Assembly (NCBI GenBank): GCA_964567255.1
Contig: CAZMMI010000001.1
Coordinates: 1,247 to 65,246 of the forward strand
Length of the DNA: 64,000 nucleotides
Direction: 5' to 3'
Source: an uncultured Anaerolinea sp.
GTDB lineage: Bacteria; Chloroflexota; Anaerolineae; Anaerolineales; Anaerolineaceae
Part shown: piece after piece, positions 1-64,000 of the stretch
How positions within the stretch are numbered: position 1 is the stretch's first letter
How the letters are laid out: the number at the start of each line of letters is the position of its first letter
Translations under genes and position numbers: made by a program
The notes under the pieces: generated by a model
Told to the model about the DNA's origin: nothing
Databases searched by the model: none
The model's input: the letters and a program-made list of their open reading frames with translations, nothing else

Positions 1-15
1 TTTGCCACATGGTTA

Positions 16-3000
16 TCAATTCAAAATCAGCGGGATGAAAATACGACACGCCGGTTCGACGGAGATTTGGAACGATCCCCTGGTGTGAGCCAGGTCGACC
101 ATATATTGACTGTCATATTCACTTTCATGCGGAACCAAGTTTGTGGCGTATGAAGCAAAGAGGATACGCCGCCCTCCGACAGGGAGTGCGGTGTAAGCAG
201 TGTGATCGTCGCCGTATTGCCCCCCTGCCGAAAGGGAGATGGGGATCGTTTCAGAGGTCAGGCGATCATGCCAGACGACCTGGGCAATGGAGGGGGCCGG
301 AGCGCCGCTCAAATTGGTGGCCCCTGTGCTATAGCTGACAAATCTGCCATCTGGAGAAATCGTTGGGAGGAAGCTTTCGTTATTGGCCAAAGCTCCGGTT
401 TCGGTTGTGGAGAGAAGGGTGTAAGTATCTGTTATTTGGTCGTAAACCGCGATGTCGGTGAAGCCGTTTGTGTCTCCGGGGATGACACCGTCGCCAATCG
501 TCGAGACGATGAAGCGGCCGTCATAAGAAATGGAGGCGGAGTGACCTTTCAGAAAAGACATTGTTTGTGTGGTATTTTCGTTTAAGTCGCGAATGAAATC
601 ATCGAAGACCGCATAACGCCCGTCGCCAGAGATTTGACCCTCGTAGAGTGCGATCGGATTTCCATGTATATCAATGGATGCCACTTCTAACGACCCGGTT
701 CGCATATCGCGGACATAGGTGCTGTAGTCTGGTGTGGACGGGAGGAGAGAAGATTGCGAGTGGAAAAGCACAATTTGACCATCGAAGGAGATGCTAATGT
801 GATCCCCAACACCCTGAGGAGAGGGTGTGCCATATGGGTCGACATCGACAATTTCAAAGGTCTTGCTCAGCCGATCGTAACGGTATAGGTGGGGGCCGAT
901 GTAAGAGGGCGGCACACCAGGAACAATGCCCGCAGCGGTCGACATAAATAATACATACCGTCCATTTCCGCTGATGTTCGCCAGAATTCCAGGCGCGACC
1001 CTTTCGTACTGCTGGGTCTCCAAATCACGGATAAACACTACCGCTTCATCACCTTCTGGGAAGATGATGGGTATAAACCGGCCATCATACGAGATGGAAG
1101 GATACCAGAAATATGAATCCGGATTTACCTGACCGTTTGGGCCAATGGAAATTCTTTGGATAAGGGGATCGAAGCCGAGAGAAAAGTCAAATTGGGTGCT
1201 GCCTATGGTAGAGGCGTGATATGCCAGGTTCCCGGCATCGATGTCTTCCTGCGTATAGGTGTCGCCGGTCCGGAGGGGCAGGCCGTTCAAGGTCAGCTCG
1301 CCGAAATCGGGTAGCGTGGTCAAGGTGAATGTGCTGCGGCTGGCGGGCTGGCTGCTGGAGGCGGCCAGTTGATCCGCGGTGATACCGGTCGTATTCCCAA
1401 AGGTTGCGACTAATCCAGTATTCCTTTTTACTTGTGGGGGAAGGGCGGGTGAATCAACTTGAACTCTGAAATACGCCTGCTGGGCCGGTTTCACAATAAA
1501 ATAATCCAGGGCTGCGTTGGTGTCGTCCGAAACCAGCCAGTTGGCCTCAGATGCAAATAGTATCTTCTTGCCGTCCGAACTGATACTGAGCGAGTAAGTA
1601 TTGTCGATGAATAACGGTGAAGAGCCATTAGATGAGTCCGGTAGGATGATCCGGTTCGTTGTTTGATGATAACGATCTCGGATAAATAGATCTGCGTGCC
1701 CGTTTGTATCCCAAAGATCCAGGTTGCTCGCACTAGAAATGAAGGCGACATAGCGTCCGTCCGCGTTGATTGCAGAGGCTGGTCCAGGAACCACAAATTG
1801 GTGATTAACACCTTGCTCCTGTTTTGAGTTGATTGTAACAAGTTCGTTTGTCCCAGCCTGTCGGTCGAACATGAAGATGTCCGCCTCTTCGTTCGTGTCC
1901 TCAGCTACCAGATTGGATGCATCGGAGCCGTAAACAACATACCTTCCATCCTCCGAAATTGATAGCGGGCTACTTCCGCTCTGGTGGTTTCCCGGCTGGC
2001 CATCGCTTCCTATTGAAGCTAAAATTAAGCTTTCGTCAACGGTGTGATAGAGATACACATCGCGATAGGTGTTCAGGTCATCGGGAAGTAGACTGGAATT
2101 AGTTGCAAATGCAACCCATTGGCCATCTCCTGAAATCACAGGCACATAAGCGGCTTGGCAGATGCCTGAAGCATCTTTTGCGATGCAATGGTTTTGATCG
2201 GTTAAACGATCGCGAAGAATGGGGATGTCTGCTTGGTCTTGTTCAATTTCAATGAGGTTCTGGGCTTCTGTTAGGAAAGCGACATATCGTCCATCTCTTG
2301 AAATTGAAGCAAAGTATGAATGTCCATCCCCGGCCATTCCAGAAGAATTGATTGAAATGAGATCTTGTTCTATTGAAGGTTGAAGATGATCTTGAAGATA
2401 TAGTTGAAGGATGGAGGAAGGTTCCGAGCCGCCCCCCAGATTTGGCGCTTCGGAAGAAAAAGCTGTAAATCTTCCATCCGGAGAGATTGCCGGAACCATT
2501 GCATTGGCCTGTGCGGCTGTTCCATCCGGAGCAATGGAGACGAGCGAAGTTTGGTCTGCTGGATGATCCCGCAAGTAGACTTGCTCGGCACCAAAGGTGT
2601 CCATGCCTGCCAGGTTGGTGGCGGCACTTTCAAAGACGAAAAGCTGCCCATCGGAACTCATCCTTGCATTGGCCGCTTGATCATCTGCTTGCAGTCCGCT
2701 ACTGCCTATCGAGACACGTTCTATTGCGGCCTGGCCTGGCGAAGAAAAAAGGAATCCAAATCCGTCAGGCCCGGAATTTGACGCATCGTTGTAGTACACC
2801 ACATTTCCGTCATTGATGTCTTTCTGGGTAAAGGTGTCGTTGACCTGCAAATCTGCCCCATCCAGCCGCAAACGCCCATGCTCGGGCAATTGCGCCAGGG
2901 TGAACACCAGCGCTTCGGGCGGATCGCTTGGGTGAGAGATGCGAAGGTTGTCTTGCGTGATGACAACGGGCAAGCCGGTGAGCACGGTTGCCATAGAATT

Positions 3001-4296
3001 TCTGAGCAAGATCACGTCATCGCCCTGGATTTCAAATGCCCCCATATCACATCCGGCGTCCTGAGGGCGCAAGCCCCCGCGCTGATCGTTGTGCAGCGGC
3101 TGCCCATCCGGCCCGGTGCAGTATTCTGCCGGAACCGCATCTCTTGCCGGGCTGTCTTCCGCGATAGGGAGGGTGGGGGTGACCCCGCCGTAGTCTCCGA
3201 TGGTTCCGAAGATTGGGTCTGCGTCGATATTCCCTGTGCCTGGATACCCCCCGTTGATAATGCTGCGGGAAACCTCAATGGTTGAGTAACCGCCATCATC
3301 ATAAATTGGCGATGGCTGCGACTCCCAGAGGATGCTGTTGCGAATATTGAGCGGGCTAGAATACGAGTGGATGGAAGCACCGGGCTGAGCAGCGGTATTC
3401 TGATGAAAGGTGCAGTTGATGATATTTGTCGTGCTGCCGTAAGAGTTGGCGATTGCGCCGCCGAAATCTGAGGCCGAGTTGGCATAGAACAGGCTGTTTG
3501 TGAAGGTGACCGTGCTCTCGTCGTTAAAAATTACGCCGCCGCTCTTCGCGCTGTTTTGGATAAAGCTGCTGTTTTCGATTTCAATGTGGTTGGATTTATG
3601 GTTATAAATTGCCCCACCGTACCCTTCTGATGCCAAATTTCCTTGAAAGAGGGAGTCTTTGATGCTGACGAACCCAGAATCGCTAGAGATAGCGACTCCC
3701 ATGTACCCATGATTGTTAATGAACTGGGAGTTTTCAATCGTGATTGTTCCGCTTATATTCATAATGCCATACATGCTGTCACGGAAGATCATGTTGCGCA
3801 GGGTCAGGTATCCCTCATCAACATCCATGCCCATGTCTCCGGTAACGGTGAAGCCATCCAGAACGGTCGTCTCGCTGGTTTGGACGCTTTGAATTACAGG
3901 TATGTGGTGATAAAGAATATGGATGCCCTGCAACAAAGTCAAGTTGCTCTCCCAATCCCTTTGGCTGCGCTCGGTTTCGTTGCCCGCAAACCCGCCATAT
4001 AGGCCCACGCCGCTGGTTAAGTGGAAAGAACGAGATGCTTCGTTTGCGCCAGAGGGTGAGTAGGTTCCAGCTTTCGCCCAGATTTCATCCCCTTCAGAGA
4101 CTCGCGAAGCAAGGGCGTATTCCAAGTCACAGGGCGTGGCCCAATCTAAACCGCAGGTGGGGTCGTTGTCCACTCCGCCTGTGGAGACTCGAATAATTGC
4201 GCCGGCTGCCGATGCGCTTGGGATGGAAACAGGCAGAGCGATCGATGCGATACAAGTGATAATCAGCGAATGACAAATGAGTTTGATGAGCTTCAT
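16..4296 (-). CDS. Large secreted repeat protein: right-handed beta-helix region followed by two copies of [CSPG/cadherin-like domain + TolB-type (PD40) beta-propeller repeats]
   Basis: 1426-aa ORF with its stop at 16-18. N-terminal signal peptide (MKLIKLICHSLIITCIASIALPVSIPSASA). Beta-helix style repeats (GGAIYN, GGAIANS, NS.F..N) ending in DQRGGLRPQDAGCDMGAFE. More than 12 repeats of the form IS.DGR[YF]VAF.S.A.NL...DTN...D.F..D. Confidence 0.8.
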   Translation of the reverse strand: MKLIKLICHSLIITCIASIALPVSIPSASAAGAIIRVSTGGVDNDPTCGLDWATPCDLEYALASRVSEGDEIWAKAGTYSPSGANEASRSFHLTSGVGLYGGFAGNETERSQRDWESNLTLLQGIHILYHHIPVIQSVQTSETTVLDGFTVTGDMGMDVDEGYLTLRNMIFRDSMYGIMNISGTITIENSQFINNHGYMGVAISSDSGFVSIKDSLFQGNLASEGYGGAIYNHKSNHIEIENSSFIQNSAKSGGVIFNDESTVTFTNSLFYANSASDFGGAIANSYGSTTNIINCTFHQNTAAQPGASIHSYSSPLNIRNSILWESQPSPIYDDGGYSTIEVSRSIINGGYPGTGNIDADPIFGTIGDYGGVTPTLPIAEDSPARDAVPAEYCTGPDGQPLHNDQRGGLRPQDAGCDMGAFEIQGDDVILLRNSMATVLTGLPVVITQDNLRISHPSDPPEALVFTLAQLPEHGRLRLDGADLQVNDTFTQKDINDGNVVYYNDASNSGPDGFGFLFSSPGQAAIERVSIGSSGLQADDQAANARMSSDGQLFVFESAATNLAGMDTFGAEQVYLRDHPADQTSLVSIAPDGTAAQANAMVPAISPDGRFTAFSSEAPNLGGGSEPSSILQLYLQDHLQPSIEQDLISINSSGMAGDGHSYFASISRDGRYVAFLTEAQNLIEIEQDQADIPILRDRLTDQNHCIAKDASGICQAAYVPVISGDGQWVAFATNSSLLPDDLNTYRDVYLYHTVDESLILASIGSDGQPGNHQSGSSPLSISEDGRYVVYGSDASNLVAEDTNEEADIFMFDRQAGTNELVTINSKQEQGVNHQFVVPGPASAINADGRYVAFISSASNLDLWDTNGHADLFIRDRYHQTTNRIILPDSSNGSSPLFIDNTYSLSISSDGKKILFASEANWLVSDDTNAALDYFIVKPAQQAYFRVQVDSPALPPQVKRNTGLVATFGNTTGITADQLAASSSQPASRSTFTLTTLPDFGELTLNGLPLRTGDTYTQEDIDAGNLAYHASTIGSTQFDFSLGFDPLIQRISIGPNGQVNPDSYFWYPSISYDGRFIPIIFPEGDEAVVFIRDLETQQYERVAPGILANISGNGRYVLFMSTAAGIVPGVPPSYIGPHLYRYDRLSKTFEIVDVDPYGTPSPQGVGDHISISFDGQIVLFHSQSSLLPSTPDYSTYVRDMRTGSLEVASIDIHGNPIALYEGQISGDGRYAVFDDFIRDLNENTTQTMSFLKGHSASISYDGRFIVSTIGDGVIPGDTNGFTDIAVYDQITDTYTLLSTTETGALANNESFLPTISPDGRFVSYSTGATNLSGAPAPSIAQVVWHDRLTSETIPISLSAGGQYGDDHTAYTALPVGGRRILFASYATNLVPHESEYDSQYMVDLAHTRGSFQISVEPACRIFIPLILN

Positions 4297-4417
4297 GGTG
4301 GATCTCCAATTGGGCCGTGTTCTTCATGTAGAATTATTATACAGGAGCAACATAAAAGAGGCGGATGGACGCAATTTCAACGATGACGGAAAATTCGGCG
4401 ATGATTGGGAGAAAGTA

Positions 4418-4909
4418 ATGTTTCGAGACATGAGACGGACAAAACAACTGCTGCCAATGGAAGTGACCCAACACATTCTGGAGACTGGTTCGGTTGGGGT
4501 TCTAGGTGTTATCGGTGACGATGATTACCCATACGCGGTCCCGGTGAACTTTGTTTACGAAAATGGAAAGATCTATTTCCACAGCGCGAAAACCGGACAC
4601 AAACTGGATGGGATTCAAAGGAACGCAAAAGTTTCTTTCTGTGTCATCGATCGAGACGAAAACGTCCCCGCGGAATTCACATCCTATTTTCGGAGTGCGA
4701 TTGCGTTTGGAAGGGCGAAGATCGTTGAGGACGTGTTGGTTAAACAACACGCGATGGAACTGTTGGTCCGCAAATATTCACCGGGTTTCGAAGAAGAAGG
4801 GGCTGCGGCCATTCGAAGAAGTTGGGAAAGGACGCATGTTGTTGAAATTGTCATAGAGCACATGACGGGCAAGGAAGCCATCGAGCTGGTGAACCAAAAG
4901 ACGGTATGA
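4418..4909 (+). CDS. Pyridoxamine 5'-phosphate oxidase family (FMN-binding split-barrel, Nim-like) protein
   Basis: The track ORF is 4277-4909. I prefer the ATG at 4418 (MFRDMRRTKQ...), which is preceded by GGGAGA. The pattern GVLGVIGDDDYPYAVPVNFVYENGKIYFHSAKTGHKLDGIQRNAKVSFCV is typical of the family. Confidence 0.8.
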   Translation: MFRDMRRTKQLLPMEVTQHILETGSVGVLGVIGDDDYPYAVPVNFVYENGKIYFHSAKTGHKLDGIQRNAKVSFCVIDRDENVPAEFTSYFRSAIAFGRAKIVEDVLVKQHAMELLVRKYSPGFEEEGAAAIRRSWERTHVVEIVIEHMTGKEAIELVNQKTV

Positions 4910-5117
4910 TCGCCCGGTTTTCCGGAGGACGCCCACAAATTCCAACATCGGAAAGCTGCTCAACCATCGGGGTGGCAACGATATCTTGCCCTTTTTCTGG
5001 CGGTATAGTGGGGACGAGGCCACCCTGCGGAAGTATATGGCACATCCGATCCGGCTCAACTCTCACAGTGAGGCGGTTCTAGAGATCACCGGCGCTCACC
5101 AAGGCGTCGTTCAGCAC

Positions 5118-5954
5118 CTATTTCAACGCCCAAATCCAGGTGTCGGTGAACGTGCAAAGGGTTGTTCCCGTATCGGTCCAGGCGTTCAAGCCGATTTGAC
5201 CATCCATGGGGAGGTTGTTATAGATGGCTTTTTGCAGTTCTCCATTGATGTAAGGGAAAATCTGATCGCCTTGAACCACCAGGGTGAGTTCGTTGATTTC
5301 GTTCTGCTCATCTTTAATTGCTTCTGATGCGGTCATGGGAACCGGCTCCCAATCTGTGTATGCGCCTTTGATGACCCAGACAAACCAGTGGGGAACACTT
5401 GGCAATCGAACAATGTTGTACATATAGAGTTGCCGGGTATCCATGTCTTCACCGGCGTGGAAAACGATGCCGCAGCCGGAAAATCCCCTTTCCGTGGTCC
5501 ACTGTGCTTTGGTCTGGACGACGAAATCGGTGAGGTTTTCCTTAAGAATAATCTCAGGTTTGTATAGACTGTCATCATCAATCGTTAGGGCCATAGGCTC
5601 AGGATTGAAGTAGGCCAGACGGCCTTCCTCCGGATTGAGGGCCAGTTTTTCCAGTTCAAGCCGCACCCGTTCGATGCCGGCCTGGTAGGTGGCGGTCTCT
5701 TGAACCTGTTGAGTGGCTTCCAGGTCCGGTGTGGCGGTTGCGGTGGGCGCCACGGTGTCAATTGGCGGCTGAGTCGCGGTGGGTTGGGGCGTTTCGCTGG
5801 GGGAGGTTGTGGCGGTGGGAGGCAGGGTGGGTGCGGTGGTGGGAGCGGCAGGCTCTGCGCTGCAACCGGTTTGCGCGATGATCACCAAAACCAAAAGGAT
5901 GGCAATCCATCCTGTCTGCCTCGACTGGGCGTGGGAAAAACCATGTGACAACAT
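5118..5954 (-). CDS. Hypothetical secreted protein or lipoprotein with a Pro/Thr-rich linker
   Basis: 278-aa ORF with an N-terminal hydrophobic segment ending in AQTGC (a non-canonical lipobox). A long P/T/A-rich linker is followed by a globular C-terminal domain of about 170 aa that I cannot assign. Confidence 0.6.
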   Translation of the reverse strand: MLSHGFSHAQSRQTGWIAILLVLVIIAQTGCSAEPAAPTTAPTLPPTATTSPSETPQPTATQPPIDTVAPTATATPDLEATQQVQETATYQAGIERVRLELEKLALNPEEGRLAYFNPEPMALTIDDDSLYKPEIILKENLTDFVVQTKAQWTTERGFSGCGIVFHAGEDMDTRQLYMYNIVRLPSVPHWFVWVIKGAYTDWEPVPMTASEAIKDEQNEINELTLVVQGDQIFPYINGELQKAIYNNLPMDGQIGLNAWTDTGTTLCTFTDTWIWALK

Positions 5955-6032
5955 ATTCTCTCCTGGGCGTGAAGATGCGGTGCTCCGGTTGGTCTACAAA
6001 GCCCTTGGGGCTGTATGTATTATTCCAGCACC

Positions 6033-6064
6033 AAAAAGACGCCGGCAAGCCGGATTGTCTTTTT
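6033..6064 (-). terminator. Candidate intrinsic terminator downstream of degV
   Basis: On the minus strand the sequence reads AAAAAGACaatCCGGcttgCCGGcGTCTTTTT. It is an imperfect hairpin ending in a T-run and lies 128 nt after the degV stop. Confidence 0.4.
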
Positions 6065-6191
6065 CAGGCTTAGTATAGCATTGGTCATGGAAGATGTCCG
6101 ATGGAAATTCACTTCGGAGGCGCCGCAAAGATTTTTGTTTCTCTCCAGGACTTTTGAAGGTGAAATGGTGGGAGCGATCCAGCTTAACGCT

Positions 6192-7079
6192 TTAGCTTAA
6201 GCGTTCATCACCCAGGAAGTAAAGCGCCACCGTGCCCGGTCCGGTGTGGGAACCGATCACGGTTCCGACGGTGTTGATCATCACCCTTCCGTTCAGATGG
6301 GGGAATTTCTGCTCAATCAGGTCTGCTACTTCACGCGCATCTTGGTAGCAGGCAGAATGGGATATAAAGCATTTTCCTGTGTAGCCTGTGCCGCTTTGGG
6401 CGTTATGTTCCATTTTTTTAACGATCTCACGAACAACTCGCTTCTTCCCGAGTATCTTTTGGCGCGGGATGAGTTTTCCTTGATGATCCATGTTCATCAA
6501 AGGGCAAATATTTAACATCGCGCCCACTACGGCTGAAGTGGCTGAAATCCGACCCCCGCGTTTGTAGTGCGTCAGATCTGTTGAAAAGAACCAATGATGG
6601 ATATGCAGACGGGTCTGCATGAGCCAATCAGAAATATCGGACAGGGCGGCCCCACTTTCTTTGAGATCAACTGCCAGGTCGACCAGCATCCCGTAACCAG
6701 ATGAAGCCCCCAGCGAATCGACGATCTGGAGGGTCCGATCGGGATATTTCTTTTGAAGTTGTTCGCGTGCCAGCACGGCAGAATTATAGGTGCCGGATAA
6801 TCCGGAAGAAAGAGAAATGTGCAGAATATCTTTGCCCTGTGCCAGATAGGGTTCAAAGAAGGATACAAATTCGTTCACGTTCACTTGGGAGGTTGTTGGC
6901 ATTGCGCCGGCTGCTATTCTGGCATAAAAATCATCGAATGGTATGGTTTGCCCCAGATCGTCCGGGTATTCTTTGTCATCCATCATGAAGTGGAAACAGA
7001 TAAATGGGATATTGCGACGCTGGAAATAATCCAGGGGCATGTCCGCTGTGGAGCAACATGTGATGAGAAAATCCTGCAT
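6192..7079 (-). CDS. degV: DegV family fatty-acid-binding protein
   Basis: The track ORF is 6192-7187. The likely start is the M of MQDFLITCCSTADMP at 7079, with an alternative at 7115. The LHISLSSGLSGTYNSA motif and overall DegV-like layout support the call. Confidence 0.85.
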   Translation of the reverse strand: MQDFLITCCSTADMPLDYFQRRNIPFICFHFMMDDKEYPDDLGQTIPFDDFYARIAAGAMPTTSQVNVNEFVSFFEPYLAQGKDILHISLSSGLSGTYNSAVLAREQLQKKYPDRTLQIVDSLGASSGYGMLVDLAVDLKESGAALSDISDWLMQTRLHIHHWFFSTDLTHYKRGGRISATSAVVGAMLNICPLMNMDHQGKLIPRQKILGKKRVVREIVKKMEHNAQSGTGYTGKCFISHSACYQDAREVADLIEQKFPHLNGRVMINTVGTVIGSHTGPGTVALYFLGDERLS

Positions 7080-7523
7080 TGTCTTGATCCTCTTGGGAAG
7101 AAAATTCAAAGTCATCCCTGACTCTGCAAGAGATTGTATGTGATTTAATGAAATGGCAGTAGTCCCCCGAGTCATAATTGGGGTCATATTCGTGCTGCGG
7201 CTAATTTAGAATTTGTCCAATAAGAGAATCCCTGTTTGTTCTATGGCGGTCCAAATTTAAGAGGCGCCCCCGGATAGCCCCTCTGAACTCAATACATAGG
7301 GCCTCTCATACCCTTATGTACCGTCCTCTAGCGGCGAGGAAGAGGAGCCGCAATTGGCCGATCTCCGAATCGTCTGCTGCGGGTTGTTTTCTATGGTTTT
7401 GGCCCTGGCTCTTGAAGCGATTCTGCAACCATGTCGTAATGGTAGCCTTATTGTTTAGTTCTATAGTATGTTATACAATGTTTTGGCAGGAACATCGTTT
7501 TGGCGGACCACGAGGTGGGATGA

Positions 7524-8120
7524 ATGGCAGTCATTGTTTTGCGGCTAGCCGATTCCAATTCTTCGGTCACCAAGCGCCCCAAGAACTGCCCTTATTGCGG
7601 CAGTGACGTATTACAAGGATGGGGGATGGGTGAAAAGGAAGTACAGGATACCTTGACTCAGACGAGCGGGTATCATCGTTTTCGTTGCGGCTCCTGCCAG
7701 CGCACATTCCGATATTATGCGAACGGCGTAGATCGCACCCGAATCACGCAGCGAATCCGGCGGATCGCGGGGATGGTCTGGCTGTTGGGCATCAGCGCGC
7801 GTGAAGTGACCAAGCATTTTTCTGAAGTCGGGATTGTGATCCATTACCTGACCGTCTGGCGAGAGGGGAATTCGCTGCGAACGGCACTCGTCGAGCGCTT
7901 TGGCCCAGATTATGTCGAGCGGCATTCCATTGATCGAGATTTCCTAAAAATGAAATCTCACTGGATCGGCACGTCCATCGTGGCTGATTTCGGGGAGAAA
8001 TGCCTGGTATTGGGGCGGATGGCGGAGGTAGATCACCGGGCGGTTCTGGATTGGTTGCAGCCCATCCTTGGCGACCTGGATATTGTGGTGTCCCTGGCTG
8101 ATGCGGGGGCTGTGTCCTGA
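7524..8120 (+). mobile_element. Truncated zinc-ribbon + HTH transposase-like gene (IS1/IS1595-like N-terminal part; no complete DDE domain)
   Basis: 198-aa ORF with GAGGTGGG upstream. It has a CPYCG...RFRCGSCQRTFRYY zinc ribbon followed by an HTH-like segment (GISAREVTKHF) and the beginning of a catalytic-core-like region, then stops. A homologous fragment lies at 48433-48609. The family assignment is from memory and tentative. Confidence 0.45.
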
Positions 8121-8136
8121 TATTTCTATTGAGCTT

Positions 8137-8189
8137 TGTAACGGCTTTTGTAACAATTCTGTAACAATACTCCCAACCGCCCTTGTAAC
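8137..8189. repeat. Four phased TGTAAC motifs immediately after the transposase-like ORF
   Basis: TGTAAC occurs at 8137, 8149, 8160 and 8184, giving spacings of 12, 11 and 24 nt, which is roughly helical phasing. Confidence 0.5.
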
Positions 8190-8382
8190 AAAACCCCCCC
8201 AATTCGGAGTAGTTTATCTATAATGTGATTATTCAGTTATTTGTAAGCGCTTAAATTTATACGTATCCCTTACAGCGTCAGCAATCATGTCTGAAGGGTG
8301 CGATGATCTGGAGATTGACACTGGTCGCAGGGCTGGATCCCGCAAATCGGGTGAAGCATAGATCTCCAGGGAGCAAATTGCG

Positions 8383-8424
8383 AAACCGACCTTTTTTAGC
8401 GGGGAATAAAGGTACGGTTTTTTT
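8383..8424 (+). terminator. Terminator-like hairpin in the long region upstream of the first giant gene
   Basis: AAACCGACCTTT pairs with AAAGGTACGGTTT (one bulged A) across a 13-nt loop and is followed by TTTT. The loop is large, so this call is weak. Confidence 0.3.
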
Positions 8425-8668
8425 GATTCTATAGATTGGTGGACAATCAGGTCTGTTGGCGCAACCGCTCAGACGAGTCTATTCGCGCTGGCTGTTGTCA
8501 GAGCCAACAGGCAGAAATGGATATGCTGCTAAACATCCGATTTTTTATTCAAGCTGGCTTTGCGGAAGCGGGGGGAAACTCCGAAGAGCACTCACGTATG
8601 TGGAAAAAACTACTGTCAAAAAAAACCTCCATTCGGCAAAAAAGGTGATACCAAAAAGGGGTAATGCT

Positions 8669-11600
8669 ATGTCTCAAAACACGGTCTTGTTCCATTCGAT
8701 GTCGACGCGAAGAACAACTTGGGCCAATTCTCTGCGAGTGCTTAGGGCGCTCGTCATTTTAACCTATCTGCTCTCGTTGATATGGGCGCCTACACTCAAT
8801 GTGCAGGCAGCCACAACCATAACCTTTACGGCGGAGGAGTTGTTGGGCAAACCCACAGACACCTCGGTGGCAGTAAACATCGTCCCCGCGGCCGACATTG
8901 AGTATCACTATCAATATGGCACCGAGGCGGGCAACTATACTGCTTCAACACCCAATGTGACTGGCATGGCCGGTCAGCCGAGTGAGGTGGTCATCACCGG
9001 TTTGAGCCCCAATACGCAGTATTACTACCGGATGCAGTACCACGCCCCGGGGGAGGCAATGGATGACTGGAACAGTCGCCCAGAGCATTCCTTCTGGACG
9101 CAGCGCGCACCGGGTCAGCCATTCATCTTCACCGTCACTTCCGACTCGCACGCTCAATTAACCGGCAACTTTCCGAATGCGATGACCAATATTTTGAACG
9201 AGGATCCCGATTTCACCGTTGACCTGGGCGATACCTTTATGATTGACAACGCCACCACGCAGACAGCGGTCAACAACGCTTACCTGGCTTACCGGGAACC
9301 GGCTTATTTTGACCGGATTGGCGGCTCGGTGCCCATCTTCCTGACGCCTGGGAACCACGAGAATGAGGAGGGATGGAACTTCGACGACGCTTTCAGCCTG
9401 CCTCTGGCAAGCATTCAAGCCAGAAAGTTGTATTATCCTATCCCCGTTCAGGATGGTTTTTATTCCGCAAACACAGACCTATTGTCTTCCATCGATGCTG
9501 GAACGTATGGCGATCAGTATCGTGAAGATTACTACGCCTGGACCTGGGGCGATGCATTGTTTGTGGTCATCGATGAGTTTCAATACACCATGGATTTGCC
9601 CTACACCGCTACAGCGGGAGAGGGCAGTGAGGCGGTTACCGGTGATCAATGGAGCTGGACGCTGGGTCAGCAGCAATTTGAATGGCTGAGACAAACGCTT
9701 GAGAACAGCAGCGCGCCTTACAAATTCATCTTCTCCCACCAGATGACGGGTGGAATCACCCGGGCTATTTCTGGCGTGGGCGCGGGTTATGTCCGCGGAG
9801 GCGCCGAAGCTGCTGCTTACTTTGAGTGGGGTGGAGCGAATTCGGATGGTTCGGACGGCTTCGCTAGCAATCGGGACCCTGCAGAATTTGGCACCGAGCC
9901 CATTCATCAGTTGATGGTCGCAAACGGGGTCAGTGCATACTTCCACGGTCATGACCATCAGTATGCATACGAGACCCGCGATGGCATCGTTTATCAAGAG
10001 GTGCCTTCCCCCAGCATGAGCGGCTCGGGGTTCAGCGGCATTTACACCGAGGGCGACCATGGTACCTATAACACCATCCGGGTTTTGCCGAACTCCGGCC
10101 ATTTGCGCATTTCGGTCACTCCAGAACAGGCAACGGTAGATTACATTTCCTCTGCTTCAACCAGCGGCACCGTCACCTACTCTTATACGATCGTGCCTCA
10201 CGCACCAGGAACAACATACACCTTGACCACCGGGGTGAACCCGGCTGAGGGCGGGACGGTCAGCCCGGCAGCAGGGGCTCACACCTACGCTGAAGGCGCA
10301 TCGGTTCCGGTCACTGCCACGCCTGCGACCGGGTTCGTTTTCTCGGAGTGGAGCGGGGCATGCAGCGGAACAGCGCCGTGCACGGTGACGATGAACTCGG
10401 ACCAGAGCGTGACGGCCAACTTCACTGCCGTGCCAACCTTCAATCTGACCACGGCAGTGATGCCTTCCGGCGCGGGAACGATCTCTCCGGCGTCAGGAAC
10501 GCATGCCTATAACCAGGGAACAGTGGTGCCGGTGACCGCGGTGCCCGGTGCGGGATATGCTTTCTCGAGTTGGGGCGGTGCGTGCGCGGGAACGGGGCCG
10601 TGCTCTGTGACGATGAACTCTGACCAGATCGTCACCGCGAACTTCACGGGCAGCGCCTTGCCAATTACCTTCACTGGAACGGAGTTCCTGGGACGGCCTG
10701 AGGATACATCGATCTCGGTGAGCGTCGTTCCAGATGCTGCCATTTCCTTGTATTACGAGTACGGCACTGTATCGGGGACTTATGCAAGTGTTACGCCGGC
10801 GATCAGCGTCGCGGCTGGACAGCCCCAGGTGGTGACCATCACCGGGTTGACCCCGAACATGCATTACTACTACCGGATGCAGTACAGCCCGGATGGCGGG
10901 GCTAGCTGGATTGCTCGCCCCGAAGGGTCCTTCTGGACGCAACGGGCTGCGGGGAGCACCTACTCCTTCACGATCACCTCTGATTCGCATATCAATATCA
11001 TGTTGGGAGACTCCGGTGCCTGGACGGACACATTGAACGATGTCAGGGTGGACAACGCCGACTTTTCCATTGATCTCGGCGACACTGTGGCGATGGACAA
11101 CGGCAGCGCCAGCATCAGTATTGGGGATGTGGCGGCTACCGAGCAGGTTTACAAAGATGTGCTTCCATTCCTCAATATCATCAGCGGCTCCTCTCCCATT
11201 TTCATGCTGCCCGGGAACCACGAACAACAAGAGGCCTGGCACCAACTGGAACCTGTAGCCAACAGCCTGCCCATCATGAGCAAGAACGCCGAAAAGAAGT
11301 TCTTACTCAACCCGCTTCCCGACTCGTTCTACAACGGAGACACCGCAACCAATCCCTATCTGAGCGGTGACCAACTGCAACAGGCTTACTACGCCTGGGA
11401 GTGGGGAGACGCTCTCTTTGTGGTGATCAACCCATTCTGGTTCACCACCCCAAAGCCATACACAACCACTGTCGGTGGTGGTGAGACGGATACCAACGGG
11501 TCGGGTAACCGCTGGGATTGGACGTTGGGGCAGGAGCAGTTCAACTGGCTGCAAACCACCCTGCAAAACAGCACCGCCAGCTATAAGTTTGTGCTTTCCC

Positions 11601-14600
11601 ACCAAATTGTGGGCGGAAATGGCATGTCTTCGCCGATCAACCAGGTGAATTACGGTCACGGCGGTGTTGATTCCGCCAATTTTGTCGAGTGGGGCGGGAA
11701 CAACACGGATGGCACCACGTACACTTGGGCGACCAATCGCATTGGATGGGGAAGCCTGCCAATTCGTCAGATGATGGAAGCCAACGGCGTGACGGCTTTC
11801 TTCCACGGTCACGATCACCAGTATGCTTACGAGCGACTCAACGGCATGGTTTACCAGGCTGTGCCGTCGGGGAGTTTTAGCGGCTCGTTCGGCACGTATA
11901 CTACGGGAGGCAATTCGGGAAATACGATCTGGGCGGATTCTACGCAGGGCCCCGGTCACCTCAAGGTAACGGTAGGGCCCGAAGAAGCCACCGTCGATTT
12001 TGTTCGCTCGGGAGCTTCATCTCCGGTCTACTCGTATACCATGCTTCCAGCGGGAACCGTAGGTGCGGGCGTGACGCAAGATGGCCCAGTCTATAACAAT
12101 ACCGCCGCAGCAAACGCCAGCAGTGCCAGCCTGAGTGTCAACACAGGGACAGGCAACGAACGCATGATGATGGTGGGCGTCTCCTGGAACTGCGGCAGCA
12201 CGGGACGGGCCATCTCCTCGGTTACCTTTACGCCCTCCGGCGGCAGCGCAGTCAATTTGGAGCCGGTCATCACCCAGCAAGCGGGGACGCAGTTGCGTTA
12301 TGCCGCTATCTACCGTCTGCTCAACCCGCCCGTCGGGGTTGCTGGCACGGTCAATGTCACCTTCTCGGGAGAGGTCAGTAACGGGATTGTGGTGGGCGCG
12401 GCCAACTTCTCAGGAGTGGACCAGGCAGACCCTCTCGGAACACCGGGCGGCGCGGGGTCTACCTCTCAGGGTACCGCTCCTACCGTGACTCTCTCTGGAC
12501 TGGAAGGAGACGAACTCGTCTTCGATACACTGTTTATGGGAGGAAACGACTCTGGACAAACTGTGACGCCTGGCGCCAGCCAGACTCAATTGTGGAGCAA
12601 TTTCTCCTCCAACACGCGCGGTGCGAGCAGCATGGAGCAGGCTTCGGGGAGTTCGGTCACCATGAGTTGGACAGCGTCCTCCTCGGCCTATTGGGCGATT
12701 GCTGCCGTTCCCCTCAACCCGTCTGACGTTACCCCGGTGTGTTACACACTGACATTGAGCCATACGGGCCAGGGCAATAATCCAACCGCCACTCCTGGGC
12801 AATCGACGAGTTGCGCGGTTCCCGGGCAGTACGAGGCAGGTCAGGCGATCTCTTTGAGTGGGGCGACGCCTGACTCGGGATGGCAGATTGGCAGTTGGAC
12901 GGGCACGGCCAATGACAGCAGCACAGCAGCCACCAACACCCTGACGATGCCTTCCAATGACCACACGGTTGCGGTAAATTTCACTGCCTTGCCAACTTAC
13001 ACCATTACGGCCTCGGCTGGAGCCAATGGAAGCATTTCTCCGTCGGGAAGCGTGCCGGTAAGCCAGGGGAGTAACCAAAGCTTTACTATCACCCCGGCGG
13101 CGAGCTATCACGTGGCGGATGTTCTGGTGGACGGCGCCTCGGTAGGGGCGGTGACAAGCTATACGTTCACGAATGTCACAGCCAACCATGCCATAGCCGC
13201 CACTTTCTCGGCAGACAACGTGTCTCCGGTGGCGGTGAACGATAGCTACAGCACCAACATGAACACCGCCTTAAGTGTGGCTGCTCCAGGCGTACTGACA
13301 AACGATACGGATGCGAATCTGGATCCTCTGACCGCTATCCGAATGAGCGATCCGCAGCATGGCACGTTGACCCTCAACGCAAACGGTTCCTTCACGTACA
13401 CGCCTGAAACGGACTTTACGGGCGATGATACCTTCACCTATCAAGCCAACGATGGCGCCCTCAACAGTAACACAGCCACCGTTACCATCAATGTCAGCAA
13501 TAGTTTGCCCCCTGTGTTGCCCTCCAGTTTCTATGGTGAGATCCATATTCTTACCAATCCGCCCACACCTGGGCAACTCATCTACGCCTACGTGCCGGGG
13601 GTGGCGGACCCGGTGGCAAACGATGTGATTAGTAACGCCACGCCGCTGAACTTCTCGATGGATGTTCCCGGTGACTCGACCGCTACACCGGCCAAGGACG
13701 GCGGCGTCAGCGGCGACACCATTACCTTCCGCATCGATGGGCGAATCGTTGCCACACATGCCTGGGTCGGCGGGACCAACGTCCGCCTGGATATTCATCC
13801 ACCGGAAGCGGTCGCGGGTGGGCCGTATTCGGGGGACGAAGGCGCTTCGATTAGTTTCTCCGGTTCGGCAAACGATTGGGGCTCCGACAGCTCTACCTAC
13901 CAGTGGGATTGGAATAACAACGGCGTCTACGATGCTTCGGGACAGACTCCAAACCACACCTGGAACGATAACGGCGCCGTGACGGTTGGCATGAAAGTGA
14001 CCGATTTGCAAGGCGGCGAGGGTTTCACCACCTTCACTGTGACCATTCTGGACGTGCTGCCGGGCAATGTGGACGCCGGCGGGCCGTACTCAGGGTCCAC
14101 CGGCCAGTCGATCTCCTTGAACGGGTCGGCAAACTGCGCCGCGGTGGACACCTGCTCGTTTGCCTGGGACCTGGATGGTGACGCGGCTTACGATGACGCC
14201 ACGGGGATGACTCCCAGTTACGTCTGGAACGCGGCCGGTGATTTCACCATCGGGCTGCGAGTCAGCGATGAAGACGGCAACGCCGTGACCGACACAGCCA
14301 CCGTCCACATCACTCCCGGCAATATGGAAATCTCGTTGGTGGCGGGCTGGAACCTGGTCTCCTTCAATCTGGCGCCGACCGACCCTGCCATTGCCACGGT
14401 TCTCAACAGTATTGCGGGGAACTACGATCTGGTTTATGCATGGGACGCTCAGGCAAGCAATTGGCTGAAATACGCGCCCAATGTGGGCTACGGCGACACG
14501 CTGACCGAACTGGACGAGACCAGCGCTTTCTGGATTCGGATGACGGCAGCGGATACGCTGGTGGTGTCTGGTACCGTCCCAACGACGACGGATATCCCCT

Positions 14601-14845
14601 TATTCACGGGATGGAACATGGTCGGTTACCCCAGCGCGGATCCCCTGGAATTGCCCGGTGCGTTCAGCGATCACGGCGTGGGAACCGATTTCAGCCTGGT
14701 CTATGCCTATCATGCAGCCGATAGCGACGTGTGGAAGAAATACGATCGCACGGCTCCGATCGGAAACGACTTGCTGGAACTGGTTCCGGGCTATGGGTAT
14801 TGGGTTCAGGTAAGCGCGAACCACACCTGGGTTGTGGGTTACTAA
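8669..14845 (+). CDS. Giant secreted mosaic protein P1 (about 2058 aa) with two metallophosphoesterase units
   Basis: The track ORF is 8456-14845 with a TTG start. I prefer the ATG at 8669, which gives a signal peptide (..LIWAPTLNVQA|AT). There are two units of [FN3-like purple-acid-phosphatase N-domain + MPE with DSH / GDT..D / GNHE / SHQ / GHDH]. These are followed by two InlB-B-type repeats, an SWNCGST module, further InlB-B-like repeats, a cadherin-like/VCBS Ig module (VAVNDSYST..), an FYG module, two PKD domains and the shared C-terminal Trp-rich domain. Confidence 0.85.
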   Translation: MSQNTVLFHSMSTRRTTWANSLRVLRALVILTYLLSLIWAPTLNVQAATTITFTAEELLGKPTDTSVAVNIVPAADIEYHYQYGTEAGNYTASTPNVTGMAGQPSEVVITGLSPNTQYYYRMQYHAPGEAMDDWNSRPEHSFWTQRAPGQPFIFTVTSDSHAQLTGNFPNAMTNILNEDPDFTVDLGDTFMIDNATTQTAVNNAYLAYREPAYFDRIGGSVPIFLTPGNHENEEGWNFDDAFSLPLASIQARKLYYPIPVQDGFYSANTDLLSSIDAGTYGDQYREDYYAWTWGDALFVVIDEFQYTMDLPYTATAGEGSEAVTGDQWSWTLGQQQFEWLRQTLENSSAPYKFIFSHQMTGGITRAISGVGAGYVRGGAEAAAYFEWGGANSDGSDGFASNRDPAEFGTEPIHQLMVANGVSAYFHGHDHQYAYETRDGIVYQEVPSPSMSGSGFSGIYTEGDHGTYNTIRVLPNSGHLRISVTPEQATVDYISSASTSGTVTYSYTIVPHAPGTTYTLTTGVNPAEGGTVSPAAGAHTYAEGASVPVTATPATGFVFSEWSGACSGTAPCTVTMNSDQSVTANFTAVPTFNLTTAVMPSGAGTISPASGTHAYNQGTVVPVTAVPGAGYAFSSWGGACAGTGPCSVTMNSDQIVTANFTGSALPITFTGTEFLGRPEDTSISVSVVPDAAISLYYEYGTVSGTYASVTPAISVAAGQPQVVTITGLTPNMHYYYRMQYSPDGGASWIARPEGSFWTQRAAGSTYSFTITSDSHINIMLGDSGAWTDTLNDVRVDNADFSIDLGDTVAMDNGSASISIGDVAATEQVYKDVLPFLNIISGSSPIFMLPGNHEQQEAWHQLEPVANSLPIMSKNAEKKFLLNPLPDSFYNGDTATNPYLSGDQLQQAYYAWEWGDALFVVINPFWFTTPKPYTTTVGGGETDTNGSGNRWDWTLGQEQFNWLQTTLQNSTASYKFVLSHQIVGGNGMSSPINQVNYGHGGVDSANFVEWGGNNTDGTTYTWATNRIGWGSLPIRQMMEANGVTAFFHGHDHQYAYERLNGMVYQAVPSGSFSGSFGTYTTGGNSGNTIWADSTQGPGHLKVTVGPEEATVDFVRSGASSPVYSYTMLPAGTVGAGVTQDGPVYNNTAAANASSASLSVNTGTGNERMMMVGVSWNCGSTGRAISSVTFTPSGGSAVNLEPVITQQAGTQLRYAAIYRLLNPPVGVAGTVNVTFSGEVSNGIVVGAANFSGVDQADPLGTPGGAGSTSQGTAPTVTLSGLEGDELVFDTLFMGGNDSGQTVTPGASQTQLWSNFSSNTRGASSMEQASGSSVTMSWTASSSAYWAIAAVPLNPSDVTPVCYTLTLSHTGQGNNPTATPGQSTSCAVPGQYEAGQAISLSGATPDSGWQIGSWTGTANDSSTAATNTLTMPSNDHTVAVNFTALPTYTITASAGANGSISPSGSVPVSQGSNQSFTITPAASYHVADVLVDGASVGAVTSYTFTNVTANHAIAATFSADNVSPVAVNDSYSTNMNTALSVAAPGVLTNDTDANLDPLTAIRMSDPQHGTLTLNANGSFTYTPETDFTGDDTFTYQANDGALNSNTATVTINVSNSLPPVLPSSFYGEIHILTNPPTPGQLIYAYVPGVADPVANDVISNATPLNFSMDVPGDSTATPAKDGGVSGDTITFRIDGRIVATHAWVGGTNVRLDIHPPEAVAGGPYSGDEGASISFSGSANDWGSDSSTYQWDWNNNGVYDASGQTPNHTWNDNGAVTVGMKVTDLQGGEGFTTFTVTILDVLPGNVDAGGPYSGSTGQSISLNGSANCAAVDTCSFAWDLDGDAAYDDATGMTPSYVWNAAGDFTIGLRVSDEDGNAVTDTATVHITPGNMEISLVAGWNLVSFNLAPTDPAIATVLNSIAGNYDLVYAWDAQASNWLKYAPNVGYGDTLTELDETSAFWIRMTAADTLVVSGTVPTTTDIPLFTGWNMVGYPSADPLELPGAFSDHGVGTDFSLVYAYHAADSDVWKKYDRTAPIGNDLLELVPGYGYWVQVSANHTWVVGY

Positions 14846-14857
14846 CAGATGATAGAC

Positions 14858-14910
14858 GCGGCAGGCTTGGCTAGAGAGACACGGGGAACCTTTCTAGCCG
14901 GGCCTGCCGC
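14858..14910 (+). terminator. Strong intercistronic hairpin after P1
   Basis: GCGGCAGGC-tt-GGCTAGA...TCTAGCC-gg-GCCTGCCGC gives 16 paired bases. It starts 13 nt after the P1 stop and is followed by cagTTTGTGTTGTGG. Confidence 0.5.
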
Positions 14911-14998
14911 CAGTTTGTGTTGTGGCGTCCAAACGCCCGTTCTCCGAAATATGACCAGCTTGCGGAAAGCATTGCTTTTGATCTTGTACGGAGGGAAC

Positions 14999-17900
14999 AT
15001 GCACCACCCATTCAATGCTCGCTTGATTTCGCTTTTTATCATCCTGAGTGTGCTGTTTAGCGCGCTTGGGTTGCCCGCGACAGTAGTTCAGGCCGCCGCC
15101 GTGATCACCTTTAGCGGCACAGAGCTTCTGGGTCGCCCAACATCCAGCTCGGTCACTATCAACATTGTTCCCGATATCACGATCGAATATCACTACGAAT
15201 ATGGCATTGCGCCGGGGACGTATACTGCTCAAACGGGTAATGTGACTGCTACGGGCGGACAGCCCAGTGAGGCGGTCTTGTCTGGACTGACTGCGAATAC
15301 CCGGTATTACTACCGGATGCAGTATCATGCCCCGGGCGACCCAGCGGATGACTGGGTGAACCGCACCGAGCATTCGTTCTGGACGCAGCGTACGGAAGGA
15401 AGCGCGTTCTCGTTCAGTATCACTTCCGATTCGCATGTGAACATTATGCTGGGCAATGCGGCTACCTGGACGCAGACTATGACCAATATTGCCGGCGCAG
15501 CGCCGGATTTTCAAATTGATCTGGGCGATACCTTTGCCATGGATTCGGTCACAACAGCCAACGCAGCGGATGCGGCCTATCTGTATCAACGCCAATTTTT
15601 TGACCTTGTCGGTCATTCCACGCCGATCTTCCTGGCTGCAGGCAATCACGAACAACAAGAGGGCTGGCATCTCGATGATACAGGCAGTCCGCCGGTGCTT
15701 TCGACCAATGCGCAGAAGAAGTACTACGTCAACCCGGCGCCAGACGGTTTTTACACAGGCGACACGGAAACCGTGCCGGAACTGGATGGCGACCACCTGC
15801 GCGAGGATTATTATGCCTGGACCTGGGGCGACGCACTCTTTGTAGTCATTGATCCCTTTTGGTTTACTACGACCAAGCCATTCATCGGTACCACGGGCGG
15901 CGGTGAAGAGAACGAAGGTTCTGGTAACCGCTGGGATTGGACGTTGGGCCAGACTCAGTTCAACTGGCTTCGGACGACCCTTGAAGGAAGCGATGCGCGG
16001 TACAAATTCGTCTTTGCCCACCACATGACCGGCGGATCGGACGATTATGTCCGTGGCGGGGCCAACCCGGCACACCTGGTTGAATGGGGTGGATACAACG
16101 AGGCGGGCACGACCTACGAATGGGAAAGCCAACGACCCGAATGGGGCAGCGAGCCGGTGCATCAGATATTTGTCACCAATCACGTCAGCGCCTTCTTTCA
16201 TGGGCACGATCACCAATATGGTTACGAATCTCGGGACGGTGTGGTGTATCAAGCCCTTCCCGCCGCTGGGTTCTCGGGGAGCGGGTTTGGTATCTATACC
16301 TCCGAGGAGGGGTACACCATCCAGGCGATGCCCAGCCCGGGTCACTTACAGGTATCGGTGAATTCCACCCAGACCACGGTGGATTACATCGCGACGAGCG
16401 GCGCAACCGTGAATTACTCATACGCTATTGCGCCCTTTTCGGAGCCCGATTTCACCATTACCGCCACGGCAGGTCTGAATGGTAGTATCAGCCCGGCGGG
16501 TGTTGTGGGTGTGGTCTCGGGCGCGAACCAGAGTTTCAGCATTACGCCCAATTCCGGCTACCAGGTGGGCGATGTGCTGGTGGATGGTGCCTCGGTTGGC
16601 CCCGTGACCGTGTATGAATTTACCAATGTTGTGGCCAATCACACGATTGAATCCAGCTTTGAGCAAAGCTCGCTGACTTCGCCTGTTTTGGACGGAGCCG
16701 TATCCAGTGGTACCGCGGCGAGCGGCAGCAGCATTACGGTCAATCACACCACCGGCACAGGGGCAGACCGCCTGATGCTGGCAGGGATCTCCTGGAACTG
16801 TGGCTCTACAGGGCGTACCATCTCATCGGTTACCTTTACGCCCTCCGGCGGCAGCGCCGTGAACCTGGAGCCAGTCATCACCCAACAAGCCGGGACGCAA
16901 TTGCGTTACGCGGCCATTTACAGCTTGCTCAACCCGCCCAGCGGGACGGCAGGAACACTGACGGTCACCTTCTCGGGATCGGTGGGCAGCGGGATTGTGG
17001 CAGGAGCAGCGAACTTCATGGGGGTGAACCAAACGACTCCACTTGGCACGCCGGGTGGAGCGGGCCCGAGCTCCGGAACTACTACCCCCACTGTGACCCT
17101 CACCGGTTTGAGTGGCAGTGAGCTCGTTTTTGACACCGTGTTCATGGGCGGAAGTGGTTCTTCGCAGACGTTAACTCCTGACACAGACCAATCCCAATTA
17201 TGGAATGATTTTGCCGGGAATACGCGGGCAGCGGCCAGCACAGCGTTAGCCGCGGGCAGCTCTGTGACCATGAATTGGACGGCGGCGAGTTCGGCTTACT
17301 GGGCGATTGCTGCTGTTCCGATCAATCCAGCCCCTTCTGGGCCCCCCACCTATACCCTCAGCATGGCGGCATCTCCATCCATCGGCGGGACGGCAACAGA
17401 CTTGACCGGTACGTCTCCTTATGAATCTGGCGAGGTGGTGAGTATCAGCGCCGCTCCGGTTGCCGGGTATCACTTCGTGAATTGGTCGGCTCCGGCAGGC
17501 GCTTTTGGAGATGCCAACGCAGCTTCTACCACCTTCACGATGCCCACTCAGACGGTTACTGTGACAGCCAACTTTGCCCCTGATTTCACTTATGCGCTGG
17601 ACATGGCCGTGTCACCTGGCGGCGGGGGGACTGCTACGGATCTCACCGGGGCCTCTCCCTATGGCCCAGGTATGGTGGTGAATATCAGCGGCGCGGCTGC
17701 ATCCGGGTACCGCTTTGTTAACTGGACGGCACCGGCGGGGACGTTTGGAGATCCGAACCTGGCTGCCACAACGTTCACCATGCCCGCCCAAGCAGTTACC
17801 GTGACGGCAAATTTTGCCCCGGCGGTGACCCTGGATGGGGCCGTCGTCACCAGTACAGGGGCTGCAAATGCCAGCAGCGCCTCCGTGGCTGTTGATACTG

Positions 17901-20632
17901 GCACGGGGGGGAATCGCTTGATGCTGGTGGGAATCTCCTGGAATTGCGGCAGCACGGATCGCTCCATTTCCTCGGTTACCTTTACCCCCTCCGGTGGCAG
18001 CGTCGTTGACCTGACGCCGGTCATCACCCAAAAGACGGAAGGACAGTTGCGCTATGCTGCGATATATAGCCTGCTCAACCCGCCTGCCGGTGTCTCGGGC
18101 ACGGTCACGGTCACCTTCTCGGATGCTGTCAGCAACGGCATTGTGGTGGGCGCGGCTAACTTTGCGGGAGTAAATCAGATAACACCATTGGGCTCTCCGG
18201 GCGGCGCTGGGCCCTCTTCCCAGACTACTGCTCCCAGTGTCACTTTGTCAGGGCTGAATGGGAGCGAGTTGGTTTATGATACGGTCTTTATGGGTGGAAG
18301 CAGTTCATCTCAGACTCTGACACCTGCTTCAGGTCAGAATCAGTTGTGGACGAATTTCGTCTCTAACGCTCGCGGGTCTGGAAGCGTTCAGCAAGCTGCC
18401 GCGAGTTCTGTCACGATGAGTTGGACAGCGGCAAGCTCTAGCTATTGGGCTATTGCTGCCGTGGCGATCAACCCGGCTGCGCTTGGCCCAACCTGTTACA
18501 CGTTGACCTTGAGCCACACCGGTCAGGGGAGCAGTCCGGTTGCCACGCCGAACCAATCGGCAGCTTGCCCAGCCGCGGGGCAATACGTGGCAGGTGAGTC
18601 GATCGTCCTGAGTGGCGCTGTCCCCGACTCGGGTTGGCAAATCGGCGGCTGGACAGGCACAGCGAATGACAGCAGCAAAGCGGCTACCAACACCCTGGTA
18701 ATGCCGGGGAGCGATCATGCCGTTGCGGTTAACTACACGGCTCTGCCGACCTACACGATCACTGCATTGGCAGGGGAGAACGGTTCAATTACGCCTTCGG
18801 GTGCGGTGGTGGTCAATTCGGGGGCGGAACAAGCCTTTACTATCGCTCCGGCGGAAGGCTATCATATTTTGGATGTGTTGGTTGACAGTGTCTCGGTGGG
18901 TGCAGTCGGTACCTACACCTTCACAAATGTGACAGCAGACCATACCATCGCAGCGTCCTTTGCCATCAACACCTACACGATCACAGCATCGGCAGGGGAA
19001 AATGGTTCGATCACGCCTTCGGGTGCGGTGGTCGTCAACTGGGGCGCGAACCAGGCCTTTACTATTGCTCCGGCGGAAGGCTATCATATTTTGGATGTGT
19101 TGGTTGACAGCGTCTCGGTAGGTGCAGTCAGTACCTACACCTTCACAAACGTGACAGCAGACCATACCATCACAGCCTCGTTTGCTATCAATACCTACAC
19201 GATCACAGCATCGGCAGGGGCGAATGGCTCAATCACGCCTTCGGGGGCGGTGGCCGTCAACTGGGGTGCGGACCAAGCCTTTACTATCGCTCCGGCGGCT
19301 GGCTACCATGTCGCCGATGTGCTGGTAGACGAGGTTTCAGTGGGCGAGGGCGGTACCTACACCTTCAGTAATGTGACTGCCAATCACAGTATTGCCGCTT
19401 CGTTCGACATCAATACCTACACCTTGTCATACACGGCAGGAACAGGCGGAACATTGACCGGCGATGCGCTCCAGACGGTGAGTCACGGCGGCAGCGGTAC
19501 GGCTGTGACAGCGGTCGCAAATGAGGGCTATCACTTTGTCGGTTGGAGTGATGGAGGACTTACCGCAGAGCGCACAGATACCAACATTGCAGCAGACCTC
19601 AGTGTCACTGCGAATTTTGAAGAGAATGCAACCGTAACCTACACGATCACGGCCTCGGCGGGCGAACATGGCTCAATTGCGCCTTCTGGTGCGGTGGTGG
19701 TCAACGAGGGCGCCAGCCAAACATTCAACATCACCCCAGAGGCAGGACACCACGTGACTGACGTTGTGGTGGACGGGGTCTCGATTGGCGCAAACAGCAC
19801 TTACACATTCAACAATGTCACCGCGAACCACACCATTTCTGCGTCTTTTGCCATCAACACGTACACGCTGACTTATACAGCGGGAACGGGCGGAACGTTG
19901 AGCGGAGATGCGGTCCAGAGCGTAGATCATGGCAACGACGGCACGGCTGTGACAGCAGTCGCGAATCCTGGCTATCACTTTGTTGATTGGAGTGATGGGG
20001 TGACCACTGCGACTCGCACCGATACCAATATTATGGCGGACATCAGCGTTACGGCCCACTTTGCTGAAACTTCGACGTCCCGCAGCATTCCGCTGGTTGC
20101 AGGATGGAATCTTGTTTCGTTCGACTTGCATCTGGCCAACTTGGAGATCTCCACGGTTCTTAATGACATTTCCGGCCATTACGACCTGGTGTACGCCTAC
20201 GACTCGACCGGGGCACATGCGGCGAGCGGGAACTGGATGAAGTATGACCCAACCGGGCCAGGGTATCAAAACACGCTTTCTAGCCTGGACGAAACGATGG
20301 GCTTTTGGATTCACATGACCGCTGCGGACACCCTGGAGGTGAGCGGTACGGTTCCGGTGAATACAGAGATCAGCCTGTCGGACAATGCCGGGGGCTGGAA
20401 CCTGGTTGCCTACCCGTCCCTGACCAACGGCGCGCTTCCTGCCGCCTTGAGTGATCACGGTGTGGGCACCGATTTCAGCCTGGTGTTTGCCTACCATCCG
20501 CAAGATGTTGACCAGTGGAAGGTTTTCGACCGGACCGCCCCCGAATGGTCCAATGATCTTACAGAGATGACTGCGGGTTGGGGGTATTGGATCAGGGTGA
20601 GCGCGGATCATACCTGGATCGTGGTTCATTAA
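14999..20632 (+). CDS. Giant secreted mosaic protein P2 (about 1877 aa), collinear paralog of P1 with one metallophosphoesterase unit
   Basis: The track ORF is 14849-20632. The ATG at 14999 has GGAGGG three nt upstream and yields a signal peptide (..LGLPATVVQA|AA). It has an FN3-like domain plus MPE (DSH / GDTFAMD / GNHE / AHH / GHDH), two SWNCGST modules, many InlB-B-type repeats and the shared C-terminal domain. Confidence 0.85.
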   Translation: MHHPFNARLISLFIILSVLFSALGLPATVVQAAAVITFSGTELLGRPTSSSVTINIVPDITIEYHYEYGIAPGTYTAQTGNVTATGGQPSEAVLSGLTANTRYYYRMQYHAPGDPADDWVNRTEHSFWTQRTEGSAFSFSITSDSHVNIMLGNAATWTQTMTNIAGAAPDFQIDLGDTFAMDSVTTANAADAAYLYQRQFFDLVGHSTPIFLAAGNHEQQEGWHLDDTGSPPVLSTNAQKKYYVNPAPDGFYTGDTETVPELDGDHLREDYYAWTWGDALFVVIDPFWFTTTKPFIGTTGGGEENEGSGNRWDWTLGQTQFNWLRTTLEGSDARYKFVFAHHMTGGSDDYVRGGANPAHLVEWGGYNEAGTTYEWESQRPEWGSEPVHQIFVTNHVSAFFHGHDHQYGYESRDGVVYQALPAAGFSGSGFGIYTSEEGYTIQAMPSPGHLQVSVNSTQTTVDYIATSGATVNYSYAIAPFSEPDFTITATAGLNGSISPAGVVGVVSGANQSFSITPNSGYQVGDVLVDGASVGPVTVYEFTNVVANHTIESSFEQSSLTSPVLDGAVSSGTAASGSSITVNHTTGTGADRLMLAGISWNCGSTGRTISSVTFTPSGGSAVNLEPVITQQAGTQLRYAAIYSLLNPPSGTAGTLTVTFSGSVGSGIVAGAANFMGVNQTTPLGTPGGAGPSSGTTTPTVTLTGLSGSELVFDTVFMGGSGSSQTLTPDTDQSQLWNDFAGNTRAAASTALAAGSSVTMNWTAASSAYWAIAAVPINPAPSGPPTYTLSMAASPSIGGTATDLTGTSPYESGEVVSISAAPVAGYHFVNWSAPAGAFGDANAASTTFTMPTQTVTVTANFAPDFTYALDMAVSPGGGGTATDLTGASPYGPGMVVNISGAAASGYRFVNWTAPAGTFGDPNLAATTFTMPAQAVTVTANFAPAVTLDGAVVTSTGAANASSASVAVDTGTGGNRLMLVGISWNCGSTDRSISSVTFTPSGGSVVDLTPVITQKTEGQLRYAAIYSLLNPPAGVSGTVTVTFSDAVSNGIVVGAANFAGVNQITPLGSPGGAGPSSQTTAPSVTLSGLNGSELVYDTVFMGGSSSSQTLTPASGQNQLWTNFVSNARGSGSVQQAAASSVTMSWTAASSSYWAIAAVAINPAALGPTCYTLTLSHTGQGSSPVATPNQSAACPAAGQYVAGESIVLSGAVPDSGWQIGGWTGTANDSSKAATNTLVMPGSDHAVAVNYTALPTYTITALAGENGSITPSGAVVVNSGAEQAFTIAPAEGYHILDVLVDSVSVGAVGTYTFTNVTADHTIAASFAINTYTITASAGENGSITPSGAVVVNWGANQAFTIAPAEGYHILDVLVDSVSVGAVSTYTFTNVTADHTITASFAINTYTITASAGANGSITPSGAVAVNWGADQAFTIAPAAGYHVADVLVDEVSVGEGGTYTFSNVTANHSIAASFDINTYTLSYTAGTGGTLTGDALQTVSHGGSGTAVTAVANEGYHFVGWSDGGLTAERTDTNIAADLSVTANFEENATVTYTITASAGEHGSIAPSGAVVVNEGASQTFNITPEAGHHVTDVVVDGVSIGANSTYTFNNVTANHTISASFAINTYTLTYTAGTGGTLSGDAVQSVDHGNDGTAVTAVANPGYHFVDWSDGVTTATRTDTNIMADISVTAHFAETSTSRSIPLVAGWNLVSFDLHLANLEISTVLNDISGHYDLVYAYDSTGAHAASGNWMKYDPTGPGYQNTLSSLDETMGFWIHMTAADTLEVSGTVPVNTEISLSDNAGGWNLVAYPSLTNGALPAALSDHGVGTDFSLVFAYHPQDVDQWKVFDRTAPEWSNDLTEMTAGWGYWIRVSADHTWIVVH
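18743..19408 (+). repeat. In-frame tandem repeat, 3 x 222 bp (74-aa InlB-B-like unit), inside P2
   Basis: Units start at 18743, 18965 and 19187. They are about 90% identical by eye (INTYTITASAGENGSITPSGAVVVN.GA.QAFTIAPAEGYHILDVLVDSVSVGAV.TYTFTNVTADHTI.ASFA). More diverged copies continue to about 20070. Confidence 0.9.
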
Positions 20633-20646
20633 TATATCGCTCGGTC

Positions 20647-20688
20647 GGTCAGGTTGGCGTGCGTGCGGAATGGCACGCCAACCTGACC
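20647..20688 (+). terminator. Perfect 16-bp-stem hairpin between P2 and P3
   Basis: GGTCAGGTTGGCGTGC, a 10-nt loop, then GCACGCCAACCTGACC, starting 15 nt after the P2 stop. There is no immediate T-run, so it could be a terminator, an RNA-stabilising element or a processing site. Confidence 0.5.
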
Positions 20689-20758
20689 AGAGCAAATCTC
20701 ATCATTTTGAGCATTGAACCATAAACGGTGAGCTAGTCTTTGTGAGGGGAAGGCGATT

Positions 20759-23700
20759 ATGAACACAAATTGGATGGTAAAAAAGTCTCTGTCCACATCT
20801 GCGAGGAAGCTCTTTCAGGGTTTCTTTGCCCTGCTGTTTGCGCTGTCGTTGGTGGGTATACAACCGCCCCAACAGGTTCAAGCGGCAGCCTATACCTGGA
20901 TCGCTTACAATGATTCGGTCTCAGGCTCTTCACAGCACACAACTGCGAATACGACCACCATTGCCTATAATGGTTCCGGTCAGCTCAGAAGGCAGTCCGA
21001 CGGCAGCAATACTGGCATTACCGCGGCGTTTACTTCCAATGGATCTATCTCATCCACGTCGAATGGGGTGGACGCGAACTCAGGGACAGATGCATATAAC
21101 ACCTTCTACCCGTATGCGGATATGGTCGGAGTGGTCAATAGCAGCACGTCGGGGTGGTGGGTTGACCTGACTTTGAGCGGGCTGGATCCTGCCAGGACCT
21201 ATACCTTTGCAGGTTCTACCGCTAGAGATGGGGGCTATACAACCCGTAACACCACCTTCATCCTTTCAGGCGATACCGCAGCGATAAACGCCAGCACGTC
21301 CGGCGTTACCGTGGTCGATGATCACACCATTGCCATCAACACCGGGACCAATCGGGCACAAGGGTATGTTGTCCGCTGGACAGGGATCAATCCAGGCTCG
21401 GACGGTACCATCGTGATCCGTTCACGGGCATCTACAACATCGGAAATTGCAGGCTCGGTTGCGAATGCCTATGCCCTGAGTGTGTTCATGCTCGCGGAAG
21501 AGACCACCGATCCTGTGATTACTGTGGCTGGCGCGCTGAACGCATTCACCAGCCAGCCAGGAGTCTACTCAACCGTTCAGACTTATACGGTCTCGGGGGG
21601 CAACCTGACGGAGGACATTAGCATCGATGCCCCCGCGGGCTTTGAGCTATCTACCAATGGGACGGATTATTTCGCTCACCTCTCCTTACCACGGATTGCG
21701 GGGGACGTGGCTCCAACGACAATTTCTGTCCGGCTGTACTCGGGAACAATTGGCCTGTTCCAGGGGAATATCACTCACGCCAGCAGTGGGGTGATTACGA
21801 ATATGCCCGTCTCGGGTACGGTGACTACGTGCGGAAGTGATTCAATGGTCGCCGTAGAAGACACATACTTGAGCGCGAACGACCCCACTTACAATAACGG
21901 TGGAAACACATCCCTGCACATCAACGGAACCACCGGCACGGACAGGCGGACGGCGCTGCTGAGATGGGATTTGAGCTCGATTCCATCGAACGCGGTGGTT
22001 ACTTCGGGCAGCCTCGGGGTTTATGTGAGTGACACATCCACCGTTGCTTACAGCCTGTACAGTATGAGGCAAAGCTGGGTGGAAGGCACCAGCACCCAGG
22101 CGGCTTCGACAACCAGCGCAAACTGGAACACCTATAACGGCGCAGGCAGTTGGGGAACTGCAGGGGCAGCAAGTACCAGTCTGGACCGGTTTGATACCAA
22201 CTTGTGGAACGCGACCACAACCAGTTTTTCCACGACGGGCAGCAAGACCGTTATTTTAAATGCTGCCGGGGTGAGTGCTGTGCAAGAGTGGATCAGCGGA
22301 GCAGCCGGTAATTACGGTCTGATCATTCAAGACTACACAGGCTCATCGAATTCCTTGTATATTGCATCCAGCGAAAATACAACAGAGGTCAATCGCCCCA
22401 GGCTTAATCTCGAGTACTGCGCCGGTAGCGAAACATACGCTGTCAATGCGACCAGCTCAGGGCACGGGAGTGTAACGATCAGCCCGCTGGCTGCGTCTTA
22501 CCCATCCGGAGTCACGGTGACATTGACTCCAGTGGCCGACCTTGGTTATGAGTTCGGCTCGTGGAGCGGGCCGGATGCCGCCGATGTGCTCAATAACGGC
22601 AACGGCACCTGGTCCCTGTTTGTCGATGGAGATAAAACGGTCTTCGCCGACTTTGTAATTTCCTCCGTGAATGTGGCACCCTATGCGCCGGTGCTGATGC
22701 AGCCGGCAGATGATGCCGTGAATGTGTCTGTTCCTCCAACGTTACAGGTGACTGCCAGTGATCCCAACCCATTGGACACGCTGAACGTCAGCTTCTATGG
22801 GCGAGAAGTAAGCACAACCGCGGGGCCTGATTTCAGGCTGGTGGCGATCCCTGACACACAAAACTATGCCACCAGTTATCCGGATGTGTTCACCGACCAT
22901 TTGCAATGGATTGCGGATAGCCGAGAGCCAATGAATATCGTTTTCGCCACATCCGTGGGGGACATGGTCAACACCGCCACTAGTGCAACGGAATATACCC
23001 GGGCAGATACGGCCTATGATCGGCTGGATGCGGGGAATGTCAACTACAGCGTCGGTCCCGGCAACCATGATACGACCAGCGGCAGCCTGTGGCCCACTTA
23101 TTTCGGCGTTTCACGCTTTTCCGGGAAGAGTACCTACGGCGGCGCCTACAATGATTACAACACCTACCATCTCTTTAGCGCTTCGGGCATGGATTTTCTA
23201 CTCATCAATCTGCAATACAACCCCACCAGCGCGATTCTTGACTGGGCGGATGCGCGCCTGAAAGAGTATCCTGATCGCCGAGCCATTGTGGAACAACACG
23301 ATATTCTCAATACGGACGACTCCTGGAATAATCAGGCTTCGTACAATGCGCTCAGGGACAACCCCAATTTATTCCTGATGCTGTGTGGGCATATGCACTC
23401 TACCAGCGACGGCGCTGCTTACCGCGCTGAAACCGGTACGGATGGGCATACCATCCACATCGTCATGCAGGATTATCAGGATGAAGCAGGCAGCGGCTAT
23501 TTGCGGATTTACCGCTTCTCGCCTGCCGATGACATGATCTACATGACCACATACTCGCCAATTACAGGGGAGTCGCTCACCACGTCTCCGGATCAAATGA
23601 ATCTATCCTATGACATGGGGGGGAACATGACGCCTTATGGACTGATTGGCACGGTTCCCAACGTGGTTAACGGCAGCAATGCCTCCGTCCCCTGGCCCGG

Positions 23701-26623
23701 CCTGGCGCCAAATACGGAGTATGAGTGGTACGCGGCGGTAAGCGACGGTGCTTCGACTACCAATGGTCCCACATGGTCGTTCACCTCAGGTACGGGCAGC
23801 GGCAATACTCCGCCGGTGATCTCGGGTGAAGACCCGCGGGCAGTGACCATGTCGGAAGACGGCACGCCTACCGCCTTTAACCTCACCCTCAACGCCACGG
23901 ACATCGATTTAGGCGATACCTTGACCTGGAGTGTCGCCACGCCTGCCGGTTATGGAACGGCGCTAGCCTCCGGCACAGGTCCATCTACGGTGGTTAGTTA
24001 CACACCAACAGCCAATTACTATGGAGCAGATGGCTTTGTTGTCCAGGTCGCAGACGGCAACGGCGGCGCCGATACCGTCACTGTCAATGTGACCGTGGAA
24101 GCGGTCAACGACCTTCCGGTTGCTGACCCTCAGAATGTGTCTGTCTTCATCGACACGGCCAGGGGAATCACTTTGACGGGTTCCGATATTGACAGCAGTA
24201 CGCTCAACTATATGCTGGTCAGCAACCCGACGAACGGCTCTTTGACAGGAACAGCGCCTGGACTCACCTATACCCCGGCATCTGACTATACCGGCCCGGA
24301 TAGCTTCACATTCTTGATCAACGATGGGGTAGGGGACAGCAATACGGCTACGGTGAATATTCAGGTTTCATCTGGGAATCCTCCGCAGATGCCTTCTAGC
24401 TTCTACGGTGAAATCCATATTTCCGATCAGCAGCCGATCGTTGGTGATCTTGTGGAGGTCTATGTGCCGGGGGTGGTAACACCGGTTGCCAGCACAGCCA
24501 TTACCACAGATGCTGGTCAGCTAGTTTATACACTCAGCGTTCCCGGGGAGGACGGGGTGGATCCAAAAGAGGGGGGCGTCGAAGGGGATGTCGTCACGTT
24601 CAGAATTGGAACGCGCGTTGTTTCCAGCGGCGTCTGGCACACAGGCACCAATGTTCAAGTGAATATCCACCCGCCTGAGGCAATCCCCGGAGGACCTTAT
24701 GACGGTTCGGCTGGGGTGGCGGTTGGCTTGAGCGGAGCGGCCAACGATTGGGGCGCGGATGTTTCCACCTATGAATGGGATTGGGACAACGACGGTACTT
24801 TTGACGCGACCGGCCAAACACCCAGCCACACCTGGGCTAGCAATGGAGCGTACACGGTAAGTCTGCGGGTGACCGATTTGAATGGCGGTCAGGGTACCGC
24901 CCTCACGACAGTTAATGTGGTCAACCATGCGCCTACCGATATTGACCTCTCTGCCAGCACGGTAGCCGAGAATAGGGTAGCCAATACGCTTGTCGGTACT
25001 TTAACGAGCACCGATCCAGACCCTGGCAATACATTCAGCTACGCCCTGGTTAGCGGCGCAGGGAGCGACGACAATGCCTCCTTCAACATCGACGGTAACA
25101 ACCTGAGAACCTCGGCTGTCTTTGACTACGAAACGAAGTCCAGCTATGCGGTGCGCATCCGCACAATGGATCAAGGCGATCTGAACTATGAGGAGAGTTT
25201 TGTTATCACAGTCTCGGATGTGAACGAGGCTCCAGTCGTGGCAGATATCGCCAATCAGACCATCGCTGAGGGAGCGGCGTTTGCTGCCATCAGTTTGGAT
25301 GACTTTGTTTCCGACGTGGATAACGCAGACGCGCAAATGACCTGGACGTTCAGCGGAAACGTGGATCTGGCGGTGAGCATCACCAACCGGGTAGCCACGA
25401 TCACAGCTCCCAACAGTGATTGGAGCGGCGCCGAGACGATTACTTTCCGGGCTGCCGATCCCGGCGGGCTGTATGACGAAGATGCCGCCACCTTCACCGT
25501 CACGGCGGCAAATGATGCGCCGGTGGTGATGGATATTCCAAACCAGACAATTGTCGAGGGCGGAGCGTTTGCGACCATCAGCCTGGATAATTTCGTCTCG
25601 GATGTGGATAACACAGACGCCCAAATGACCTGGACGTCTAGCGGCAATACGAACCTTTCAGTGAGTATTACCAATCGGGTGGCTACGATCTTAGTGCTGG
25701 ATGCTGAGTGGAACGGATCGGAGATCATCACCTTCCGCGCAGCCGATCCGGATGGGCTGTTTGACGAAGACACCGCTATCTTCACCGTGACCGGAGTGAA
25801 CGATGCCCCCGTGGTGAGCAATATCCCCGATCAGAGCATTCTCGAGGGCGCGACCTTCTTTACCATTCCCCTGGACGATTACGTTGTAGACGTGGACAAC
25901 CCCGACACGCAGATGGTCTGGTCATATAGCGGCGATGTCGATTTGGCGGTCAGCATTACTGATCGAGTCGCCACGATTACCCCGCCCAACTCTGCCTGGA
26001 GCGGCGTGGAAACGATCACCTTCCGCGCCACCGATCCGGACGGGCTGTTTGATGAGGATGTTGCCACCTTCTCTATCACTTCAACCGTTGTGACCCATGA
26101 TTATCCTCTGGTGGTGGGCTGGAACCTGGTGTCCTTTGACCTTCACCCGACCAGCACCGCTATAGCGGATGTGCTGGCTTCGATCAGCGGCCAGTATGAC
26201 CTGGTCTATGGTTGGAATGCAACTAGCGGCTCGTGGATGAAATATGCTCCGGGCGTTGGGTACGGTGACACGTTGACCACACTGGATGAAACCAGGGGCT
26301 TCTGGATCAAGATGAACGCAGCCGATACCCTGTCTGTGAGCGGCACAGTGGTGAGTCCTACCAGTATCGCTTTGGAGAGTGGATGGAATCTGGTTGGGTT
26401 CCCGGCAGGTGCCAGCCTGGTCTTGCCCGATGCATTTACGCTGCATGGCGTAGACACCGAGCTCGATCTGGTGTATGCCTATCGGGCCAACGAACCGAGC
26501 GACCCGTGGAAACTGTTCGACCCTGAAGCGCCGGATTGGGTAAACGACCTGAATGAAATGGCGCCGGGATGGGGCTATTGGGTGTTCGTCTCGGCGGATT
26601 GCACTTGGAACGTGGTGCATTAA
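20759..26623 (+). CDS. Giant secreted mosaic protein P3 (1954 aa) with a distinct metallophosphoesterase domain
   Basis: GAGGGGAAGG lies upstream of the ATG at 20759, and the signal peptide ends QQVQA|AA. It has an unassigned N-terminal region and a DNRLRE-like beta-sandwich (ALLRWDLSSIPSNAVVTSGSLGVYV..SWVEG). The MPE has PDTQ / GDMVN / GNHD / QHD / GHMH. It also carries VCBS/cadherin-like Ig modules, an FYG module, one PKD domain, one cadherin domain, three 96-aa repeats and the shared C-terminal domain. Confidence 0.85.
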   Translation: MNTNWMVKKSLSTSARKLFQGFFALLFALSLVGIQPPQQVQAAAYTWIAYNDSVSGSSQHTTANTTTIAYNGSGQLRRQSDGSNTGITAAFTSNGSISSTSNGVDANSGTDAYNTFYPYADMVGVVNSSTSGWWVDLTLSGLDPARTYTFAGSTARDGGYTTRNTTFILSGDTAAINASTSGVTVVDDHTIAINTGTNRAQGYVVRWTGINPGSDGTIVIRSRASTTSEIAGSVANAYALSVFMLAEETTDPVITVAGALNAFTSQPGVYSTVQTYTVSGGNLTEDISIDAPAGFELSTNGTDYFAHLSLPRIAGDVAPTTISVRLYSGTIGLFQGNITHASSGVITNMPVSGTVTTCGSDSMVAVEDTYLSANDPTYNNGGNTSLHINGTTGTDRRTALLRWDLSSIPSNAVVTSGSLGVYVSDTSTVAYSLYSMRQSWVEGTSTQAASTTSANWNTYNGAGSWGTAGAASTSLDRFDTNLWNATTTSFSTTGSKTVILNAAGVSAVQEWISGAAGNYGLIIQDYTGSSNSLYIASSENTTEVNRPRLNLEYCAGSETYAVNATSSGHGSVTISPLAASYPSGVTVTLTPVADLGYEFGSWSGPDAADVLNNGNGTWSLFVDGDKTVFADFVISSVNVAPYAPVLMQPADDAVNVSVPPTLQVTASDPNPLDTLNVSFYGREVSTTAGPDFRLVAIPDTQNYATSYPDVFTDHLQWIADSREPMNIVFATSVGDMVNTATSATEYTRADTAYDRLDAGNVNYSVGPGNHDTTSGSLWPTYFGVSRFSGKSTYGGAYNDYNTYHLFSASGMDFLLINLQYNPTSAILDWADARLKEYPDRRAIVEQHDILNTDDSWNNQASYNALRDNPNLFLMLCGHMHSTSDGAAYRAETGTDGHTIHIVMQDYQDEAGSGYLRIYRFSPADDMIYMTTYSPITGESLTTSPDQMNLSYDMGGNMTPYGLIGTVPNVVNGSNASVPWPGLAPNTEYEWYAAVSDGASTTNGPTWSFTSGTGSGNTPPVISGEDPRAVTMSEDGTPTAFNLTLNATDIDLGDTLTWSVATPAGYGTALASGTGPSTVVSYTPTANYYGADGFVVQVADGNGGADTVTVNVTVEAVNDLPVADPQNVSVFIDTARGITLTGSDIDSSTLNYMLVSNPTNGSLTGTAPGLTYTPASDYTGPDSFTFLINDGVGDSNTATVNIQVSSGNPPQMPSSFYGEIHISDQQPIVGDLVEVYVPGVVTPVASTAITTDAGQLVYTLSVPGEDGVDPKEGGVEGDVVTFRIGTRVVSSGVWHTGTNVQVNIHPPEAIPGGPYDGSAGVAVGLSGAANDWGADVSTYEWDWDNDGTFDATGQTPSHTWASNGAYTVSLRVTDLNGGQGTALTTVNVVNHAPTDIDLSASTVAENRVANTLVGTLTSTDPDPGNTFSYALVSGAGSDDNASFNIDGNNLRTSAVFDYETKSSYAVRIRTMDQGDLNYEESFVITVSDVNEAPVVADIANQTIAEGAAFAAISLDDFVSDVDNADAQMTWTFSGNVDLAVSITNRVATITAPNSDWSGAETITFRAADPGGLYDEDAATFTVTAANDAPVVMDIPNQTIVEGGAFATISLDNFVSDVDNTDAQMTWTSSGNTNLSVSITNRVATILVLDAEWNGSEIITFRAADPDGLFDEDTAIFTVTGVNDAPVVSNIPDQSILEGATFFTIPLDDYVVDVDNPDTQMVWSYSGDVDLAVSITDRVATITPPNSAWSGVETITFRATDPDGLFDEDVATFSITSTVVTHDYPLVVGWNLVSFDLHPTSTAIADVLASISGQYDLVYGWNATSGSWMKYAPGVGYGDTLTTLDETRGFWIKMNAADTLSVSGTVVSPTSIALESGWNLVGFPAGASLVLPDAFTLHGVDTELDLVYAYRANEPSDPWKLFDPEAPDWVNDLNEMAPGWGYWVFVSADCTWNVVH
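25238..26101 (+). repeat. In-frame tandem repeat, 3 x 288 bp (96-aa unit), inside P3
   Basis: Units start at 25238, 25526 and 25814 (V.DI.NQTI.EG.AF..ISLD.FVSDVDN.DAQMTWT.SGN..L.VSITNRVATI....W.G.E.ITFRAADP.GL.DED.A.FTVT..NDAPV). Confidence 0.9.
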
Positions 26624-26727
26624 GAAGCGCATATGGATTCACCCGTATAGCCGCGGAATCAAAGGGGTTGTACGGGTGAGCTTCCAGATCTTTTTACATG
26701 ATTGAAACGTGTTGTGGAGGTACTCAG

Positions 26728-28836
26728 ATGAGTAAAAAGAGTTTGTTGGTTAGCATCACGCTGATGCTGGGTTTGTTGTTTTTCAATGTTCAGAGCGCCA
26801 TGGCTGTTCCGCCAATTCCGTCTGGTTTCTACGGGACGGTCAAAATCGATGGCGCGAATGTCCCCGACGGCACAGTCATTTCTGCTCGGATTGGCGGCAT
26901 TGAATATGAGAATACAACAGTTCTTCTCTATGGAGGAGATACCGTATTTAGCCTGGATGTTCCGGGGGATGACCCGGAAACAGCCGGGGTTGTGGAGGGC
27001 GGCGTTCAAGGAGAAACAATCACCTTCTTCATCGGCTCCGTTCAGGCCAACCAGACCGCGACCTGGCAATACGGCACAAATATCTCCTTGAACTTAACCG
27101 CAAGCAGTAATCACGCGCCGACCGCCATTGGTCTATCTGCCAGCAGTATCGCAGAGAATGCTGCTGCCAACACGGTGGTAGGCACGCTTTCCACCACGGA
27201 CCCGGATGCAGGGAATACCTTTACATATAGTCTGGTCGTCGGAACCGGCGACACAGACAATGGAGCCTTTAACATCTCTGGGAGCAGCTTGCGGGCCACA
27301 AATTCCTTCAACTATGAGGTCAAATCCAGCTACTCTGTGCGAGTTCGTTCCACCGATCAGGGCGGATTGTATGCTGAGCAGGCCTTCACTATCACGGTCA
27401 CCGATGTCAACGAGGCGCCCACGGTGGTGGCTCTGTCTGCTTCAAGCATCGCCGAAAATGCTGCTGCTAACACGGTGGTTGGCACGCTTTCCACGACCGA
27501 TCCGGACGCAGGTAATACCTTCTCTTATAGCCTGGTTACTGGAACCGGTGATACGGACAACGGAGCCTTCAATATCTCGGGGAGCAGCCTGAGGGCCACG
27601 GCGTCCTTCAATTATGAGGTCAAATCCAGCTACTCTGTGCGGGTCCGTTCCACGGATCAGGGCGGGTTGTATGCTGAGCAAGCCTTCACCATCACGGTCA
27701 CTAATGTCAATGAGGCGCCTACGGTGGTGGCTCTGTCTGCTACGAGCATTGCTGAAAATGCTGCTGCCAACACGACGGTTGGCACGCTTTCTACAACAGA
27801 CCCGGACGCAGGCAACACCTTCACCTACACTCTGGTCACCGGAACCGGCGACACGGACAACGCTGCTTTCAATATTTCTGGAAGCGGCCTGCGGGCCACG
27901 AATCCCTTCAACTATGAGGTCAAGTCCAGCTACTCCGTGCGGGTCCGTTCCACGGATCAGGGCGGGTTGTATGCTGAGCAAGCCTTCACTATCACAGTCA
28001 CGAACGTAAACGAAGCCCCGGTGATTACGGAGAGCGATCCTCAGAGTGTGACCATGTCCGAAGACGGTTTGCCGGTTGCCTTCAGTCTCACCTTGCACGC
28101 ATCAGACGTGGACAGCGGAGACGTTCTGACCTGGTCCATTTCCACCGCGGCGCTGCATGGCACAGCCAGTGCTTCGGAGACGGGCGGCGAGAAGGCGATT
28201 GGATACGTTCCGAACAGCGGATACGCTGGTACAGATAGCTTCGTTGTGCGAGTCACCGACGCGTTTGGGATCAACGATAGCCTGACCGTGAACGTGACGA
28301 TCACGTCGGTTACTCGGCTTGATTTGGTTCTGGGGTGGAACCTGGTCTCTATCGATGTGCATCCCACAAATACAGACATTGCGAGCGTGCTGGGGTCGAT
28401 CGCGGGAAGTTATGACCTGGTCTATGCCTGGGATGCGACCAGCGGTTTGTGGGTCAAGTACGCCCCCAACGTCGGTTACGGAAACACATTAACAACGTTG
28501 GATGAGACCATGGGTTTCTGGGTGCGGATGACATCGCTGGATACGCTGGAATTGAGCGGGACGCAGCCTGTCACTACCGAGATCGAACTCCACACAGGTT
28601 GGAATCTGGTCGGGTTCCCCTCTGGAACCAGCCTGCCGCTGCCGGACGCGTTGAGCTTGCACGGCGCGGGGTCCGATTTCACCCTGGTGTACAGCTACCA
28701 TGCTGCCGATGTAGCCGATGCCTGGAAGAGATATGATCCTGCGACAGCCATCGGGAATGACTTGACTGAGATGGCACCCGGTTGGGGTTATTGGGTTCGG
28801 ATGAGCGCTGACCGCACCTGGACCGTCCCATACTAA
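26728..28836 (+). CDS. Secreted protein P4 (702 aa): FYG module, three cadherin repeats, an Ig-like module and the shared C-terminal domain
   Basis: The track ORF is 26698-28836. The ATG at 26728 has GGAGG upstream. The signal peptide ends NVQSAMA|VPPIPSGFYG. The cadherin units end in DVNEAP. Confidence 0.85.
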   Translation: MSKKSLLVSITLMLGLLFFNVQSAMAVPPIPSGFYGTVKIDGANVPDGTVISARIGGIEYENTTVLLYGGDTVFSLDVPGDDPETAGVVEGGVQGETITFFIGSVQANQTATWQYGTNISLNLTASSNHAPTAIGLSASSIAENAAANTVVGTLSTTDPDAGNTFTYSLVVGTGDTDNGAFNISGSSLRATNSFNYEVKSSYSVRVRSTDQGGLYAEQAFTITVTDVNEAPTVVALSASSIAENAAANTVVGTLSTTDPDAGNTFSYSLVTGTGDTDNGAFNISGSSLRATASFNYEVKSSYSVRVRSTDQGGLYAEQAFTITVTNVNEAPTVVALSATSIAENAAANTTVGTLSTTDPDAGNTFTYTLVTGTGDTDNAAFNISGSGLRATNPFNYEVKSSYSVRVRSTDQGGLYAEQAFTITVTNVNEAPVITESDPQSVTMSEDGLPVAFSLTLHASDVDSGDVLTWSISTAALHGTASASETGGEKAIGYVPNSGYAGTDSFVVRVTDAFGINDSLTVNVTITSVTRLDLVLGWNLVSIDVHPTNTDIASVLGSIAGSYDLVYAWDATSGLWVKYAPNVGYGNTLTTLDETMGFWVRMTSLDTLELSGTQPVTTEIELHTGWNLVGFPSGTSLPLPDALSLHGAGSDFTLVYSYHAADVADAWKRYDPATAIGNDLTEMAPGWGYWVRMSADRTWTVPY
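27115..28014 (+). repeat. In-frame tandem repeat, 3 x 300 bp (100-aa cadherin unit), inside P4
   Basis: Unit boundaries are at 27115, 27415, 27715 and 28015. The units are near-identical at both nucleotide and protein level. A diverged single copy is present in P3 at about 24925-25225. Confidence 0.9.
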
Positions 28837-28934
28837 ATTGCGAAGAACAACGCAGGTCAGGCCGAAAAGAACATTGAAAGCATTCTTCGGCCGGGCTTGC
28901 CAAATGACAAAGCCATTAGAACACGAGAGGATTC

Positions 28935-29534
28935 ATGAAAATACTGAAGCAAATATCGATCTGCCTTTTGATATGCCTGATGAGCCTGTTTGTCGCCGAA
29001 CCTGTGTTGGCTTTTCCCCCGCTGCCATCCAGCTTTTATGGAAAAGTCAAAGTAGACGGGGAAAATGTGCCAGACGGAACCGTGGTCGAAGCCTGGATCA
29101 ATGGGAAAGTGTATACAGAGGCGAAAACGCAAACTTACGAGGGGGACTCGGTCTATGCGATGGATGTGACCGGCGATGACGCCAGCACGAACGATGTGGA
29201 GGGAGGGATCGAGGGTGACAAGATCGAGTTTCGGGTTGCTGGGCAGGTTGCTGGACAGTCTGGCATATGGCACAGCGGTACGAACACCAATCTGGACCTT
29301 TCCGTCGCGTCGGCGGCGGATCAGGTTAACCCTGCTGCAACAGCTGTACAAGCGACGCAAGCCCAACCTCAACCTGTACCTCTTGATGAGATCTCTCGAG
29401 ATTCTACCAGTCAGGATATCACCACCACCAACAACAACCGTCTCTTAACAATTACCTTGATCGTCGCCACTGTCGTGATCGTTTCCGTTGTCTTTTGGCT
29501 CCTATTCATCCGAAAGCCAAAGGTCAAGCCATAA
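28935..29534 (+). CDS. Small FYG-module protein P5 with a C-terminal transmembrane anchor
   Basis: 199 aa with GAGAGGA upstream. The signal peptide ends EPVLA|FPPLPSSFYG. One FYG module is followed by a low-complexity linker, then LLTITLIVATVVIVSVVFWLLF and a basic tail, IRKPKVKP. Confidence 0.8.
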   Translation: MKILKQISICLLICLMSLFVAEPVLAFPPLPSSFYGKVKVDGENVPDGTVVEAWINGKVYTEAKTQTYEGDSVYAMDVTGDDASTNDVEGGIEGDKIEFRVAGQVAGQSGIWHSGTNTNLDLSVASAADQVNPAATAVQATQAQPQPVPLDEISRDSTSQDITTTNNNRLLTITLIVATVVIVSVVFWLLFIRKPKVKP

Positions 29535-29553
29535 ATTGAAAGGAAGTGTTACC

Positions 29554-30246
29554 ATGAAGAAATCGCAAATCCTCGTCGCTTTTCTTGTGGTTTTTGCCAT
29601 TCTAGCGCTTAATGTGCAACCCACATACGCTTTTCCGCCCCTTCCATCTGGCTTCTATGGATCGGTCAAGATAGACGGCGTCAACGTCCCCGCCGGAACG
29701 GTTGTAATGGCCAGAATCAATGGTGTCCAATATGCTTCCACGGTGATTACAACCTATCTTGGGGACACAGTTTTTAGCCTGAACGTACCTGGAGATGATG
29801 CGGATTCGCCGGGCGTGATTGATGGAGGCGTGCCTGGAGACATGGTTGTGTTCTTCATTGGATCGCGTCAAGCGGAACAGACCGCCCCCTGGACCAGCGG
29901 ATCGAATGTTCCTTTGAACCTGACGGCGGTGGGCAATTATGCGCCGGTGATTACCGAGGGCGGTTCAGTAAACGTGACGATGTCAACCGCGTTTGACCTC
30001 ACTCTACATGCTACCGATACCGACGGAGATGAAATCACCTGGGGCATTGCGACCGCTGCCAGCCACGGTTCCGCCACGGCCAGCGGCACCGGAACTTCAA
30101 AGGTGATCGGGTACGCTCCGAACGCGCAGTATGTGGGGGCCGACAGCTTTGTTGTCCAGGTGTCGGATGGCAGGGGCGGCACAGATACCATCACCGTTAA
30201 CGTTACGGTTCGCGCGGTCCTATTCTTACCGATGATCAGTCGATAG
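29554..30246 (+). CDS. Small secreted protein P6: FYG module plus one Ig-like (VCBS/cadherin-like) module
   Basis: The track ORF is 29488-30246. The ATG at 29554 has AGGAAG upstream. The signal peptide ends QPTYA|FPPLPSGFYG. The second module (ITWGIATAASHGSATASGTG..VIGYAPN..YVGADSFVVQVSDGRGGTD) is homologous to modules in P3 and P4. Confidence 0.8.
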   Translation: MKKSQILVAFLVVFAILALNVQPTYAFPPLPSGFYGSVKIDGVNVPAGTVVMARINGVQYASTVITTYLGDTVFSLNVPGDDADSPGVIDGGVPGDMVVFFIGSRQAEQTAPWTSGSNVPLNLTAVGNYAPVITEGGSVNVTMSTAFDLTLHATDTDGDEITWGIATAASHGSATASGTGTSKVIGYAPNAQYVGADSFVVQVSDGRGGTDTITVNVTVRAVLFLPMISR

Positions 30247-30268
30247 GATGCTAGATTTCACCTCTAAG

Positions 30269-30307
30269 AACGAGAGATTGCGTGCTAATCCCGGGCAATC
30301 TCTCGTT
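30269..30307 (+). terminator. Hairpin closing the six-gene cluster
   Basis: AACGAGAGATTGC, a 13-nt loop, then GCAATCTCTCGTT (perfect 13-bp stem), starting 23 nt after the P6 stop. There is no clear T-run. Confidence 0.4.
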
Positions 30308-30712
30308 GTTAAGCAAGAGTAAAAGCGCCTGTCCAGCCCCTCGTGGAAAACAGGTTTTCTTTCTTCCTAATACCGTCTTCAGCGGTCGCACAGATTTTTT
30401 CGCGCGACCGCGTAGTGTTAAGTCCTTCTCCATCAGGATTTGCGTTCCTTGCTTGCAGCAAGGCGGTTTGCGCGACTGGCTCGTCGCCGAATAGCTTAAA
30501 AGACGATTGCATGCCGTGCTAAGGCGATGAATCGAAGCATTGTCTGTGCATCCAAACTCTCATCCTCCGGGGCATTGAAATTCATCCCGGTCGTGTTGAG
30601 CAGAGGAAAACCGACATTTAAAACCACCTGGAAGTTTGGCCCTTCTTGCTTTTCTGCATTGGGGGTGAGGGCTTCAATTCTCTTGAGCGGTACCAAAAGA
30701 GTCAAAAAGCCA

Positions 30713-30741
30713 TTGACACCGATATATGAACCAGCTATAAT
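30713..30741 (+). promoter_or_regulatory. Consensus sigma70-type promoter of the MFS-TetR operon
   Basis: TTGACA (30713-30718), an exact 17-nt spacer, then TATAAT (30736-30741). It lies 46 nt upstream of the MFS start codon. Confidence 0.7.
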
Positions 30742-30747
30742 CTCTCT

Positions 30748-30765
30748 ACTTACCGACCGGTAAGT
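30748..30765 (+). promoter_or_regulatory. Candidate TetR operator
   Basis: ACTTACCG-ac-CGGTAAGT has perfect 8-bp inverted arms. It lies directly downstream of the -10 box and upstream of the SD (AAGAGGAG). Confidence 0.6.
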
Positions 30766-30786
30766 AAGAGGAGCTGAATTATCGTT

Positions 30787-32205
30787 ATGAACGACAAAAT
30801 TCGTAACAAAATCTTGTTGGTATTGTTCCTGGGTGTGCTCATGGGCGCGCTGGATATTGCTATTGTGGCTCCAGCTTTGCCTTCCATCCAGAAATACTTC
30901 GGTGTTGGCGAACGGGTGTTGGCCTGGACTTTCACCATCTATGTTCTGTTCAACCTGATTGGCACACCGTTGATGGCCAAACTGTCCGATAAATTTGGCC
31001 GGCGGTCCATTTATGTTCTGGATGTGGTGCTGTTTACACTGGGCTCAATTGTGATCACATTATCGCCGCAGAAGTCGTTTGTTGTGCTTTTGATTGGACG
31101 AGCCCTGCAGGGCTTTGGCGCGGGCGGTATTTTCCCGGTGGCTAGCGCTGTTATTGGCGATACTTTTCCGCCCGAAAAGCGCGGAAGGGCATTGGGGTTA
31201 ATCGGGGCTGTGTTCGGCCTGGCTTTCCTGGTCGGGCCGGTGCTGGGAGGGGTGATTCTATCAATCACTACCTGGCAATGGTTGTTCATCATCAACCTGC
31301 CAATCGCGTTGGTGGTGATTGTCATGGGGTGGCAGTTGCTGCCCTCCAAGGGTTCGGGTTCACAGTTACGTTTTGATTGGGCCGGGTTAATCGTCTTGAG
31401 CGTGCTCCTGGCTTCATTGACCTACAGCCTTAATCAAATTGACACGCAGCATTTCTTCAGCAGCCTGCTTTCAGTACGAGTGCTGCCGTTCTTGCTCCTC
31501 GGGCTGACCTTGACGTTGATCTTTCCAACCATCGAACGAAAAGTCAGTGACCCAATCGTCAGCATGAGCTTATTCCAAAGCCGTCAGGTCAGGCTTTCCA
31601 GCATTTTGTCAGCCGGTGCCGGTCTTGGCGAATCCGGTTTAGCGTTCATGCCTGCGCTTGCCGTGGCAGCTTTGCCGGGGATCATCACTACTCGTACTTC
31701 GAGTTATATGATCCTGCCGGTGGTCCTGGCCATGTCTGTCGGCTCCCCATTGGTAGGTCGCTTGATGGACCGCTTTGGTTCTAAGGTCATGGTGTTTTCC
31801 GGCACATTATTGCTGGCGGTAGGGATGATGTTATTGAGTACAGGCTCCATCTCGGGGACGCTGTGGGGGTTCATCCTCTCCGGAGCGGTGATCGGCTTGG
31901 GCCTTTCATCGCTGTTGGGCGCGCCCATGAGATACATCATGCTGAATGAGACTTCTGCCCAAGATCGCACCTCTGCCCAAGGCCTCATCTCACTCTTCAC
32001 CAGCATTGGCCAATTGGCCAGCAGCGCGCTGATCGGCGCAGTGGCCGCATCCATGGGGGGCGGCGTAGCCGGTTATGGCGGAGCGTATCGCGTGGTGGGT
32101 TTTGTGGCATTGATTATGATCTTGTTAACCCTGGGCTTAAAGAACAGGCAGCAGGAGTTAGCTACTGTGCAAAGCAATCAACTGAATACGCAGGCAGAAC
32201 TATAA
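30787..32205 (+). CDS. MFS transporter (DHA2/EmrB-like drug:H+ antiporter type)
   Basis: 472 aa and highly hydrophobic. It shows LDIAIVAPALPSIQKYFG and GRRSIY..LGS motifs, and its length fits 14 TM segments. Confidence 0.85.
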   Translation: MNDKIRNKILLVLFLGVLMGALDIAIVAPALPSIQKYFGVGERVLAWTFTIYVLFNLIGTPLMAKLSDKFGRRSIYVLDVVLFTLGSIVITLSPQKSFVVLLIGRALQGFGAGGIFPVASAVIGDTFPPEKRGRALGLIGAVFGLAFLVGPVLGGVILSITTWQWLFIINLPIALVVIVMGWQLLPSKGSGSQLRFDWAGLIVLSVLLASLTYSLNQIDTQHFFSSLLSVRVLPFLLLGLTLTLIFPTIERKVSDPIVSMSLFQSRQVRLSSILSAGAGLGESGLAFMPALAVAALPGIITTRTSSYMILPVVLAMSVGSPLVGRLMDRFGSKVMVFSGTLLLAVGMMLLSTGSISGTLWGFILSGAVIGLGLSSLLGAPMRYIMLNETSAQDRTSAQGLISLFTSIGQLASSALIGAVAASMGGGVAGYGGAYRVVGFVALIMILLTLGLKNRQQELATVQSNQLNTQAEL

Positions 32206-32217
32206 ACGAGGTCGAAA

Positions 32218-32799
32218 ATGGTTGAGGACGAACCCAGTACACGAAACACGATCATAGAAAAGGCAAAGAGCCTGTTCATCGAACACGGATATCGCGGTTT
32301 GTCGATGCGCGAGATCGCTGAGAAGGTGGGCGTCTCAAAACCCGCTTTGTACTACCACTTCAAAGATAAGGAAGAACTTTTTTGCGCCGTGTTGAACAGC
32401 GGTCTCGAAGAGATCGGCAGAATGATCGACTCGATCAATAACCAGCCGGTCACCAGTTACAAAAAAGTTTGCATGTTCATGGAATACGTACTGACTCAGC
32501 CCACCGAGCAGCGAGCGGTCATCCGCCTCGGAACACAGGAAATGGCGCAATTAGGTCATGCTTCAAGGCAACAATTTAATGTGTCTTACCATCATCAATT
32601 CACCGGAAAGCTGCGCACAATGATCCAAACCGGCATAGAACAAGGTGAGTTTCGTGAAATGGATACAGAGATTGCCACCTGGGGATTGTTGGGATTGATG
32701 TATCCCTACTTATACCCGCATGTTGGCGTAGTCTCGCTGTCTGCTGATAAGATTGAACTCATTATCAGTATGTACATGAAAGGTATCCAGAAGGAATAA
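32218..32799 (+). CDS. TetR/AcrR family transcriptional regulator
   Basis: The N-terminal HTH is TRNTIIEKAKSLFIEHGYRGLSMREIAEKVGVSKPALYYHFKDKEELF. Confidence 0.9.
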   Translation: MVEDEPSTRNTIIEKAKSLFIEHGYRGLSMREIAEKVGVSKPALYYHFKDKEELFCAVLNSGLEEIGRMIDSINNQPVTSYKKVCMFMEYVLTQPTEQRAVIRLGTQEMAQLGHASRQQFNVSYHHQFTGKLRTMIQTGIEQGEFREMDTEIATWGLLGLMYPYLYPHVGVVSLSADKIELIISMYMKGIQKE

Positions 32800-32881
32800 A
32801 GAGTGACGGGGCCGTGGGCATTGTGGCCTGGTTAATGAATTTTTTGGTTGAAAATCAACAATTATTGAAAGGGATAACAAG

Positions 32882-33646
32882 GTGAATGCTTCAACGATTG
32901 CCCTCTTTGAAACCACTTTTGATGTGCTTTATTTATTGCTCGTTTGGGGGATGGTCGTATTAATGACAGTCAAGATGTCTGAAGTGGCTGAAGCAGACCG
33001 AAAGACGGCCTATTGGATCCGTCTGGCGTTCATACTTTTGGCCGCTGGAGACACCGGGCACGTTGGTTTTCGGGTTTTCGCCCAAATACTGGGTATCATG
33101 GATACACCGATTCCTGTCTTCGGCGCATCGATGAACCTGATTGGGATAGGAATGATGACCACGGCTTTCACAGTCACCATGTTCTATATGGTTTTCATTT
33201 TTGTCTGGCAGGCTCGTTACCAACAACCTGGAAACTGGTTCACGATACTGTTGTTGGCTGTGGGTGTCGTAAGGATTATTTTCATGGCCCTGCCGGCGAA
33301 TCAATGGGGAGATGTGGTTCCGCCTCAACCGATCGGCATTTATCGCAACCTGTTTCTGATCGTCCAAGGATTAGGTCTTCTTGGATTGCTGTTCTATTCT
33401 GCCAGACGCAAACAAGATATCCTCTTCCAAACCATTGCCTGGATGATCGTCCTTTCTTTTGTCTTCTATACGCCGGTGATCTTGTTTGCCAGCAAGATCC
33501 CCTTGATTGGCATGTTGATGATACCGAAGACCTGCGCCTATCTGGCCGTGGCCATCATTGCTTATAATGGCCTATGGAAAACAAAGAAACAGATGGTTAC
33601 TTATCATGAGAATTCATTATTGGTAGAAAAAGGAACAAGTTTATGA
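32882..33646 (+). CDS. Integral membrane protein of unknown function (about 7 TM segments)
   Basis: 254-aa hydrophobic ORF with a GTG start. Its stop overlaps the next gene's start (ATGA at 33643). Confidence 0.65.
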   Translation: MNASTIALFETTFDVLYLLLVWGMVVLMTVKMSEVAEADRKTAYWIRLAFILLAAGDTGHVGFRVFAQILGIMDTPIPVFGASMNLIGIGMMTTAFTVTMFYMVFIFVWQARYQQPGNWFTILLLAVGVVRIIFMALPANQWGDVVPPQPIGIYRNLFLIVQGLGLLGLLFYSARRKQDILFQTIAWMIVLSFVFYTPVILFASKIPLIGMLMIPKTCAYLAVAIIAYNGLWKTKKQMVTYHENSLLVEKGTSL

Positions 33647-34488
33647 AATCATTAGAAGGGAAGACCGCAGTCATTACCGGTTCAAGCCGAGGATTGGGTT
33701 TAGCCATTGCCAAAGCCTGCGCAGAGCAAGGGGCTAATGTTGTTCTGGCGGCCCGCACGGAAGCGACCCTCCATTCAGCCGTGGCCGAATTGAGGAGTCA
33801 GGGCTACAAGGTAGAAGGTTTAGTTTGCGATACCGCCAAGTTTGAGGATGTGGAAAGACTGGCGCAGGGGGCCGTTTTGGCTTTCGGTTCTCTTGATGTA
33901 TGGATCAATAATGCGGGCATTGGTGCGCCATACGGGTTGACGATGTCTATCGCGCCGGATCATTTTAAGAAGGTGGTAGACACCAATATCATGGGTGTCT
34001 ATTACGGGTCGCATGTGGCCATGCGGCAGTTCTTAGCACAGGGCTCCGGCAAGCTCATCAACCTGTTGGGCCGCGGGGAGTCTGGGCCGGTGCCTTATCA
34101 GAACCCATACGCATCGAGCAAGGCATGGGTCAAGAGCTTTACGAAAGCGCTCGCCAAAGAATACGCCGGGTCGGGAGTTGAAGTGATGGCCATCAATCCA
34201 GGGTTGGTGATCACAGAAATGCTAACCCGGGTGGATGCCATCGCCGGGTTTGAAGAGAAGGTGCTGCCGTTGAACACGGTCATCCGCTTCTGGGGGAATC
34301 TGCCGGAAGTTCCTGCTCAAAAGGTTGTTTGGATGGCTTCGTCCGCCACGGATGGGAAGAATGGGTTGATGATTAATTTCCTGTCTTTCGGTCGAATGAT
34401 GGCCGGGGTCGGCAAGGAATTCTGGCGGTGGATCACTCGCGGACCGATCACAACACCTACAATTAAGGTTCGAGTGATCGAGGAGTGA
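33643..34488 (+). CDS. SDR family oxidoreductase
   Basis: It has TGSSRGLGLAIA (TGxxxGxG), NNAG and YASSK (YxxxK) motifs. Confidence 0.9.
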   Translation: MKSLEGKTAVITGSSRGLGLAIAKACAEQGANVVLAARTEATLHSAVAELRSQGYKVEGLVCDTAKFEDVERLAQGAVLAFGSLDVWINNAGIGAPYGLTMSIAPDHFKKVVDTNIMGVYYGSHVAMRQFLAQGSGKLINLLGRGESGPVPYQNPYASSKAWVKSFTKALAKEYAGSGVEVMAINPGLVITEMLTRVDAIAGFEEKVLPLNTVIRFWGNLPEVPAQKVVWMASSATDGKNGLMINFLSFGRMMAGVGKEFWRWITRGPITTPTIKVRVIEE

Positions 34489-34541
34489 GTGTTCCTCGCG
34501 GCTACCTTGAACCGTGCGCAGTGACCGATGATGATGGCTTC

Positions 34542-35075
34542 TTATTCCAGTTCGATTTGAGCAGCCGGTTTGATTTGTGCAAATTGCGTTAGGATGTTGT
34601 TGTGGTGGGCGATAATTTGTTCGGCGGTAAGGAGTTCACCATCGTAGGTGCTGTGACCATCGCTTGCCAGCTCAACACGCAGGCCATGCGAAAATGCGCT
34701 TTTACAAGTTGTGTCCACGCAGAATTCAGTCTGCACACCGCAAATCACTATGTCTTCAATGCACATATCCTGCAGCGTTGAACGCAGATTAGTGTTCAGG
34801 AATGAATCGGCATGATACTTGATTACCAGATGATCTTGCTCCTGGGGTGCGATGTCGGGCACTATCTGCCACAAAGGTTGGCCTTCAGCTCTGGGGGATT
34901 CGCCGGTTTCGGTAAATAGGATATAGAAAATGGGCGCGTTGGATTGTCTGGCTTTATAAATGAGATGTTGGACATTGGCGATCAGTGTTCCCTCATGATG
35001 CAGGGCTTTGCCGCCGTAGTTTTTCCAAATAAATGGCATAACTTGCATGTCGATAATGAGTAGAGCTTTTTTCAC
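34542..35075 (-). CDS. Isochorismatase-family cysteine hydrolase
   Basis: KKALLIIDMQ is at the N-terminus, and VICGVQTEFCVDTT contains the catalytic Cys context. Confidence 0.85.
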   Translation of the reverse strand: MKKALLIIDMQVMPFIWKNYGGKALHHEGTLIANVQHLIYKARQSNAPIFYILFTETGESPRAEGQPLWQIVPDIAPQEQDHLVIKYHADSFLNTNLRSTLQDMCIEDIVICGVQTEFCVDTTCKSAFSHGLRVELASDGHSTYDGELLTAEQIIAHHNNILTQFAQIKPAAQIELE

Positions 35076-35144
35076 GGGAACCTCTTGTGATGTTCGGGTA
35101 GTTCACGTCTGCGCAAAACAGAGATGGGCAGGCGATTGGATCTT

Positions 35145-35738
35145 TCAGTTCGGGACGTTTTGTCTCGCAACGCCAATGAGGGTGTAAAGATAACGCAGTT
35201 GATCTTCCAGAGTTGAAGCAGTGAACATGATCACCGCTGATGATAGGCGGAGACCTTCGAGGAATACCACGATGTGAGCTGCCGTCTCTCTTGCGTCGAC
35301 TTTGGTAAATGCCTGCTGATCCTGTCCATAGCGGATCAGCTTTTCCAATATCTCGACGGCTGTGCCGTAACGCCGATCCAGATAAGGTTTCTGTTCTGGA
35401 TGGGCAAGGCAAAATTCATGAACCGCCATGGAGAGCCGGCCTGCGCCCTGATGGATGTCCTGTTTTTGCTGTTGGATGAAGTAGTCAAAAATTTTCCTGG
35501 CTGGTATGCCTGCGGCAATGGCCTCATCAAGTTCTTGGATGGAACTTTCTTTGTCTAAATCCAGCATGGTGACAAATATGGTTTTGGGTGAGTCGAAGTA
35601 GCGATATAGACCACCTCTACTCAGTCCCAGCCGGTCGCAAAAATCTTTCATGGTGACCACAGAATAGCCTTTTTCAGCAAACAGCACTTTAGCTGTTTCT
35701 AGGATGGTCGTTTTGGTCTGGTCGCCTTTCTTTAACAT
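35145..35738 (-). CDS. TetR/AcrR family transcriptional regulator
   Basis: The HTH is TKTTILETAKVLFAEKGYSVVTMKDFCDRLGLSRGGLYRYF. The gene lies upstream of, and co-directional with, the isochorismatase-family gene. Confidence 0.9.
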   Translation of the reverse strand: MLKKGDQTKTTILETAKVLFAEKGYSVVTMKDFCDRLGLSRGGLYRYFDSPKTIFVTMLDLDKESSIQELDEAIAAGIPARKIFDYFIQQQKQDIHQGAGRLSMAVHEFCLAHPEQKPYLDRRYGTAVEILEKLIRYGQDQQAFTKVDARETAAHIVVFLEGLRLSSAVIMFTASTLEDQLRYLYTLIGVARQNVPN

Positions 35739-35761
35739 GTTTTCTCCGCTTGTTCAATAAA

Positions 35762-35810
35762 CGACACCGGTGTCGCTTATTATTATGCGACACTAGTGTC
35801 GTTTTGTCAA
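35762..35810 (-). promoter_or_regulatory. Promoter with two perfect 14-bp palindromic operators
   Basis: On the minus strand, TTGACA (35805-35810), a 17-nt spacer, then CATAAT (35782-35787). CGACACTAGTGTCG (35788-35801) fills the spacer. CGACACCGGTGTCG (35762-35775) lies between the -10 box and the start codon. Confidence 0.7.
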
Positions 35811-36051
35811 GGGTGGAAAAGTGAAGGATAGTTAGCTGAACAAGCTCCCATGCGGTCTGGAAATGCTCAACGGAGGATTGAGATTGCCAGAGTTTCAGAT
35901 CAAACATTCTGTGACGCTCCCCACGTGCTAGAAGCGCGGGGGCTTCTTGAGAAACGCATGACGCAACCGCCTACGTTCACTCTCAATGGGCGCGTCCCGC
36001 CCAAAATAGTTGCACCCATTTTCAAGTGGTAGATTCAAGTTGGGCGGAACG

Positions 36052-37173
36052 CTAGTCCACCTGCTTCCAGACCGGGTCGCGGAGGAGGAGGAGGACGAGT
36101 AGCCCGCCCAGCACCAGGCTGGGGATGCCGATGCCAAAGGATAGGACGATGCTGACCGGCGCTATGACCGCGGTCATGAAGAAGGACAGCACCTGGTTAT
36201 TGAGCGCGTGCAGGTATGCCGCTGTCCACAAGCCTTTGGATTTGAACACTGCGTAAGCCAGGACATAGGCCAGTACTACCGTGTACCCCGTCATTAGCAG
36301 CGAGCCGAGCAACGGCTCTCCGGGGTAGTTGTAGCCCATCCAGATGACCGGCCAGTGCCAGATGCCCCAGATGACGCCCAACAGTCCAACGCCGCGGATA
36401 CGGCCCAGGTGGACCAACTCGCCCTGCAAATAACCGCGCCAGCCGTACTCTTCGCCAAAGGTGACGATCAGCCCCAGGAACGGGCCAATGATTACCGCGT
36501 TGAAGAAGGCAGAAGCCAGCAGGACCAGTGGCGGCATGGCAGCGGCTGCCGCAGCCGCTTCAGGCGGGTACAGGCTGGTGATATCTACCGGCGTGCCCAG
36601 TTTGAAGACATAATTGAGCAGGGTCTGCATGCCGTAGAATAAAACCATCAACAGCCCGTACAGCAGCCACAGGCGGATTTTGCCAAAGGCCATGCCCGCC
36701 CCGGCAAAGGACTGCGGGCCGCCACGCCAGCGCAGCACGGCCAGCAAGATCAGGCCCACCACGCTCAAGAGCAGCAGCGAAGCGCTTAGCGTGGCAGCCA
36801 GCGACGGCAGGATGAACCCAACCACGGTGGCGGCCAGGTAAACGACGGTCATCAATAAATAAAAGTAGATGAACCAGCGCGAGGCGGTATGGTTGGTCTT
36901 GTGGTAGACCGGGCTCTCTTTGAAGAAGAACACCCCCAGCAGCAGGGCCGCGAAAGCGGGCATCAGCATCTGGGTCTGCAAAATCAGGCTGGTGGCAGGG
37001 TGCGTCAGCCCACCGTTGAGGTACAGCACCAGGTCAATCAACCAGGTCAGCCCAAAGGATACCCCAAGGAACGCCCCAACGTGCGGCCAGTTGACCGCGC
37101 GCTTTGCGGCGGGGGATAGCGTGACCGGGTCAGTGATCAACACTTCTGATTGTGAAGAATTTGATTGTGTCAT
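36052..37173 (-). CDS. CPBP (CAAX/Abi-type) intramembrane glutamic endopeptidase family protein
   Basis: 373 aa and polytopic, with EEYGWRGYL (EExxxR) and HALNN motifs. Confidence 0.8.
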   Translation of the reverse strand: MTQSNSSQSEVLITDPVTLSPAAKRAVNWPHVGAFLGVSFGLTWLIDLVLYLNGGLTHPATSLILQTQMLMPAFAALLLGVFFFKESPVYHKTNHTASRWFIYFYLLMTVVYLAATVVGFILPSLAATLSASLLLLSVVGLILLAVLRWRGGPQSFAGAGMAFGKIRLWLLYGLLMVLFYGMQTLLNYVFKLGTPVDITSLYPPEAAAAAAAMPPLVLLASAFFNAVIIGPFLGLIVTFGEEYGWRGYLQGELVHLGRIRGVGLLGVIWGIWHWPVIWMGYNYPGEPLLGSLLMTGYTVVLAYVLAYAVFKSKGLWTAAYLHALNNQVLSFFMTAVIAPVSIVLSFGIGIPSLVLGGLLVLLLLRDPVWKQVD

Positions 37174-37305
37174 TGTAAGCTCCTTTTTTTCGGTCGCCAG
37201 CCGGTGATCCGGCGGGCGCGCATTTCATAGTTTTTGATCCCACCCCCAGCAAGGGCTTTATCCGCTGCTGCGGGTGGGCTGCTCGATCAGCGGTGGACTG
37301 TTTTG

Positions 37306-38178
37306 TTATACGCCCACTGCCGCATTATCAAAGACTTCCACGCGGCGCTTTTCCAGCCAGCCGACTGCCAGCAAGTGCACCGCGATATCAAGGCTGAAGT
37401 GGGCCAGGATGGCGGCCTCCAGGCCGTAGCGCATGTACAGGTAGCCAAACGCCACGCCGGGAATGCCGTTGAGCAGCACCGCGCGGGCTACCACGGTGGG
37501 GGTCAACTTAGCCTGCATTGCGGTGGCGGGCAGGTGCCCCAGGCCAAAGAGCACCGCGGCAAGAATGTTCGCCACCCACAATGCCCCTGCCGCCGGAAGC
37601 CCGCTGGCAGTATCCTGCCAGATCAGGCCAATCAGCCAGGCCAGCCCGCTCATCAGGAACAGGCGCATAAAGATCTCTTCGTCGATGCCGCCGTAGAAAC
37701 AGGCCAACACGCGCTTCCAGAAGGCGGCTTTGCCGTCCACGGCCCCCACGGCACGCGCGACGCGCGGCAGGAAGTAGGCATACTCCAGGATTATAATGAT
37801 TACCCCGGTGAGTACGCTCAGGGCCAGGGTGGCGGGCAGCAGTTCAGCGATCAGTCCGCCCACCGGCTGGCCGTTCAGCGCGGCTTGCAGCACCGGCAGG
37901 CCCAGCCCCACCTGCTGCGCTGCCAGCAGCCCCACAAACGTAGCGCTTCCGACCAGCAGCAGACTCTGCATCACGCTGGCCAGAATCAACACTGGCATCG
38001 GAGGCAGTTTTTTGGGTTTTTCGCCCGGTTTCACTTCAACTGGCTGCTTGCTCCTCGCGGCCTTAAGCTGTTCCATTACCTTGGGGTTCAGCGTCAATGC
38101 ATACGGCAGGATGACGATCGCGCCGAACAAACCAGCGGCGGCAAGGATAAAGAAAATGCTCCAGGGAAATGTACTCAT
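37306..38178 (-). CDS. CPBP (CAAX/Abi-type) intramembrane endopeptidase family protein
   Basis: 290 aa and polytopic, with DEEIFMRLFL, FGLGHL and HFSLD motifs. Confidence 0.8.
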   Translation of the reverse strand: MSTFPWSIFFILAAAGLFGAIVILPYALTLNPKVMEQLKAARSKQPVEVKPGEKPKKLPPMPVLILASVMQSLLLVGSATFVGLLAAQQVGLGLPVLQAALNGQPVGGLIAELLPATLALSVLTGVIIIILEYAYFLPRVARAVGAVDGKAAFWKRVLACFYGGIDEEIFMRLFLMSGLAWLIGLIWQDTASGLPAAGALWVANILAAVLFGLGHLPATAMQAKLTPTVVARAVLLNGIPGVAFGYLYMRYGLEAAILAHFSLDIAVHLLAVGWLEKRRVEVFDNAAVGV

Positions 38179-38189
38179 TACATCGATCC

Positions 38190-38768
38190 TTATTTGCTGC
38201 CGGGTTCCACATCCGGCAGCATGATGGTTGAAAAAATGCGCTTCTTGCGCTCCGGCGTATCCTGAAGCTGCAAGAAGGGCAGCAGGGCCTGGTTGAACGC
38301 CACCGCCATCTGGCCCATCTCCACGTCACTAAGGAAGAGGGGAATTTTATGGTAACCGACCCCATCTGCTGCCATGTCCAGGTCGCCCTGACGGTGATTC
38401 AGGTAGCGGGTGAAATCGTCCACCAGGGTCATTACAAAGGTGGTGAAGTAGCGCTGGTGCTCGGCCCGGCTGAGACTGTTGAAGGCCGCCACGGCCGCTT
38501 CCTCCGAGATAAATGGGCTGGTGGTCTGGTTGAGTGCGTAAACCTTCTCTAGCGTGCCGCGCACTGGGCGATCGGCGGTTACCACCAGCAGCCCGGCCTG
38601 GGCAAGCTTGTTAATGTGCCGATACAGCGTGGCCTGGGGCACATCGCTCATCTGCTCGGCCATTTGCTGCGGTGTGAGCCCCTGCTTGCCAGCCAGCAGC
38701 ATCAAAATGCGCATGCGCACCGGGTGCAGGGCGATATCAAGGATGTTTTTGACTCCGTTTTTATTCAT
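38190..38768 (-). CDS. ArsR-like winged-HTH transcriptional regulator
   Basis: The N-terminal HTH is HPVRMRILMLLAGKQGLTPQQMAEQMSDVPQATLYRHINKLAQAGLL. It is the first gene of an operon with the two CPBP genes. Confidence 0.75.
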   Translation of the reverse strand: MNKNGVKNILDIALHPVRMRILMLLAGKQGLTPQQMAEQMSDVPQATLYRHINKLAQAGLLVVTADRPVRGTLEKVYALNQTTSPFISEEAAVAAFNSLSRAEHQRYFTTFVMTLVDDFTRYLNHRQGDLDMAADGVGYHKIPLFLSDVEMGQMAVAFNQALLPFLQLQDTPERKKRIFSTIMLPDVEPGSK

Positions 38769-38788
38769 TTAATCTCACTTTTGATTTT

Positions 38789-38842
38789 ATTATCAATTAT
38801 GATAATATACTCATATTATATTATCAATTTCGAGAATGTCAA
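38789..38842 (-). promoter_or_regulatory. Promoter and operator candidates of the ArsR-like/CPBP operon
   Basis: On the minus strand, TTGACA (38837-38842), a 16-nt spacer, then TATAAT (38815-38820). ATTATCA-atta-TGATAAT is an inverted repeat at 38789-38806. ATTATCAATT occurs twice, at 38789 and 38820. Confidence 0.6.
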
Positions 38843-38881
38843 GAGGCTGTCTGGTATGGAGTGACTTTAAGAAAATCATGA

Positions 38882-39058
38882 CGGAAATGTGGCGAGATGG
38901 TTCCCAAAGATTTGCATATTCGAAAACACCATTGTCCTCATTGTGGTCTGGAACTGGGTCGCGATCAAAACGCGGCTTTGAACATTCTGGCTCGTGGACT
39001 AGTGAGCTTCCGGCTTGGACCGGTAGAAGCTGCGGGATTTTTCGTCCAAGCAGAGTAG
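38882..39058 (+). pseudogene. C-terminal remnant of a TnpB/OrfB (IS200/IS605-IS607 type) gene
   Basis: The open frame between stops translates to RKCGEMVPKDLHIRKHHCPHCGLELGRDQNAALNILARGLVSF... This is the zinc-finger plus RuvC-III (D.NAA.NI) signature. About 350 N-terminal residues are missing. Confidence 0.7.
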
Positions 39059-39084
39059 TCACTCCCCAGCTTTAATGAGGCGCG

Positions 39085-41883
39085 ATGTATAATGATTTTA
39101 CGATGCCCGGTGACCTTCTCCTCACGAAGCTGTACGCTCCCCCGCCTCGGCCTAATCTTGTTCTCCGCTCCCGTTTGGTGCAGCGGCTGAATGAAGGCCT
39201 TTCTGCAGGGCGTAAGTTAACGCTCATCTCAGCACCCGCCGGTTTTGGCAAGACAACTCTGGTCAGCGAATGGCTCGCTAATAACGAAAACCCTGTGGCC
39301 TGGCTGTCACTGGATGAAGGGGATAACGACCCCACCCGCTTTCTGACTTACCTCGTGGCGGCCTTGCAAACGATTGCGCCCAATATTGGAACGGGCGCAA
39401 TGGCTGTTCTTCAATCTGCCCAACCACCCTCCGCTGAGCCGATATTGACAACCCTGCTCAATGAAATCGCTGCCATCTCGGACAGCTTCATCCTGGTGCT
39501 GGATGATTACCATTTGATTGATTCCAAAGCAGTAGATCTGGCCCTGACTTTCCTCGTCGATCACCTGCCACCCCAGTTGCACCTGGTGATCACCACCCGT
39601 GAGGATCCGTCCCTGCCTCTGCCCCGCTACCGTGTCAGAGGTCATTCGAACGAACTGCGCGCTGATGACCTACGCTTTACCAGTGAGGAAGCTGCTGCAT
39701 TTCTTAACCAGATGATGAACCTCGACCTGTCGGCGGAAGACATCGCTGCCCTGGAGACCCGCACCGAAGGTTGGATTGCAGGCTTGCAATTGGCTGCGCT
39801 CGCTATGCTCGCTATGCAAGGACAACAAGATACCACCCGCTTCATTCAGTCTTTCTCAGGCAGCCACCATTTCGTGCTAGATTATTTACTTGAAGAAGTC
39901 CTGCAACGACAGACCGAAAGTGTCCAGACATTCTTGCTGCAAACCTCGATCCTCAACCGTCTGTGCGGGCCGCTTTGCGATGCCGTCTTGCGCGATAGTG
40001 CGGGCTCCGGTCAGGCAACCTTGGCGTATCTCGAACGCGTAAACCTGTTTATTGTCCCCCTGGACAGCGAGCGCCGCTGGTACCGCTATCATCATCTCTT
40101 TGGGGATATCCTCCGCCAGCGATTAGGACAATGGCTGCCATCTGCAGAAATCGCAGAACATCATCTCCGCGCCAGCCTGTGGTATGAAAAGGAAGGGGAT
40201 AAGGCCGAAGCTTTTCAGCATGCTTTTGCTGCCGGCGATTTTGGGCGGGCAGCGGGGCTGGCTGAGTTGGTCTGGCAGGTCATGGAAGCCTCTTTTCAGT
40301 CTGCCGCCTGGCTGGGATGGGTCAAAAAACTCCCAGAAGACGTGGTCCGTATCCGGCCGGTGCTCTGCACCCAGATGGCTCAGGCGTTCATGGATGCGGG
40401 CGAGCCGGAGGACAGCGAGGCCTGCTTGCAAGATGCCGAACGCTGCTTGAATGGATCTTCGGCGGGGCTTGTTGTGGCAGATGAAGCGCAACTTGGGCCT
40501 CTGCCGGCGGTGATTGCCATGACCCGCGCCTATAACGCCCAGGTTCAGGGCAAGCTTTCGGCCACGGTGAAATATGCCGAACTTGCGCTTACACTAATCC
40601 CTGAAGGGGATCTTTTCAGGCGTGCCCAGGCTACGATCACGCTGGAGGTCACCCACTGGGCTAACGGAGACCTGGAGTCCGCCCGCTTTGCCTTGGTTGA
40701 CTGGATGAAAAGTATGCAAAAGGCGGGTAACTTCGTTTTTGTTGTTGCCAGTGCTTTTGCCCTGGCTGATATCCTGGTTGCGCAAGGGCACCTCCGCGAA
40801 GCAGCCAAAACCTACCAGCAGTCCTTACAACTCGCCTCAAAACATGGCAAGGATGCGCTACAAATCACTGCGCACCATCACTTGGGGTTAGCGCTGCTGT
40901 ACCATGAGATGGGGGAGAATGCAGCCGCTGCGGAACTCCTGCAGAAAGCCGGGGAACTGGGCGAGCAGACCACGCTGGTTGACTGGTCTTACCGCTGGCA
41001 TCTTGCTCAAGCCCGGCTCAAGGAGTCTGGGGGGGACCTGGAAGCTGCGCTGTTCCGGTTGGATGAAGCCGGGCGCGCGTATGTCAAGAATCCCGTACCG
41101 GATACCCGTCCTATCGAAGCCTTGAAAGCGAAAATATATCTCAAGCAAGGCCGCTTGGACCTGGCCCAGGATTGGGCGCGTGAGCGAGGGTTGTCGGCTG
41201 ACGATGAAATCAGTTACCTGGGCGAGTTCGAGCATCTCACCCTGGTCCGGGTGCTGATGGCCGAATATCAGAATCGCCAGGGTAGGCAAGCTTTGGCGCA
41301 GGCCACGCAAGCAATTGGATTATTGGAGCGCCTGCTGAAAGCAGCTGAAGCGCAAAGAAGGACCGGCAGTGTCCTTGAAATTCTGGTGACGCAGGCGCTG
41401 GCCTATCAGGCGCAAGGGAACCTCTCCCCGGCTCTGGCATCACTCGAACGCGCTCTGACTCTGGCTGAGCCGGAAGGCTATCTGCGGCTCTTCGTTGATG
41501 AAGGCGAACCGCTGCGTTTGCTTCTGTTGGAAATTCGACCCGCACCTGTGGTGGGGCAGGTGTCAAGAATTTATAAGCAATCGAGCGGCGTGGGCCATCC
41601 ACGGCTCGGTTATATTGAAAAGCTCCTATCGGCCTTTGATCGAACTGTAGGGAAGCAGTCAACAGCCCGTCCTAAAGTACCGGATATGATTGAGCCATTG
41701 AGCGAACGCGAACTGGAAGTGCTGCGCCTGGTCGCCCAGGGACTTACCAATGACGAAATTAGCCAGCGACTTGTTCTGGCCTTGAGCACGGTCAAAGGGC
41801 ACAACTTGCGCATCTTTGGCAAACTGCAAGCACGGAATCGTTCTAAAGCCGTGAGCCGCGCCCGCGAGTTGGGCCTGTTGTAA
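39085..41883 (+). CDS. MalT/LuxR-type STAND transcriptional regulator (NTPase + TPR-like sensor + LuxR HTH), copy 1
   Basis: 932 aa. Walker A is LISAPAGFGKTTL. It has a long helical repeat region, and the C-terminal HTH is LSERELEVLRLVAQGLTNDEISQRLVLALSTVKGHNLRIFGKL. The start could instead be the ATG at 39103. Confidence 0.9.
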   Translation: MYNDFTMPGDLLLTKLYAPPPRPNLVLRSRLVQRLNEGLSAGRKLTLISAPAGFGKTTLVSEWLANNENPVAWLSLDEGDNDPTRFLTYLVAALQTIAPNIGTGAMAVLQSAQPPSAEPILTTLLNEIAAISDSFILVLDDYHLIDSKAVDLALTFLVDHLPPQLHLVITTREDPSLPLPRYRVRGHSNELRADDLRFTSEEAAAFLNQMMNLDLSAEDIAALETRTEGWIAGLQLAALAMLAMQGQQDTTRFIQSFSGSHHFVLDYLLEEVLQRQTESVQTFLLQTSILNRLCGPLCDAVLRDSAGSGQATLAYLERVNLFIVPLDSERRWYRYHHLFGDILRQRLGQWLPSAEIAEHHLRASLWYEKEGDKAEAFQHAFAAGDFGRAAGLAELVWQVMEASFQSAAWLGWVKKLPEDVVRIRPVLCTQMAQAFMDAGEPEDSEACLQDAERCLNGSSAGLVVADEAQLGPLPAVIAMTRAYNAQVQGKLSATVKYAELALTLIPEGDLFRRAQATITLEVTHWANGDLESARFALVDWMKSMQKAGNFVFVVASAFALADILVAQGHLREAAKTYQQSLQLASKHGKDALQITAHHHLGLALLYHEMGENAAAAELLQKAGELGEQTTLVDWSYRWHLAQARLKESGGDLEAALFRLDEAGRAYVKNPVPDTRPIEALKAKIYLKQGRLDLAQDWARERGLSADDEISYLGEFEHLTLVRVLMAEYQNRQGRQALAQATQAIGLLERLLKAAEAQRRTGSVLEILVTQALAYQAQGNLSPALASLERALTLAEPEGYLRLFVDEGEPLRLLLLEIRPAPVVGQVSRIYKQSSGVGHPRLGYIEKLLSAFDRTVGKQSTARPKVPDMIEPLSERELEVLRLVAQGLTNDEISQRLVLALSTVKGHNLRIFGKLQARNRSKAVSRARELGLL

Positions 41884-42008
41884 CTCCCAAAACAATACTT
41901 TAGAACAATACTTTTGGTTCTATCCGGCAGTACCTGGTTGCCGGTATATTACCTGTACATTGAACAAGTGGCACAGGCGTTTTATGTTGGTCGCAACAGG
42001 TACAAGGC

Positions 42009-42284
42009 ATGTCTAAGACATCCAACTCGAAAATTGAAAAAGGTCAGCCCGAGGTTTATGAAATCCGCATCAAAGGCCATTTGGGTTCTCAGTGGACAGA
42101 CTGGTTTGAAGGCCTGACCATCACGCTGGAAGACGCAGGCGATACGCTTTTAGCCGGCCCGGTAACTGACCAGGCCGCATTGTACGGCGTGCTAAAAAAA
42201 GTGCGTGATTTGGGCATGTCATTGCTCTCAGTTAATCGGATCCAATTCGATGAAATTTATCAAAACCATTCAAAAAAGGAGTGA
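42009..42284 (+). CDS. Conserved small protein of unknown function (91 aa), paralog of 48704-48988
   Basis: The motif IRIKGHLGSQWTDWFEGLTITLEDAGDTLLAGPVTDQAALYGVLKKVRDLGMSLLSV is shared with the second copy. Confidence 0.75.
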   Translation: MSKTSNSKIEKGQPEVYEIRIKGHLGSQWTDWFEGLTITLEDAGDTLLAGPVTDQAALYGVLKKVRDLGMSLLSVNRIQFDEIYQNHSKKE

Positions 42285-42289
42285 ATAAA

Positions 42290-42724
42290 ATGAATGCAAT
42301 CAAGAAAATCAACGGGGTGCAAGATATCAAAGGAGTGCTTTCAGCATTATGGATCTATTTGGCGGTAAATTACATTTACTGCGATCATCTCGGCATCATG
42401 GAGCCCGAGGTGTTTCAGGGTCTGGCAACCGGGCATATCGGATCTGTCCAGGTCAATCAGGGATTCTTGTTGGCGGCCGCTGTGATGATGCAGATCCCAT
42501 TTTTGATGATTGTTCTGTCCAGGGTATTGAAGTATGGCGTAAACCGTTGGGTAAACATTATCGCGGGCGCGATTATGATCGCCATACAAGTAGGATCGAT
42601 GGGCATGGGTACTGCCCCGACTCTGGTCTATTTGTTTTATAGCGCTGTAGAAATTGCATGCAATTTCATCATTATCTGGATAGCCTGGAAGTGGCGGAAC
42701 CCCGAATCCCAGCCCTCATCGTAA
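42290..42724 (+). CDS. Small 4-TM membrane protein, paralog of 43761-44126
   Basis: The track ORF starts at the GTG at 42281. The ATG at 42290 is better spaced from AAGGAG. It shares the RWVNIIA.....L........P motif with 43761-44126. Confidence 0.7.
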   Translation: MNAIKKINGVQDIKGVLSALWIYLAVNYIYCDHLGIMEPEVFQGLATGHIGSVQVNQGFLLAAAVMMQIPFLMIVLSRVLKYGVNRWVNIIAGAIMIAIQVGSMGMGTAPTLVYLFYSAVEIACNFIIIWIAWKWRNPESQPSS

Positions 42725-42756
42725 CCCAGTCTAGAAAATTGAATTTGGAGGATCTC

Positions 42757-43740
42757 TTGAAAGCGATTGTCTACTCTAAGTACGGCCCCGCCGATGTCTT
42801 GCATCTTCAGGATGTGGAAAAGCACACCGCAAAAGACAATGAAGTGCTGATCAAAGTTCATGCCACTTCCGTTACGGCGGGAGATTGCAACGCGCGCGGT
42901 TTTGTCTTTGTTCCGCCTGGCTTTGGTTTCATCGCGCGCTTGATGTTTGGCTTTCGTAAACCCAAGCAGCCTATCCTCGGCACGGAGTTGTCGGGTGAAA
43001 TTGTTGAGGTTGGCAAGGATGTCAAACGGTTCAAGAAAGGTGATCAGGTCTTTGGTATGAGTGGAAATTTCGGCGCGTATGCCGAATATGCTTGCCTGGC
43101 TGAAGACGCCCGACTGGTCATGAAACCAGCGAATTTGACCTTCGCGGAAGCCGCTTCCATTCCATTTGGCGCTACCACCGCACTCTATTTCTTGAGGGAC
43201 ATGGCAAGACTTCAGCCCGGGCAGAGGGTTCTCATAATTGGCGCTTCGGGCTGTACCGGCGTTTATGCTGTCCAACTTGCTAAATACTATGGGGCTGAAG
43301 TTACCGGCGTGTGCAGTACAAGGAATCTGGAGATGGTGCGGTCTCTTGGGGCAGACCATGTCATCGATTACACGCGAGAGGATTTCACCCAGAACGGCCA
43401 GAAGTATGATGTTATTCTTGATATGGTCCCAGGCAAGTCTTTGTTTACCCGTAATAAATCCTCCCTCAAGCCAAACGGGTTGTATCTGGCCGGGGCGGGC
43501 GGGTTGGATGCATTTGCTCAAATGGCCTGGACTGGGCTCGCCGGCGGCAAGAAAGTGATCGCCGGGATGGCGCCCGACCGAGTGGAAGATCTGGTTTTCC
43601 TCAAAGTGCTGCTAGAGACTGGAAAACTCAAACCAGTGATTGACCGGCGCTATCCATTAGCGCAGGCTGCCGAGGCGCACCGCTACGCAGACACAGGGCG
43701 GAAAAAAGGCAGTGTCGTCATCACCGTGACACCATCGTAA
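42757..43740 (+). CDS. MDR-superfamily NAD(P)-dependent (zinc-type/quinone) oxidoreductase
   Basis: The track ORF is 42658-43740. I propose the TTG at 42757, with GGAGGA upstream, which gives MKAIVYSKYGPADVLHLQDVE. This aligns with the start of the paralog at 50284. The nucleotide-binding motif is GASGCTGVYAVQLAK. Confidence 0.85.
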   Translation: MKAIVYSKYGPADVLHLQDVEKHTAKDNEVLIKVHATSVTAGDCNARGFVFVPPGFGFIARLMFGFRKPKQPILGTELSGEIVEVGKDVKRFKKGDQVFGMSGNFGAYAEYACLAEDARLVMKPANLTFAEAASIPFGATTALYFLRDMARLQPGQRVLIIGASGCTGVYAVQLAKYYGAEVTGVCSTRNLEMVRSLGADHVIDYTREDFTQNGQKYDVILDMVPGKSLFTRNKSSLKPNGLYLAGAGGLDAFAQMAWTGLAGGKKVIAGMAPDRVEDLVFLKVLLETGKLKPVIDRRYPLAQAAEAHRYADTGRKKGSVVITVTPS

Positions 43741-43760
43741 ATAAAAAAGGAGGTTGAGTC

Positions 43761-44126
43761 ATGGTAGATAAGCCAATTATCCTTTCGGCGGTCTGGATCG
43801 CTTTGATGCTCACCTATCTTTTAGGGGATGTGCTGAGGATCTTCAGTGGTGATATTTCCGCCGGAAAAATGGGCAATGTGCAGTTCACTCAGGGCATGTG
43901 GCTGGGAGTAGCCGCCTTGATGCTGATTCCAATTTTGATGGTTGTGCTGTCTCTTATACTGCCTCAACCGATCAATCGCTGGGTCAACATCATTGCTGCC
44001 AGCTTCTTTTTTCTTTTCAATCTTATTGGATTGCCCACCTATCCTTCAGCATACGACAAATTTTTGATCGTAGTCGGACTCGTGTTTAACGGTTTGACGG
44101 TTTGGTACGCCTGGAATTGGAACTAA
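43761..44126 (+). CDS. Small 4-TM membrane protein, paralog of 42290-42724
   Basis: 121-aa hydrophobic protein with AGGAGG upstream. Confidence 0.7.
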   Translation: MVDKPIILSAVWIALMLTYLLGDVLRIFSGDISAGKMGNVQFTQGMWLGVAALMLIPILMVVLSLILPQPINRWVNIIAASFFFLFNLIGLPTYPSAYDKFLIVVGLVFNGLTVWYAWNWN

Positions 44127-44173
44127 TATAGGTGTAGATTGCCAAAAAATGCGGAAGGCGTTGTTGGTGGAAG

Positions 44174-46858
44174 ATGCGGCATTATAATGGATCTATGCCT
44201 GCGCCTATTTTGGCTACCAAGCTATATTTCCCCTCGCCTCGGCCCAACCTTGTCCTCCGCCCTCGCCTGATTGAGCGTCTGAACGAGGGTCTTTCCTCGG
44301 GTCGTAAGCTGACGCTCATCTCGGCTCCCGCCGGCTTTGGCAAGACAACTCTGGTCAGCGAATGGCTTGCTCATAGCAAAAAACCTGTGGCCTGGCTGTC
44401 ACTGGATGAAGGGGATAACGCCCCCACCCGTTTCCTGACTTACCTCGTGGCGGCCTTGCAGATGATTGCGCCGAATATTGGGGCGGGAGCATTGGCTGTG
44501 CTCCAATCTTCTCAACCACCCTCCATCGAGTCGAACCTGACCACGTTGCTCAATGAAATCACCAGCATTCCGGACAACTTCCTTTTGGTGTTGGATGATT
44601 ACCATGTAGTCGACTCCAAAGCAGTAGATCAGGCTCTGACTTTTCTCGTCGATCACCAACCTGCACGGATGCACCTGGTGATCACCACCCGTGAAGACCC
44701 GTCCATCCCCCTGGCCAGGCTGCGTGTGCGCGGCCAACTGACCGAAGTGCGCGCCGCCGATCTGCGCTTCACCCCTTCTGAGGCTGCCGAGTTTCTAAAC
44801 CGAGTGATGGGCTTGAAACTGAGCGAGGAAGATATCAGCGCGCTGGAAGCCCGCACCGAGGGTTGGATCGCCGGCCTGCAGATGGCAGCACTTTCTATGC
44901 AGGGGCTCCCAGACGCTGCGAATTTCATCCAATCCTTCACCGGCAGCCACCGTTTTGTATTGGACTATCTGCTGGAAGAGGTCCTGCATCGCCAGCCCGC
45001 CGAGGTTCAAACCTTTTTACTGCGCACTTCTATCCTTGACCGCATGTGCGGACCGCTGTGCGATGCTGTTCTGGGTTCGCCCGCTGCTTTTGGGGATGCA
45101 ACCCTGCAATCTCTTGAACGCGCCAACCTGTTCATTGTTCCTCTGGATAACGAGCGGCGTTGGTATCGATACCACCACCTCTTTGCTGATTTGCTAAAAC
45201 AGCGCCTTGGAACGCCTACTGACCTTCCCGAACTACATCTGCGGGCCAGCCAGTGGTACGAGCAGAATGGTCTGTACCTCGACGCGTTTCATCATGCAGC
45301 AGCGGCGAATGATTTCGATCGTGCCGAGCGCCTGATGGAAGGTAGGGGGATGGCTGACAAGCCGGAGGAGCCAGTTAAACAAGGTTTACCACTGCATTCT
45401 CGCGACGCAGCCAAGACCGTCTTGAACTGGCTGGGCTCTCTTACGCCGGCCGTGCTGGACGCCAGGCCGTTGTTGTGGGTCAGGTCAGCCACATTGGCGC
45501 TGGTGGCTGGGCAGACCGCCGGGGTAGAAGATAAGCTACAGGCGGCCGAAAATGCGCTGCGCGATGCCGAACTTGACGAGGAAACCCGCGACTTAATCGG
45601 GCAAATAGCCTGCGCTCGGGCCACGCTGGCGCTGACACGCTATGAGCCGGATGTTATGCTCGTTCAATCCAGCCGCGCTCTGGAATACTTGAGCCCTGAG
45701 AACCTGACATTCCGCTTTACGGCCAACTGGGCGCTGACCTCTGCCAGTATTCTCAAAGGCGATCGCGCCACAGCCGCCCGGGCCTGCCAGGAGGGCATCG
45801 CCCTCAGCCAGAAGTCTGGGAATGTCTTCTCGATCATCCTGGCAATCACCAACCTGGGCAGGGTGCAAGAAGGGGAAAACCAGCTTTACCGGGCTGCTGA
45901 GGCCTACCAGCAGGTGCTGGATCTCTCCGGGGACCATCCCCATCCCAATACCGGCGAGGCTCACCTGGGGCTGGCCCGGATTTATTATCAGTGGAATGAT
46001 CTAGAGACCGCCGAACAGCACTGCCTGAAAGGCCTGCAACTGACCCATCAGTTTGATCGGAGGATAGACCGCTTCATCTTGAGTGAAGTATTCCTGGCGC
46101 AGGTGAAACTGGGCCAAGGTGACGTGCGGGAAGCGGAGTCTAGATTAGCGCAGACGGAGCAAACCGCCCGTCAGAAAAATTACCTGTTACGTATGCCCGA
46201 TATCGCTGCTGCTCAGGCGACCGTCTTGCTGCGCCAGGGCAACCTGGCTGCCGCCGGTCAGTTGTCTCGGCAATATGAACTCCCGTTATGCCAGGCGCGA
46301 GTATTGATTGCCCAGGGGAATCCGGCTGCGGCGCTGGATATTCTCAAACCCTATCGCGACCAGATGGAAACGCGGGGGTGGGCCGATTCTCGGCTTATGG
46401 CAATGGTACTCGAGTCGCTTGCCCAGTATTTGTGTGGCGAACAGGATAAGGCAATGCCCATTTTGGAGGAAGCGCTGGCGTTGGCCGAGCCGGGCGGTTT
46501 TGTCCGACTCTTCGTGGATGAAGGGCCCCCAATGGCGCAACTGTTGTCCGAGGCGGCAGGGCGGGGGATCCGGCCAGTTTATACTAACGGGCTACTGGCG
46601 GAGTTCGATGAAGAGCAGCGAAAGATTCTGTCCATCCATGACCTCGTCCCAGACCAACCCATGGTGGAGCCTTTATCCCCGCGCGAACTGGAAGTGCTGC
46701 GCCTGATCGCTGAGGGCCTTTCGAACCAGGAAATCGGCGCGCGACTATTTCTGGCGTTGGATACGGTGAAAGGCCACAACCGCCGGATTTTTGAAAAGTT
46801 AGCGGTGCAGCGGCGCACCGAAGCCATCGCTCGTGCTCGCGAGTTGGGCCTGTTGTAG
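44174..46858 (+). CDS. MalT/LuxR-type STAND transcriptional regulator, copy 2
   Basis: 894 aa. The N-terminal ~300 aa are very similar to copy 1, including stretches of near-identical DNA. The middle region has diverged. The C-terminal LuxR HTH is LSPRELEVLRLIAEGLSNQEIGARLFLALDTVKGHNRRIFEKL. The start could instead be the ATG at 44195. Confidence 0.9.
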   Translation: MRHYNGSMPAPILATKLYFPSPRPNLVLRPRLIERLNEGLSSGRKLTLISAPAGFGKTTLVSEWLAHSKKPVAWLSLDEGDNAPTRFLTYLVAALQMIAPNIGAGALAVLQSSQPPSIESNLTTLLNEITSIPDNFLLVLDDYHVVDSKAVDQALTFLVDHQPARMHLVITTREDPSIPLARLRVRGQLTEVRAADLRFTPSEAAEFLNRVMGLKLSEEDISALEARTEGWIAGLQMAALSMQGLPDAANFIQSFTGSHRFVLDYLLEEVLHRQPAEVQTFLLRTSILDRMCGPLCDAVLGSPAAFGDATLQSLERANLFIVPLDNERRWYRYHHLFADLLKQRLGTPTDLPELHLRASQWYEQNGLYLDAFHHAAAANDFDRAERLMEGRGMADKPEEPVKQGLPLHSRDAAKTVLNWLGSLTPAVLDARPLLWVRSATLALVAGQTAGVEDKLQAAENALRDAELDEETRDLIGQIACARATLALTRYEPDVMLVQSSRALEYLSPENLTFRFTANWALTSASILKGDRATAARACQEGIALSQKSGNVFSIILAITNLGRVQEGENQLYRAAEAYQQVLDLSGDHPHPNTGEAHLGLARIYYQWNDLETAEQHCLKGLQLTHQFDRRIDRFILSEVFLAQVKLGQGDVREAESRLAQTEQTARQKNYLLRMPDIAAAQATVLLRQGNLAAAGQLSRQYELPLCQARVLIAQGNPAAALDILKPYRDQMETRGWADSRLMAMVLESLAQYLCGEQDKAMPILEEALALAEPGGFVRLFVDEGPPMAQLLSEAAGRGIRPVYTNGLLAEFDEEQRKILSIHDLVPDQPMVEPLSPRELEVLRLIAEGLSNQEIGARLFLALDTVKGHNRRIFEKLAVQRRTEAIARARELGLL

Positions 46859-46870
46859 GGCCACTCTCTT

Positions 46871-46912
46871 CATCCCCTGCTTTCGTAGAGATCCACAAAA
46901 CAACACTCCAGC
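46871..46912. repeat. 42-bp direct repeat, copy A
   Basis: CATCCCCTGCTTTCGTAGAGATCCACAAAACAACACTCCAGC matches 48613-48654 at 40 of 42 positions. Confidence 0.9.
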
Positions 46913-46962
46913 GTAAGTCTTTTAAAGCAAGCTTTAAACCTCATTTTTTCGTAAAAATAAGG

Positions 46963-48159
46963 TTAAAAATTAGCGATGGTTTCTTCATAAAACGAAATCA
47001 ATTGTCCAACCCGATCTTCTGCGACAAATGATGAGATAGCTTTATTGATATTAGCCTTCATGTTTTTCTGTTCAAGTTCATCTAGCGTGAGCAGACGTTG
47101 AATAGCCTCATACAAGCTTTTCGAATCGTCATTTTTAGCCAAGAATCCAGTGACTCCTTCAACAATAATTTCATCAAGACTGGAGTCATAGGTTCCAATA
47201 ACCGGAACGCCTAAAGCAAGGGCCTCCAAGCACGCGTTTGGATAGTTATCGACTCTAGAAGGCATTGCAACACCCAAGGCATTCTGGATTATTGGATATA
47301 GTTGAGTGCAATGCAATGGAGAAAAGTAATACACTCTATCGCGATAATAACCTAACTCTTGCTGAATCAAATCTAAAGCTGTTCCGCCACATGCAATTGG
47401 ACCATTTCTGCCAATAAACACAATGTTTAAGTCCGGGAAGTTATCAAGTAACTTAGGCGCAATTGTTATTAAGAGGTCTATTCCTTTGACCCCCATAAGA
47501 GTACCAAAATAGAGAAGGTATTTTCTCCCCACCAAGAATTCGTTATATACCGCATCATCATGGGAAACCTTTGGAAGAATAACAGGAGTACGAATAATTT
47601 TTGGTCTAACACATTCAAAGCGCTCAATAATTTTCGCTAGATACTCACTTGGAGAGAATAATGCATCTGCCCTAAGCATAACAGCAACTTCACGCCAGTC
47701 ATCAATCGTATACTCAAAAGTGCGGTTATGTCCATTAGCGGCCCTCAACAAGGGCATATAACTAGAAATCCTGCATACAACCGGGATGAAACCGTTCTGA
47801 CAAAGGTAATATCCTGGCGCGTGATAATTTGGGATTTGCAATAGGTCGATTTTTGTCTTTCGATGGCAACTCAAAACAAAGTCCCTCAATTTTTTTCTAT
47901 TAATATCTCTTTCGATCAAGGCCAAAATCGAAGACAAAAAAGATATTGCACTTAAGCGCCAATGGAATCTAAAATTCTTTACTTGATATATGGTTATCGT
48001 TTGATCTACCCATTGTTTATTCTCTGCTGAGAGCACAAAAACGGAAACGCGATCTCCACGGGAAATTAATTCAAACGCAGTCTTTCTTATGTAATTACCC
48101 AAACCTCCATCGGGTCTTTGAGTATCAGGATACTCTGATGTTAAGAAACCGATATGCAT
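46963..48159 (-). CDS. Glycosyltransferase family 4-like (GT-B fold)
   Basis: The track ORF is 46963-48228. The likely start is at 48159 (MHIGFLTSEYPD...GGLGNY), with GAAGG upstream. The EALALGVPVIGT....DEII motif (E-x7-E type) is present. The gene is markedly AT-rich: sampled lines are about 32-38% G+C by hand count. Confidence 0.8.
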   Translation of the reverse strand: MHIGFLTSEYPDTQRPDGGLGNYIRKTAFELISRGDRVSVFVLSAENKQWVDQTITIYQVKNFRFHWRLSAISFLSSILALIERDINRKKLRDFVLSCHRKTKIDLLQIPNYHAPGYYLCQNGFIPVVCRISSYMPLLRAANGHNRTFEYTIDDWREVAVMLRADALFSPSEYLAKIIERFECVRPKIIRTPVILPKVSHDDAVYNEFLVGRKYLLYFGTLMGVKGIDLLITIAPKLLDNFPDLNIVFIGRNGPIACGGTALDLIQQELGYYRDRVYYFSPLHCTQLYPIIQNALGVAMPSRVDNYPNACLEALALGVPVIGTYDSSLDEIIVEGVTGFLAKNDDSKSLYEAIQRLLTLDELEQKNMKANINKAISSFVAEDRVGQLISFYEETIANF

Positions 48160-48432
48160 AACAATACCTTCGCCAAAATAGGAGTATATGAAATAGGGCT
48201 TATACGTGACAGTTGTAATCTGCCACAACTACAACGGACCGGAAAAGCCCATCATAGAGATTGTAGCAATTTACTACGATAATAGATCATGCGGGTGATC
48301 GTTCCAAAGCTGGTAAAAAGGTGGTTAAGTGGATGAGGGGCAGTTAGCAGACCACCCAACATCCGACGAACAAAGAGGCACACCTGGAATGTGCCTGAAC
48401 CTCATTTTACCAAAAGTTGAACCGGGGGGTAA

Positions 48433-48609
48433 TTTGAATATCCGAAGTGTTGCGCGCGGAAAGGATGTCAGGGAGCGAGGTTTATGCCCCGGCAGGAAGT
48501 GAGCAAAAAGATCGTGGATGCGGAGCATCCGCAAGTCACTGCGTGGCGGTATGAGTGCATGAGTTGTGGGCATGTTTTCAGGGTATACCCCAAGGGCTAC
48601 AAACTGTAA
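48433..48609 (+). pseudogene. Fragment of a zinc-ribbon transposase-like gene (same family as 7524-8120)
   Basis: The open frame reads ..KCCARKGCQGARFMPRQEVSKKIVDAEHPQVTAWRYECMSCGHVFRVYPKGYKL*. It aligns with CPYCG..EVQD..YHRFRCGSCQRTFRYYANG of 7524-8120. It stops 3 nt before 42-bp repeat copy B. Confidence 0.55.
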
Positions 48610-48612
48610 TCC

Positions 48613-48654
48613 CATCCCCTGCTTTCTTAGAAATCCACAAAACAACACTCCAGC
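48613..48654. repeat. 42-bp direct repeat, copy B
   Basis: CATCCCCTGCTTTCTTAGAAATCCACAAAACAACACTCCAGC has two mismatches to copy A. Confidence 0.9.
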
Positions 48655-48703
48655 CACACCAAAGTGTCTACCAGCGACACAGAGGCGTGGCTATTCTATA
48701 TCT

Positions 48704-48988
48704 ATGTCGAATCAAACCAACCTCCAGGCAGAGTCCGGGCAGCCGCTGATCTACCAGATTCGGATCCGGGGCCACCTGGGCAATCCATGGACAGACTGGT
48801 TTGATGACATGACCATCGCGCTGGAAGACAACGGTGACACGCTTCTAACCGGTCCTGTGGTTGATCAGGCCGCGCTATATGGGTTGCTCAAGAAAGTGCG
48901 TGACCTGGGCATGCCGTTGGTCTCGGTTGTTCCAATTCAATTAGATTATTTTCGTTCGTCGAGTTCAATAAAAGGAGATGAAAAATGA
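48704..48988 (+). CDS. Conserved small protein of unknown function (94 aa), paralog of 42009-42284
   Basis: The track ORF is 48566-48988. The ATG at 48704 gives MSNQTNLQAESGQPLIYQIRIRGHLGNPWTDWFDDMTIALEDNGDTLLTGPVVDQAALYGLLKKVRDLGMPLVSV, which is collinear with the first copy. Confidence 0.75.
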   Translation: MSNQTNLQAESGQPLIYQIRIRGHLGNPWTDWFDDMTIALEDNGDTLLTGPVVDQAALYGLLKKVRDLGMPLVSVVPIQLDYFRSSSSIKGDEK

Positions 48989-49716
48989 ATACGACCACAG
49001 GTAGTCCCTTCGGGACAAATAAGACTGCAAGAATTGCAGGGTTCTTGTACCTTTCCTTCATTGTAGCAACGGCCATAGCGACGGTAGCCCGAAAAGAGCT
49101 AATTGTGCTTGGCGATGCCGTAGCCACAGCCAAGAATATTCAAGCCTCCGATTGGCTGTTGCGGCTCAGTTTTATGAGCGATATCCTTGCGGGTGTTCTT
49201 TTCTTTTTAGCAGCCTGGGCTTTGTACGTCTTATTAAAACCGGTCAACAAAAACCTCGCCATGTTGTTCCTGTTATTGAACCTGGGCGGTGTCGCTATCC
49301 AGTGCCTGAATTTGTTGAACCTGTTTTCTGTCTCGCTGCTGTTGAGCGGCGAGGATTACCTGAAAGTGTTCCAAACGGATCAACTACAAGCTCTGGCGAT
49401 GTTATTCCTCAACTTTCGCGAAAACGGATTTATGATCGCCCAGTTTTTCTTTTCCGCCTGGCTTTTCCCGCTTGGTTATTTGGTTTTCAAGTCGGGTTAC
49501 CTTCCTAAAATTTTGGGGATCGTGCTGATGGTTGAGTGTCTTGGCTGGCTGATGTATCCCTTGCAGTTCTTCCTTTTTCCGAGCGGCGTGCTCGCAACTT
49601 TGAGTTCCGCGATCGGTTTTATTGGGGAATTCTCACTTGCTTTGTGGCTTGTGATCATGGGCGCAAAGGATCAGACACCTGCCCTGGCAAATGCTGCCCG
49701 AGCGACTGCTTCATAA
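48985..49716 (+). CDS. DUF4386-like integral membrane protein
   Basis: 243 aa with AAGGAG upstream, and its ATGA overlaps the previous stop. The N-terminal ARIAGFLYLSFIV pattern and hydrophobic profile fit DUF4386. The family name is from memory. Confidence 0.65.
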   Translation: MNTTTGSPFGTNKTARIAGFLYLSFIVATAIATVARKELIVLGDAVATAKNIQASDWLLRLSFMSDILAGVLFFLAAWALYVLLKPVNKNLAMLFLLLNLGGVAIQCLNLLNLFSVSLLLSGEDYLKVFQTDQLQALAMLFLNFRENGFMIAQFFFSAWLFPLGYLVFKSGYLPKILGIVLMVECLGWLMYPLQFFLFPSGVLATLSSAIGFIGEFSLALWLVIMGAKDQTPALANAARATAS

Positions 49717-49735
49717 GTTTCGCAAAGGAGAAAAA

Positions 49736-50287
49736 ATGAACAGGACCAATGAAAATCTTCTTGGAACCAAGAAAAAAGCCATCAGAGAAGACCAGGGGAT
49801 GATTCGAAAAGAAAGTATTTGGTTGAGGACGCTCGTTCTGGCAGCAGCGGGTGGGCTGGCCTTCTGGCTGGCGAACTTTGCAATCTCCCGAACTCCGATT
49901 GCCGCGGAGTATCGAGCTGCCCTTTCTATTTCTTACAATCCAATGCTGTTTGCGGCCATGGTTGGCGGCCTGATCATCGGGCTCTTGGTTAGTTATTGTT
50001 TGTTGCGGTTCTTTGAGCGGATTCCGGGAAAGGATCCAATGCTGAAGGCTGTAATCCTGAGCATGATGGCTCTGGTCATTGCGACACTCTTGATCGGCAG
50101 CCCATCCAGTTTTCGGGAGACCAATGACGTATGGCGATATTTCACCATCGGCACAATATTCAACTTCATCCGGATTCTGGCCCTTGGAATAGCGATTGGT
50201 TCTGTGTACAAACGGTGGGGTGGACGTGGCGATATTTCTCGCTCAGACCATCTATCCGATAAACTCAGTGGAGGCGTGCGTCGATGA
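49736..50287 (+). CDS. Membrane protein of unknown function (about 4 TM segments)
   Basis: The track ORF is 49691-50287. The ATG at 49736 is preceded by AAGGAG. Confidence 0.6.
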   Translation: MNRTNENLLGTKKKAIREDQGMIRKESIWLRTLVLAAAGGLAFWLANFAISRTPIAAEYRAALSISYNPMLFAAMVGGLIIGLLVSYCLLRFFERIPGKDPMLKAVILSMMALVIATLLIGSPSSFRETNDVWRYFTIGTIFNFIRILALGIAIGSVYKRWGGRGDISRSDHLSDKLSGGVRR

Positions 50288-51261
50288 AAGCGGTCATCTG
50301 CCCAAAATATGGTTCGCCGGATGTACTTCAACTCCGAGAGGTTGAAAAACCTGTTCCGCAAGAGGACGAGGTATTAATCAGAATTCACGCCGCCTCCATT
50401 AATGCCCGTGATTGGCGCTTCATGCGAGCAAACCCGTTCTTTATCCGTCTGATGCCGGGAGGTCTTCTCCAACCAAAAAATAGGATACTTGGGGCTGATG
50501 TGGCCGGGCAGGTCGAGGCAGTTGGCAGTAGGGTTAAACAATTCAAGCCAGGCGATGCGGTTTTTGGGTACATCCCGAGTGCAACCGGTCGGGGGACTTT
50601 TGCCGATTATGTGTGCGCCGATGAAAATTCGATTTCGTTGAAACCTGCCAATCTAACCTTCGAGCAAGCTGCGGTTGTGCCTGTTGCGGCGATCACCGCG
50701 TTGCAGGGGCTGCGAGACTTTGGAAACATTAAGCCAGGACAAAAGGTTTTGATCAATGGCGCCTCAGGAGGTGTGGGAACTTTTGCTGTGCAGATCGCCA
50801 AAGCATTCGGGACTGAAGTCACCGGTGTGTGCAGCACAAGGAATCTGGACATGGTGAGGTCACTTGGGGCTGACCACGTCATTGACTATAGGGTAGATAA
50901 CTTCACTCGAAAGGGGAAGCAGTACGACCTGATCCTGGCGGTGAATGGATATCATCCGATTGCAGATTACATGCGCGCCTTAAGACCTGAAGGAACCTAT
51001 GTCGTTGCGGGAGGCTCGATGGTACAACTCTTTGAGGCTGCCATTCATGGGAAAAGAAGTTCCAACACCGGTTCTCAGAAAATATGTGTCGTGTCGGTGG
51101 TCCAAAGCCAAAAGGATCTGATCTTCATAAGTGAGCTTCTGGAATCCGGGAAAATTACGCCGGTGATCGATAAATGTTTTCCTTTAAGTGAAATTTCTGA
51201 TGCCTTCTGGTATTTTGAGAAAGTACATCCCAGAGGCAAAGTGGTAATTCGGGTGATTTGA
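50284..51261 (+). CDS. MDR-superfamily NAD(P)-dependent (zinc-type/quinone) oxidoreductase, paralog of 42757-43740
   Basis: It has MKAVICPKYGSPDVLQLREVE and GASGGVGTFAVQIAK. The segment VTGVCSTRNLDMVRSLGADHVIDY is almost identical to the paralog. Confidence 0.9.
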   Translation: MKAVICPKYGSPDVLQLREVEKPVPQEDEVLIRIHAASINARDWRFMRANPFFIRLMPGGLLQPKNRILGADVAGQVEAVGSRVKQFKPGDAVFGYIPSATGRGTFADYVCADENSISLKPANLTFEQAAVVPVAAITALQGLRDFGNIKPGQKVLINGASGGVGTFAVQIAKAFGTEVTGVCSTRNLDMVRSLGADHVIDYRVDNFTRKGKQYDLILAVNGYHPIADYMRALRPEGTYVVAGGSMVQLFEAAIHGKRSSNTGSQKICVVSVVQSQKDLIFISELLESGKITPVIDKCFPLSEISDAFWYFEKVHPRGKVVIRVI

Positions 51262-51491
51262 TCCTCTCAGTCTTTATCCTCTGGCACAAATCGTTTGGTG
51301 GATTGTCACGTTATGATATGGAGGAAGTGAAAACATAAATAATGGCTGAACGAAACCCAAGTACAAAAGGAACCATTTCCTTGTTCAGTACGTTATGGGA
51401 TAGAGGAAAAATACCAAACCAGTGTGCCCTGATCGCGTTGTGCAAATAAAAATCTCACGGGATATGCTGGAAAGCAGAAAGAAGAAAAGAA

Positions 51492-52118
51492 ATGCGAAGA
51501 ATTCTTGCGATCATGTTCGTTTTGATGGCGCTGACGGGATGTTCAGTAGGTCATTCTCCTGTGGTGATTGATGATCCGGCGACAAATGTGCCTCAGTCGG
51601 GGCTGCCAAATCCTGCCTCGGAGTACTGCGAGCAGAATGGAAACAAACTCGAAATTCGCACCGCCGCCGATGGCAGTCAATCCGGAGAATGTATATTTCC
51701 AGATGGCAGTTCATGCGATGAGTGGGCCTATTTCAAGGGGGAGTGCGGACCCACCGCACAAGCAAACTCAACACCTTCGATAGCCGATGATACAACCCAA
51801 AAAACTGGCGATGATGCCGCTGGTGAGAATGCCTCAGGTGGCTACATGCCACCGGGAATGTCTGAAGAAATAACGGATTGGTGGGGCGTGATTAAGAGCA
51901 CGCCGCCAGGCGCACAATTTGATGATTATTTTGAACGGCAGGACCTGGGGGATGTGATTTATTTTGGGATCGATTCAGTAGAACCAACGATTCGGAATCA
52001 GATTGAAGCGTTGCGCGATAGCGGGAAAGTCGTTCACCTATATGGTACATTGTTCAGCAATGTGCCTGATTACAACGGCTCGCAGATCCAGGTGGACCGA
52101 ATCGAGGTCGAGGAGTGA
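51492..52118 (+). CDS. Lipoprotein with an N-terminal DUF333-like (putative hemolysin-type) Cys-rich domain
   Basis: The signal peptide and lipobox are MRRILAIMFVLMALTGC. The pattern NPASEYCEQNGNKLE...GECIFPDGSSCDEWAYFKGEC fits DUF333. Confidence 0.7.
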   Translation: MRRILAIMFVLMALTGCSVGHSPVVIDDPATNVPQSGLPNPASEYCEQNGNKLEIRTAADGSQSGECIFPDGSSCDEWAYFKGECGPTAQANSTPSIADDTTQKTGDDAAGENASGGYMPPGMSEEITDWWGVIKSTPPGAQFDDYFERQDLGDVIYFGIDSVEPTIRNQIEALRDSGKVVHLYGTLFSNVPDYNGSQIQVDRIEVEE

Positions 52119-52329
52119 GCGAATTTCCGTGAAAATTATAGGCGCCACCATTTTCGCCGATAAGTGGATTATAAGGGCCTGCTCCGGAACTCTGCGTTCA
52201 ACTGAGCCAGGACTACCATGTCCTTTGTCGTTGCAGTTCGGGCAAAAACTTTCGTGTTAGTCAAGTTTCGTTTTCCCGCTTAAGAAAAGGACGTTGTTGA
52301 GTTCGGAGTGCCAGAGACCAGCCAAGTGT

Positions 52330-52968
52330 CTAAACGCGCTGCAACACCTCAAAGATCGTCATTCCTCCACCCATGATTAGTGCCGCAAAATACAAAATCG
52401 TTGCGAGGTTTGAGAGGTGACCAAAGATGATGCATCTGCCATCTTTTTGGATGACACCCAGCGCAAAGAAGATCAGGGCTGCGGCAGGGAGGGTGTTGCT
52501 GAAGGGAATAAAGCCAAACGGCGCCATCAGCAAGATCGCCGCAAGGATGTAGGATACCTTGTTGAAAAGCCCAACCTTCCCTTCGCTGGCAAGGGATTGT
52601 AAGCGATAGGGGCGGCTGATCCGCTCGAATCGGCGGAACCAAACCAATGCGCGGTTTAAAACGCCGGTTAATTTTTCGGAAGCAATGGCCCGCGTGGCGA
52701 TTTTCCCGGGTAACCACAGGCGGCGGTTGAGAAGCTGCGCGATACCGATTAACAATATGGCGCTGCCAAACGCGGTGCTTACGCCAGGAACCGATACCGG
52801 GACCAGAAAGACGAGCGAGAGAAAAATGGTGAAAAACATGAGACTGTCTTTCCCAATCTTCTCATAAAGTTCAATCAGGGTCACTTCGCTTGCTGGAATG
52901 TTCTTAACCAGTTGCTCAAGCTTATGCGCAAAAGTGACGTTTGCTGTAACGATCAGTTCTTGATCCAT
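52330..52968 (-). CDS. exoD: ExoD-family exopolysaccharide synthesis membrane protein
   Basis: VTLIELYEKIGKDSLMFFTIFLSLVFLVPVSVPGVSTAFGSAILLIGIAQLLNRRLWLPGKI matches the ExoD family pattern. Confidence 0.75.
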   Translation of the reverse strand: MDQELIVTANVTFAHKLEQLVKNIPASEVTLIELYEKIGKDSLMFFTIFLSLVFLVPVSVPGVSTAFGSAILLIGIAQLLNRRLWLPGKIATRAIASEKLTGVLNRALVWFRRFERISRPYRLQSLASEGKVGLFNKVSYILAAILLMAPFGFIPFSNTLPAAALIFFALGVIQKDGRCIIFGHLSNLATILYFAALIMGGGMTIFEVLQRV

Positions 52969-53071
52969 GCAGAGTTTGTTTCCTTCACCGATATTCCACC
53001 AATGTTCCCTGTGTGCCTCGCGAGCGAGGTTAAGAGCGGCGTTTCATTTCCGGATTGGATTGTCCGAGGAT

Positions 53072-53112
53072 AAAAAATAAGACCACGCACAACAGATCGT
53101 TGCGGTGGTCTT
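53072..53112 (-). terminator. Intrinsic terminator of the ArsR/DUF2087-hydrolase operon
   Basis: On the minus strand, AAGACCACCGCA...TGCGTGGTCTT forms 11 bp with one bulge and is followed by ATTTTTT. Confidence 0.65.
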
Positions 53113-53293
53113 GCTATCGAACTTGTGGGGGCCGGGAGCAGATGCTCGATTGAGCAACCACTCCGGACTGACGACCTTCCACCCTGCGAATGCAGGCAGC
53201 TACTCCCTCACCGGAATAAGGCTAGTATAGGGGGTGAAACGGATTATGTCAAGTGTCACCCCTTCTTTGCGTTACAAGCAAATTCTCTGGCTT

Positions 53294-54538
53294 TTAGACA
53301 CCCTGTCTGTTTTGTGCCAGGGCCCGCCCGAGGGCGGGGAAGGCCGCCATTGCGCTGTAGAACTCGTTTCCGGCTGGAGTGGGAGTCGGGAAAGAGCTGA
53401 ACTTCGCGATCACCATCTGGGCAGCCGGGTCGATGTAGAGCAATTGCCCTCCATAGCCCATGGCCATGTATGCGCTATGCTCGTTGTGGGTCAGCCACCA
53501 TTGATGGTGGTAAGAGTAACCATGGTTCATCGGGCTGGCTGCCGGCCCGCGGGCGAAAGCGACCTTGTCGCCGCCGGCCTGGATGTCCGCAACCACTGCC
53601 GCGGGCAGAACCTGCGTCCCGTTGAAATAGCCTTCCTGAAGCAGCATCTGGCCGAAACGGGCCATGTCGCGCGTGGTGGTGAGCAAGCCGGACCCCGCAG
53701 TCTCGACCCCTGCCGGCCCGACGATCCAGAATGCGTCCCGCTCCGCGCCCAGTTTTGACCAGATCCACTCGCTCACTGCTTTCGCAAGCCCTTTACCGGT
53801 CAGGCGTTTCACAAGCCAGGCCAAAACGTCGGTATTAGGAGTCAGATAGGTGAAACGCTCGCCGTGTTCCCCGGCTTTTTTCATCGTTGGAAGAAAATCA
53901 TAGGCCGTTGCAGGGCCGGTGTAATCCGCCGGGCTATCCAGCCAGCCCATGGCGATGCCGTACTGCCGGTTTTCAGTGACAGCATCGACTCCCTCCTCAG
54001 CGAAGACGACGGCGGTGGTCATATCCATTACCTGGCGGAGGGTAGCGTCGCCAAAACCGCTTGTGCCCAGATCGGGCAGATAGGTTGACACAGGCTGTTC
54101 GGAGTCGAACAACCCATTGTGTGCCAGCAGCGCTGTCAGAGTTCCGGTCAATGATTTGCTTCCCGAAGCCCAGGCGTGCAAGCTGTGTGGCTGCATCCCG
54201 TTCAGATAACGTTCGTAGATGATGGTACCCTGGTGGAGGACAACAATTCCATCGGTGTAACTCATCTCCACCATATCATCAAAGCTGAACTCAGTTCCGG
54301 CGCGGTTTCGGTAGGTCACCCGGCTGAGATCTTGAAGGTTCGATTCGAAAACAGCAGTCGGCCCATCCCCGCGCCAGGTATCGACCGTACGGTTGAGCGC
54401 CAGCTCGTTTTGGAAGCTCCAGCGATTATAGGGCGCATATAGCTGGTTGCTGTGCGTAACAATCTGCTCGGGCGGTGGTGGAAACCCAACCATCAAGCCC
54501 AGTTCAGATGCGGTTTGAGGTATATCCGGTATTGTCAT
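53294..54538 (-). CDS. Serine hydrolase (beta-lactamase/penicillin-binding-protein-related family)
   Basis: 414 aa. An S-x-x-K motif lies in WASGSKSLTG, and the overall class-C-like length fits. Its start overlaps the upstream regulator's stop (54535-54538). Confidence 0.75.
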   Translation of the reverse strand: MTIPDIPQTASELGLMVGFPPPPEQIVTHSNQLYAPYNRWSFQNELALNRTVDTWRGDGPTAVFESNLQDLSRVTYRNRAGTEFSFDDMVEMSYTDGIVVLHQGTIIYERYLNGMQPHSLHAWASGSKSLTGTLTALLAHNGLFDSEQPVSTYLPDLGTSGFGDATLRQVMDMTTAVVFAEEGVDAVTENRQYGIAMGWLDSPADYTGPATAYDFLPTMKKAGEHGERFTYLTPNTDVLAWLVKRLTGKGLAKAVSEWIWSKLGAERDAFWIVGPAGVETAGSGLLTTTRDMARFGQMLLQEGYFNGTQVLPAAVVADIQAGGDKVAFARGPAASPMNHGYSYHHQWWLTHNEHSAYMAMGYGGQLLYIDPAAQMVIAKFSSFPTPTPAGNEFYSAMAAFPALGRALAQNRQGV

Positions 54539-55158
54539 TTCTTCTCCGTGTTCTCATTTTCCGATGCGAGCCAATATTTGCTTCCGCCTGGTTCACGCCG
54601 CAGGAAGCCAAAATCGATCATGTCTCGCCGGAGGCTTACATAATCCTCGGCGTACACCGATTTGAGAACCTCGTTCACCTCGGCTTCACTGTATGTGCGG
54701 CCGGGTTGAAAAAGCGTTTTCAACCAGCGGAGAATGACTTCAGTTTTCTTGCGCTTATTGGGCAAGTGGGTGAGGTGTGGGCCGTTGGTGTAATCACGCA
54801 GGATTTGCTGATCTTCACCGCTCCAACCGAGAGCGGTTATCCAACTGTTGTCTGGAGGTTCGGGCTCGGTCAGCACCACCAACTTCTCGATTTGCCCCGC
54901 CAGCCGTTTGAAGCGCGCCACCCCGCCGGGATTGATCCGGTAATGATGCTGGGTACCATCCATTCGCAAACTCACAAAACCTGCCTCACGTAACCGGGTG
55001 AGATGGTGCGAAACGGTTGGCTCGGTCAGGTTGAGTTGTTGAGCCAACTCGCCGACGGTCGATTCTTTCTCGTTGAGCAGCCGCAGCAGCGTCAGACGGC
55101 TGTCATCCGCTAAGGCCTTCAGGAGAAGGAGAATATCCGTATTATAGAAAGTAGTCAT
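54535..55158 (-). CDS. ArsR/SmtB-family HTH regulator with a C-terminal DUF2087-like domain
   Basis: The HTH is LLKALADDSRLTLLRLLNEKESTVGELAQQLNLTEPTVSHHLTRLREAGFV. The C-terminal segment is GRTYSEAEVNEVLKSVYAEDYVSLRRDMIDFGFLRRE. Confidence 0.8.
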   Translation of the reverse strand: MTTFYNTDILLLLKALADDSRLTLLRLLNEKESTVGELAQQLNLTEPTVSHHLTRLREAGFVSLRMDGTQHHYRINPGGVARFKRLAGQIEKLVVLTEPEPPDNSWITALGWSGEDQQILRDYTNGPHLTHLPNKRKKTEVILRWLKTLFQPGRTYSEAEVNEVLKSVYAEDYVSLRRDMIDFGFLRREPGGSKYWLASENENTEKK

Positions 55159-55177
55159 CTTGCATTTCCTTGATTCG

Positions 55178-55229
55178 TAATTAGATGTACATCTAATTAG
55201 ATTATTGTCTAAATTTTATATTTTGTCAA
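55178..55229 (-). promoter_or_regulatory. Promoter and perfect 22-bp palindromic operator candidate
   Basis: TAATTAGATGTACATCTAATTA (55178-55199) is a perfect palindrome ending 19 nt upstream of the ArsR start codon. On the minus strand, TTGACA (55224-55229), a 17-nt spacer, then AATAAT (55201-55206). Confidence 0.65.
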
Positions 55230-55343
55230 GAGGCTTTTCGGATTGATTTATCGGAATAAATAACGCCAAATCGATCCGATCATTGCGACAGGCAGTTTGG
55301 GATAATCGGATCTATGGCTTGTTCTTGAGACCCCACTTAAAAA

Positions 55344-58300
55344 TTATTTTCCCAAGATGAGGGTCACCCTATGTTCCGACTTGTCATCGACCAAAGGAAT
55401 AGATGGGCTGCTCAAAGACCGACCATCTACTAGGATTTGCTTCACTTGTTGCGGATCGTGCTCAGGATTATCCACCCGAATCAGGTAGGTTGATTCTCCA
55501 AACTGATAACGAATTTCAAATCCATCCCAGTTGGGTGGAATTACCGGATGGATGTTGAGTGTATTGCCAATTTTCCGTAACCCAAGGATAGCTTCCAAAC
55601 CCAGACGGTACATCCAGGCGGCAGAGCCTGTGTACCAGGTCCACCCGCCGCGGCGCACATAAGGTGGGGCACTGTAAACATCTGCGCATATCACATACGG
55701 CTCGACGCGGTAAACGGCAGCCTTTTCAGGAGAGTCGGCGTGATAGATGGGGTTTAGCAAGTTAAACAACGCTCCTGCTTGTGCTCCGTCTCCCAAAGAT
55801 GCCATCGCCCAGGCTGTCCAGGTGGCGGCATGGGTATACTGGCCGCCGTTCTCGCGAGTGCCGGGAAGGTAACCCTTGATATAACCTGGGTCGCGCGGCG
55901 ATTTGTCGAAGGGCGGCGTAAACAGCTTTAACAGCCGATCCTGTGGATTGACCAGACGTGCCAATGCCGACTGCATGGCAATGCGACCACGGTGCTCATC
56001 CCCGGCCCCGCTGAGCACGGCCCAGGATTGTGCAATGGCGTCAATCTGGCATTCGGCATCCTGGGCAGAGCCAAGCGACGCTCCATTGTCATAATAGGCC
56101 CGCCGGTACCAGGCCCCATCCCAGGCGGACTGCTCCACAGAAGCAGCGTATTTTTTGGCGCGGAATAAATACCGTTGCGCGGTTTCGCGATCTCCGGCCT
56201 GTTCACAGATCTGGGCAAAGCGTTTTAGTATGTCACAAATGAACCAGGCCAACCAGACACTCTCGCCTTGCCCGTCTTCGCCGACTCGGTTCAGACCGTC
56301 ATTCCAATCGCCGGTGCCGATCAACGGCAGTCCGTGAGACCCAGTCGTAGAGCCCTTCTCGATTGCACGAAGGCAGTGTTCCATCAGCGAGTGGGTGAGC
56401 TCGGACTGTGGATATTCTCCGTAGCGTTCGATTTCGCCCTGCGAAAGAGGCTGGGCCTGTCGGAAGGCAATTCTCTCGTCCAGAATGCCTGTGTCGCCAG
56501 TTGCTTCAACGTACAACGCGGTGACATAAGGCAGCCAGAGCAGGTCATCTGAGAACCGCGTGCGCACACCGCGCCCGGAAGGCGGATGCCACCAGTGCAT
56601 GACGTCGCCTTCAAGAAACTGGTGGCGGGCGGCATTGATGATCTGACCACGCGTGATGGTGGGGTCTGTGAGCAGCAGAGCCAAAACATCCTGCAACTGG
56701 TCGCGGAAGCCAAACGCGCCACTGGATTGGTAGAAACCGCTTCTGCCCCAGATCCGGCAGGAGAGGGACTGGTAGAGCATCCAGCGGTTCAGAATCAAAT
56801 CGGTGGCTGGTTCGGGGGTATGCACTTGCACGGCGCCAAGTAAATGGTCCCAGAACAGTCGGGTGCGCTCAAATGCCGCGCTAACAAAGGCAGGATTGTG
56901 ATATTTTTCAGCTAACGCCAGGGAGTGTTCTTTATCTTTTCCTTGACCAAGGACAAAATAAACCTCTTCGCTACCGCCGGGGGCAAGATCGAGATGTAAT
57001 TGAAGTACTGCACAAGGGTCTTCACCGGGTGTAATGCGCGTTTCGAGCCCCAGGCGGGATAATGCGATGGGAGACGCCGGCGAGCCGCCACGCCCGAGAA
57101 ATTCGGTGCGGTCGGCGGTCAGACCGTGAATTTCCTTGCTGGCAATCAGGAACGCAGTTCGGTCTCTGAACTCGGCGTTGTAAGGATTGGATGCCAGGAG
57201 ACATTCGAGGTTCGAGTCATATTCTGGGATGATGTAAGCCATGTTTTCGGCATGATTGGTGCCCAAAACCCACTCGACATACTGCGTGGCTGTAATTCTG
57301 CGTGGGCGGGGCAAGGTGTTTTCCACCTTTAGGTGGATGATCTTGACCGGGTCTTCTGGACTGGAAAACAGGGTCAGGCAGTGGCGGAGGCCGTGCGAAT
57401 TGTGTTCAAAGATGGTGTAACCCGCGCCGTGGGTAGTACGGTAGGGTTGGTTTGCGCCAGATGGTAATGGAGTGGGGGTCCAGACTTCCCCGGTTTCCTC
57501 ATCCCTCAGGTAAAGCGCTTCGCCGGTGGGGTCGCTCACCGGGTCATTCGACCAGGGGGTAAGGCGGTTTTCGCCGCTGTTCATGGCCCAGGTACACTGG
57601 CTGCCCGCTTCGCTGACCATGAAGCCGAACTCAGGATAACCGATCACATTTACCCATGGGGCAGGGGTGGATTTTCCGGGTGAAAGCTCTATGATGTATT
57701 CACGCCCGTCGGCGCTAAATCCTCCGAACCCATTGTGGAATTTCAGGCCATCCTTGGTTTCTAATGGGAAGGCATTCGGAGGATTGTCCGCGCCCGGTTT
57801 ATCTTCTGGCGGGCGAGTGGGTGTAAATGCAGGGAGATGGTGCACAGGGATAGAATAGCCCGGCATTTGACTGCCCAAAGCGCCATTCTCACCGCGGAGC
57901 AAGACACGCGATGCCGTTTGAAGCAAAATCCGTTCTTCGGATGTTAACTGGTCTCCGTAAAGAATGAAGATTCCGCCGCGCTGATTCAGCCAACCTTCTC
58001 CATTTAACTTACTAACTAACCGGTAGAGCATCCCATGCAGTTCAGCACCGTAATTGGACTGCTGGCAATTGAGGATTACTACGTCCGCCATAAAGCGGCG
58101 GTCTCGCAAGTATTTGTGGACCTGAAGCACTTCACTCACCAGGTCTGCCTGCTTGAGGTTGTCCAATTCAACGAGGAGAATGGGATAATCGCCGGAAATG
58201 CCAAAACGCCATAACCCGGCTTGTCCAAGCCGGTTGGCGGCGATCGTTTCTGGCGCAGCGCGGACCGCCTTGAATGGATAAACCAGCGCCGAGAGGGTCT

Positions 58301-61300
58301 GCAGCATGTCTTGGAACGTTCGGGTGGTAATTTCTTGCTTGCCCAGCCAGGCCTGGGCGGCTATATCTGCCTGGTGGAAGGAGCGATCGATGAGAATCCA
58401 GCTTGCAAAGCGCCCGGCCAGTGCAAGTATTTCCTCTCGGCTTTCACCCGCAAAGGTCAGGTAAGCCAGGTCTGCGCCTTCGTGGGGGGGCAGTTCAATC
58501 TCTTGCCCCAGAGCGAAAATCGGGTCGAGCGTGGCCGCCGGGGTGCCCGTCAGGTACTGGGTTGAGGATAAGGCACTTGGTTTTCGCAAGGTGTGGTTGC
58601 GGCCAATAAAGCGATTTCGGTCGGCCTCGTGTCTTACGGCCGCCTGGCTACCCTCCACCACAAGCATGTGCCCCACCAGGAAGGATGTTTCTTCATTGGA
58701 CCGCGGGCGGCGGCGGAAAATTTGTAAGTTGAGCTCTGGCACGAACTCGCTTTCTATAAACAGCTTATTGAAAGCCGGGTGGCGAGCATCGGCAGCCTGA
58801 GGGGCCAGAATCACCTCGCCGTAGGAGGTCAGGCGCAGTGTTCGGGGTCTTCCTTTGTTATTGTGCAGGTGCAGCCGGCGGATTTCTACCGGATCGTCGG
58901 GGGCTACCGTTACTTCCATCGTTGAGGTGATGCCGTTTTGCGTACGGCGGTAGACCGCCATATGAGCGAAGAAGGTAGTTTGCATGTTTTCCGGGTTGCC
59001 TGGTATGGGTTGGTGTCCAGCCGACCAAGGGGAGGTGTTGCCTGGCATGTTTTTGTACAATTCCTGGATATATACCCAGGTGCCCCATGAATCCAGGACG
59101 CCGTCGGGCTGCCAGCGGGTCAACGAAATATCGCGCCAGGAACTATACCCACCTCCCATATTGGAAAGCAGTACATTGTAACTGCCGTTGGAAAGCAGAT
59201 TGAGTTGGGGAATGGGAGTCTGCACTGGGACTTTCCAGGGGGTAATTTCCACTGGACCAGATGTCAAACGCCGCACTCCCTTGACATCTTCGGCATAGGG
59301 ATCTTGTAAGGGGACAGCAACGGGGATCTGTTCCTGGAGCAGCAGTTCTACGCTTTGGATGCGAGGATCGCTGTGCATCCGGCGGACCATGATATTCTTG
59401 TGGAAGAAGTTGGCCATTGCCATCATGATCATTCCCTGGTGATGGGCCATATACTCACTGACGACTGCCAGGGGTTGGTCCAGGAGTAGCCGGTCCGACG
59501 TAAAATCAATCGACTCGTAGAAACCGTACAAACCGACCATGTTGTAATCGATCAATTCCGCGAGGTTGCGCAGCACAGCCTGGGGGTTGAAATCGATCGC
59601 GATGAGAGAGGCATAAGGCGCAATGACGAGGTCATCGCCCAATCCGCGTTTGAAGCCTAGACCCGGCACCCCAAAGGCGCGATATTGATAATTTTGATTC
59701 GCATCAAAGCGGTAGAAGCCGGATTCGGAGATTCCCCAAGGAACATTTTTCTCTTTGCCATAAGCGATTTGTTTGAGCACCGCACCCTGGGTGCTGTCGG
59801 CCAGCAAGGTACCAGGATAGGAGCGCAGGAAGAGATGGGGCATCAGGTATTCAAACATGGTGGCGCTCCAGGAGAGCAAAACGTGCGCTCCCTCTACCCG
59901 CGTCAACGGCCGGCCAAGTTGCAGCCAGTGCGATTGGGGCACATCCCCCTTGGCAATGGCGACGAATGAGGCAATTCGGGCCTCAGATGCCAGGAGATCA
60001 TAATAATTATTATCCAGTTGCCCGGCGTCCAGGTTATAACCGATGTGGAACACACGCCGCTGGGGATGATAAAGGAACTGAAAATCCATCTCGTTCACAA
60101 ATTGCTCTGCTCTGGTGGAAATCTGAGAGAATCCAACCAGCAATAGATTCGCATTGATCGAGGCCTGGGTCAAATCCTGAGCGAGTGCATCTAGCCAACG
60201 AATTGCTTCGTGGCCTGGTCCTGATTCTGGCAATGAAAGATCCTGGTGATTTTTCAGAAGTTCGCGCAAAATGTCGATTTGGGTGAGGCTGTCTTTGCTG
60301 TGATCGCGAATCCGATTGAGGCGCGGGTTGTAAGGCAAACTGTCCCGCAATGCTCCGAACTCCTCAACATATAGGTCTTCTAATAACAGCGCAGGGGGGT
60401 GTTCCATCCGTGGAATCCAGAGAATCAGTTCGGAAAGCGTGCGCTGGACAGCCAGGTGTAGACGTTCAACTTGCGCTGCGACCTCTTGCAGCTTGCGCAG
60501 TGTGGCGAGATCGAACGCAGAACTGCCGACTTTGACCAATTCCATCAATCGTCCTGAAAGGTCCTGCCAGAAAGGTCCGCTCACATTCATGAAAACAGCG
60601 TACCATTGGCGGGGTTCATCCCGGACAGCCAGGATTTTGTCGCGTATCGCGGCGATTTCGAGGTTAATCTCTTCAACTTGCTGGGCGAATTCATCCTTTT
60701 TCATGCCGGTCAGCGTCTCGGATAGGTTGGAGAGTGTATCCAAATAACCTTGCCACAAATCCCAACGAAAAACAGGTTCATCCGGCATTGTTTGACAGGC
60801 CTGAGCGGTTATGATGAGGCTGGCGGCAAGGTTACCGCTGTCGACGGTAGATATATAGCGCGGGGTAAGGGGCTCGAGGGACAGCGTGTCATACCAGTTC
60901 AGGAAGTGCCCGCGGAAGCGTTGCAGCTGGCCAAGCGAATCCATGGTGGTAGATAGGCGGGTTACCAGTCCTAACTGATCGAGATAGCCGAAGTCATAGG
61001 CAGCTAATGTAGAGGTTAACAGCAGCCCGATATTTGTGGGCGAAGTTTGGTGGGCAGTCATGCCAACCGGGGACTCTTGAAAATGGTCGGGGGGCAGCCA
61101 ATGATCTTCTGGGCCGACGAAGCGCTCAAAGAAACCCCAGGTGCGCCGGATCACCTGGCGCAAAAGGACCTCTTGCTCTTCACTTAAAGGTACTTTACGA
61201 ACCCGAATTGGTTGACTGATCCATCGCGCCACAAGCGGAGCGATAAGCCAGAGCAACAGAACAGGGGATGATATGATCAGGGCAGGTGCCGGGCCAGATC

Positions 61301-63977
61301 CGGCAGGCCTATGGATGAGCTGGATTCCCACAGCGAGAGCCAGGGAAAATAACGTCGTTATACTCATTTTCAGCCAGGCGGCATTCCGGCGAGTTCGCAG
61401 GCCGAATAGTTTGGCCGTTTGAGCGGCAGTGGTCCACTGCAGAAGGTAGCGATGGCTAATAACCAACCGGTACAGGGTGGTGAAAATGGCATCCAGGTTT
61501 ACATAAGCTTCGTAAGGCAGAAAGACGATTGCCAGTGCCCAGCGTAGAAAATTGGGGCCCATCGACCTGAAGGCGGCGCCAATATTTGTACCCCGCATCG
61601 CTTGAATAATACTGGTGACCGTACTGGTGATGATCGGTATTGCCAGAGCTGTCAGTACAATGCCTAACCAGATCCCGGCATGAACCGGCAGGAACAACAT
61701 CCCTGCACTGAAGATCAGCGTAAGAGCTGGCATAAGCATGGAGCGGAGCAAGTTGTCAATGATCTTCCAGCGGTCAATGGCCGAGAATGTTACCCCAAAC
61801 TTCCTGGCATTCAATAGCCAGGGGAGCAGTTGCCAATCTCCGCGAATCCAGCGACGCTGGCGCATGATCTGAACAGGGTAGTTGGTGGGGTAATCCTCGA
61901 TCATGGTGATGTCCGTAACCAATGCGGCGCGTCCCATTAATCCTTCAAGAAGATCGTGACTGAGCACGCTGTTTTCAGGGATGTGTTTTTCGACGCTGCG
62001 CTCGAAGGCGTCTACATCGTAGATCCCTTTGCCCACATAACTGCCCTCGCCAAAAAGATCCTGGTAAGCGTCGGAAACTGACCGGGTGTATAGATCCAGG
62101 CCAGAATCCCCGGCAAAGATGCGGGTGAACCAGGAATAGTTGATGCTTCTTGGGTGGATCTCCATACGTGGCTGCAGAATGGTATAGCCGGATGTGACCT
62201 GCCCTGTTGCGTCATTGAACCTGGCCCGGTTCAAGGGGTGGGCCAGGGTGCCTGCCAGCCGCCGGGCGGCTCCCCGCGGCAAGACGGTGTCAGCGTCCAG
62301 CGTGATGACAAATCGGACGTGCTGTAATGCATCCAATCCGCCCATATCTCGGGTGACCTTCGAAAAAGACAGGTCCGTACTGCTATGGAGTGAACTACGT
62401 AACAGGTTGTTCATCTCGTGCAGTTTGCCGCGTTTGCGTTCCCATCCCATCCACTTTCTTTCTGACGGATTCCACAACCGTTTGCGGTGAAGCAAGTAAA
62501 AAGATCGCTGTGCTCCAGAAAGAGAGTCGGATTGAAGCCGGTTTTTATACTTGTCGTTCAGGTTCTTAATGGAGGATATAGCGTAAGCTAATAGCTCTTC
62601 ATCATCCGGCTGCGTTTCGCTGTCTGCGTCGGGAAAATCGGTCAGTAGAGCGAACAGCAGACCTGCTTCAGGGTTGCGAAGATAATGCATTTCGAGCTGA
62701 TTGGTGAGATGGTCGATTTCCTCACGGCTGGTGATTAGTGCAGGAACCACGATCATCGTTTGGAATCGATCGGGGATTCCGTCTTTGAATTGCAATTTGG
62801 GTAAAATGCGGGGGCGGACCGATAACGTCACGATCCAGTTCGTCAGGCTGGCGGCAGCGGTGAGAATGGGAATGGGCAGGGCAATTCCGATGATGGCGAG
62901 GATGATTTTCTGGATGGTTGTTGAAGCGACCAGATAACTGGGCAGGCTCATTATCTGTGCCAGGGCTAGATAGGCCAATACCGCCATCGAAAGAATCATG
63001 CAGAAATAGAGGGTACTGGAATGGCGGAACAGCCAGCGCTTTAGGGTTGTCTTGAGATCGGGACGGTAACCGATGCGTTCTTCCAGCTCGGTTCGGCTTG
63101 CTCCAAGCAAGTATTCGCCTACGTGGTCGCGCGTGCCGACGGCAGATCCCTCAAACTGGTTTAGTCTGGTCGAAATCGCCGCCGATTTTGGCAGGGTGAC
63201 GTAATTGTTGCGCGCCAATTCGAGTGTCACACCGGCCAGCTCGTCCTCTTCGCGATTGGTCGCAAAGGCGAGCTTTTCTATCTCTTTTCGGTAAATGTCG
63301 CGAGTCCTGAAATCCATCAACGGATAAATTCCAGAAGGGTCTTGCCGCAGAATTTGTTCCAGGCGGCTGACATTCTCAAAGAAATCGCTCCAATTCTGTT
63401 CAGAGATTGTGCGCAGGCTGAGAACAATATTGGCTACAATATGGTTATCGGTTGAGTTTGGGTCGCTCTGGTCTATGCCGGCGGATCCCGGCAGCTGCGG
63501 CGGATAAACGGGCAGGCGAGGAGATTCTTTGGGTTGGATTACCCCGGCGAGTTCGTGAGCCAGTGTTTCGATACAACTGTAGCGCAAAAAGATGGGCAGG
63601 GCCCAAAGTTCGCCCATCGTAAGATGAACCTGGTCCTGCAATTGGATCAGGATCGTCTCGAGATCAATCGGATTGAGCAAGAAATTCTGGTGCGCGAGGA
63701 TGGTGCGGGCGATCGCGTAGACGCGCGGCAAACCCTTTAATGGATCGCCGGTCAGTTTAGGCAACTGCTGGTAATAACCAGACGGCAAATCTTCGCCGAT
63801 TTGCCGTAGGGCCTGGCGAATAATATAGTAATTATCCAGGATCCACTCTGAGGCGTAGGTCAGGGTCAGATCGTGGTTTGAAGCTTCCCGGAAATAGCTG
63901 TGTGCTTCACTCAGCCATGATTCGTACGCGTCCAAATCGCGCCCTGCCAGGTCTCGCCCTTGCAGTATCATGGCCAA
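55344..63977 (-). CDS. ndvB: Cyclic beta-1,2-glucan synthase-like protein (NdvB/ChvB/Cgs type: membrane GT84-like glycosyltransferase fused to a GH94-like phosphorylase domain)
   Basis: 2877 aa, matching the size of known Cgs proteins. It has TM segments, VITLDADT (DxD) and QRRRWIRGDWQ (QxxRW) glycosyltransferase motifs, and a C-terminal GH94-like region with GTGDWNDG. The track start is the TTG at 63977, with an ATG at 63971. The frame has no stop up to base 64000, so the true start may lie outside the window. Confidence 0.85.
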   Translation of the reverse strand: MAMILQGRDLAGRDLDAYESWLSEAHSYFREASNHDLTLTYASEWILDNYYIIRQALRQIGEDLPSGYYQQLPKLTGDPLKGLPRVYAIARTILAHQNFLLNPIDLETILIQLQDQVHLTMGELWALPIFLRYSCIETLAHELAGVIQPKESPRLPVYPPQLPGSAGIDQSDPNSTDNHIVANIVLSLRTISEQNWSDFFENVSRLEQILRQDPSGIYPLMDFRTRDIYRKEIEKLAFATNREEDELAGVTLELARNNYVTLPKSAAISTRLNQFEGSAVGTRDHVGEYLLGASRTELEERIGYRPDLKTTLKRWLFRHSSTLYFCMILSMAVLAYLALAQIMSLPSYLVASTTIQKIILAIIGIALPIPILTAAASLTNWIVTLSVRPRILPKLQFKDGIPDRFQTMIVVPALITSREEIDHLTNQLEMHYLRNPEAGLLFALLTDFPDADSETQPDDEELLAYAISSIKNLNDKYKNRLQSDSLSGAQRSFYLLHRKRLWNPSERKWMGWERKRGKLHEMNNLLRSSLHSSTDLSFSKVTRDMGGLDALQHVRFVITLDADTVLPRGAARRLAGTLAHPLNRARFNDATGQVTSGYTILQPRMEIHPRSINYSWFTRIFAGDSGLDLYTRSVSDAYQDLFGEGSYVGKGIYDVDAFERSVEKHIPENSVLSHDLLEGLMGRAALVTDITMIEDYPTNYPVQIMRQRRWIRGDWQLLPWLLNARKFGVTFSAIDRWKIIDNLLRSMLMPALTLIFSAGMLFLPVHAGIWLGIVLTALAIPIITSTVTSIIQAMRGTNIGAAFRSMGPNFLRWALAIVFLPYEAYVNLDAIFTTLYRLVISHRYLLQWTTAAQTAKLFGLRTRRNAAWLKMSITTLFSLALAVGIQLIHRPAGSGPAPALIISSPVLLLWLIAPLVARWISQPIRVRKVPLSEEQEVLLRQVIRRTWGFFERFVGPEDHWLPPDHFQESPVGMTAHQTSPTNIGLLLTSTLAAYDFGYLDQLGLVTRLSTTMDSLGQLQRFRGHFLNWYDTLSLEPLTPRYISTVDSGNLAASLIITAQACQTMPDEPVFRWDLWQGYLDTLSNLSETLTGMKKDEFAQQVEEINLEIAAIRDKILAVRDEPRQWYAVFMNVSGPFWQDLSGRLMELVKVGSSAFDLATLRKLQEVAAQVERLHLAVQRTLSELILWIPRMEHPPALLLEDLYVEEFGALRDSLPYNPRLNRIRDHSKDSLTQIDILRELLKNHQDLSLPESGPGHEAIRWLDALAQDLTQASINANLLLVGFSQISTRAEQFVNEMDFQFLYHPQRRVFHIGYNLDAGQLDNNYYDLLASEARIASFVAIAKGDVPQSHWLQLGRPLTRVEGAHVLLSWSATMFEYLMPHLFLRSYPGTLLADSTQGAVLKQIAYGKEKNVPWGISESGFYRFDANQNYQYRAFGVPGLGFKRGLGDDLVIAPYASLIAIDFNPQAVLRNLAELIDYNMVGLYGFYESIDFTSDRLLLDQPLAVVSEYMAHHQGMIMMAMANFFHKNIMVRRMHSDPRIQSVELLLQEQIPVAVPLQDPYAEDVKGVRRLTSGPVEITPWKVPVQTPIPQLNLLSNGSYNVLLSNMGGGYSSWRDISLTRWQPDGVLDSWGTWVYIQELYKNMPGNTSPWSAGHQPIPGNPENMQTTFFAHMAVYRRTQNGITSTMEVTVAPDDPVEIRRLHLHNNKGRPRTLRLTSYGEVILAPQAADARHPAFNKLFIESEFVPELNLQIFRRRPRSNEETSFLVGHMLVVEGSQAAVRHEADRNRFIGRNHTLRKPSALSSTQYLTGTPAATLDPIFALGQEIELPPHEGADLAYLTFAGESREEILALAGRFASWILIDRSFHQADIAAQAWLGKQEITTRTFQDMLQTLSALVYPFKAVRAAPETIAANRLGQAGLWRFGISGDYPILLVELDNLKQADLVSEVLQVHKYLRDRRFMADVVILNCQQSNYGAELHGMLYRLVSKLNGEGWLNQRGGIFILYGDQLTSEERILLQTASRVLLRGENGALGSQMPGYSIPVHHLPAFTPTRPPEDKPGADNPPNAFPLETKDGLKFHNGFGGFSADGREYIIELSPGKSTPAPWVNVIGYPEFGFMVSEAGSQCTWAMNSGENRLTPWSNDPVSDPTGEALYLRDEETGEVWTPTPLPSGANQPYRTTHGAGYTIFEHNSHGLRHCLTLFSSPEDPVKIIHLKVENTLPRPRRITATQYVEWVLGTNHAENMAYIIPEYDSNLECLLASNPYNAEFRDRTAFLIASKEIHGLTADRTEFLGRGGSPASPIALSRLGLETRITPGEDPCAVLQLHLDLAPGGSEEVYFVLGQGKDKEHSLALAEKYHNPAFVSAAFERTRLFWDHLLGAVQVHTPEPATDLILNRWMLYQSLSCRIWGRSGFYQSSGAFGFRDQLQDVLALLLTDPTITRGQIINAARHQFLEGDVMHWWHPPSGRGVRTRFSDDLLWLPYVTALYVEATGDTGILDERIAFRQAQPLSQGEIERYGEYPQSELTHSLMEHCLRAIEKGSTTGSHGLPLIGTGDWNDGLNRVGEDGQGESVWLAWFICDILKRFAQICEQAGDRETAQRYLFRAKKYAASVEQSAWDGAWYRRAYYDNGASLGSAQDAECQIDAIAQSWAVLSGAGDEHRGRIAMQSALARLVNPQDRLLKLFTPPFDKSPRDPGYIKGYLPGTRENGGQYTHAATWTAWAMASLGDGAQAGALFNLLNPIYHADSPEKAAVYRVEPYVICADVYSAPPYVRRGGWTWYTGSAAWMYRLGLEAILGLRKIGNTLNIHPVIPPNWDGFEIRYQFGESTYLIRVDNPEHDPQQVKQILVDGRSLSSPSIPLVDDKSEHRVTLILGK

Positions 63978-64000
63978 TTCTCGCTTAGATATTTCACGAC

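Follow-up and report, generated by a model that had tools for sequence, protein, structure and literature searches.

The window analysed here, a stretch of 64,000 nucleotides, carries six consecutive genes on the + strand: P1 (8669..14845, 2058 aa), P2 (14999..20632, 1877 aa), P3 (20759..26623, 1954 aa), P4 (26728..28836, 702 aa), P5 (28935..29534, 199 aa) and P6 (29554..30246, 230 aa). All features given below lie on the same strand. The six open reading frames were found with exactly the coordinates listed in a first-pass annotation of this DNA; each follows a GGAGG-like ribosome-binding site, and their products, with identical starts, are predicted proteins on one 67,337-bp NCBI contig. The genes are separated by gaps of 19-153 bp, in which a terminator scan found no terminator-like site, and a perfect promoter-like site (TTGACA-17-TATAAT, 30713..30741) precedes an MFS gene and marks where the cluster ends downstream. 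The layout is compatible with an operon, and the promoter and terminator scans weakly suggest that the six genes may be co-transcribed. Among related genomes, where the first-pass annotation had proposed a look at synteny, a close relative retains the order P2-P3-P4-P5-P6 with different genes downstream.

Each product begins with a signal peptide, as judged by eye. The cleavage contexts agree with the earlier reading, namely VQA↓A in the giants P1, P2 and P3, and A↓VPPIPSGFYG, A↓FPPLPSSFYG and A↓FPPLPSGFYG in P4, P5 and P6, respectively; from these signals we infer export and a surface location for all six proteins. P1 comprises the signal peptide, an FN3-like domain with a metallophosphoesterase (MPE) domain, two InlB-B repeats, a second FN3-like and MPE pair and module C, followed by two further InlB-B repeats, a Big_9/cadherin domain, module B, two PKD domains and module A. 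In P2, which has no module B, the signal peptide and a single FN3-like and MPE pair are followed by InlB-B, module C, two InlB-B repeats, a second module C, an InlB-B/Flg_new array and module A. P3 starts with a signal peptide, an N-region of ~320 aa that has no assignment, a DNRLRE/CBM96-type domain and an MPE domain of D-T-Q type, behind which stand Big_9/cadherin, module B, PKD, cadherin, three Big_9-like domains and module A. The DNRLRE domain (21857..22411; NCBIfam NF033679, 63.4 bits against a cut-off of 34) is absent from the first-pass annotation. The smaller proteins are simpler: P4 consists of a signal peptide, module B, three cadherin repeats, Big_9 and module A; P5 of a signal peptide, module B, a Q/P/T-rich stalk, a C-terminal transmembrane (TM) helix and an RKPKVKP tail; and P6 of a signal peptide, module B, Big_9 and the short C-terminal tail LFLPMISR. 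Profile search identified the InlB-B (Flg_new_2), cadherin/Big_9, PKD and VCBS modules that had been named from the sequence.

Four sets of MPE motifs, two in P1 and one each in P2 and P3, were located at the places previously described, with all motif strings present. Three of them are similar to one another: P1 domain 1 (9128..9964, DSH..GDTFM..GNHE..SHQ..GHDH), P1 domain 2 (10964..11824, DSH..GDTVA..GNHE..SHQ..GHDH) and the P2 domain (15419..16219, DSH..GDTFA..GNHE..AHH..GHDH). P1 and P2 both pass the Pfam cut-off for PF00149, with 72.9 bits over two stretches for the whole of P1 (the first domain at aa 154-432), 40.3 bits for P1 domain 2 as an isolated segment and 25.4 bits for P2 against a cut-off of 21.5. 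The five motifs (DxH, GD, GNH[DE], H and GHxH) are invariant across the three copies. A profile built from them matches human TRAP (2bq8/1war) with an E of 1.5e-4, in an alignment that covers motifs II-V, whereas motif I (DSH) was read directly from the sequence. In profile alignments, the GD, GNH[DE], H and GHxH motifs of all three domains coincide with the ligand residues in the active site of human/rat purple acid phosphatase (PAP); the MPE assignment thus stands, with the putative ligands of these domains at catalytic positions. The preceding FN3-like domain scores 31.2 bits (whole P1), 20.6 bits (P2) and 19.9 bits (second P1 copy) against PF16656 (Pur_ac_phosph_N), where the cut-off is 30.

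The P1 and P2 domains share with PAP and PhoD the arrangement of a putative FN3-like domain followed by an MPE domain with GD, GNH[DE], H and GHxH, and differ from both in being embedded in surface proteins of ~1900-2060 aa. They are not true purple acid phosphatases, because motif I is DSH instead of DxG and the Tyr of GDxxY is missing; the corresponding stretches read GDTFM, GDTVA and GDTFA, so that the Fe(III)-Tyr ligand is absent from GDTF[MA]. An assignment to PhoD alkaline phosphatase was also rejected: the full-length profile is not matched, PF09423 covers only profile positions 145-342 in P1 (50.4 bits), and the NCBIfam PhoD equivalog NF058638 reaches 14.6 bits against a cut-off of 1000. 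The three are classed as genuine PAP/PhoD-like DxH metallophosphoesterases behind a putative FN3-like domain.

The MPE domain of P3 (22832..23563, PDTQ..GDMVN..GNHD..QHD..GHMH) is of a different family. PF00149 does not match it, even when the segment is searched by itself at E<=5; it belongs to the MPE superfamily because many of its 261 homologues carry PF00149 or are named metallophosphoesterase. The family invariantly has D60, Q62, G95 D96, G129 N130 H131 D132, H208, G238 H239 and H241, and T61 is conserved in at least 90% of 25 family members. The canonical D-x-H of motif I was not found in the domain; it has D-T-Q instead, with Gln at the position of the canonical metal-ligand His, and motifs II-V are conserved. 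The best PDB match of the family profile is GpdQ (2zo9, 3d03), not significant alone (E 0.55), and NCBIfam gives a faint cAMP-phosphodiesterase match. Compared to GpdQ/CpdA-type class III phosphodiesterases, the family has GDiVN, GNHD, H and GHxH (motifs II-V) in the GpdQ register but differs in its invariant D-T-Q. Family members elsewhere are secreted proteins in which the domain is joined to T9SS, dockerin, SLH or InlB-B modules. Going by these sequence features, the P3 MPE belongs to a populated, separate secreted family defined by an invariant D-T-Q motif I.

The three shared modules left unnamed by the first-pass annotation are real, forming the paralogous blocks A, B and C. None of them alone matches anything in Pfam, even at E<=5, and NCBIfam searches with the complete proteins (E<=0.01) left the A, B and C regions without a match. 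Module C, ~210 aa with an SWNCGST motif, has about 100 homologues and occurs in P1 (12071..12712) and twice in P2 (16679..17323 and 17822..18469). Module A forms the C-terminus of P1 (14336..14842), P2 (20093..20626), P3 (26108..26617) and P4 (28324..28830). It is a tandem duplication of a ~85-aa unit (internal hhalign probability 99.9%, E 5e-31). Both halves open with GWNL, and about 88 aa separate the two motifs. Its conserved core is mostly Trp, Tyr, Gly and Asn, including two GWN, W66, W134, W157 and GYW. The P4 copy was modelled with AlphaFold2 at a pLDDT of 97.1 and a pTM of 0.91, and Foldseek of this model against the PDB returned nothing below E=0.1 (TM <=0.25); the model shows a two-lobed all-beta domain whose fold is apparently new.

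At least 579 module-A stretches are present in GTDB-representative genomes, and the record titles of the 71 module-A loci kept name Chloroflexota lineages in all but three. The module ends 0-6 aa ahead of the stop codon in 93 of 100 complete copies; in a few divergent genomes (L065, L070 and L072) it lies close to the N-terminus. The heads on 30 module-A proteins from other genomes are diverse, including Metallophos (8), beta-helix (6), Peptidase_C25 (3) and BNR (3-4), and stand-alone proteins composed of a signal peptide, a linker and module A also exist (P0146, P0149 and P0154), one of them lipoprotein-like. Because only 8 of those 30 proteins carry an MPE, we consider the MPEs interchangeable cargo. 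The emphasis thus shifts from the phosphoesterase arsenal of the first-pass annotation to the A/B cassette as the part that is conserved.

Module B is found internally in P1 (13502..13804) and P3 (24377..24676) and at the N-terminus of P4 (26803..27102), P5 (29010..29306) and P6 (29629..29928). It is represented by 3238 clusters, and at least 74 of the best 150 representatives have the architecture of signal peptide, B, linker, TM and basic tail. P5, with a TM segment at aa 170-192 (29442..29510) ahead of its basic tail, is by its domain order the archetypal small B-TM protein. Sortase anchoring was rejected, as P1-P6 have no C-terminal LPxTG and P5 has its TM and basic tail without the motif. 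P6 has module B with neither an anchor nor module A, and its tail LFLPMISR (30220..30243) is of a YLPLI type that ends 28 of 150 module-B representatives and 13 of 68 B-only open reading frames, compared to 11 of 2148 background frames. The same type of tail was also found on other large secreted proteins.

The two modules are coupled in gene order. A gene on the same strand that starts with a signal peptide and module B begins 97-282 bp after 42 of 93 module-A ends, whereas random placement averaged 2.4 such cases over 1000 trials and never exceeded 8. Among these 42 next genes, 22 encode small TM-anchored proteins and about 11 encode proteins running from B to A; several loci show a further module B immediately behind the module A of such a B-to-A protein. 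A second, P6-like B protein often follows the small B-TM protein, and the resulting order A, B-TM, B recurs behind unrelated heads in many genomes. At 51 of the 93 ends there is no B gene within 400 bp; these come mostly from more divergent lineages or are array-internal. Every other gene family occurs in at most 6 of the 72 module-A loci. Natural B-A fusions exist as well, and the pTM of 0.75 for a model of one of them in cis (P0126) is only suggestive of A-B contact. Judged from gene order, it is the A/B pairing, not the phosphoesterases, that holds the cluster together. The pairing is previously undescribed and lineage-wide, and it probably keeps enzymes on the cell surface. That the cluster consists of real, exported genes with genuine MPE domains and is a member of a conserved A/B cassette can be stated with high confidence.

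The following assembly would account for these features. The cluster, which is chromosomal, would encode six Sec-exported mosaic cell-surface proteins of Anaerolineae-type Chloroflexota, in which the cargo proteins terminate in module A and the four MPE heads, all of the binuclear kind, most likely cleave extracellular phosphoesters and may thereby scavenge phosphate from organic phosphorus or polymers. P5, a small type-I membrane protein encoded after the last cargo gene, would present its module B on a Pro/Gln/Thr-rich wall-crossing stalk, acting as a receptor anchored in the membrane by which module A is captured or stabilised. In this way, enzymes and adhesin-like repeats may stay attached to the filament surface. 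Cargo proteins could be daisy-chained through the additional B copies that P1, P3 and P4 contain, and P6, the second small B protein, would close the series with its short YLPLI-like tail. The idea that P5 acts as a tether, put forward in the first-pass annotation, gains comparative support, in that genes for a signal peptide, module B, stalk and TM directly follow A-ending genes across many Chloroflexota genomes. None of the observations that the first-pass annotation had listed as contrary to its interpretation was made, and that interpretation is supported in part. A lineage-specific surface-display cassette with MPE cargo, P5 as its tether and a phosphate role is the best explanation, and we lean slightly towards it. 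Taken on its own, a part for the P1-P3 MPEs in phosphate scavenging is an even call, and direct docking of A onto B is plausible, falling somewhat short of that. Such docking does not explain P6.

Alternatively, module A might itself be a non-covalent wall anchor that binds peptidoglycan or a secondary wall glycopolymer in the manner of SLH, GW, CWB2 or WxL domains, with the B proteins being independent, co-expressed surface components such as spacers or adhesins. The module is a tandem repeat at the extreme C-terminus and is rich in invariant Trp and Tyr within a core dominated by Trp, Tyr, Gly and Asn, typical of glycan-binding repeats; therefore direct wall binding without B is possible. 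The stand-alone module-A proteins and the 51 A ends that have no adjacent B gene point the same way. However, a wall anchor would leave unexplained both the 17-fold overrepresentation of B-led genes immediately behind A and the absence of any other conserved gene in the loci, and module A has no sequence or fold match to known wall-binding modules. We thus hold this reading to be unlikely, though wall binding and docking are compatible, and WxL systems show both (PMC10599100). 

Diverse cargo behind a strictly C-terminal module would also suit a domain for secretion or sorting, like the T9SS C-terminal domain, that some machinery recognises and cleaves off during export, with the YLPLI-type tail of P6-like proteins as a minimal or processed form of this signal. 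This tail is enriched on B proteins, present on other large secreted proteins and similar to the strand that directly precedes GWN in some copies of module A (e.g. P0151 'IYLPLVMGWNLISL'). However, at 170 aa, duplicated and highly structured, module A is large for a signal, some divergent genomes place it towards the N-terminus, no conserved sortase, peptidase or secretion gene candidate was found near the cassettes, and P1-P6 all have ordinary Sec signal peptides already, which together make sorting very unlikely. Pfam searches of P1-P6 for the T9SS C-terminal domain (PF18962), dockerin (PF00404), SLH (PF00395) and GW (PF13457) gave no match. Modules A, B and C could otherwise be CBM-like substrate binders of released enzymes, clustered by tandem duplication and module shuffling with no role in assembly. 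The cluster does show extensive paralogy and recent repeat expansion, with P4 homologues differing by one cadherin repeat, and CBM96/DNRLRE and lectin-like modules are present; the enzyme-free B-stalk-TM architecture is nevertheless hard to explain as a CBM carrier, the A, B-TM, B order is repeated behind unrelated heads, and we give substrate binding little credence.

Activated sludge, digesters, sediments and soils all harbour abundant filamentous Anaerolineae, which are known for surface-associated hydrolytic activity and for an unusually high number of predicted wall-bound proteins (PMC11495043). To our knowledge, it is not known how Chloroflexota, with their atypical envelope, retain enzymes on their surface. 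Many predicted wall-bound hydrolases have been reported for filamentous Chloroflexota (PMC11495043). If the surface-display cassette proposed here is correct, a conserved cargo tag and anchor would make the surface exo-enzyme repertoire predictable from genomes and provide a testable model of its assembly, and A-B docking, if real, would give filamentous Anaerolineae an ordered enzyme coat. The four MPE domains, one of them from a family in which an invariant Gln replaces a metal-ligand His, may point to turnover of extracellular organic phosphate by these bacteria. Modules A, B and C would also supply Pfam and structural studies with three domain families of many members each.

The closest counterparts of the cassette are the WxL/WxLIP (csc) cell-surface clusters of Lactobacillales and Listeria (Siezen 2006, PMC1534035; Hassan & Williamson, PMC9772566, PMC10599100), which combine a C-terminal dual W-x-L domain with a cluster-encoded partner, made of a signal peptide, Ig-like region and TM, that binds this domain (PMC9772566, PMC10599100). 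Both systems have large surface proteins ending in a ~170-aa all-beta domain with a doubled motif (W-x-L there and, by resemblance only, GWNL in module A), small proteins made solely of the C-terminal domain, often one extra small anchored protein, and Sec signals on all components. P5 likewise resembles a WxLIP as a cluster-encoded protein with a signal peptide, Ig-like ectodomain, C-terminal TM and basic tail. No homology was detected on either side: module A has no Pfam match to WxL (PF13731) and an hhalign probability of <=0.9% against nine Enterococcus WxL domains, compared to 98.7% for small against large WxL as a control, and P5/module B has no Pfam DUF916 or DUF3324 match and a probability of <=0.4% against three WxLIPs. 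The second motif lies at the very C-terminus in WxL, whereas in module A GWNL starts each half of an internal duplication; P5 offers a single ~100-aa domain, not DUF916 plus DUF3324; and the A/B cassette belongs to Chloroflexota, carries enzyme heads and has no LPxTG protein or sortase.

Listeria GW, SLH and CWB2 modules are similar to module A as C-terminal tandem repeats of ~80 aa that attach diverse enzymes to the envelope, and GW modules also begin with Gly-Trp, but module A differs in having no match to them in Pfam or, by Foldseek below E=0.1, in the PDB. The cassette further resembles cohesin-dockerin systems in its diverse exo-enzymes with a common C-terminal module, its anchored, putatively complementary beta-sandwich and its cargo-internal modules that could allow higher-order assembly. 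The dockerin is a Ca-binding EF-hand pair of 70 aa, whereas module A has 170 aa and is all-beta; P1-P6 match neither dockerin (PF00404) nor cohesin, and A-B binding is putative. In its most far-reaching form, the comparison would make A and B a new Chloroflexota-specific docking pair, convergent with WxL/WxLIP and cohesin-dockerin, with module A as a universal exo-enzyme cargo tag for phosphoesterases, lyase-like beta-helices, C25 peptidases and sialidase-like proteins, internal B copies forming head-to-tail chains and the YLPLI-type tail serving as a second, related assembly signal; we put this forward tentatively and rather doubt its full extent. By analogy, we infer that the A/B cassette is like WxL/WxLIP or cohesin-dockerin in its logic, using domains unrelated to theirs.

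The six co-directional genes P1 to P6 on the + strand were reproduced by ORF listing and translation exactly where the first-pass annotation had placed them: three giants, P1 (8669-14845), P2 (14999-20632) and P3 (20759-26623), are followed by P4 (26728-28836), P5 (28935-29534) and P6 (29554-30246). Each gene is preceded by a GGAGG-like ribosome-binding site, and the successive intergenic gaps are 153, 126, 104, 98 and 19 bp. No terminator-like site was found between the six genes of the window, and a perfect sigma-70-type promoter lies ahead of the next gene downstream, which encodes an MFS transporter. With the start codons assigned earlier, the six products equal predicted proteins on one 67,337-bp NCBI contig, where none of them (0/6) is named. 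The signal peptides proposed for all six also held: judged by reading the sequence, the N-termini are of the classical Sec type, with cleavage between VQA and A in the giants, and between A and [VF]PP[IL]PS[GS]FYG in P4-P6. P1-P6 are real genes with Sec signals, and genuine metallophosphoesterase (MPE) folds are present in P1-P3. Directly upstream of P1, a 198-aa ORF (7524-8120, + strand) gave faint zinc-ribbon matches only; it is not conserved with the cluster, because its apparent 198-aa counterpart at locus L001 of a relative is a mis-call overlapping the end of P2 and the start of P3.

Pfam and NCBIfam searches confirmed the InlB-B, cadherin, PKD and VCBS modules. P1 has two Metallophos domains, Flg_new_2 (InlB-B) repeats, Big_9/cadherin/VCBS modules and PKD; P2 has one Metallophos domain with Flg_new_2 and Flg_new repeats; P3 has Big_9/cadherin, PKD and a DNRLRE domain of the CBM96 type, which the first-pass annotation had not named; P4 contains Cadherin, Big_9 and VCBS, and P6 contains Big_9/cadherin. 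P5 adopts a type-I topology, in which a 44-aa Q/P/T-rich stalk leads to a 23-residue transmembrane (TM) segment and an RKPKVKP tail. Ahead of DNRLRE, the N-terminal region of P3 (~320 aa, residues 44-366, window 20888-21856) had no Pfam match at E ≤ 5. Coding tandem arrays run through the cadherin repeats of P4 (27148-28013, 300 bp × 2.9), the InlB-B repeats of P2 (18749-19422, 222 bp × 3.0) and a segment of P3 (25215-25851, 288 bp × 2.2). The P4 homologues in close relatives have 802 aa compared to 702 aa here, a difference of about one cadherin repeat of ~100 aa. The arrays and the P4 length difference suggest that repeat number varies between strains.

The three MPE copies that resemble purple acid phosphatases (PAPs), two in P1 and one in P2, share 49-57% mutual identity, with SDSH, GD, GNHE, H and GHDH invariant. 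Their profile matches the human and rat tartrate-resistant (purple) acid phosphatases (TRAPs; PDB 2bq8, 1war and 1qfc) at E = 1.5e-4 to 6e-4, and the GD, GNH[DE], motif-IV His and GHDH residues align on the TRAP ligands, so that the metal ligands read from the sequence stand at catalytic positions. Strict PAP membership was rejected, as motif I reads DSH where PAPs have DxG, and Met or Ala occupies the Tyr position of GDxxY; PhoD membership was likewise rejected, the Pfam match being partial and the score below the NCBIfam cut-off. The FN3-like N-domain of PAP type proposed ahead of each copy is a borderline assignment, scoring at or below the Pfam cut-off. The fourth MPE, in P3 (22832-23563), had no Pfam match at E ≤ 5 when scanned alone, and has 261 homologues with E-values down to 1e-137, many of which carry PF00149 or the label "metallophosphoesterase [Anaerolineae bacterium]". 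Across 25 aligned members, D60, Q62, GD, GNHD, H208 and GH are invariant, and at least 90% of them retain T61 and the last His of GHxH; motif I of this type is therefore D-T-Q rather than D-x-H, with a Gln in place of the canonical metal-ligand His. Among PDB sequences it comes closest to the glycerophosphodiesterase GpdQ, a non-significant match (E 0.55) that has motifs II-V in register. Many homologues in other phyla carry fused modules for export or anchoring (T9SS CTD, dockerin, SLH and InlB-B), and the P3-type family appears to be secreted and uncharacterised. The MPE domains of P1-P3 are new members of known families; judging from family membership, they may hydrolyse extracellular phosphoesters for phosphate acquisition.

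An all-against-all BLASTP of the six proteins recovered, as paralogous blocks, the shared module types that had been left without a name, here termed A, B and C. Scanned alone, the modules had no Pfam match at E ≤ 5, and sequence searches against the PDB gave nothing, or chance-level matches only (RAD23, streptavidin). Kinship among the three was ruled out by hhalign. Each of A, B and C is a domain family represented neither in Pfam (2025 copy) or NCBIfam (June 2026) nor in the PDB.

The final ~170 aa of P1-P4 make up module A. Only 36 homologues emerged from a word-indexed search, every copy at the very C-terminus; when species-representative genomes were scanned by pattern, at least 579 coding stretches matched, with several copies per genome. 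All but three record titles among the 71 loci kept belong to Chloroflexota, and the lineages include Anaerolineae, Caldilineae, Ardenticatenaceae, Villigracilis, Brevefilum and Longilinea. In 93 of 100 complete copies from 73 fetched loci, the module ends 0-6 residues from the stop codon. A few divergent genomes (Ardenticatenaceae and unclassified) have it near the N-terminus or midway along very large ORFs (loci L063, L065, L070 and L072), at ~128-213 aa into ORFs of ~1800-1900 aa in the last three. Module A consists of an internally duplicated ~85-aa unit starting with GWNL (hhalign probability 99.9%, E 5e-31), and its AlphaFold2 model is all-β and very confident (pLDDT 97.1, pTM 0.91). Structural similarity search using Foldseek gave noise only, both against the PDB (best E 0.14, TM ≤ 0.25) and against BFVD (best E 0.04), the matches being bicupins, crystallins and phage receptor-binding proteins; the module-A profile against PDB sequences returned nothing. 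In 20 loci (e.g. L001, 6475-7029), module A is overlapped on the minus strand by an antisense ORF family of 136-317 aa, which is almost certainly an artefact of conserved, stop-poor coding sequence rather than a gene.

The heads of 30 module-A proteins from different genomes comprise Metallophos (8), β-helix/NosD (6), Peptidase_C25 (3), BNR/sortilin (3-4) and CBM96 (2), in addition to Ig-like repeats. Given these diverse heads and the mostly strict C-terminal location, module A is a general C-terminal tag, of which MPE is a recurrent but not a defining cargo. The first-pass reading of a surface phosphoesterase/adhesin arsenal stands insofar as the MPEs are real; with heads that vary, they are cargo and not the core of the system.

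Module B spans ~100 aa and starts with PPLPSSFYG. An exhaustive HMMER search matched 3238 cluster representatives at E ≤ 1e-3, of which 1284 also pass E ≤ 1e-10. In nearly all of the best 150 matches it starts at about residue 26, right after the signal peptide, and most of the proteins have 140-350 aa. At least 74 of these 150 representatives resemble P5, with a signal peptide, module B, a linker, a TM segment and a basic tail; a further 15-28 resemble P6, with a short [FY]LP[LIM][IVL]xx tail, and seven end in module A like P4. When 30 diverse module-B sequences were compared with Pfam at E ≤ 1, 13 different families matched once each, with no consistent signal. Module C has 101 homologues, none annotated and some outside Chloroflexota.

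Modules A and B are joined in a conserved, lineage-wide gene cassette. Among 93 module-A copies with at least 1.5 kb of downstream sequence (66 loci), 42, in 31 of the loci, have a co-directional gene starting with a signal peptide and module B 97-282 bp downstream. Random placement within the same loci averages 2.4 such cases and never exceeds 8 in 1000 trials. The 42 next genes encode 22 small TM-anchored proteins and about 11 B...A proteins; at several loci the next module B lies directly downstream of the module A of such a B...A protein, and a second B gene occurs within 1.6 kb in 24 cases. The order P4 (B...A), P5 (B-TM) and P6 (B-Ig-tail) in the window is exactly the recurrent one. A close relative keeps P2-P3-P4-P5-P6 and diverges downstream (identity 84% for P3, 81-87% for P4, 78% for P5 and 74% for P6), and elsewhere the cassette stands behind unrelated heads, such as a pectate-lyase-like β-helix protein in a 1.06-Mb contig. 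When all ORFs of at least 120 aa from 72 loci were clustered, only A- or B-containing ORFs and the antisense artefact were seen to recur in 12-29 loci; no other family is common to more than six, and no conserved sortase, peptidase, glycosyltransferase, transporter or secretion gene was found. Locus L069 (CAZKBD010000009.1), binned as an uncultured Methanosarcinales archaeon, carries the full cassette, with three copies of module A, the second of them followed after 159 bp by a module-B gene; its presence there reflects either misbinning or transfer outside Chloroflexota.

The earlier suggestion that P5 acts as a tether gains comparative support, as module-A genes are followed by genes for SP-B-TM proteins in many loci. 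We propose that P5 would display module B outside the wall, and that it would capture or stabilise the cargo proteins by their module A. Cargo could be chained through further copies of B, those inside P1 and P3 and the one at the N-terminus of P4. Natural B-A fusions exist, and the model of one such fusion, P0126 (pLDDT 86, pTM 0.75), may give a weak hint of A-B docking; its Foldseek search was uninformative, with multi-domain β noise only. The main alternative is that module A itself binds a wall glycopolymer, in keeping with a conserved core rich in Trp and Tyr; such binding is compatible with docking onto module B.

A further shared element is a C-terminal tail of the YLPLI type (hydrophobic-[LIV]-P-[LIVM]-[LIVM]-x(0-6)-COOH). 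P6 ends with LFLPMISR (30220-30243), and an unrelated 1426-aa cadherin/PD40 protein (16-4296, - strand) has the C-terminus RIFIPLILN. Such tails end 28 of the 150 module-B representatives and 13 of the 68 B-only ORFs; in the background they end 11 of 2148 ORFs, among them several large secreted proteins. Across the lineage, the tail may serve as a C-terminal signal for sorting or assembly. It was also noted at loci L001, L006, L037 and L063, and in some module-A copies the strand immediately preceding GWN is similar to it. Elsewhere, the window encodes a 2877-aa GH94 and glucoamylase-like protein similar to cyclic β-1,2-glucan synthase (55344-63977, - strand), and two paralogous MalT/LuxR-type regulators (39085-41883 and 44174-46858, both + strand), none with an evident link to the P1-P6 cluster.

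Literature searches on surface anchoring, dockerin/cohesin and WxL in Chloroflexota, and on MPE-adhesin systems in Anaerolineae, found no such system described; a secretome survey of activated sludge reported that, of the monoderm-type lineages, Chloroflexota rank first in predicted wall-bound proteins (PMC11495043). Cohesin-dockerin, GW, SLH, T9SS-CTD and LPxTG systems were each checked on P1-P6, and none matched. The closest known logic to the A/B cassette, in which A-B binding would be the counterpart, is that of the WxL/WxLIP (csc) clusters of Lactobacillales and Listeria, which encode large surface proteins with a C-terminal dual W-x-L domain, small domain-only proteins, and an SP-Ig-like-TM protein that binds WxL (PMC1534035, PMC9772566, PMC10599100). 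As module A contains a literal W-x-L twice, we tested homology against genuine clusters from Enterococcus plasmids, collected by tblastn seeded with one peptide from the supplement of PMC10599100. The hhalign probability was at most 0.9% for module A against nine WxL domains and at most 0.4% for module B against three WxLIPs, whereas the positive control of small against large WxL reached 98.7%; the likeness is therefore architectural and apparently convergent, rather than one of family membership. Altogether, the A/B cassette is of a kind already known, a C-terminal tag with an anchored partner, here built from three domain families that those databases lack.

Follow-up and report, generated by a model that had tools for sequence, protein, structure and literature searches.

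A duplicated all-beta terminal module and a companion beta-sandwich domain as a putative surface-docking pair in giant secreted proteins of Anaerolineae

In the cohesin-dockerin system, the dockerin is built from a Ca-binding F-hand motif of ~22 residues, duplicated within a module of about 60-70 aa. Among the filamentous bacteria of sediments, groundwater, and wastewater sludge, Anaerolineae rank with the most abundant, and to our knowledge, almost nothing is known of how they fix proteins to their unusual envelope. Here, we describe a C-terminal module in four secreted proteins (P1 to P4) encoded in a 64-kb window, i.e., the whole stretch of DNA analyzed. The arrangement recalls cohesin-dockerin in that secreted cargo proteins of many kinds share a constant terminal module, the genes are clustered, and the candidate partner is a beta-sandwich domain (named FYG here) that occurs on a small cell-anchored protein as well as inside cargo or adaptor proteins, a layout that would allow hierarchical assembly. 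However, there is no kinship in sequence or fold: the module is all-beta, duplicated, and ~175 aa long, whereas dockerin is a Ca-binding duplicated F-hand of ~70 aa, and FYG appears to be a transthyretin/CnaB-like sandwich, whereas cohesin is a jelly roll. Moreover, the module's cargo is dominated by adhesin-like stalks and phosphatases instead of glycoside hydrolases, and module-FYG binding is putative.

Other described systems share certain features with this locus. The wall-binding repeats of monoderm bacteria (GW/SH3_8, SLH, CWB2, LysM) are likewise C-terminal tandem repeats of ~80 aa on secreted surface proteins; a conserved Gly-Trp dipeptide opens each unit of our module, and InlB-type B-repeats are also present in P1 and P2. 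Like the module, the T9SS sorting domain (Por_Secre_tail) is a folded beta domain that closes very diverse large secreted proteins at their C-terminal end and is present in many copies per genome. In two-component SlaA/SlaB S-layers, a membrane-rooted stalk protein holds a large outer protein non-covalently; a small protein with a C-terminal transmembrane (TM) helix and a beta-sandwich ectodomain is likewise encoded here beside large, anchorless secreted proteins.

All of P1 to P4 carry Sec-type signal peptides once their start codons are corrected (Table 1). In P1, the signal peptide is followed by a metallophosphatase/PhoD-like domain, InlB-B-type repeats, Big_9/cadherin domains, FYG, PKD, and the module; P2 comprises a metallophosphatase, nine InlB-B-type repeats, and the module, and hmmsearch with the FYG profile detected no FYG in it. 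P3 has an unassigned N-terminal region, Big_9/cadherin/PKD domains, FYG, and the module, and P4 an N-terminal FYG, three cadherin repeats, Big_9, and the module. The module is the only region common to all four. A hydropathy and motif scan of P1 to P4 revealed no hydrophobic 19-mer past the signal peptide and no LPXTG, as the sequence-only reading of this DNA had also reported for the module.

Table 1. Positions in the window of the genes, modules, and FYG domains discussed in the text
Feature	Position (nt)	Strand	Details and evidence
P1 gene	8699..14845	+	Likely start ATG 8699; ORF, Pfam, signal peptide, no TM/LPXTG
FYG inside P1	13508..13804	+	hmmsearch profile A3, E = 5e-28
Module of P1, C-terminal	14324..14842	+	Translation, alignment, profile envelope, half-unit profiles, AlphaFold model
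P1 module half-units	about 14324-14581 and 14582-14842	+	Half-unit profiles
P2 gene	14999..20632	+	Likely start 14999; ORF, Pfam, signal peptide, profiles
Module of P2, C-terminal	20081..20629	+	Translation, alignment, tblastn, profile, half-unit profiles
P3 gene	20774..26623	+	Likely start 20774; ORF, Pfam, signal peptide, profiles
FYG inside P3	24380..24673	+	hmmsearch profile A3, E = 4e-27
Module of P3, C-terminal	26093..26620	+	Translation, alignment, tblastn, profile (profile start 26096), half-unit profiles
P4 gene	26728..28836	+	Likely start 26728; ORF, Pfam, signal peptide, profiles
FYG at mature P4 N-terminus	26806..27105	+	hmmsearch profile A3, E = 6.5e-45
Module of P4, C-terminal	28312..28833	+	Translation, alignment, tblastn, profile, half-unit profiles
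S1	28935..29534	+	Proposed anchor; translation, FYG profile E = 7e-36, hydropathy
FYG of S1	29013..29312	+	
S1 TM helix	29433..29519, about residues 167-195	+	Kyte-Doolittle 19-mer maximum 2.86; then RKPKVKP
S2	29554..30246	+	Translation, FYG profile E = 5e-36, Pfam, NCBIfam
FYG of S2	29632..29931	+	
S2 C-terminal 'VLFLPMISR' motif	30217..30243	+	Instance of FYG-family ending, translation
Sigma-70 consensus	30713..30741		Perfect consensus

The sequence-only reading had proposed that P1 to P4 end in a homologous module with an internal two-fold pattern, and both points held. Translation of the four intervals that it had singled out yielded homologous modules of 173-183 aa that close the proteins, with pairwise identities of 57-64% (tblastn E = 1e-58 to 1e-71). 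The four-way alignment has a mean column identity of 74% and 73 invariant columns, so the consensus drawn earlier by eye was accurate. A tblastn search of the whole 64-kb window found no fifth copy. We built a profile from 75 homologues and used it to place the module borders, which fell as listed in Table 1 for P1, P2, and P4 and at 26096-26620 for P3, i.e., at most one codon off the earlier coordinates. In each protein, a stop codon directly follows the module's last residue, consistent with its description as always terminal in these four. Comparison of the N-half and C-half profiles by hhalign gave a probability of 99.65% (E = 3.6e-25); the module is an internal tandem duplication of an ~87-aa unit. 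A third half-unit, hinted at by tblastn, was dropped because the half-unit profiles give exactly two in each of P1 to P4. The P1 copy contains 8 Trp and 11 Tyr among its 173 residues, and Trp occupies 5 of the 10 columns that are invariant over the 75 homologues.

No named family had been proposed for the module, and none emerged here: searches against Pfam-A and NCBIfam gave no match at E <= 10, save one chance match at 0.14, and none was found among PDB sequences. AlphaFold modeled the P1 module as an all-beta structure of 14 strands in two lobes (pLDDT 97.5, pTM 0.91). Together with the ~50% identity between genomes, these scores mark the module as a conserved, folded domain rather than a linear signal. 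Using Foldseek, we found no significant neighbor of the model in the PDB (best E = 0.064).

Several known classes were considered and rejected. Dockerin_1 (PF00404) gave no Pfam match at E <= 10 in the four copies, and the model is all-beta; the T9SS C-terminal domain (TIGR04183 / PF18962) had no NCBIfam or Pfam match; and the Listeria-type GW module (PF13457, SH3_8) had no Pfam match, with no internalin in the Foldseek PDB list. No profile matched in any superfamily branch for SLH, CWB2, LysM, or SH3b domains. An LPXTG, PEP-CTERM, or PGF-CTERM signal was dismissed in the absence of an NCBIfam CTERM match, an LPXTG motif, and a hydrophobic 19-mer beyond the signal peptide. As for the CBM families of Pfam and the PDB, there was no Pfam match, and the sole CBM in the Foldseek list scored E = 0.47 and TM 0.15.

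The lack of a PDB neighbor would also suit a new binding fold, and the weak, non-significant Foldseek similarities of the module are to a CBM and to lectin-like sandwiches. In addition, one family member (P0211) carries the module N-terminally, beside an unassigned catalytic-looking domain. The module might, on these grounds, be a distal binder of a polysaccharide, a mineral, or another cell, on proteins that are released or otherwise anchored. We consider this distinctly improbable, given that adhesive tips usually diversify whereas the module is the most constant part, that the phosphatase heads of P1 and P2 lie at the opposite, N-terminal end, that glycoside hydrolases are rare among the module's fusion partners, and that the synteny with anchored FYG genes (see below) is not accounted for.

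The module family comprises 11,517 clusters at 50% identity. Its carriers include Chloroflexota, FCB-group bacteria with T9SS signals, and archaea, among them Thermoplasmata MAGs; the close subfamily is Anaerolineae-specific. Genomes hold many paralogues, with several module genes in tandem, and module identity across Anaerolineae is ~50% between genomes versus 58% within a genome. The cargo is heterogeneous, ranging from phosphatases and a peptidase to cadherin/PKD/InlB-type stalks. In 145 of the 150 top family representatives, no more than 12 residues separate the module from the C-terminus, and the tail past it measures 0-4 aa in about 75 Anaerolineae genes.

That the Anaerolineae subfamily keeps the module so strictly at the C-terminus, along with the many paralogues per genome, could be expected of a secretion or sorting signal, possibly cleaved as in T9SS, that serves a dedicated Anaerolineae machinery. 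Such a role is highly improbable, however. Relatives from the Ignavibacteriales, Zixibacteria, Rhodothermia, Bacteroidota, and Calditrichota have an internal module with a bona fide T9SS C-terminal domain after it; the canonical sequence of that domain (NYPNPFNP...K) is separate from the module and not homologous to it. Since the true sorting domain comes after the module in these phyla, the module is cargo there. P0211 carries the module at its N-terminus, P0122 has five internal repeats of it, the module's 175 aa far exceed known sorting domains, and no conserved candidate gene for secretion or sorting machinery was seen in the 64-kb window. Furthermore, Chloroflexota are increasingly regarded as monoderm, according to a preprint (bioRxiv 10.1101/2025.08.19.671072), in which case the Sec signal peptides of P1 to P4 would suffice for export.

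The sequence-only reading missed the FYG domain and two small genes downstream of P4, and it is these that hold most of the functional information. FYG is a second uncatalogued domain, of ~100 aa, that is found alongside the module in different phyla and is present in 62 of 115 representative module proteins of >=400 aa. By hhalign (probability 97.3%, E = 1.7e-11), the P4 copy is a homologue of the domain found after the module in proteins of FCB phyla and in others. Both domain orders exist: FYG precedes the module in P0034, P0041, and P0118, which have the minimal architecture of signal peptide, FYG, and module, and follows it in FCB proteins and P0122. FYG matched neither PF13620 nor PF13715 in Pfam, and in NCBIfam only Ig_like_ice, below threshold. 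Foldseek aligned its predicted fold locally with the C-terminal domain of PapC (3l48; probability 1.0, TMt 0.51), the N-terminal extension of SusC (9hfj), 3e8v, and pilins, suggesting a transthyretin/CnaB/carboxypeptidase-regulatory-like beta sandwich. The model of the natural fusion P0034 reached a pLDDT of 91 and a pTM of 0.75 despite its disordered signal peptide; by an approximate argument, this pTM appears higher than expected for an independently placed FYG and module.

The top PDB match of the FYG-plus-module model was the S-layer stalk protein SlaB (8qox_B, E = 6e-4), a weak match (TM 0.22) that concerns the generic sandwich only. This match, the pseudo-two-fold module, the minimal fusion proteins, the presence of both domains in over half of the cargo, and the tandem module genes are all compatible with a self-assembling element, with or without FYG, whose homotypic or heterotypic oligomers would build up a surface layer, sheath, or fiber. 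We find such a lattice improbable: the cargo is extremely heterogeneous and multi-paralogous, unlike the single lattice protein of SlaA/SlaB S-layers, and lattice formation overlaps docking rather than excluding it.

The gene order in the window is P4, S1, S2, and FYG heads both small genes. S1 consists of a signal peptide, FYG, a low-complexity linker rich in Ala, Gln, Pro, Thr, and Ser, a C-terminal TM helix, and a basic tail; S2 consists of a signal peptide, FYG, a Big_9/tandem-95-type domain, and a C-terminal motif. No terminator-like site was found between P4, S1, and S2, and a perfect sigma-70 consensus further downstream starts the next unit. Of 56 Anaerolineae loci, at least 18 have a module gene followed by an anchored FYG gene, a rough frequency, as loci were fetched by two peptide patterns and TM helices called by simple hydropathy. 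A close relative shows this pattern as well, and so do divergent Chloroflexota (loci L067, L070, L075 (TM), and L058 (FYG)). The FYG protein downstream carries a PGF-CTERM-like signal at its end in Methanoperedens and a T9SS C-terminal domain in Ignavibacteriales and Zixibacteria. The order of module gene and anchored FYG gene thus recurs with lineage-specific anchors. Many module genes have no FYG gene within 6 kb (e.g., those of L006, L008, L011, L012, L025, and L032), and none was seen in four Thermoplasmata/Bathyarchaeia loci.

These lone module genes, the absence of any other anchor on the cargo, the tandem repeats and terminal position typical of wall-binding modules, and the strongly conserved aromatics may be taken to mean that the Trp/Tyr-rich lobes grip a cell-envelope glycan (a secondary wall polymer, peptidoglycan, or a sheath polysaccharide) and that FYG is an unrelated stalk. 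We judge this unlikely. Neither the Pfam and NCBIfam searches nor the fold comparison linked the module to a known wall-binding family, and, unlike wall-binding repeats, it always has exactly two units in what is predicted to be one rigid body; it also occurs in archaea and T9SS-bearing FCB phyla. Archaea, Chloroflexota, and FCB-group bacteria probably do not have one wall polymer in common, the cross-phylum FYG synteny and fusions are left unexplained, and the conserved aromatics may simply form a hydrophobic core.

We therefore favor, with a probability of roughly 45%, a non-covalent surface-docking module that is dockerin-like in function and unrelated in fold, with FYG as its likely socket. 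Such a module would retain Sec-exported giant surface proteins, i.e., phosphatase-tipped or adhesin-like stalks, in the absence of a covalent or membrane anchor. We infer that it binds FYG and that this binding keeps the cargo on the cell. S1, fixed in the membrane by its C-terminal TM helix, would present one FYG on a Pro/Thr-rich stalk, docking to the FYG borne by P1, P3, and P4 could chain cargo proteins together, and P4-type and minimal FYG-module proteins might act as adaptors, in parallel with cellulosome scaffoldins. Of the roles guessed in the sequence-only reading, envelope attachment gains support from the module's anchor position, the lack of another anchor in P1 to P4, and the FYG synteny, whereas secretion or sorting loses it through the internal copies before T9SS domains and the architectures of P0211 and P0122. 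The recurrent fusion of module and FYG in both orders is a 'Rosetta-stone' hint of interaction, and since the carriers' envelopes are expected to differ greatly, a co-inherited protein partner would be more economical than one wall polymer. Against docking, the apparent FYG sandwich fold is generic and often merely a stalk element, many module genes lack a nearby FYG gene, and within-genome homogenization of the module, expected if the receptor is shared, is mild. Module proteins of T9SS phyla have their own anchor signal and so would not need docking for retention.

A broader version of the docking proposal, which we put forward tentatively and think somewhat unlikely, is a new-fold, non-covalent plug-and-socket of Bacteria and Archaea that builds hierarchical surface assemblies from an S1-type base, FYG-module adaptors, and terminal enzymes or adhesins, with ~140-aa 'YLPLIxR-stop' FYG proteins as a third component (e.g., a donated strand or peptide ligand). 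If true, a cellulosome-like principle would have evolved independently and could be a main route of surface decoration in Anaerolineae. A docking pair, if true, would offer a handle for predicting the surface proteome of uncultured Anaerolineae, explain how a filament keeps its phosphatases and adhesins, and provide a new orthogonal protein-protein pair of novel fold for synthetic scaffolding. The module already flags thousands of giant secreted proteins now annotated as 'hypothetical'. Whatever the partner, the module and FYG are two large, confidently folding uncatalogued families that, together with a new C-terminal motif, merit database entries.

That motif emerged from motif statistics on 120 FYG proteins, which revealed [IVL]-[YF]-L-P-[LMVI]-[IV]-x-[RKNH]-stop as a family-wide ending. 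Proteins of about 140 aa that comprise a signal peptide, FYG, and this ending are abundant. FYG proteins in related loci can also end in dockerin-like or SLH-like sequences.

The sequence-only reading had singled out four homologous stretches at the ends of the giant secreted proteins P1 to P4, and their translation bears this out. The modules, each of 173-183 residues, share 57-64% pairwise identity (tblastn E-values of 1e-58 to 1e-71), and the four-copy alignment contains 73 invariant positions, with a mean column identity of 74%. No fifth copy was found in the 64-kb window by tblastn. The module is the sole region common to P1 to P4, and in all four it reaches the final codon before the stop. 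Once the starts were corrected by inspection of the N-termini, a Sec-type signal peptide was seen to open each protein; TM segments and LPXTG motifs are absent from P1 to P4, as had been noted for the module. The two-fold pattern described within the module is a true duplication, with the profiles of its N- and C-terminal halves aligning at 99.65% probability (E = 3.6e-25). Shifted tblastn matches in P4 and P1 hinted at an additional half-unit ahead of the two, but half-unit profiles detect exactly two per protein.

P1 and P2 are paralogues (N-terminal parts at 8699-10400 and 14999-16600). Each has a calcineurin-like/PhoD-like/purple-acid-type phosphatase as its head, with InlB-B-type repeats behind it, and the two proteins look like phosphate-scavenging enzymes on long stalks. 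That the module is itself a distal ligand-binding head is decidedly improbable, given its constancy and the N-terminal place of the enzymatic heads. A 1,426-aa protein (16-4296, minus strand) with cadherin-like, PD40, and PMP-repeat matches lacks the module, which is therefore not used by every large surface-type protein of the region.

Searches of Pfam-A and NCBIfam with the four copies returned nothing at E <= 10, divergent bacterial and archaeal modules likewise matched no Pfam-A or NCBIfam family, and module profiles of 4 or 75 sequences matched no PDB sequence. These results agree with the earlier view that the module lies outside the named families. More specifically, profile comparison, with fold comparison where possible, did not place it among dockerins, T9SS C-terminal domains, GW/SH3_8, SLH/CWB2/LysM, sortase-type signals, or CBMs. 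Structure prediction and a fold search, which that reading had proposed, gave a very confident AlphaFold2 model (75 homologues; pLDDT 97.5, pTM 0.91) that is all-beta, with six strands and one short helix per half and the halves forming a single rigid body. Foldseek found no credible neighbor for it in the PDB (best E = 0.064, TM <= 0.24). The one BFVD match (TMq 0.66) is an uncharacterized "putative hemin binding protein" of an uncultured marine phage; our guess is that it is a distant homolog whose name was carried over from a T9SS-type C-terminal domain annotation, and the match says nothing about function. A scan of viral contigs yielded no relatives, and a literature search on docking, sorting, or anchoring domains of Anaerolineae/Chloroflexi found no description of the module. 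The module may be a device for docking or surface retention, with a new fold and probably a new partner.

Exhaustive searching of 1.84 billion cluster representatives with the module profile recovered 11,517 proteins at E <= 1e-3, of which 5,202 reach E <= 1e-10 and 596 reach E <= 1e-30. In species-representative genomes, scanned with the four-copy alignment and with retrieval biased to carriers of LV[AVL]GWNLVS or YDLVY[AG][WY][DN][AS], the close subfamily (identity > ~45%) is restricted to Anaerolineae, among them Villigracilis, Bellilinea, Brevefilum, and Anaerolineaceae MAGs; three contigs of this similarity whose bins are labeled non-Chloroflexota are put down to binning noise. More distant relatives, 27-43% identical, are found in archaea (Thermoplasmata, Bathyarchaeia, and Methanoperedens) and in Zixibacteria, Ignavibacteriales, Calditrichota, Bacteroidota, Fibrobacteraceae, and Rhodothermia. 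Binding of the module to an envelope glycan is unlikely, since one wall polymer would hardly be common to Chloroflexota, archaea, and bacteria of the FCB group (here Ignavibacteriales, Zixibacteria, Rhodothermia, Bacteroidota, and Calditrichota relatives).

The terminal placement noted in P1 to P4 extends to most close relatives: in 145 of the 150 best representatives, at most 12 residues lie between the module and the C-terminus. When every ORF in 75 fetched loci was scanned with the profile, ~75 Anaerolineae genes had 0-4 residues after the module; such genes frequently lie side by side in twos or threes, and archaeal copies were likewise terminal. Such placement does not hold in FCB-group proteins, where 225-235 further residues form a constant tail behind the module, nor in several other relatives: the module immediately follows the signal peptide in P0211 and P0071, is repeated five times internally in the dockerin-ended P0122, and occurs in tandem in P0231. 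The C-terminal domain of P0211 could not be assigned in Pfam or among PDB sequences. In several MAGs, module genes are split by frameshifts or stops inside the module (L009 7329-9148, L046, L047, L054, and L056), reflecting either long-read assembly errors or real pseudogenization of paralogues.

The FCB-group tail consists of a ~110-aa domain and a canonical T9SS C-terminal domain (NYPNPFNP...K), which makes the module cargo in these bacteria. This arrangement and the internal and N-terminal copies speak against a sorting signal, and so do the Sec signals on P1 to P4 together with the monoderm view of Chloroflexota, which a preprint presents as gaining acceptance (bioRxiv 10.1101/2025.08.19.671072). 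We therefore regard a sorting role as very improbable. Of the common role first proposed for the module, the secretion/sorting part is thus disfavored, and the envelope-attachment part is supported by its anchor position on secreted proteins with no anchor of their own. None of the window neighbors considered as machinery is conserved beside module genes elsewhere; they include a pair of Rce1-like CPBP proteases, an MFS transporter, TetR and MalT regulators, and a GH94 giant protein. The Rce1-like intramembrane protease genes are adjacent (36052-38768, minus strand) and lie beside an ArsR/MarR-type regulator; as cluster processing enzymes they were rejected on the same ground.

The ~110-aa domain of the FCB tail has homologs at the N-terminus of mature P4 (hhalign 97.3%, E = 1.7e-11) and of three minimal proteins, P0034, P0041, and P0118, which consist of a signal peptide, this domain, and the module. 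Named FYG here for its conserved SFYGxV start, the domain has no match in Pfam or NCBIfam. The window holds five FYG sites. Of the 115 module proteins with 400 aa or more in an unbiased set of representatives, 62 contain FYG, which is N-terminal in 18, directly adjoins the module in 8, and is internal in 36. The natural fusion P0034 was modeled with pLDDT 91 and pTM 0.75, and Foldseek matches of this model point to a transthyretin/CnaB/carboxypeptidase-regulatory-like sandwich for FYG; among them are the C-terminal domain of the PapC usher, the SusC N-terminal extension, Gram-positive pilins, and SlaB, an S-layer stalk. The module part again had no Foldseek match.

Features of the module gene cluster and its FYG genes
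Feature	Position (nt)	Description
P1 carrier ORF	8456-14845	likely start 8699, from N-terminus inspection
FYG inside P1	13508-13804	
P2 carrier ORF	14849-20632	likely start 14999, from N-terminus inspection
P3 carrier ORF	20759-26623	likely start 20774, from N-terminus inspection
FYG inside P3	24380-24673	
P4 carrier ORF	26698-28836	likely start 26728, from N-terminus inspection
FYG at P4 N-terminus	26806-27105	
FYG at N-terminus of S1 and of S2		two small genes directly 3' of P4
S1	28935-29534	signal peptide, FYG, ~60-aa low-complexity Ala/Gln/Pro/Thr/Ser-rich linker, TM helix, basic tail
S2	29554-30246	signal peptide, FYG, Big_9-type domain, C-terminal VLFLPMISR
S2 C-terminal motif	30217-30243	[IVL]-[YF]-L-P-[LMVI]-[IV]-x-[RKNH]-stop

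At least 18 of 56 Anaerolineae loci carry an S1-type gene after their last module gene, and the gene order is the same in the close relative L076 (ENA ERZ25039462). In divergent Chloroflexota, a downstream FYG or FYG-like gene with a terminal TM helix was found in L067, L070, and L075, and a downstream FYG gene in L058. In Methanoperedens, the downstream FYG protein has a PGF-CTERM-like signal at its end; its counterpart in Ignavibacteriales and Zixibacteria has a T9SS C-terminal domain there. The module-FYG pairing thus persists across envelope types while the anchor changes. FYG-headed proteins of other Anaerolineae loci end in dockerin-like (DxDGD-type) repeats or SLH-like regions (L040 2318-2983, L041 2415-3089, and L028 6686-11470), so FYG is joined to several different attachment devices.

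The module occupies the anchor position of anchorless secreted giants and is persistently fused to, or encoded beside, an FYG domain displayed on a membrane-rooted stalk protein. We infer, with a probability of roughly 45%, that it is a non-covalent docking or retention module for which FYG would be the putative socket; P4-type and other FYG-plus-module proteins could then act as adaptors permitting chains. Self-assembly of the module into a layer or fiber, which overlaps with docking, is quite improbable. Docking on FYG would be functionally analogous to cohesin-dockerin pairs and to SlaA-SlaB or other stalk-anchored S-layers, but the folds are unrelated. Several points weaken it: the predicted FYG fold is of a generic stalk type, many module genes in the loci (whose retrieval was biased by the search patterns) and four archaeal loci have no nearby FYG gene, and within-genome homogenization of modules, taken as a signature of a shared receptor, is only mild, which is not decisive. 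That module and FYG make up a full, previously unrecognized plug-and-socket assembly system across Bacteria and Archaea is possible but doubtful.

No terminator-like site was called between P4, S1, and S2, and a perfect sigma-70 consensus (30713-30741) opens the next unit after S2. The P4-S1 gap holds a GC-rich inverted repeat (28857-28899; GGCCGAAAAGAA ... TTCTTCGGCC) that has no T-tract and was not called as a terminator; it might tune the ratio of cargo to anchor expression.

The strictly C-terminal motif of S2 also ends a very large family of ~140-aa proteins made of a signal peptide and FYG (a strict regular expression matches 71 of 120 FYG-protein hits, with many near-misses besides), as well as some larger proteins; it was seen in P0287-P0340, P0251/P0254, L018, L029, L035, L039, L057, L059, and L067. 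Unlike known sortase- or exosortase-type signals, it spans only ~8 residues and has no TM helix, and NCBIfam has no entry for it. It may serve as a donated strand or a peptide ligand.

Elsewhere in the window, a 2,877-aa ORF (55344-63977, minus strand) combines glucoamylase-like, GH94 supersandwich, and GH94 catalytic domains, an architecture that we take to be reminiscent of cyclic beta-1,2-glucan synthases. Two paralogous MalT-like/LuxR regulators (AAA_16, TPR_MalT, and GerE; 39085-41883 and 44174-46858, plus strand) flank a zinc-type alcohol dehydrogenase gene. Just upstream of P1, a 198-aa ORF (7524-8120, plus strand) has only weak zinc-ribbon/transposase-N-terminal-like matches, and an ORF of equal length and place is found in L076 (929-1525).
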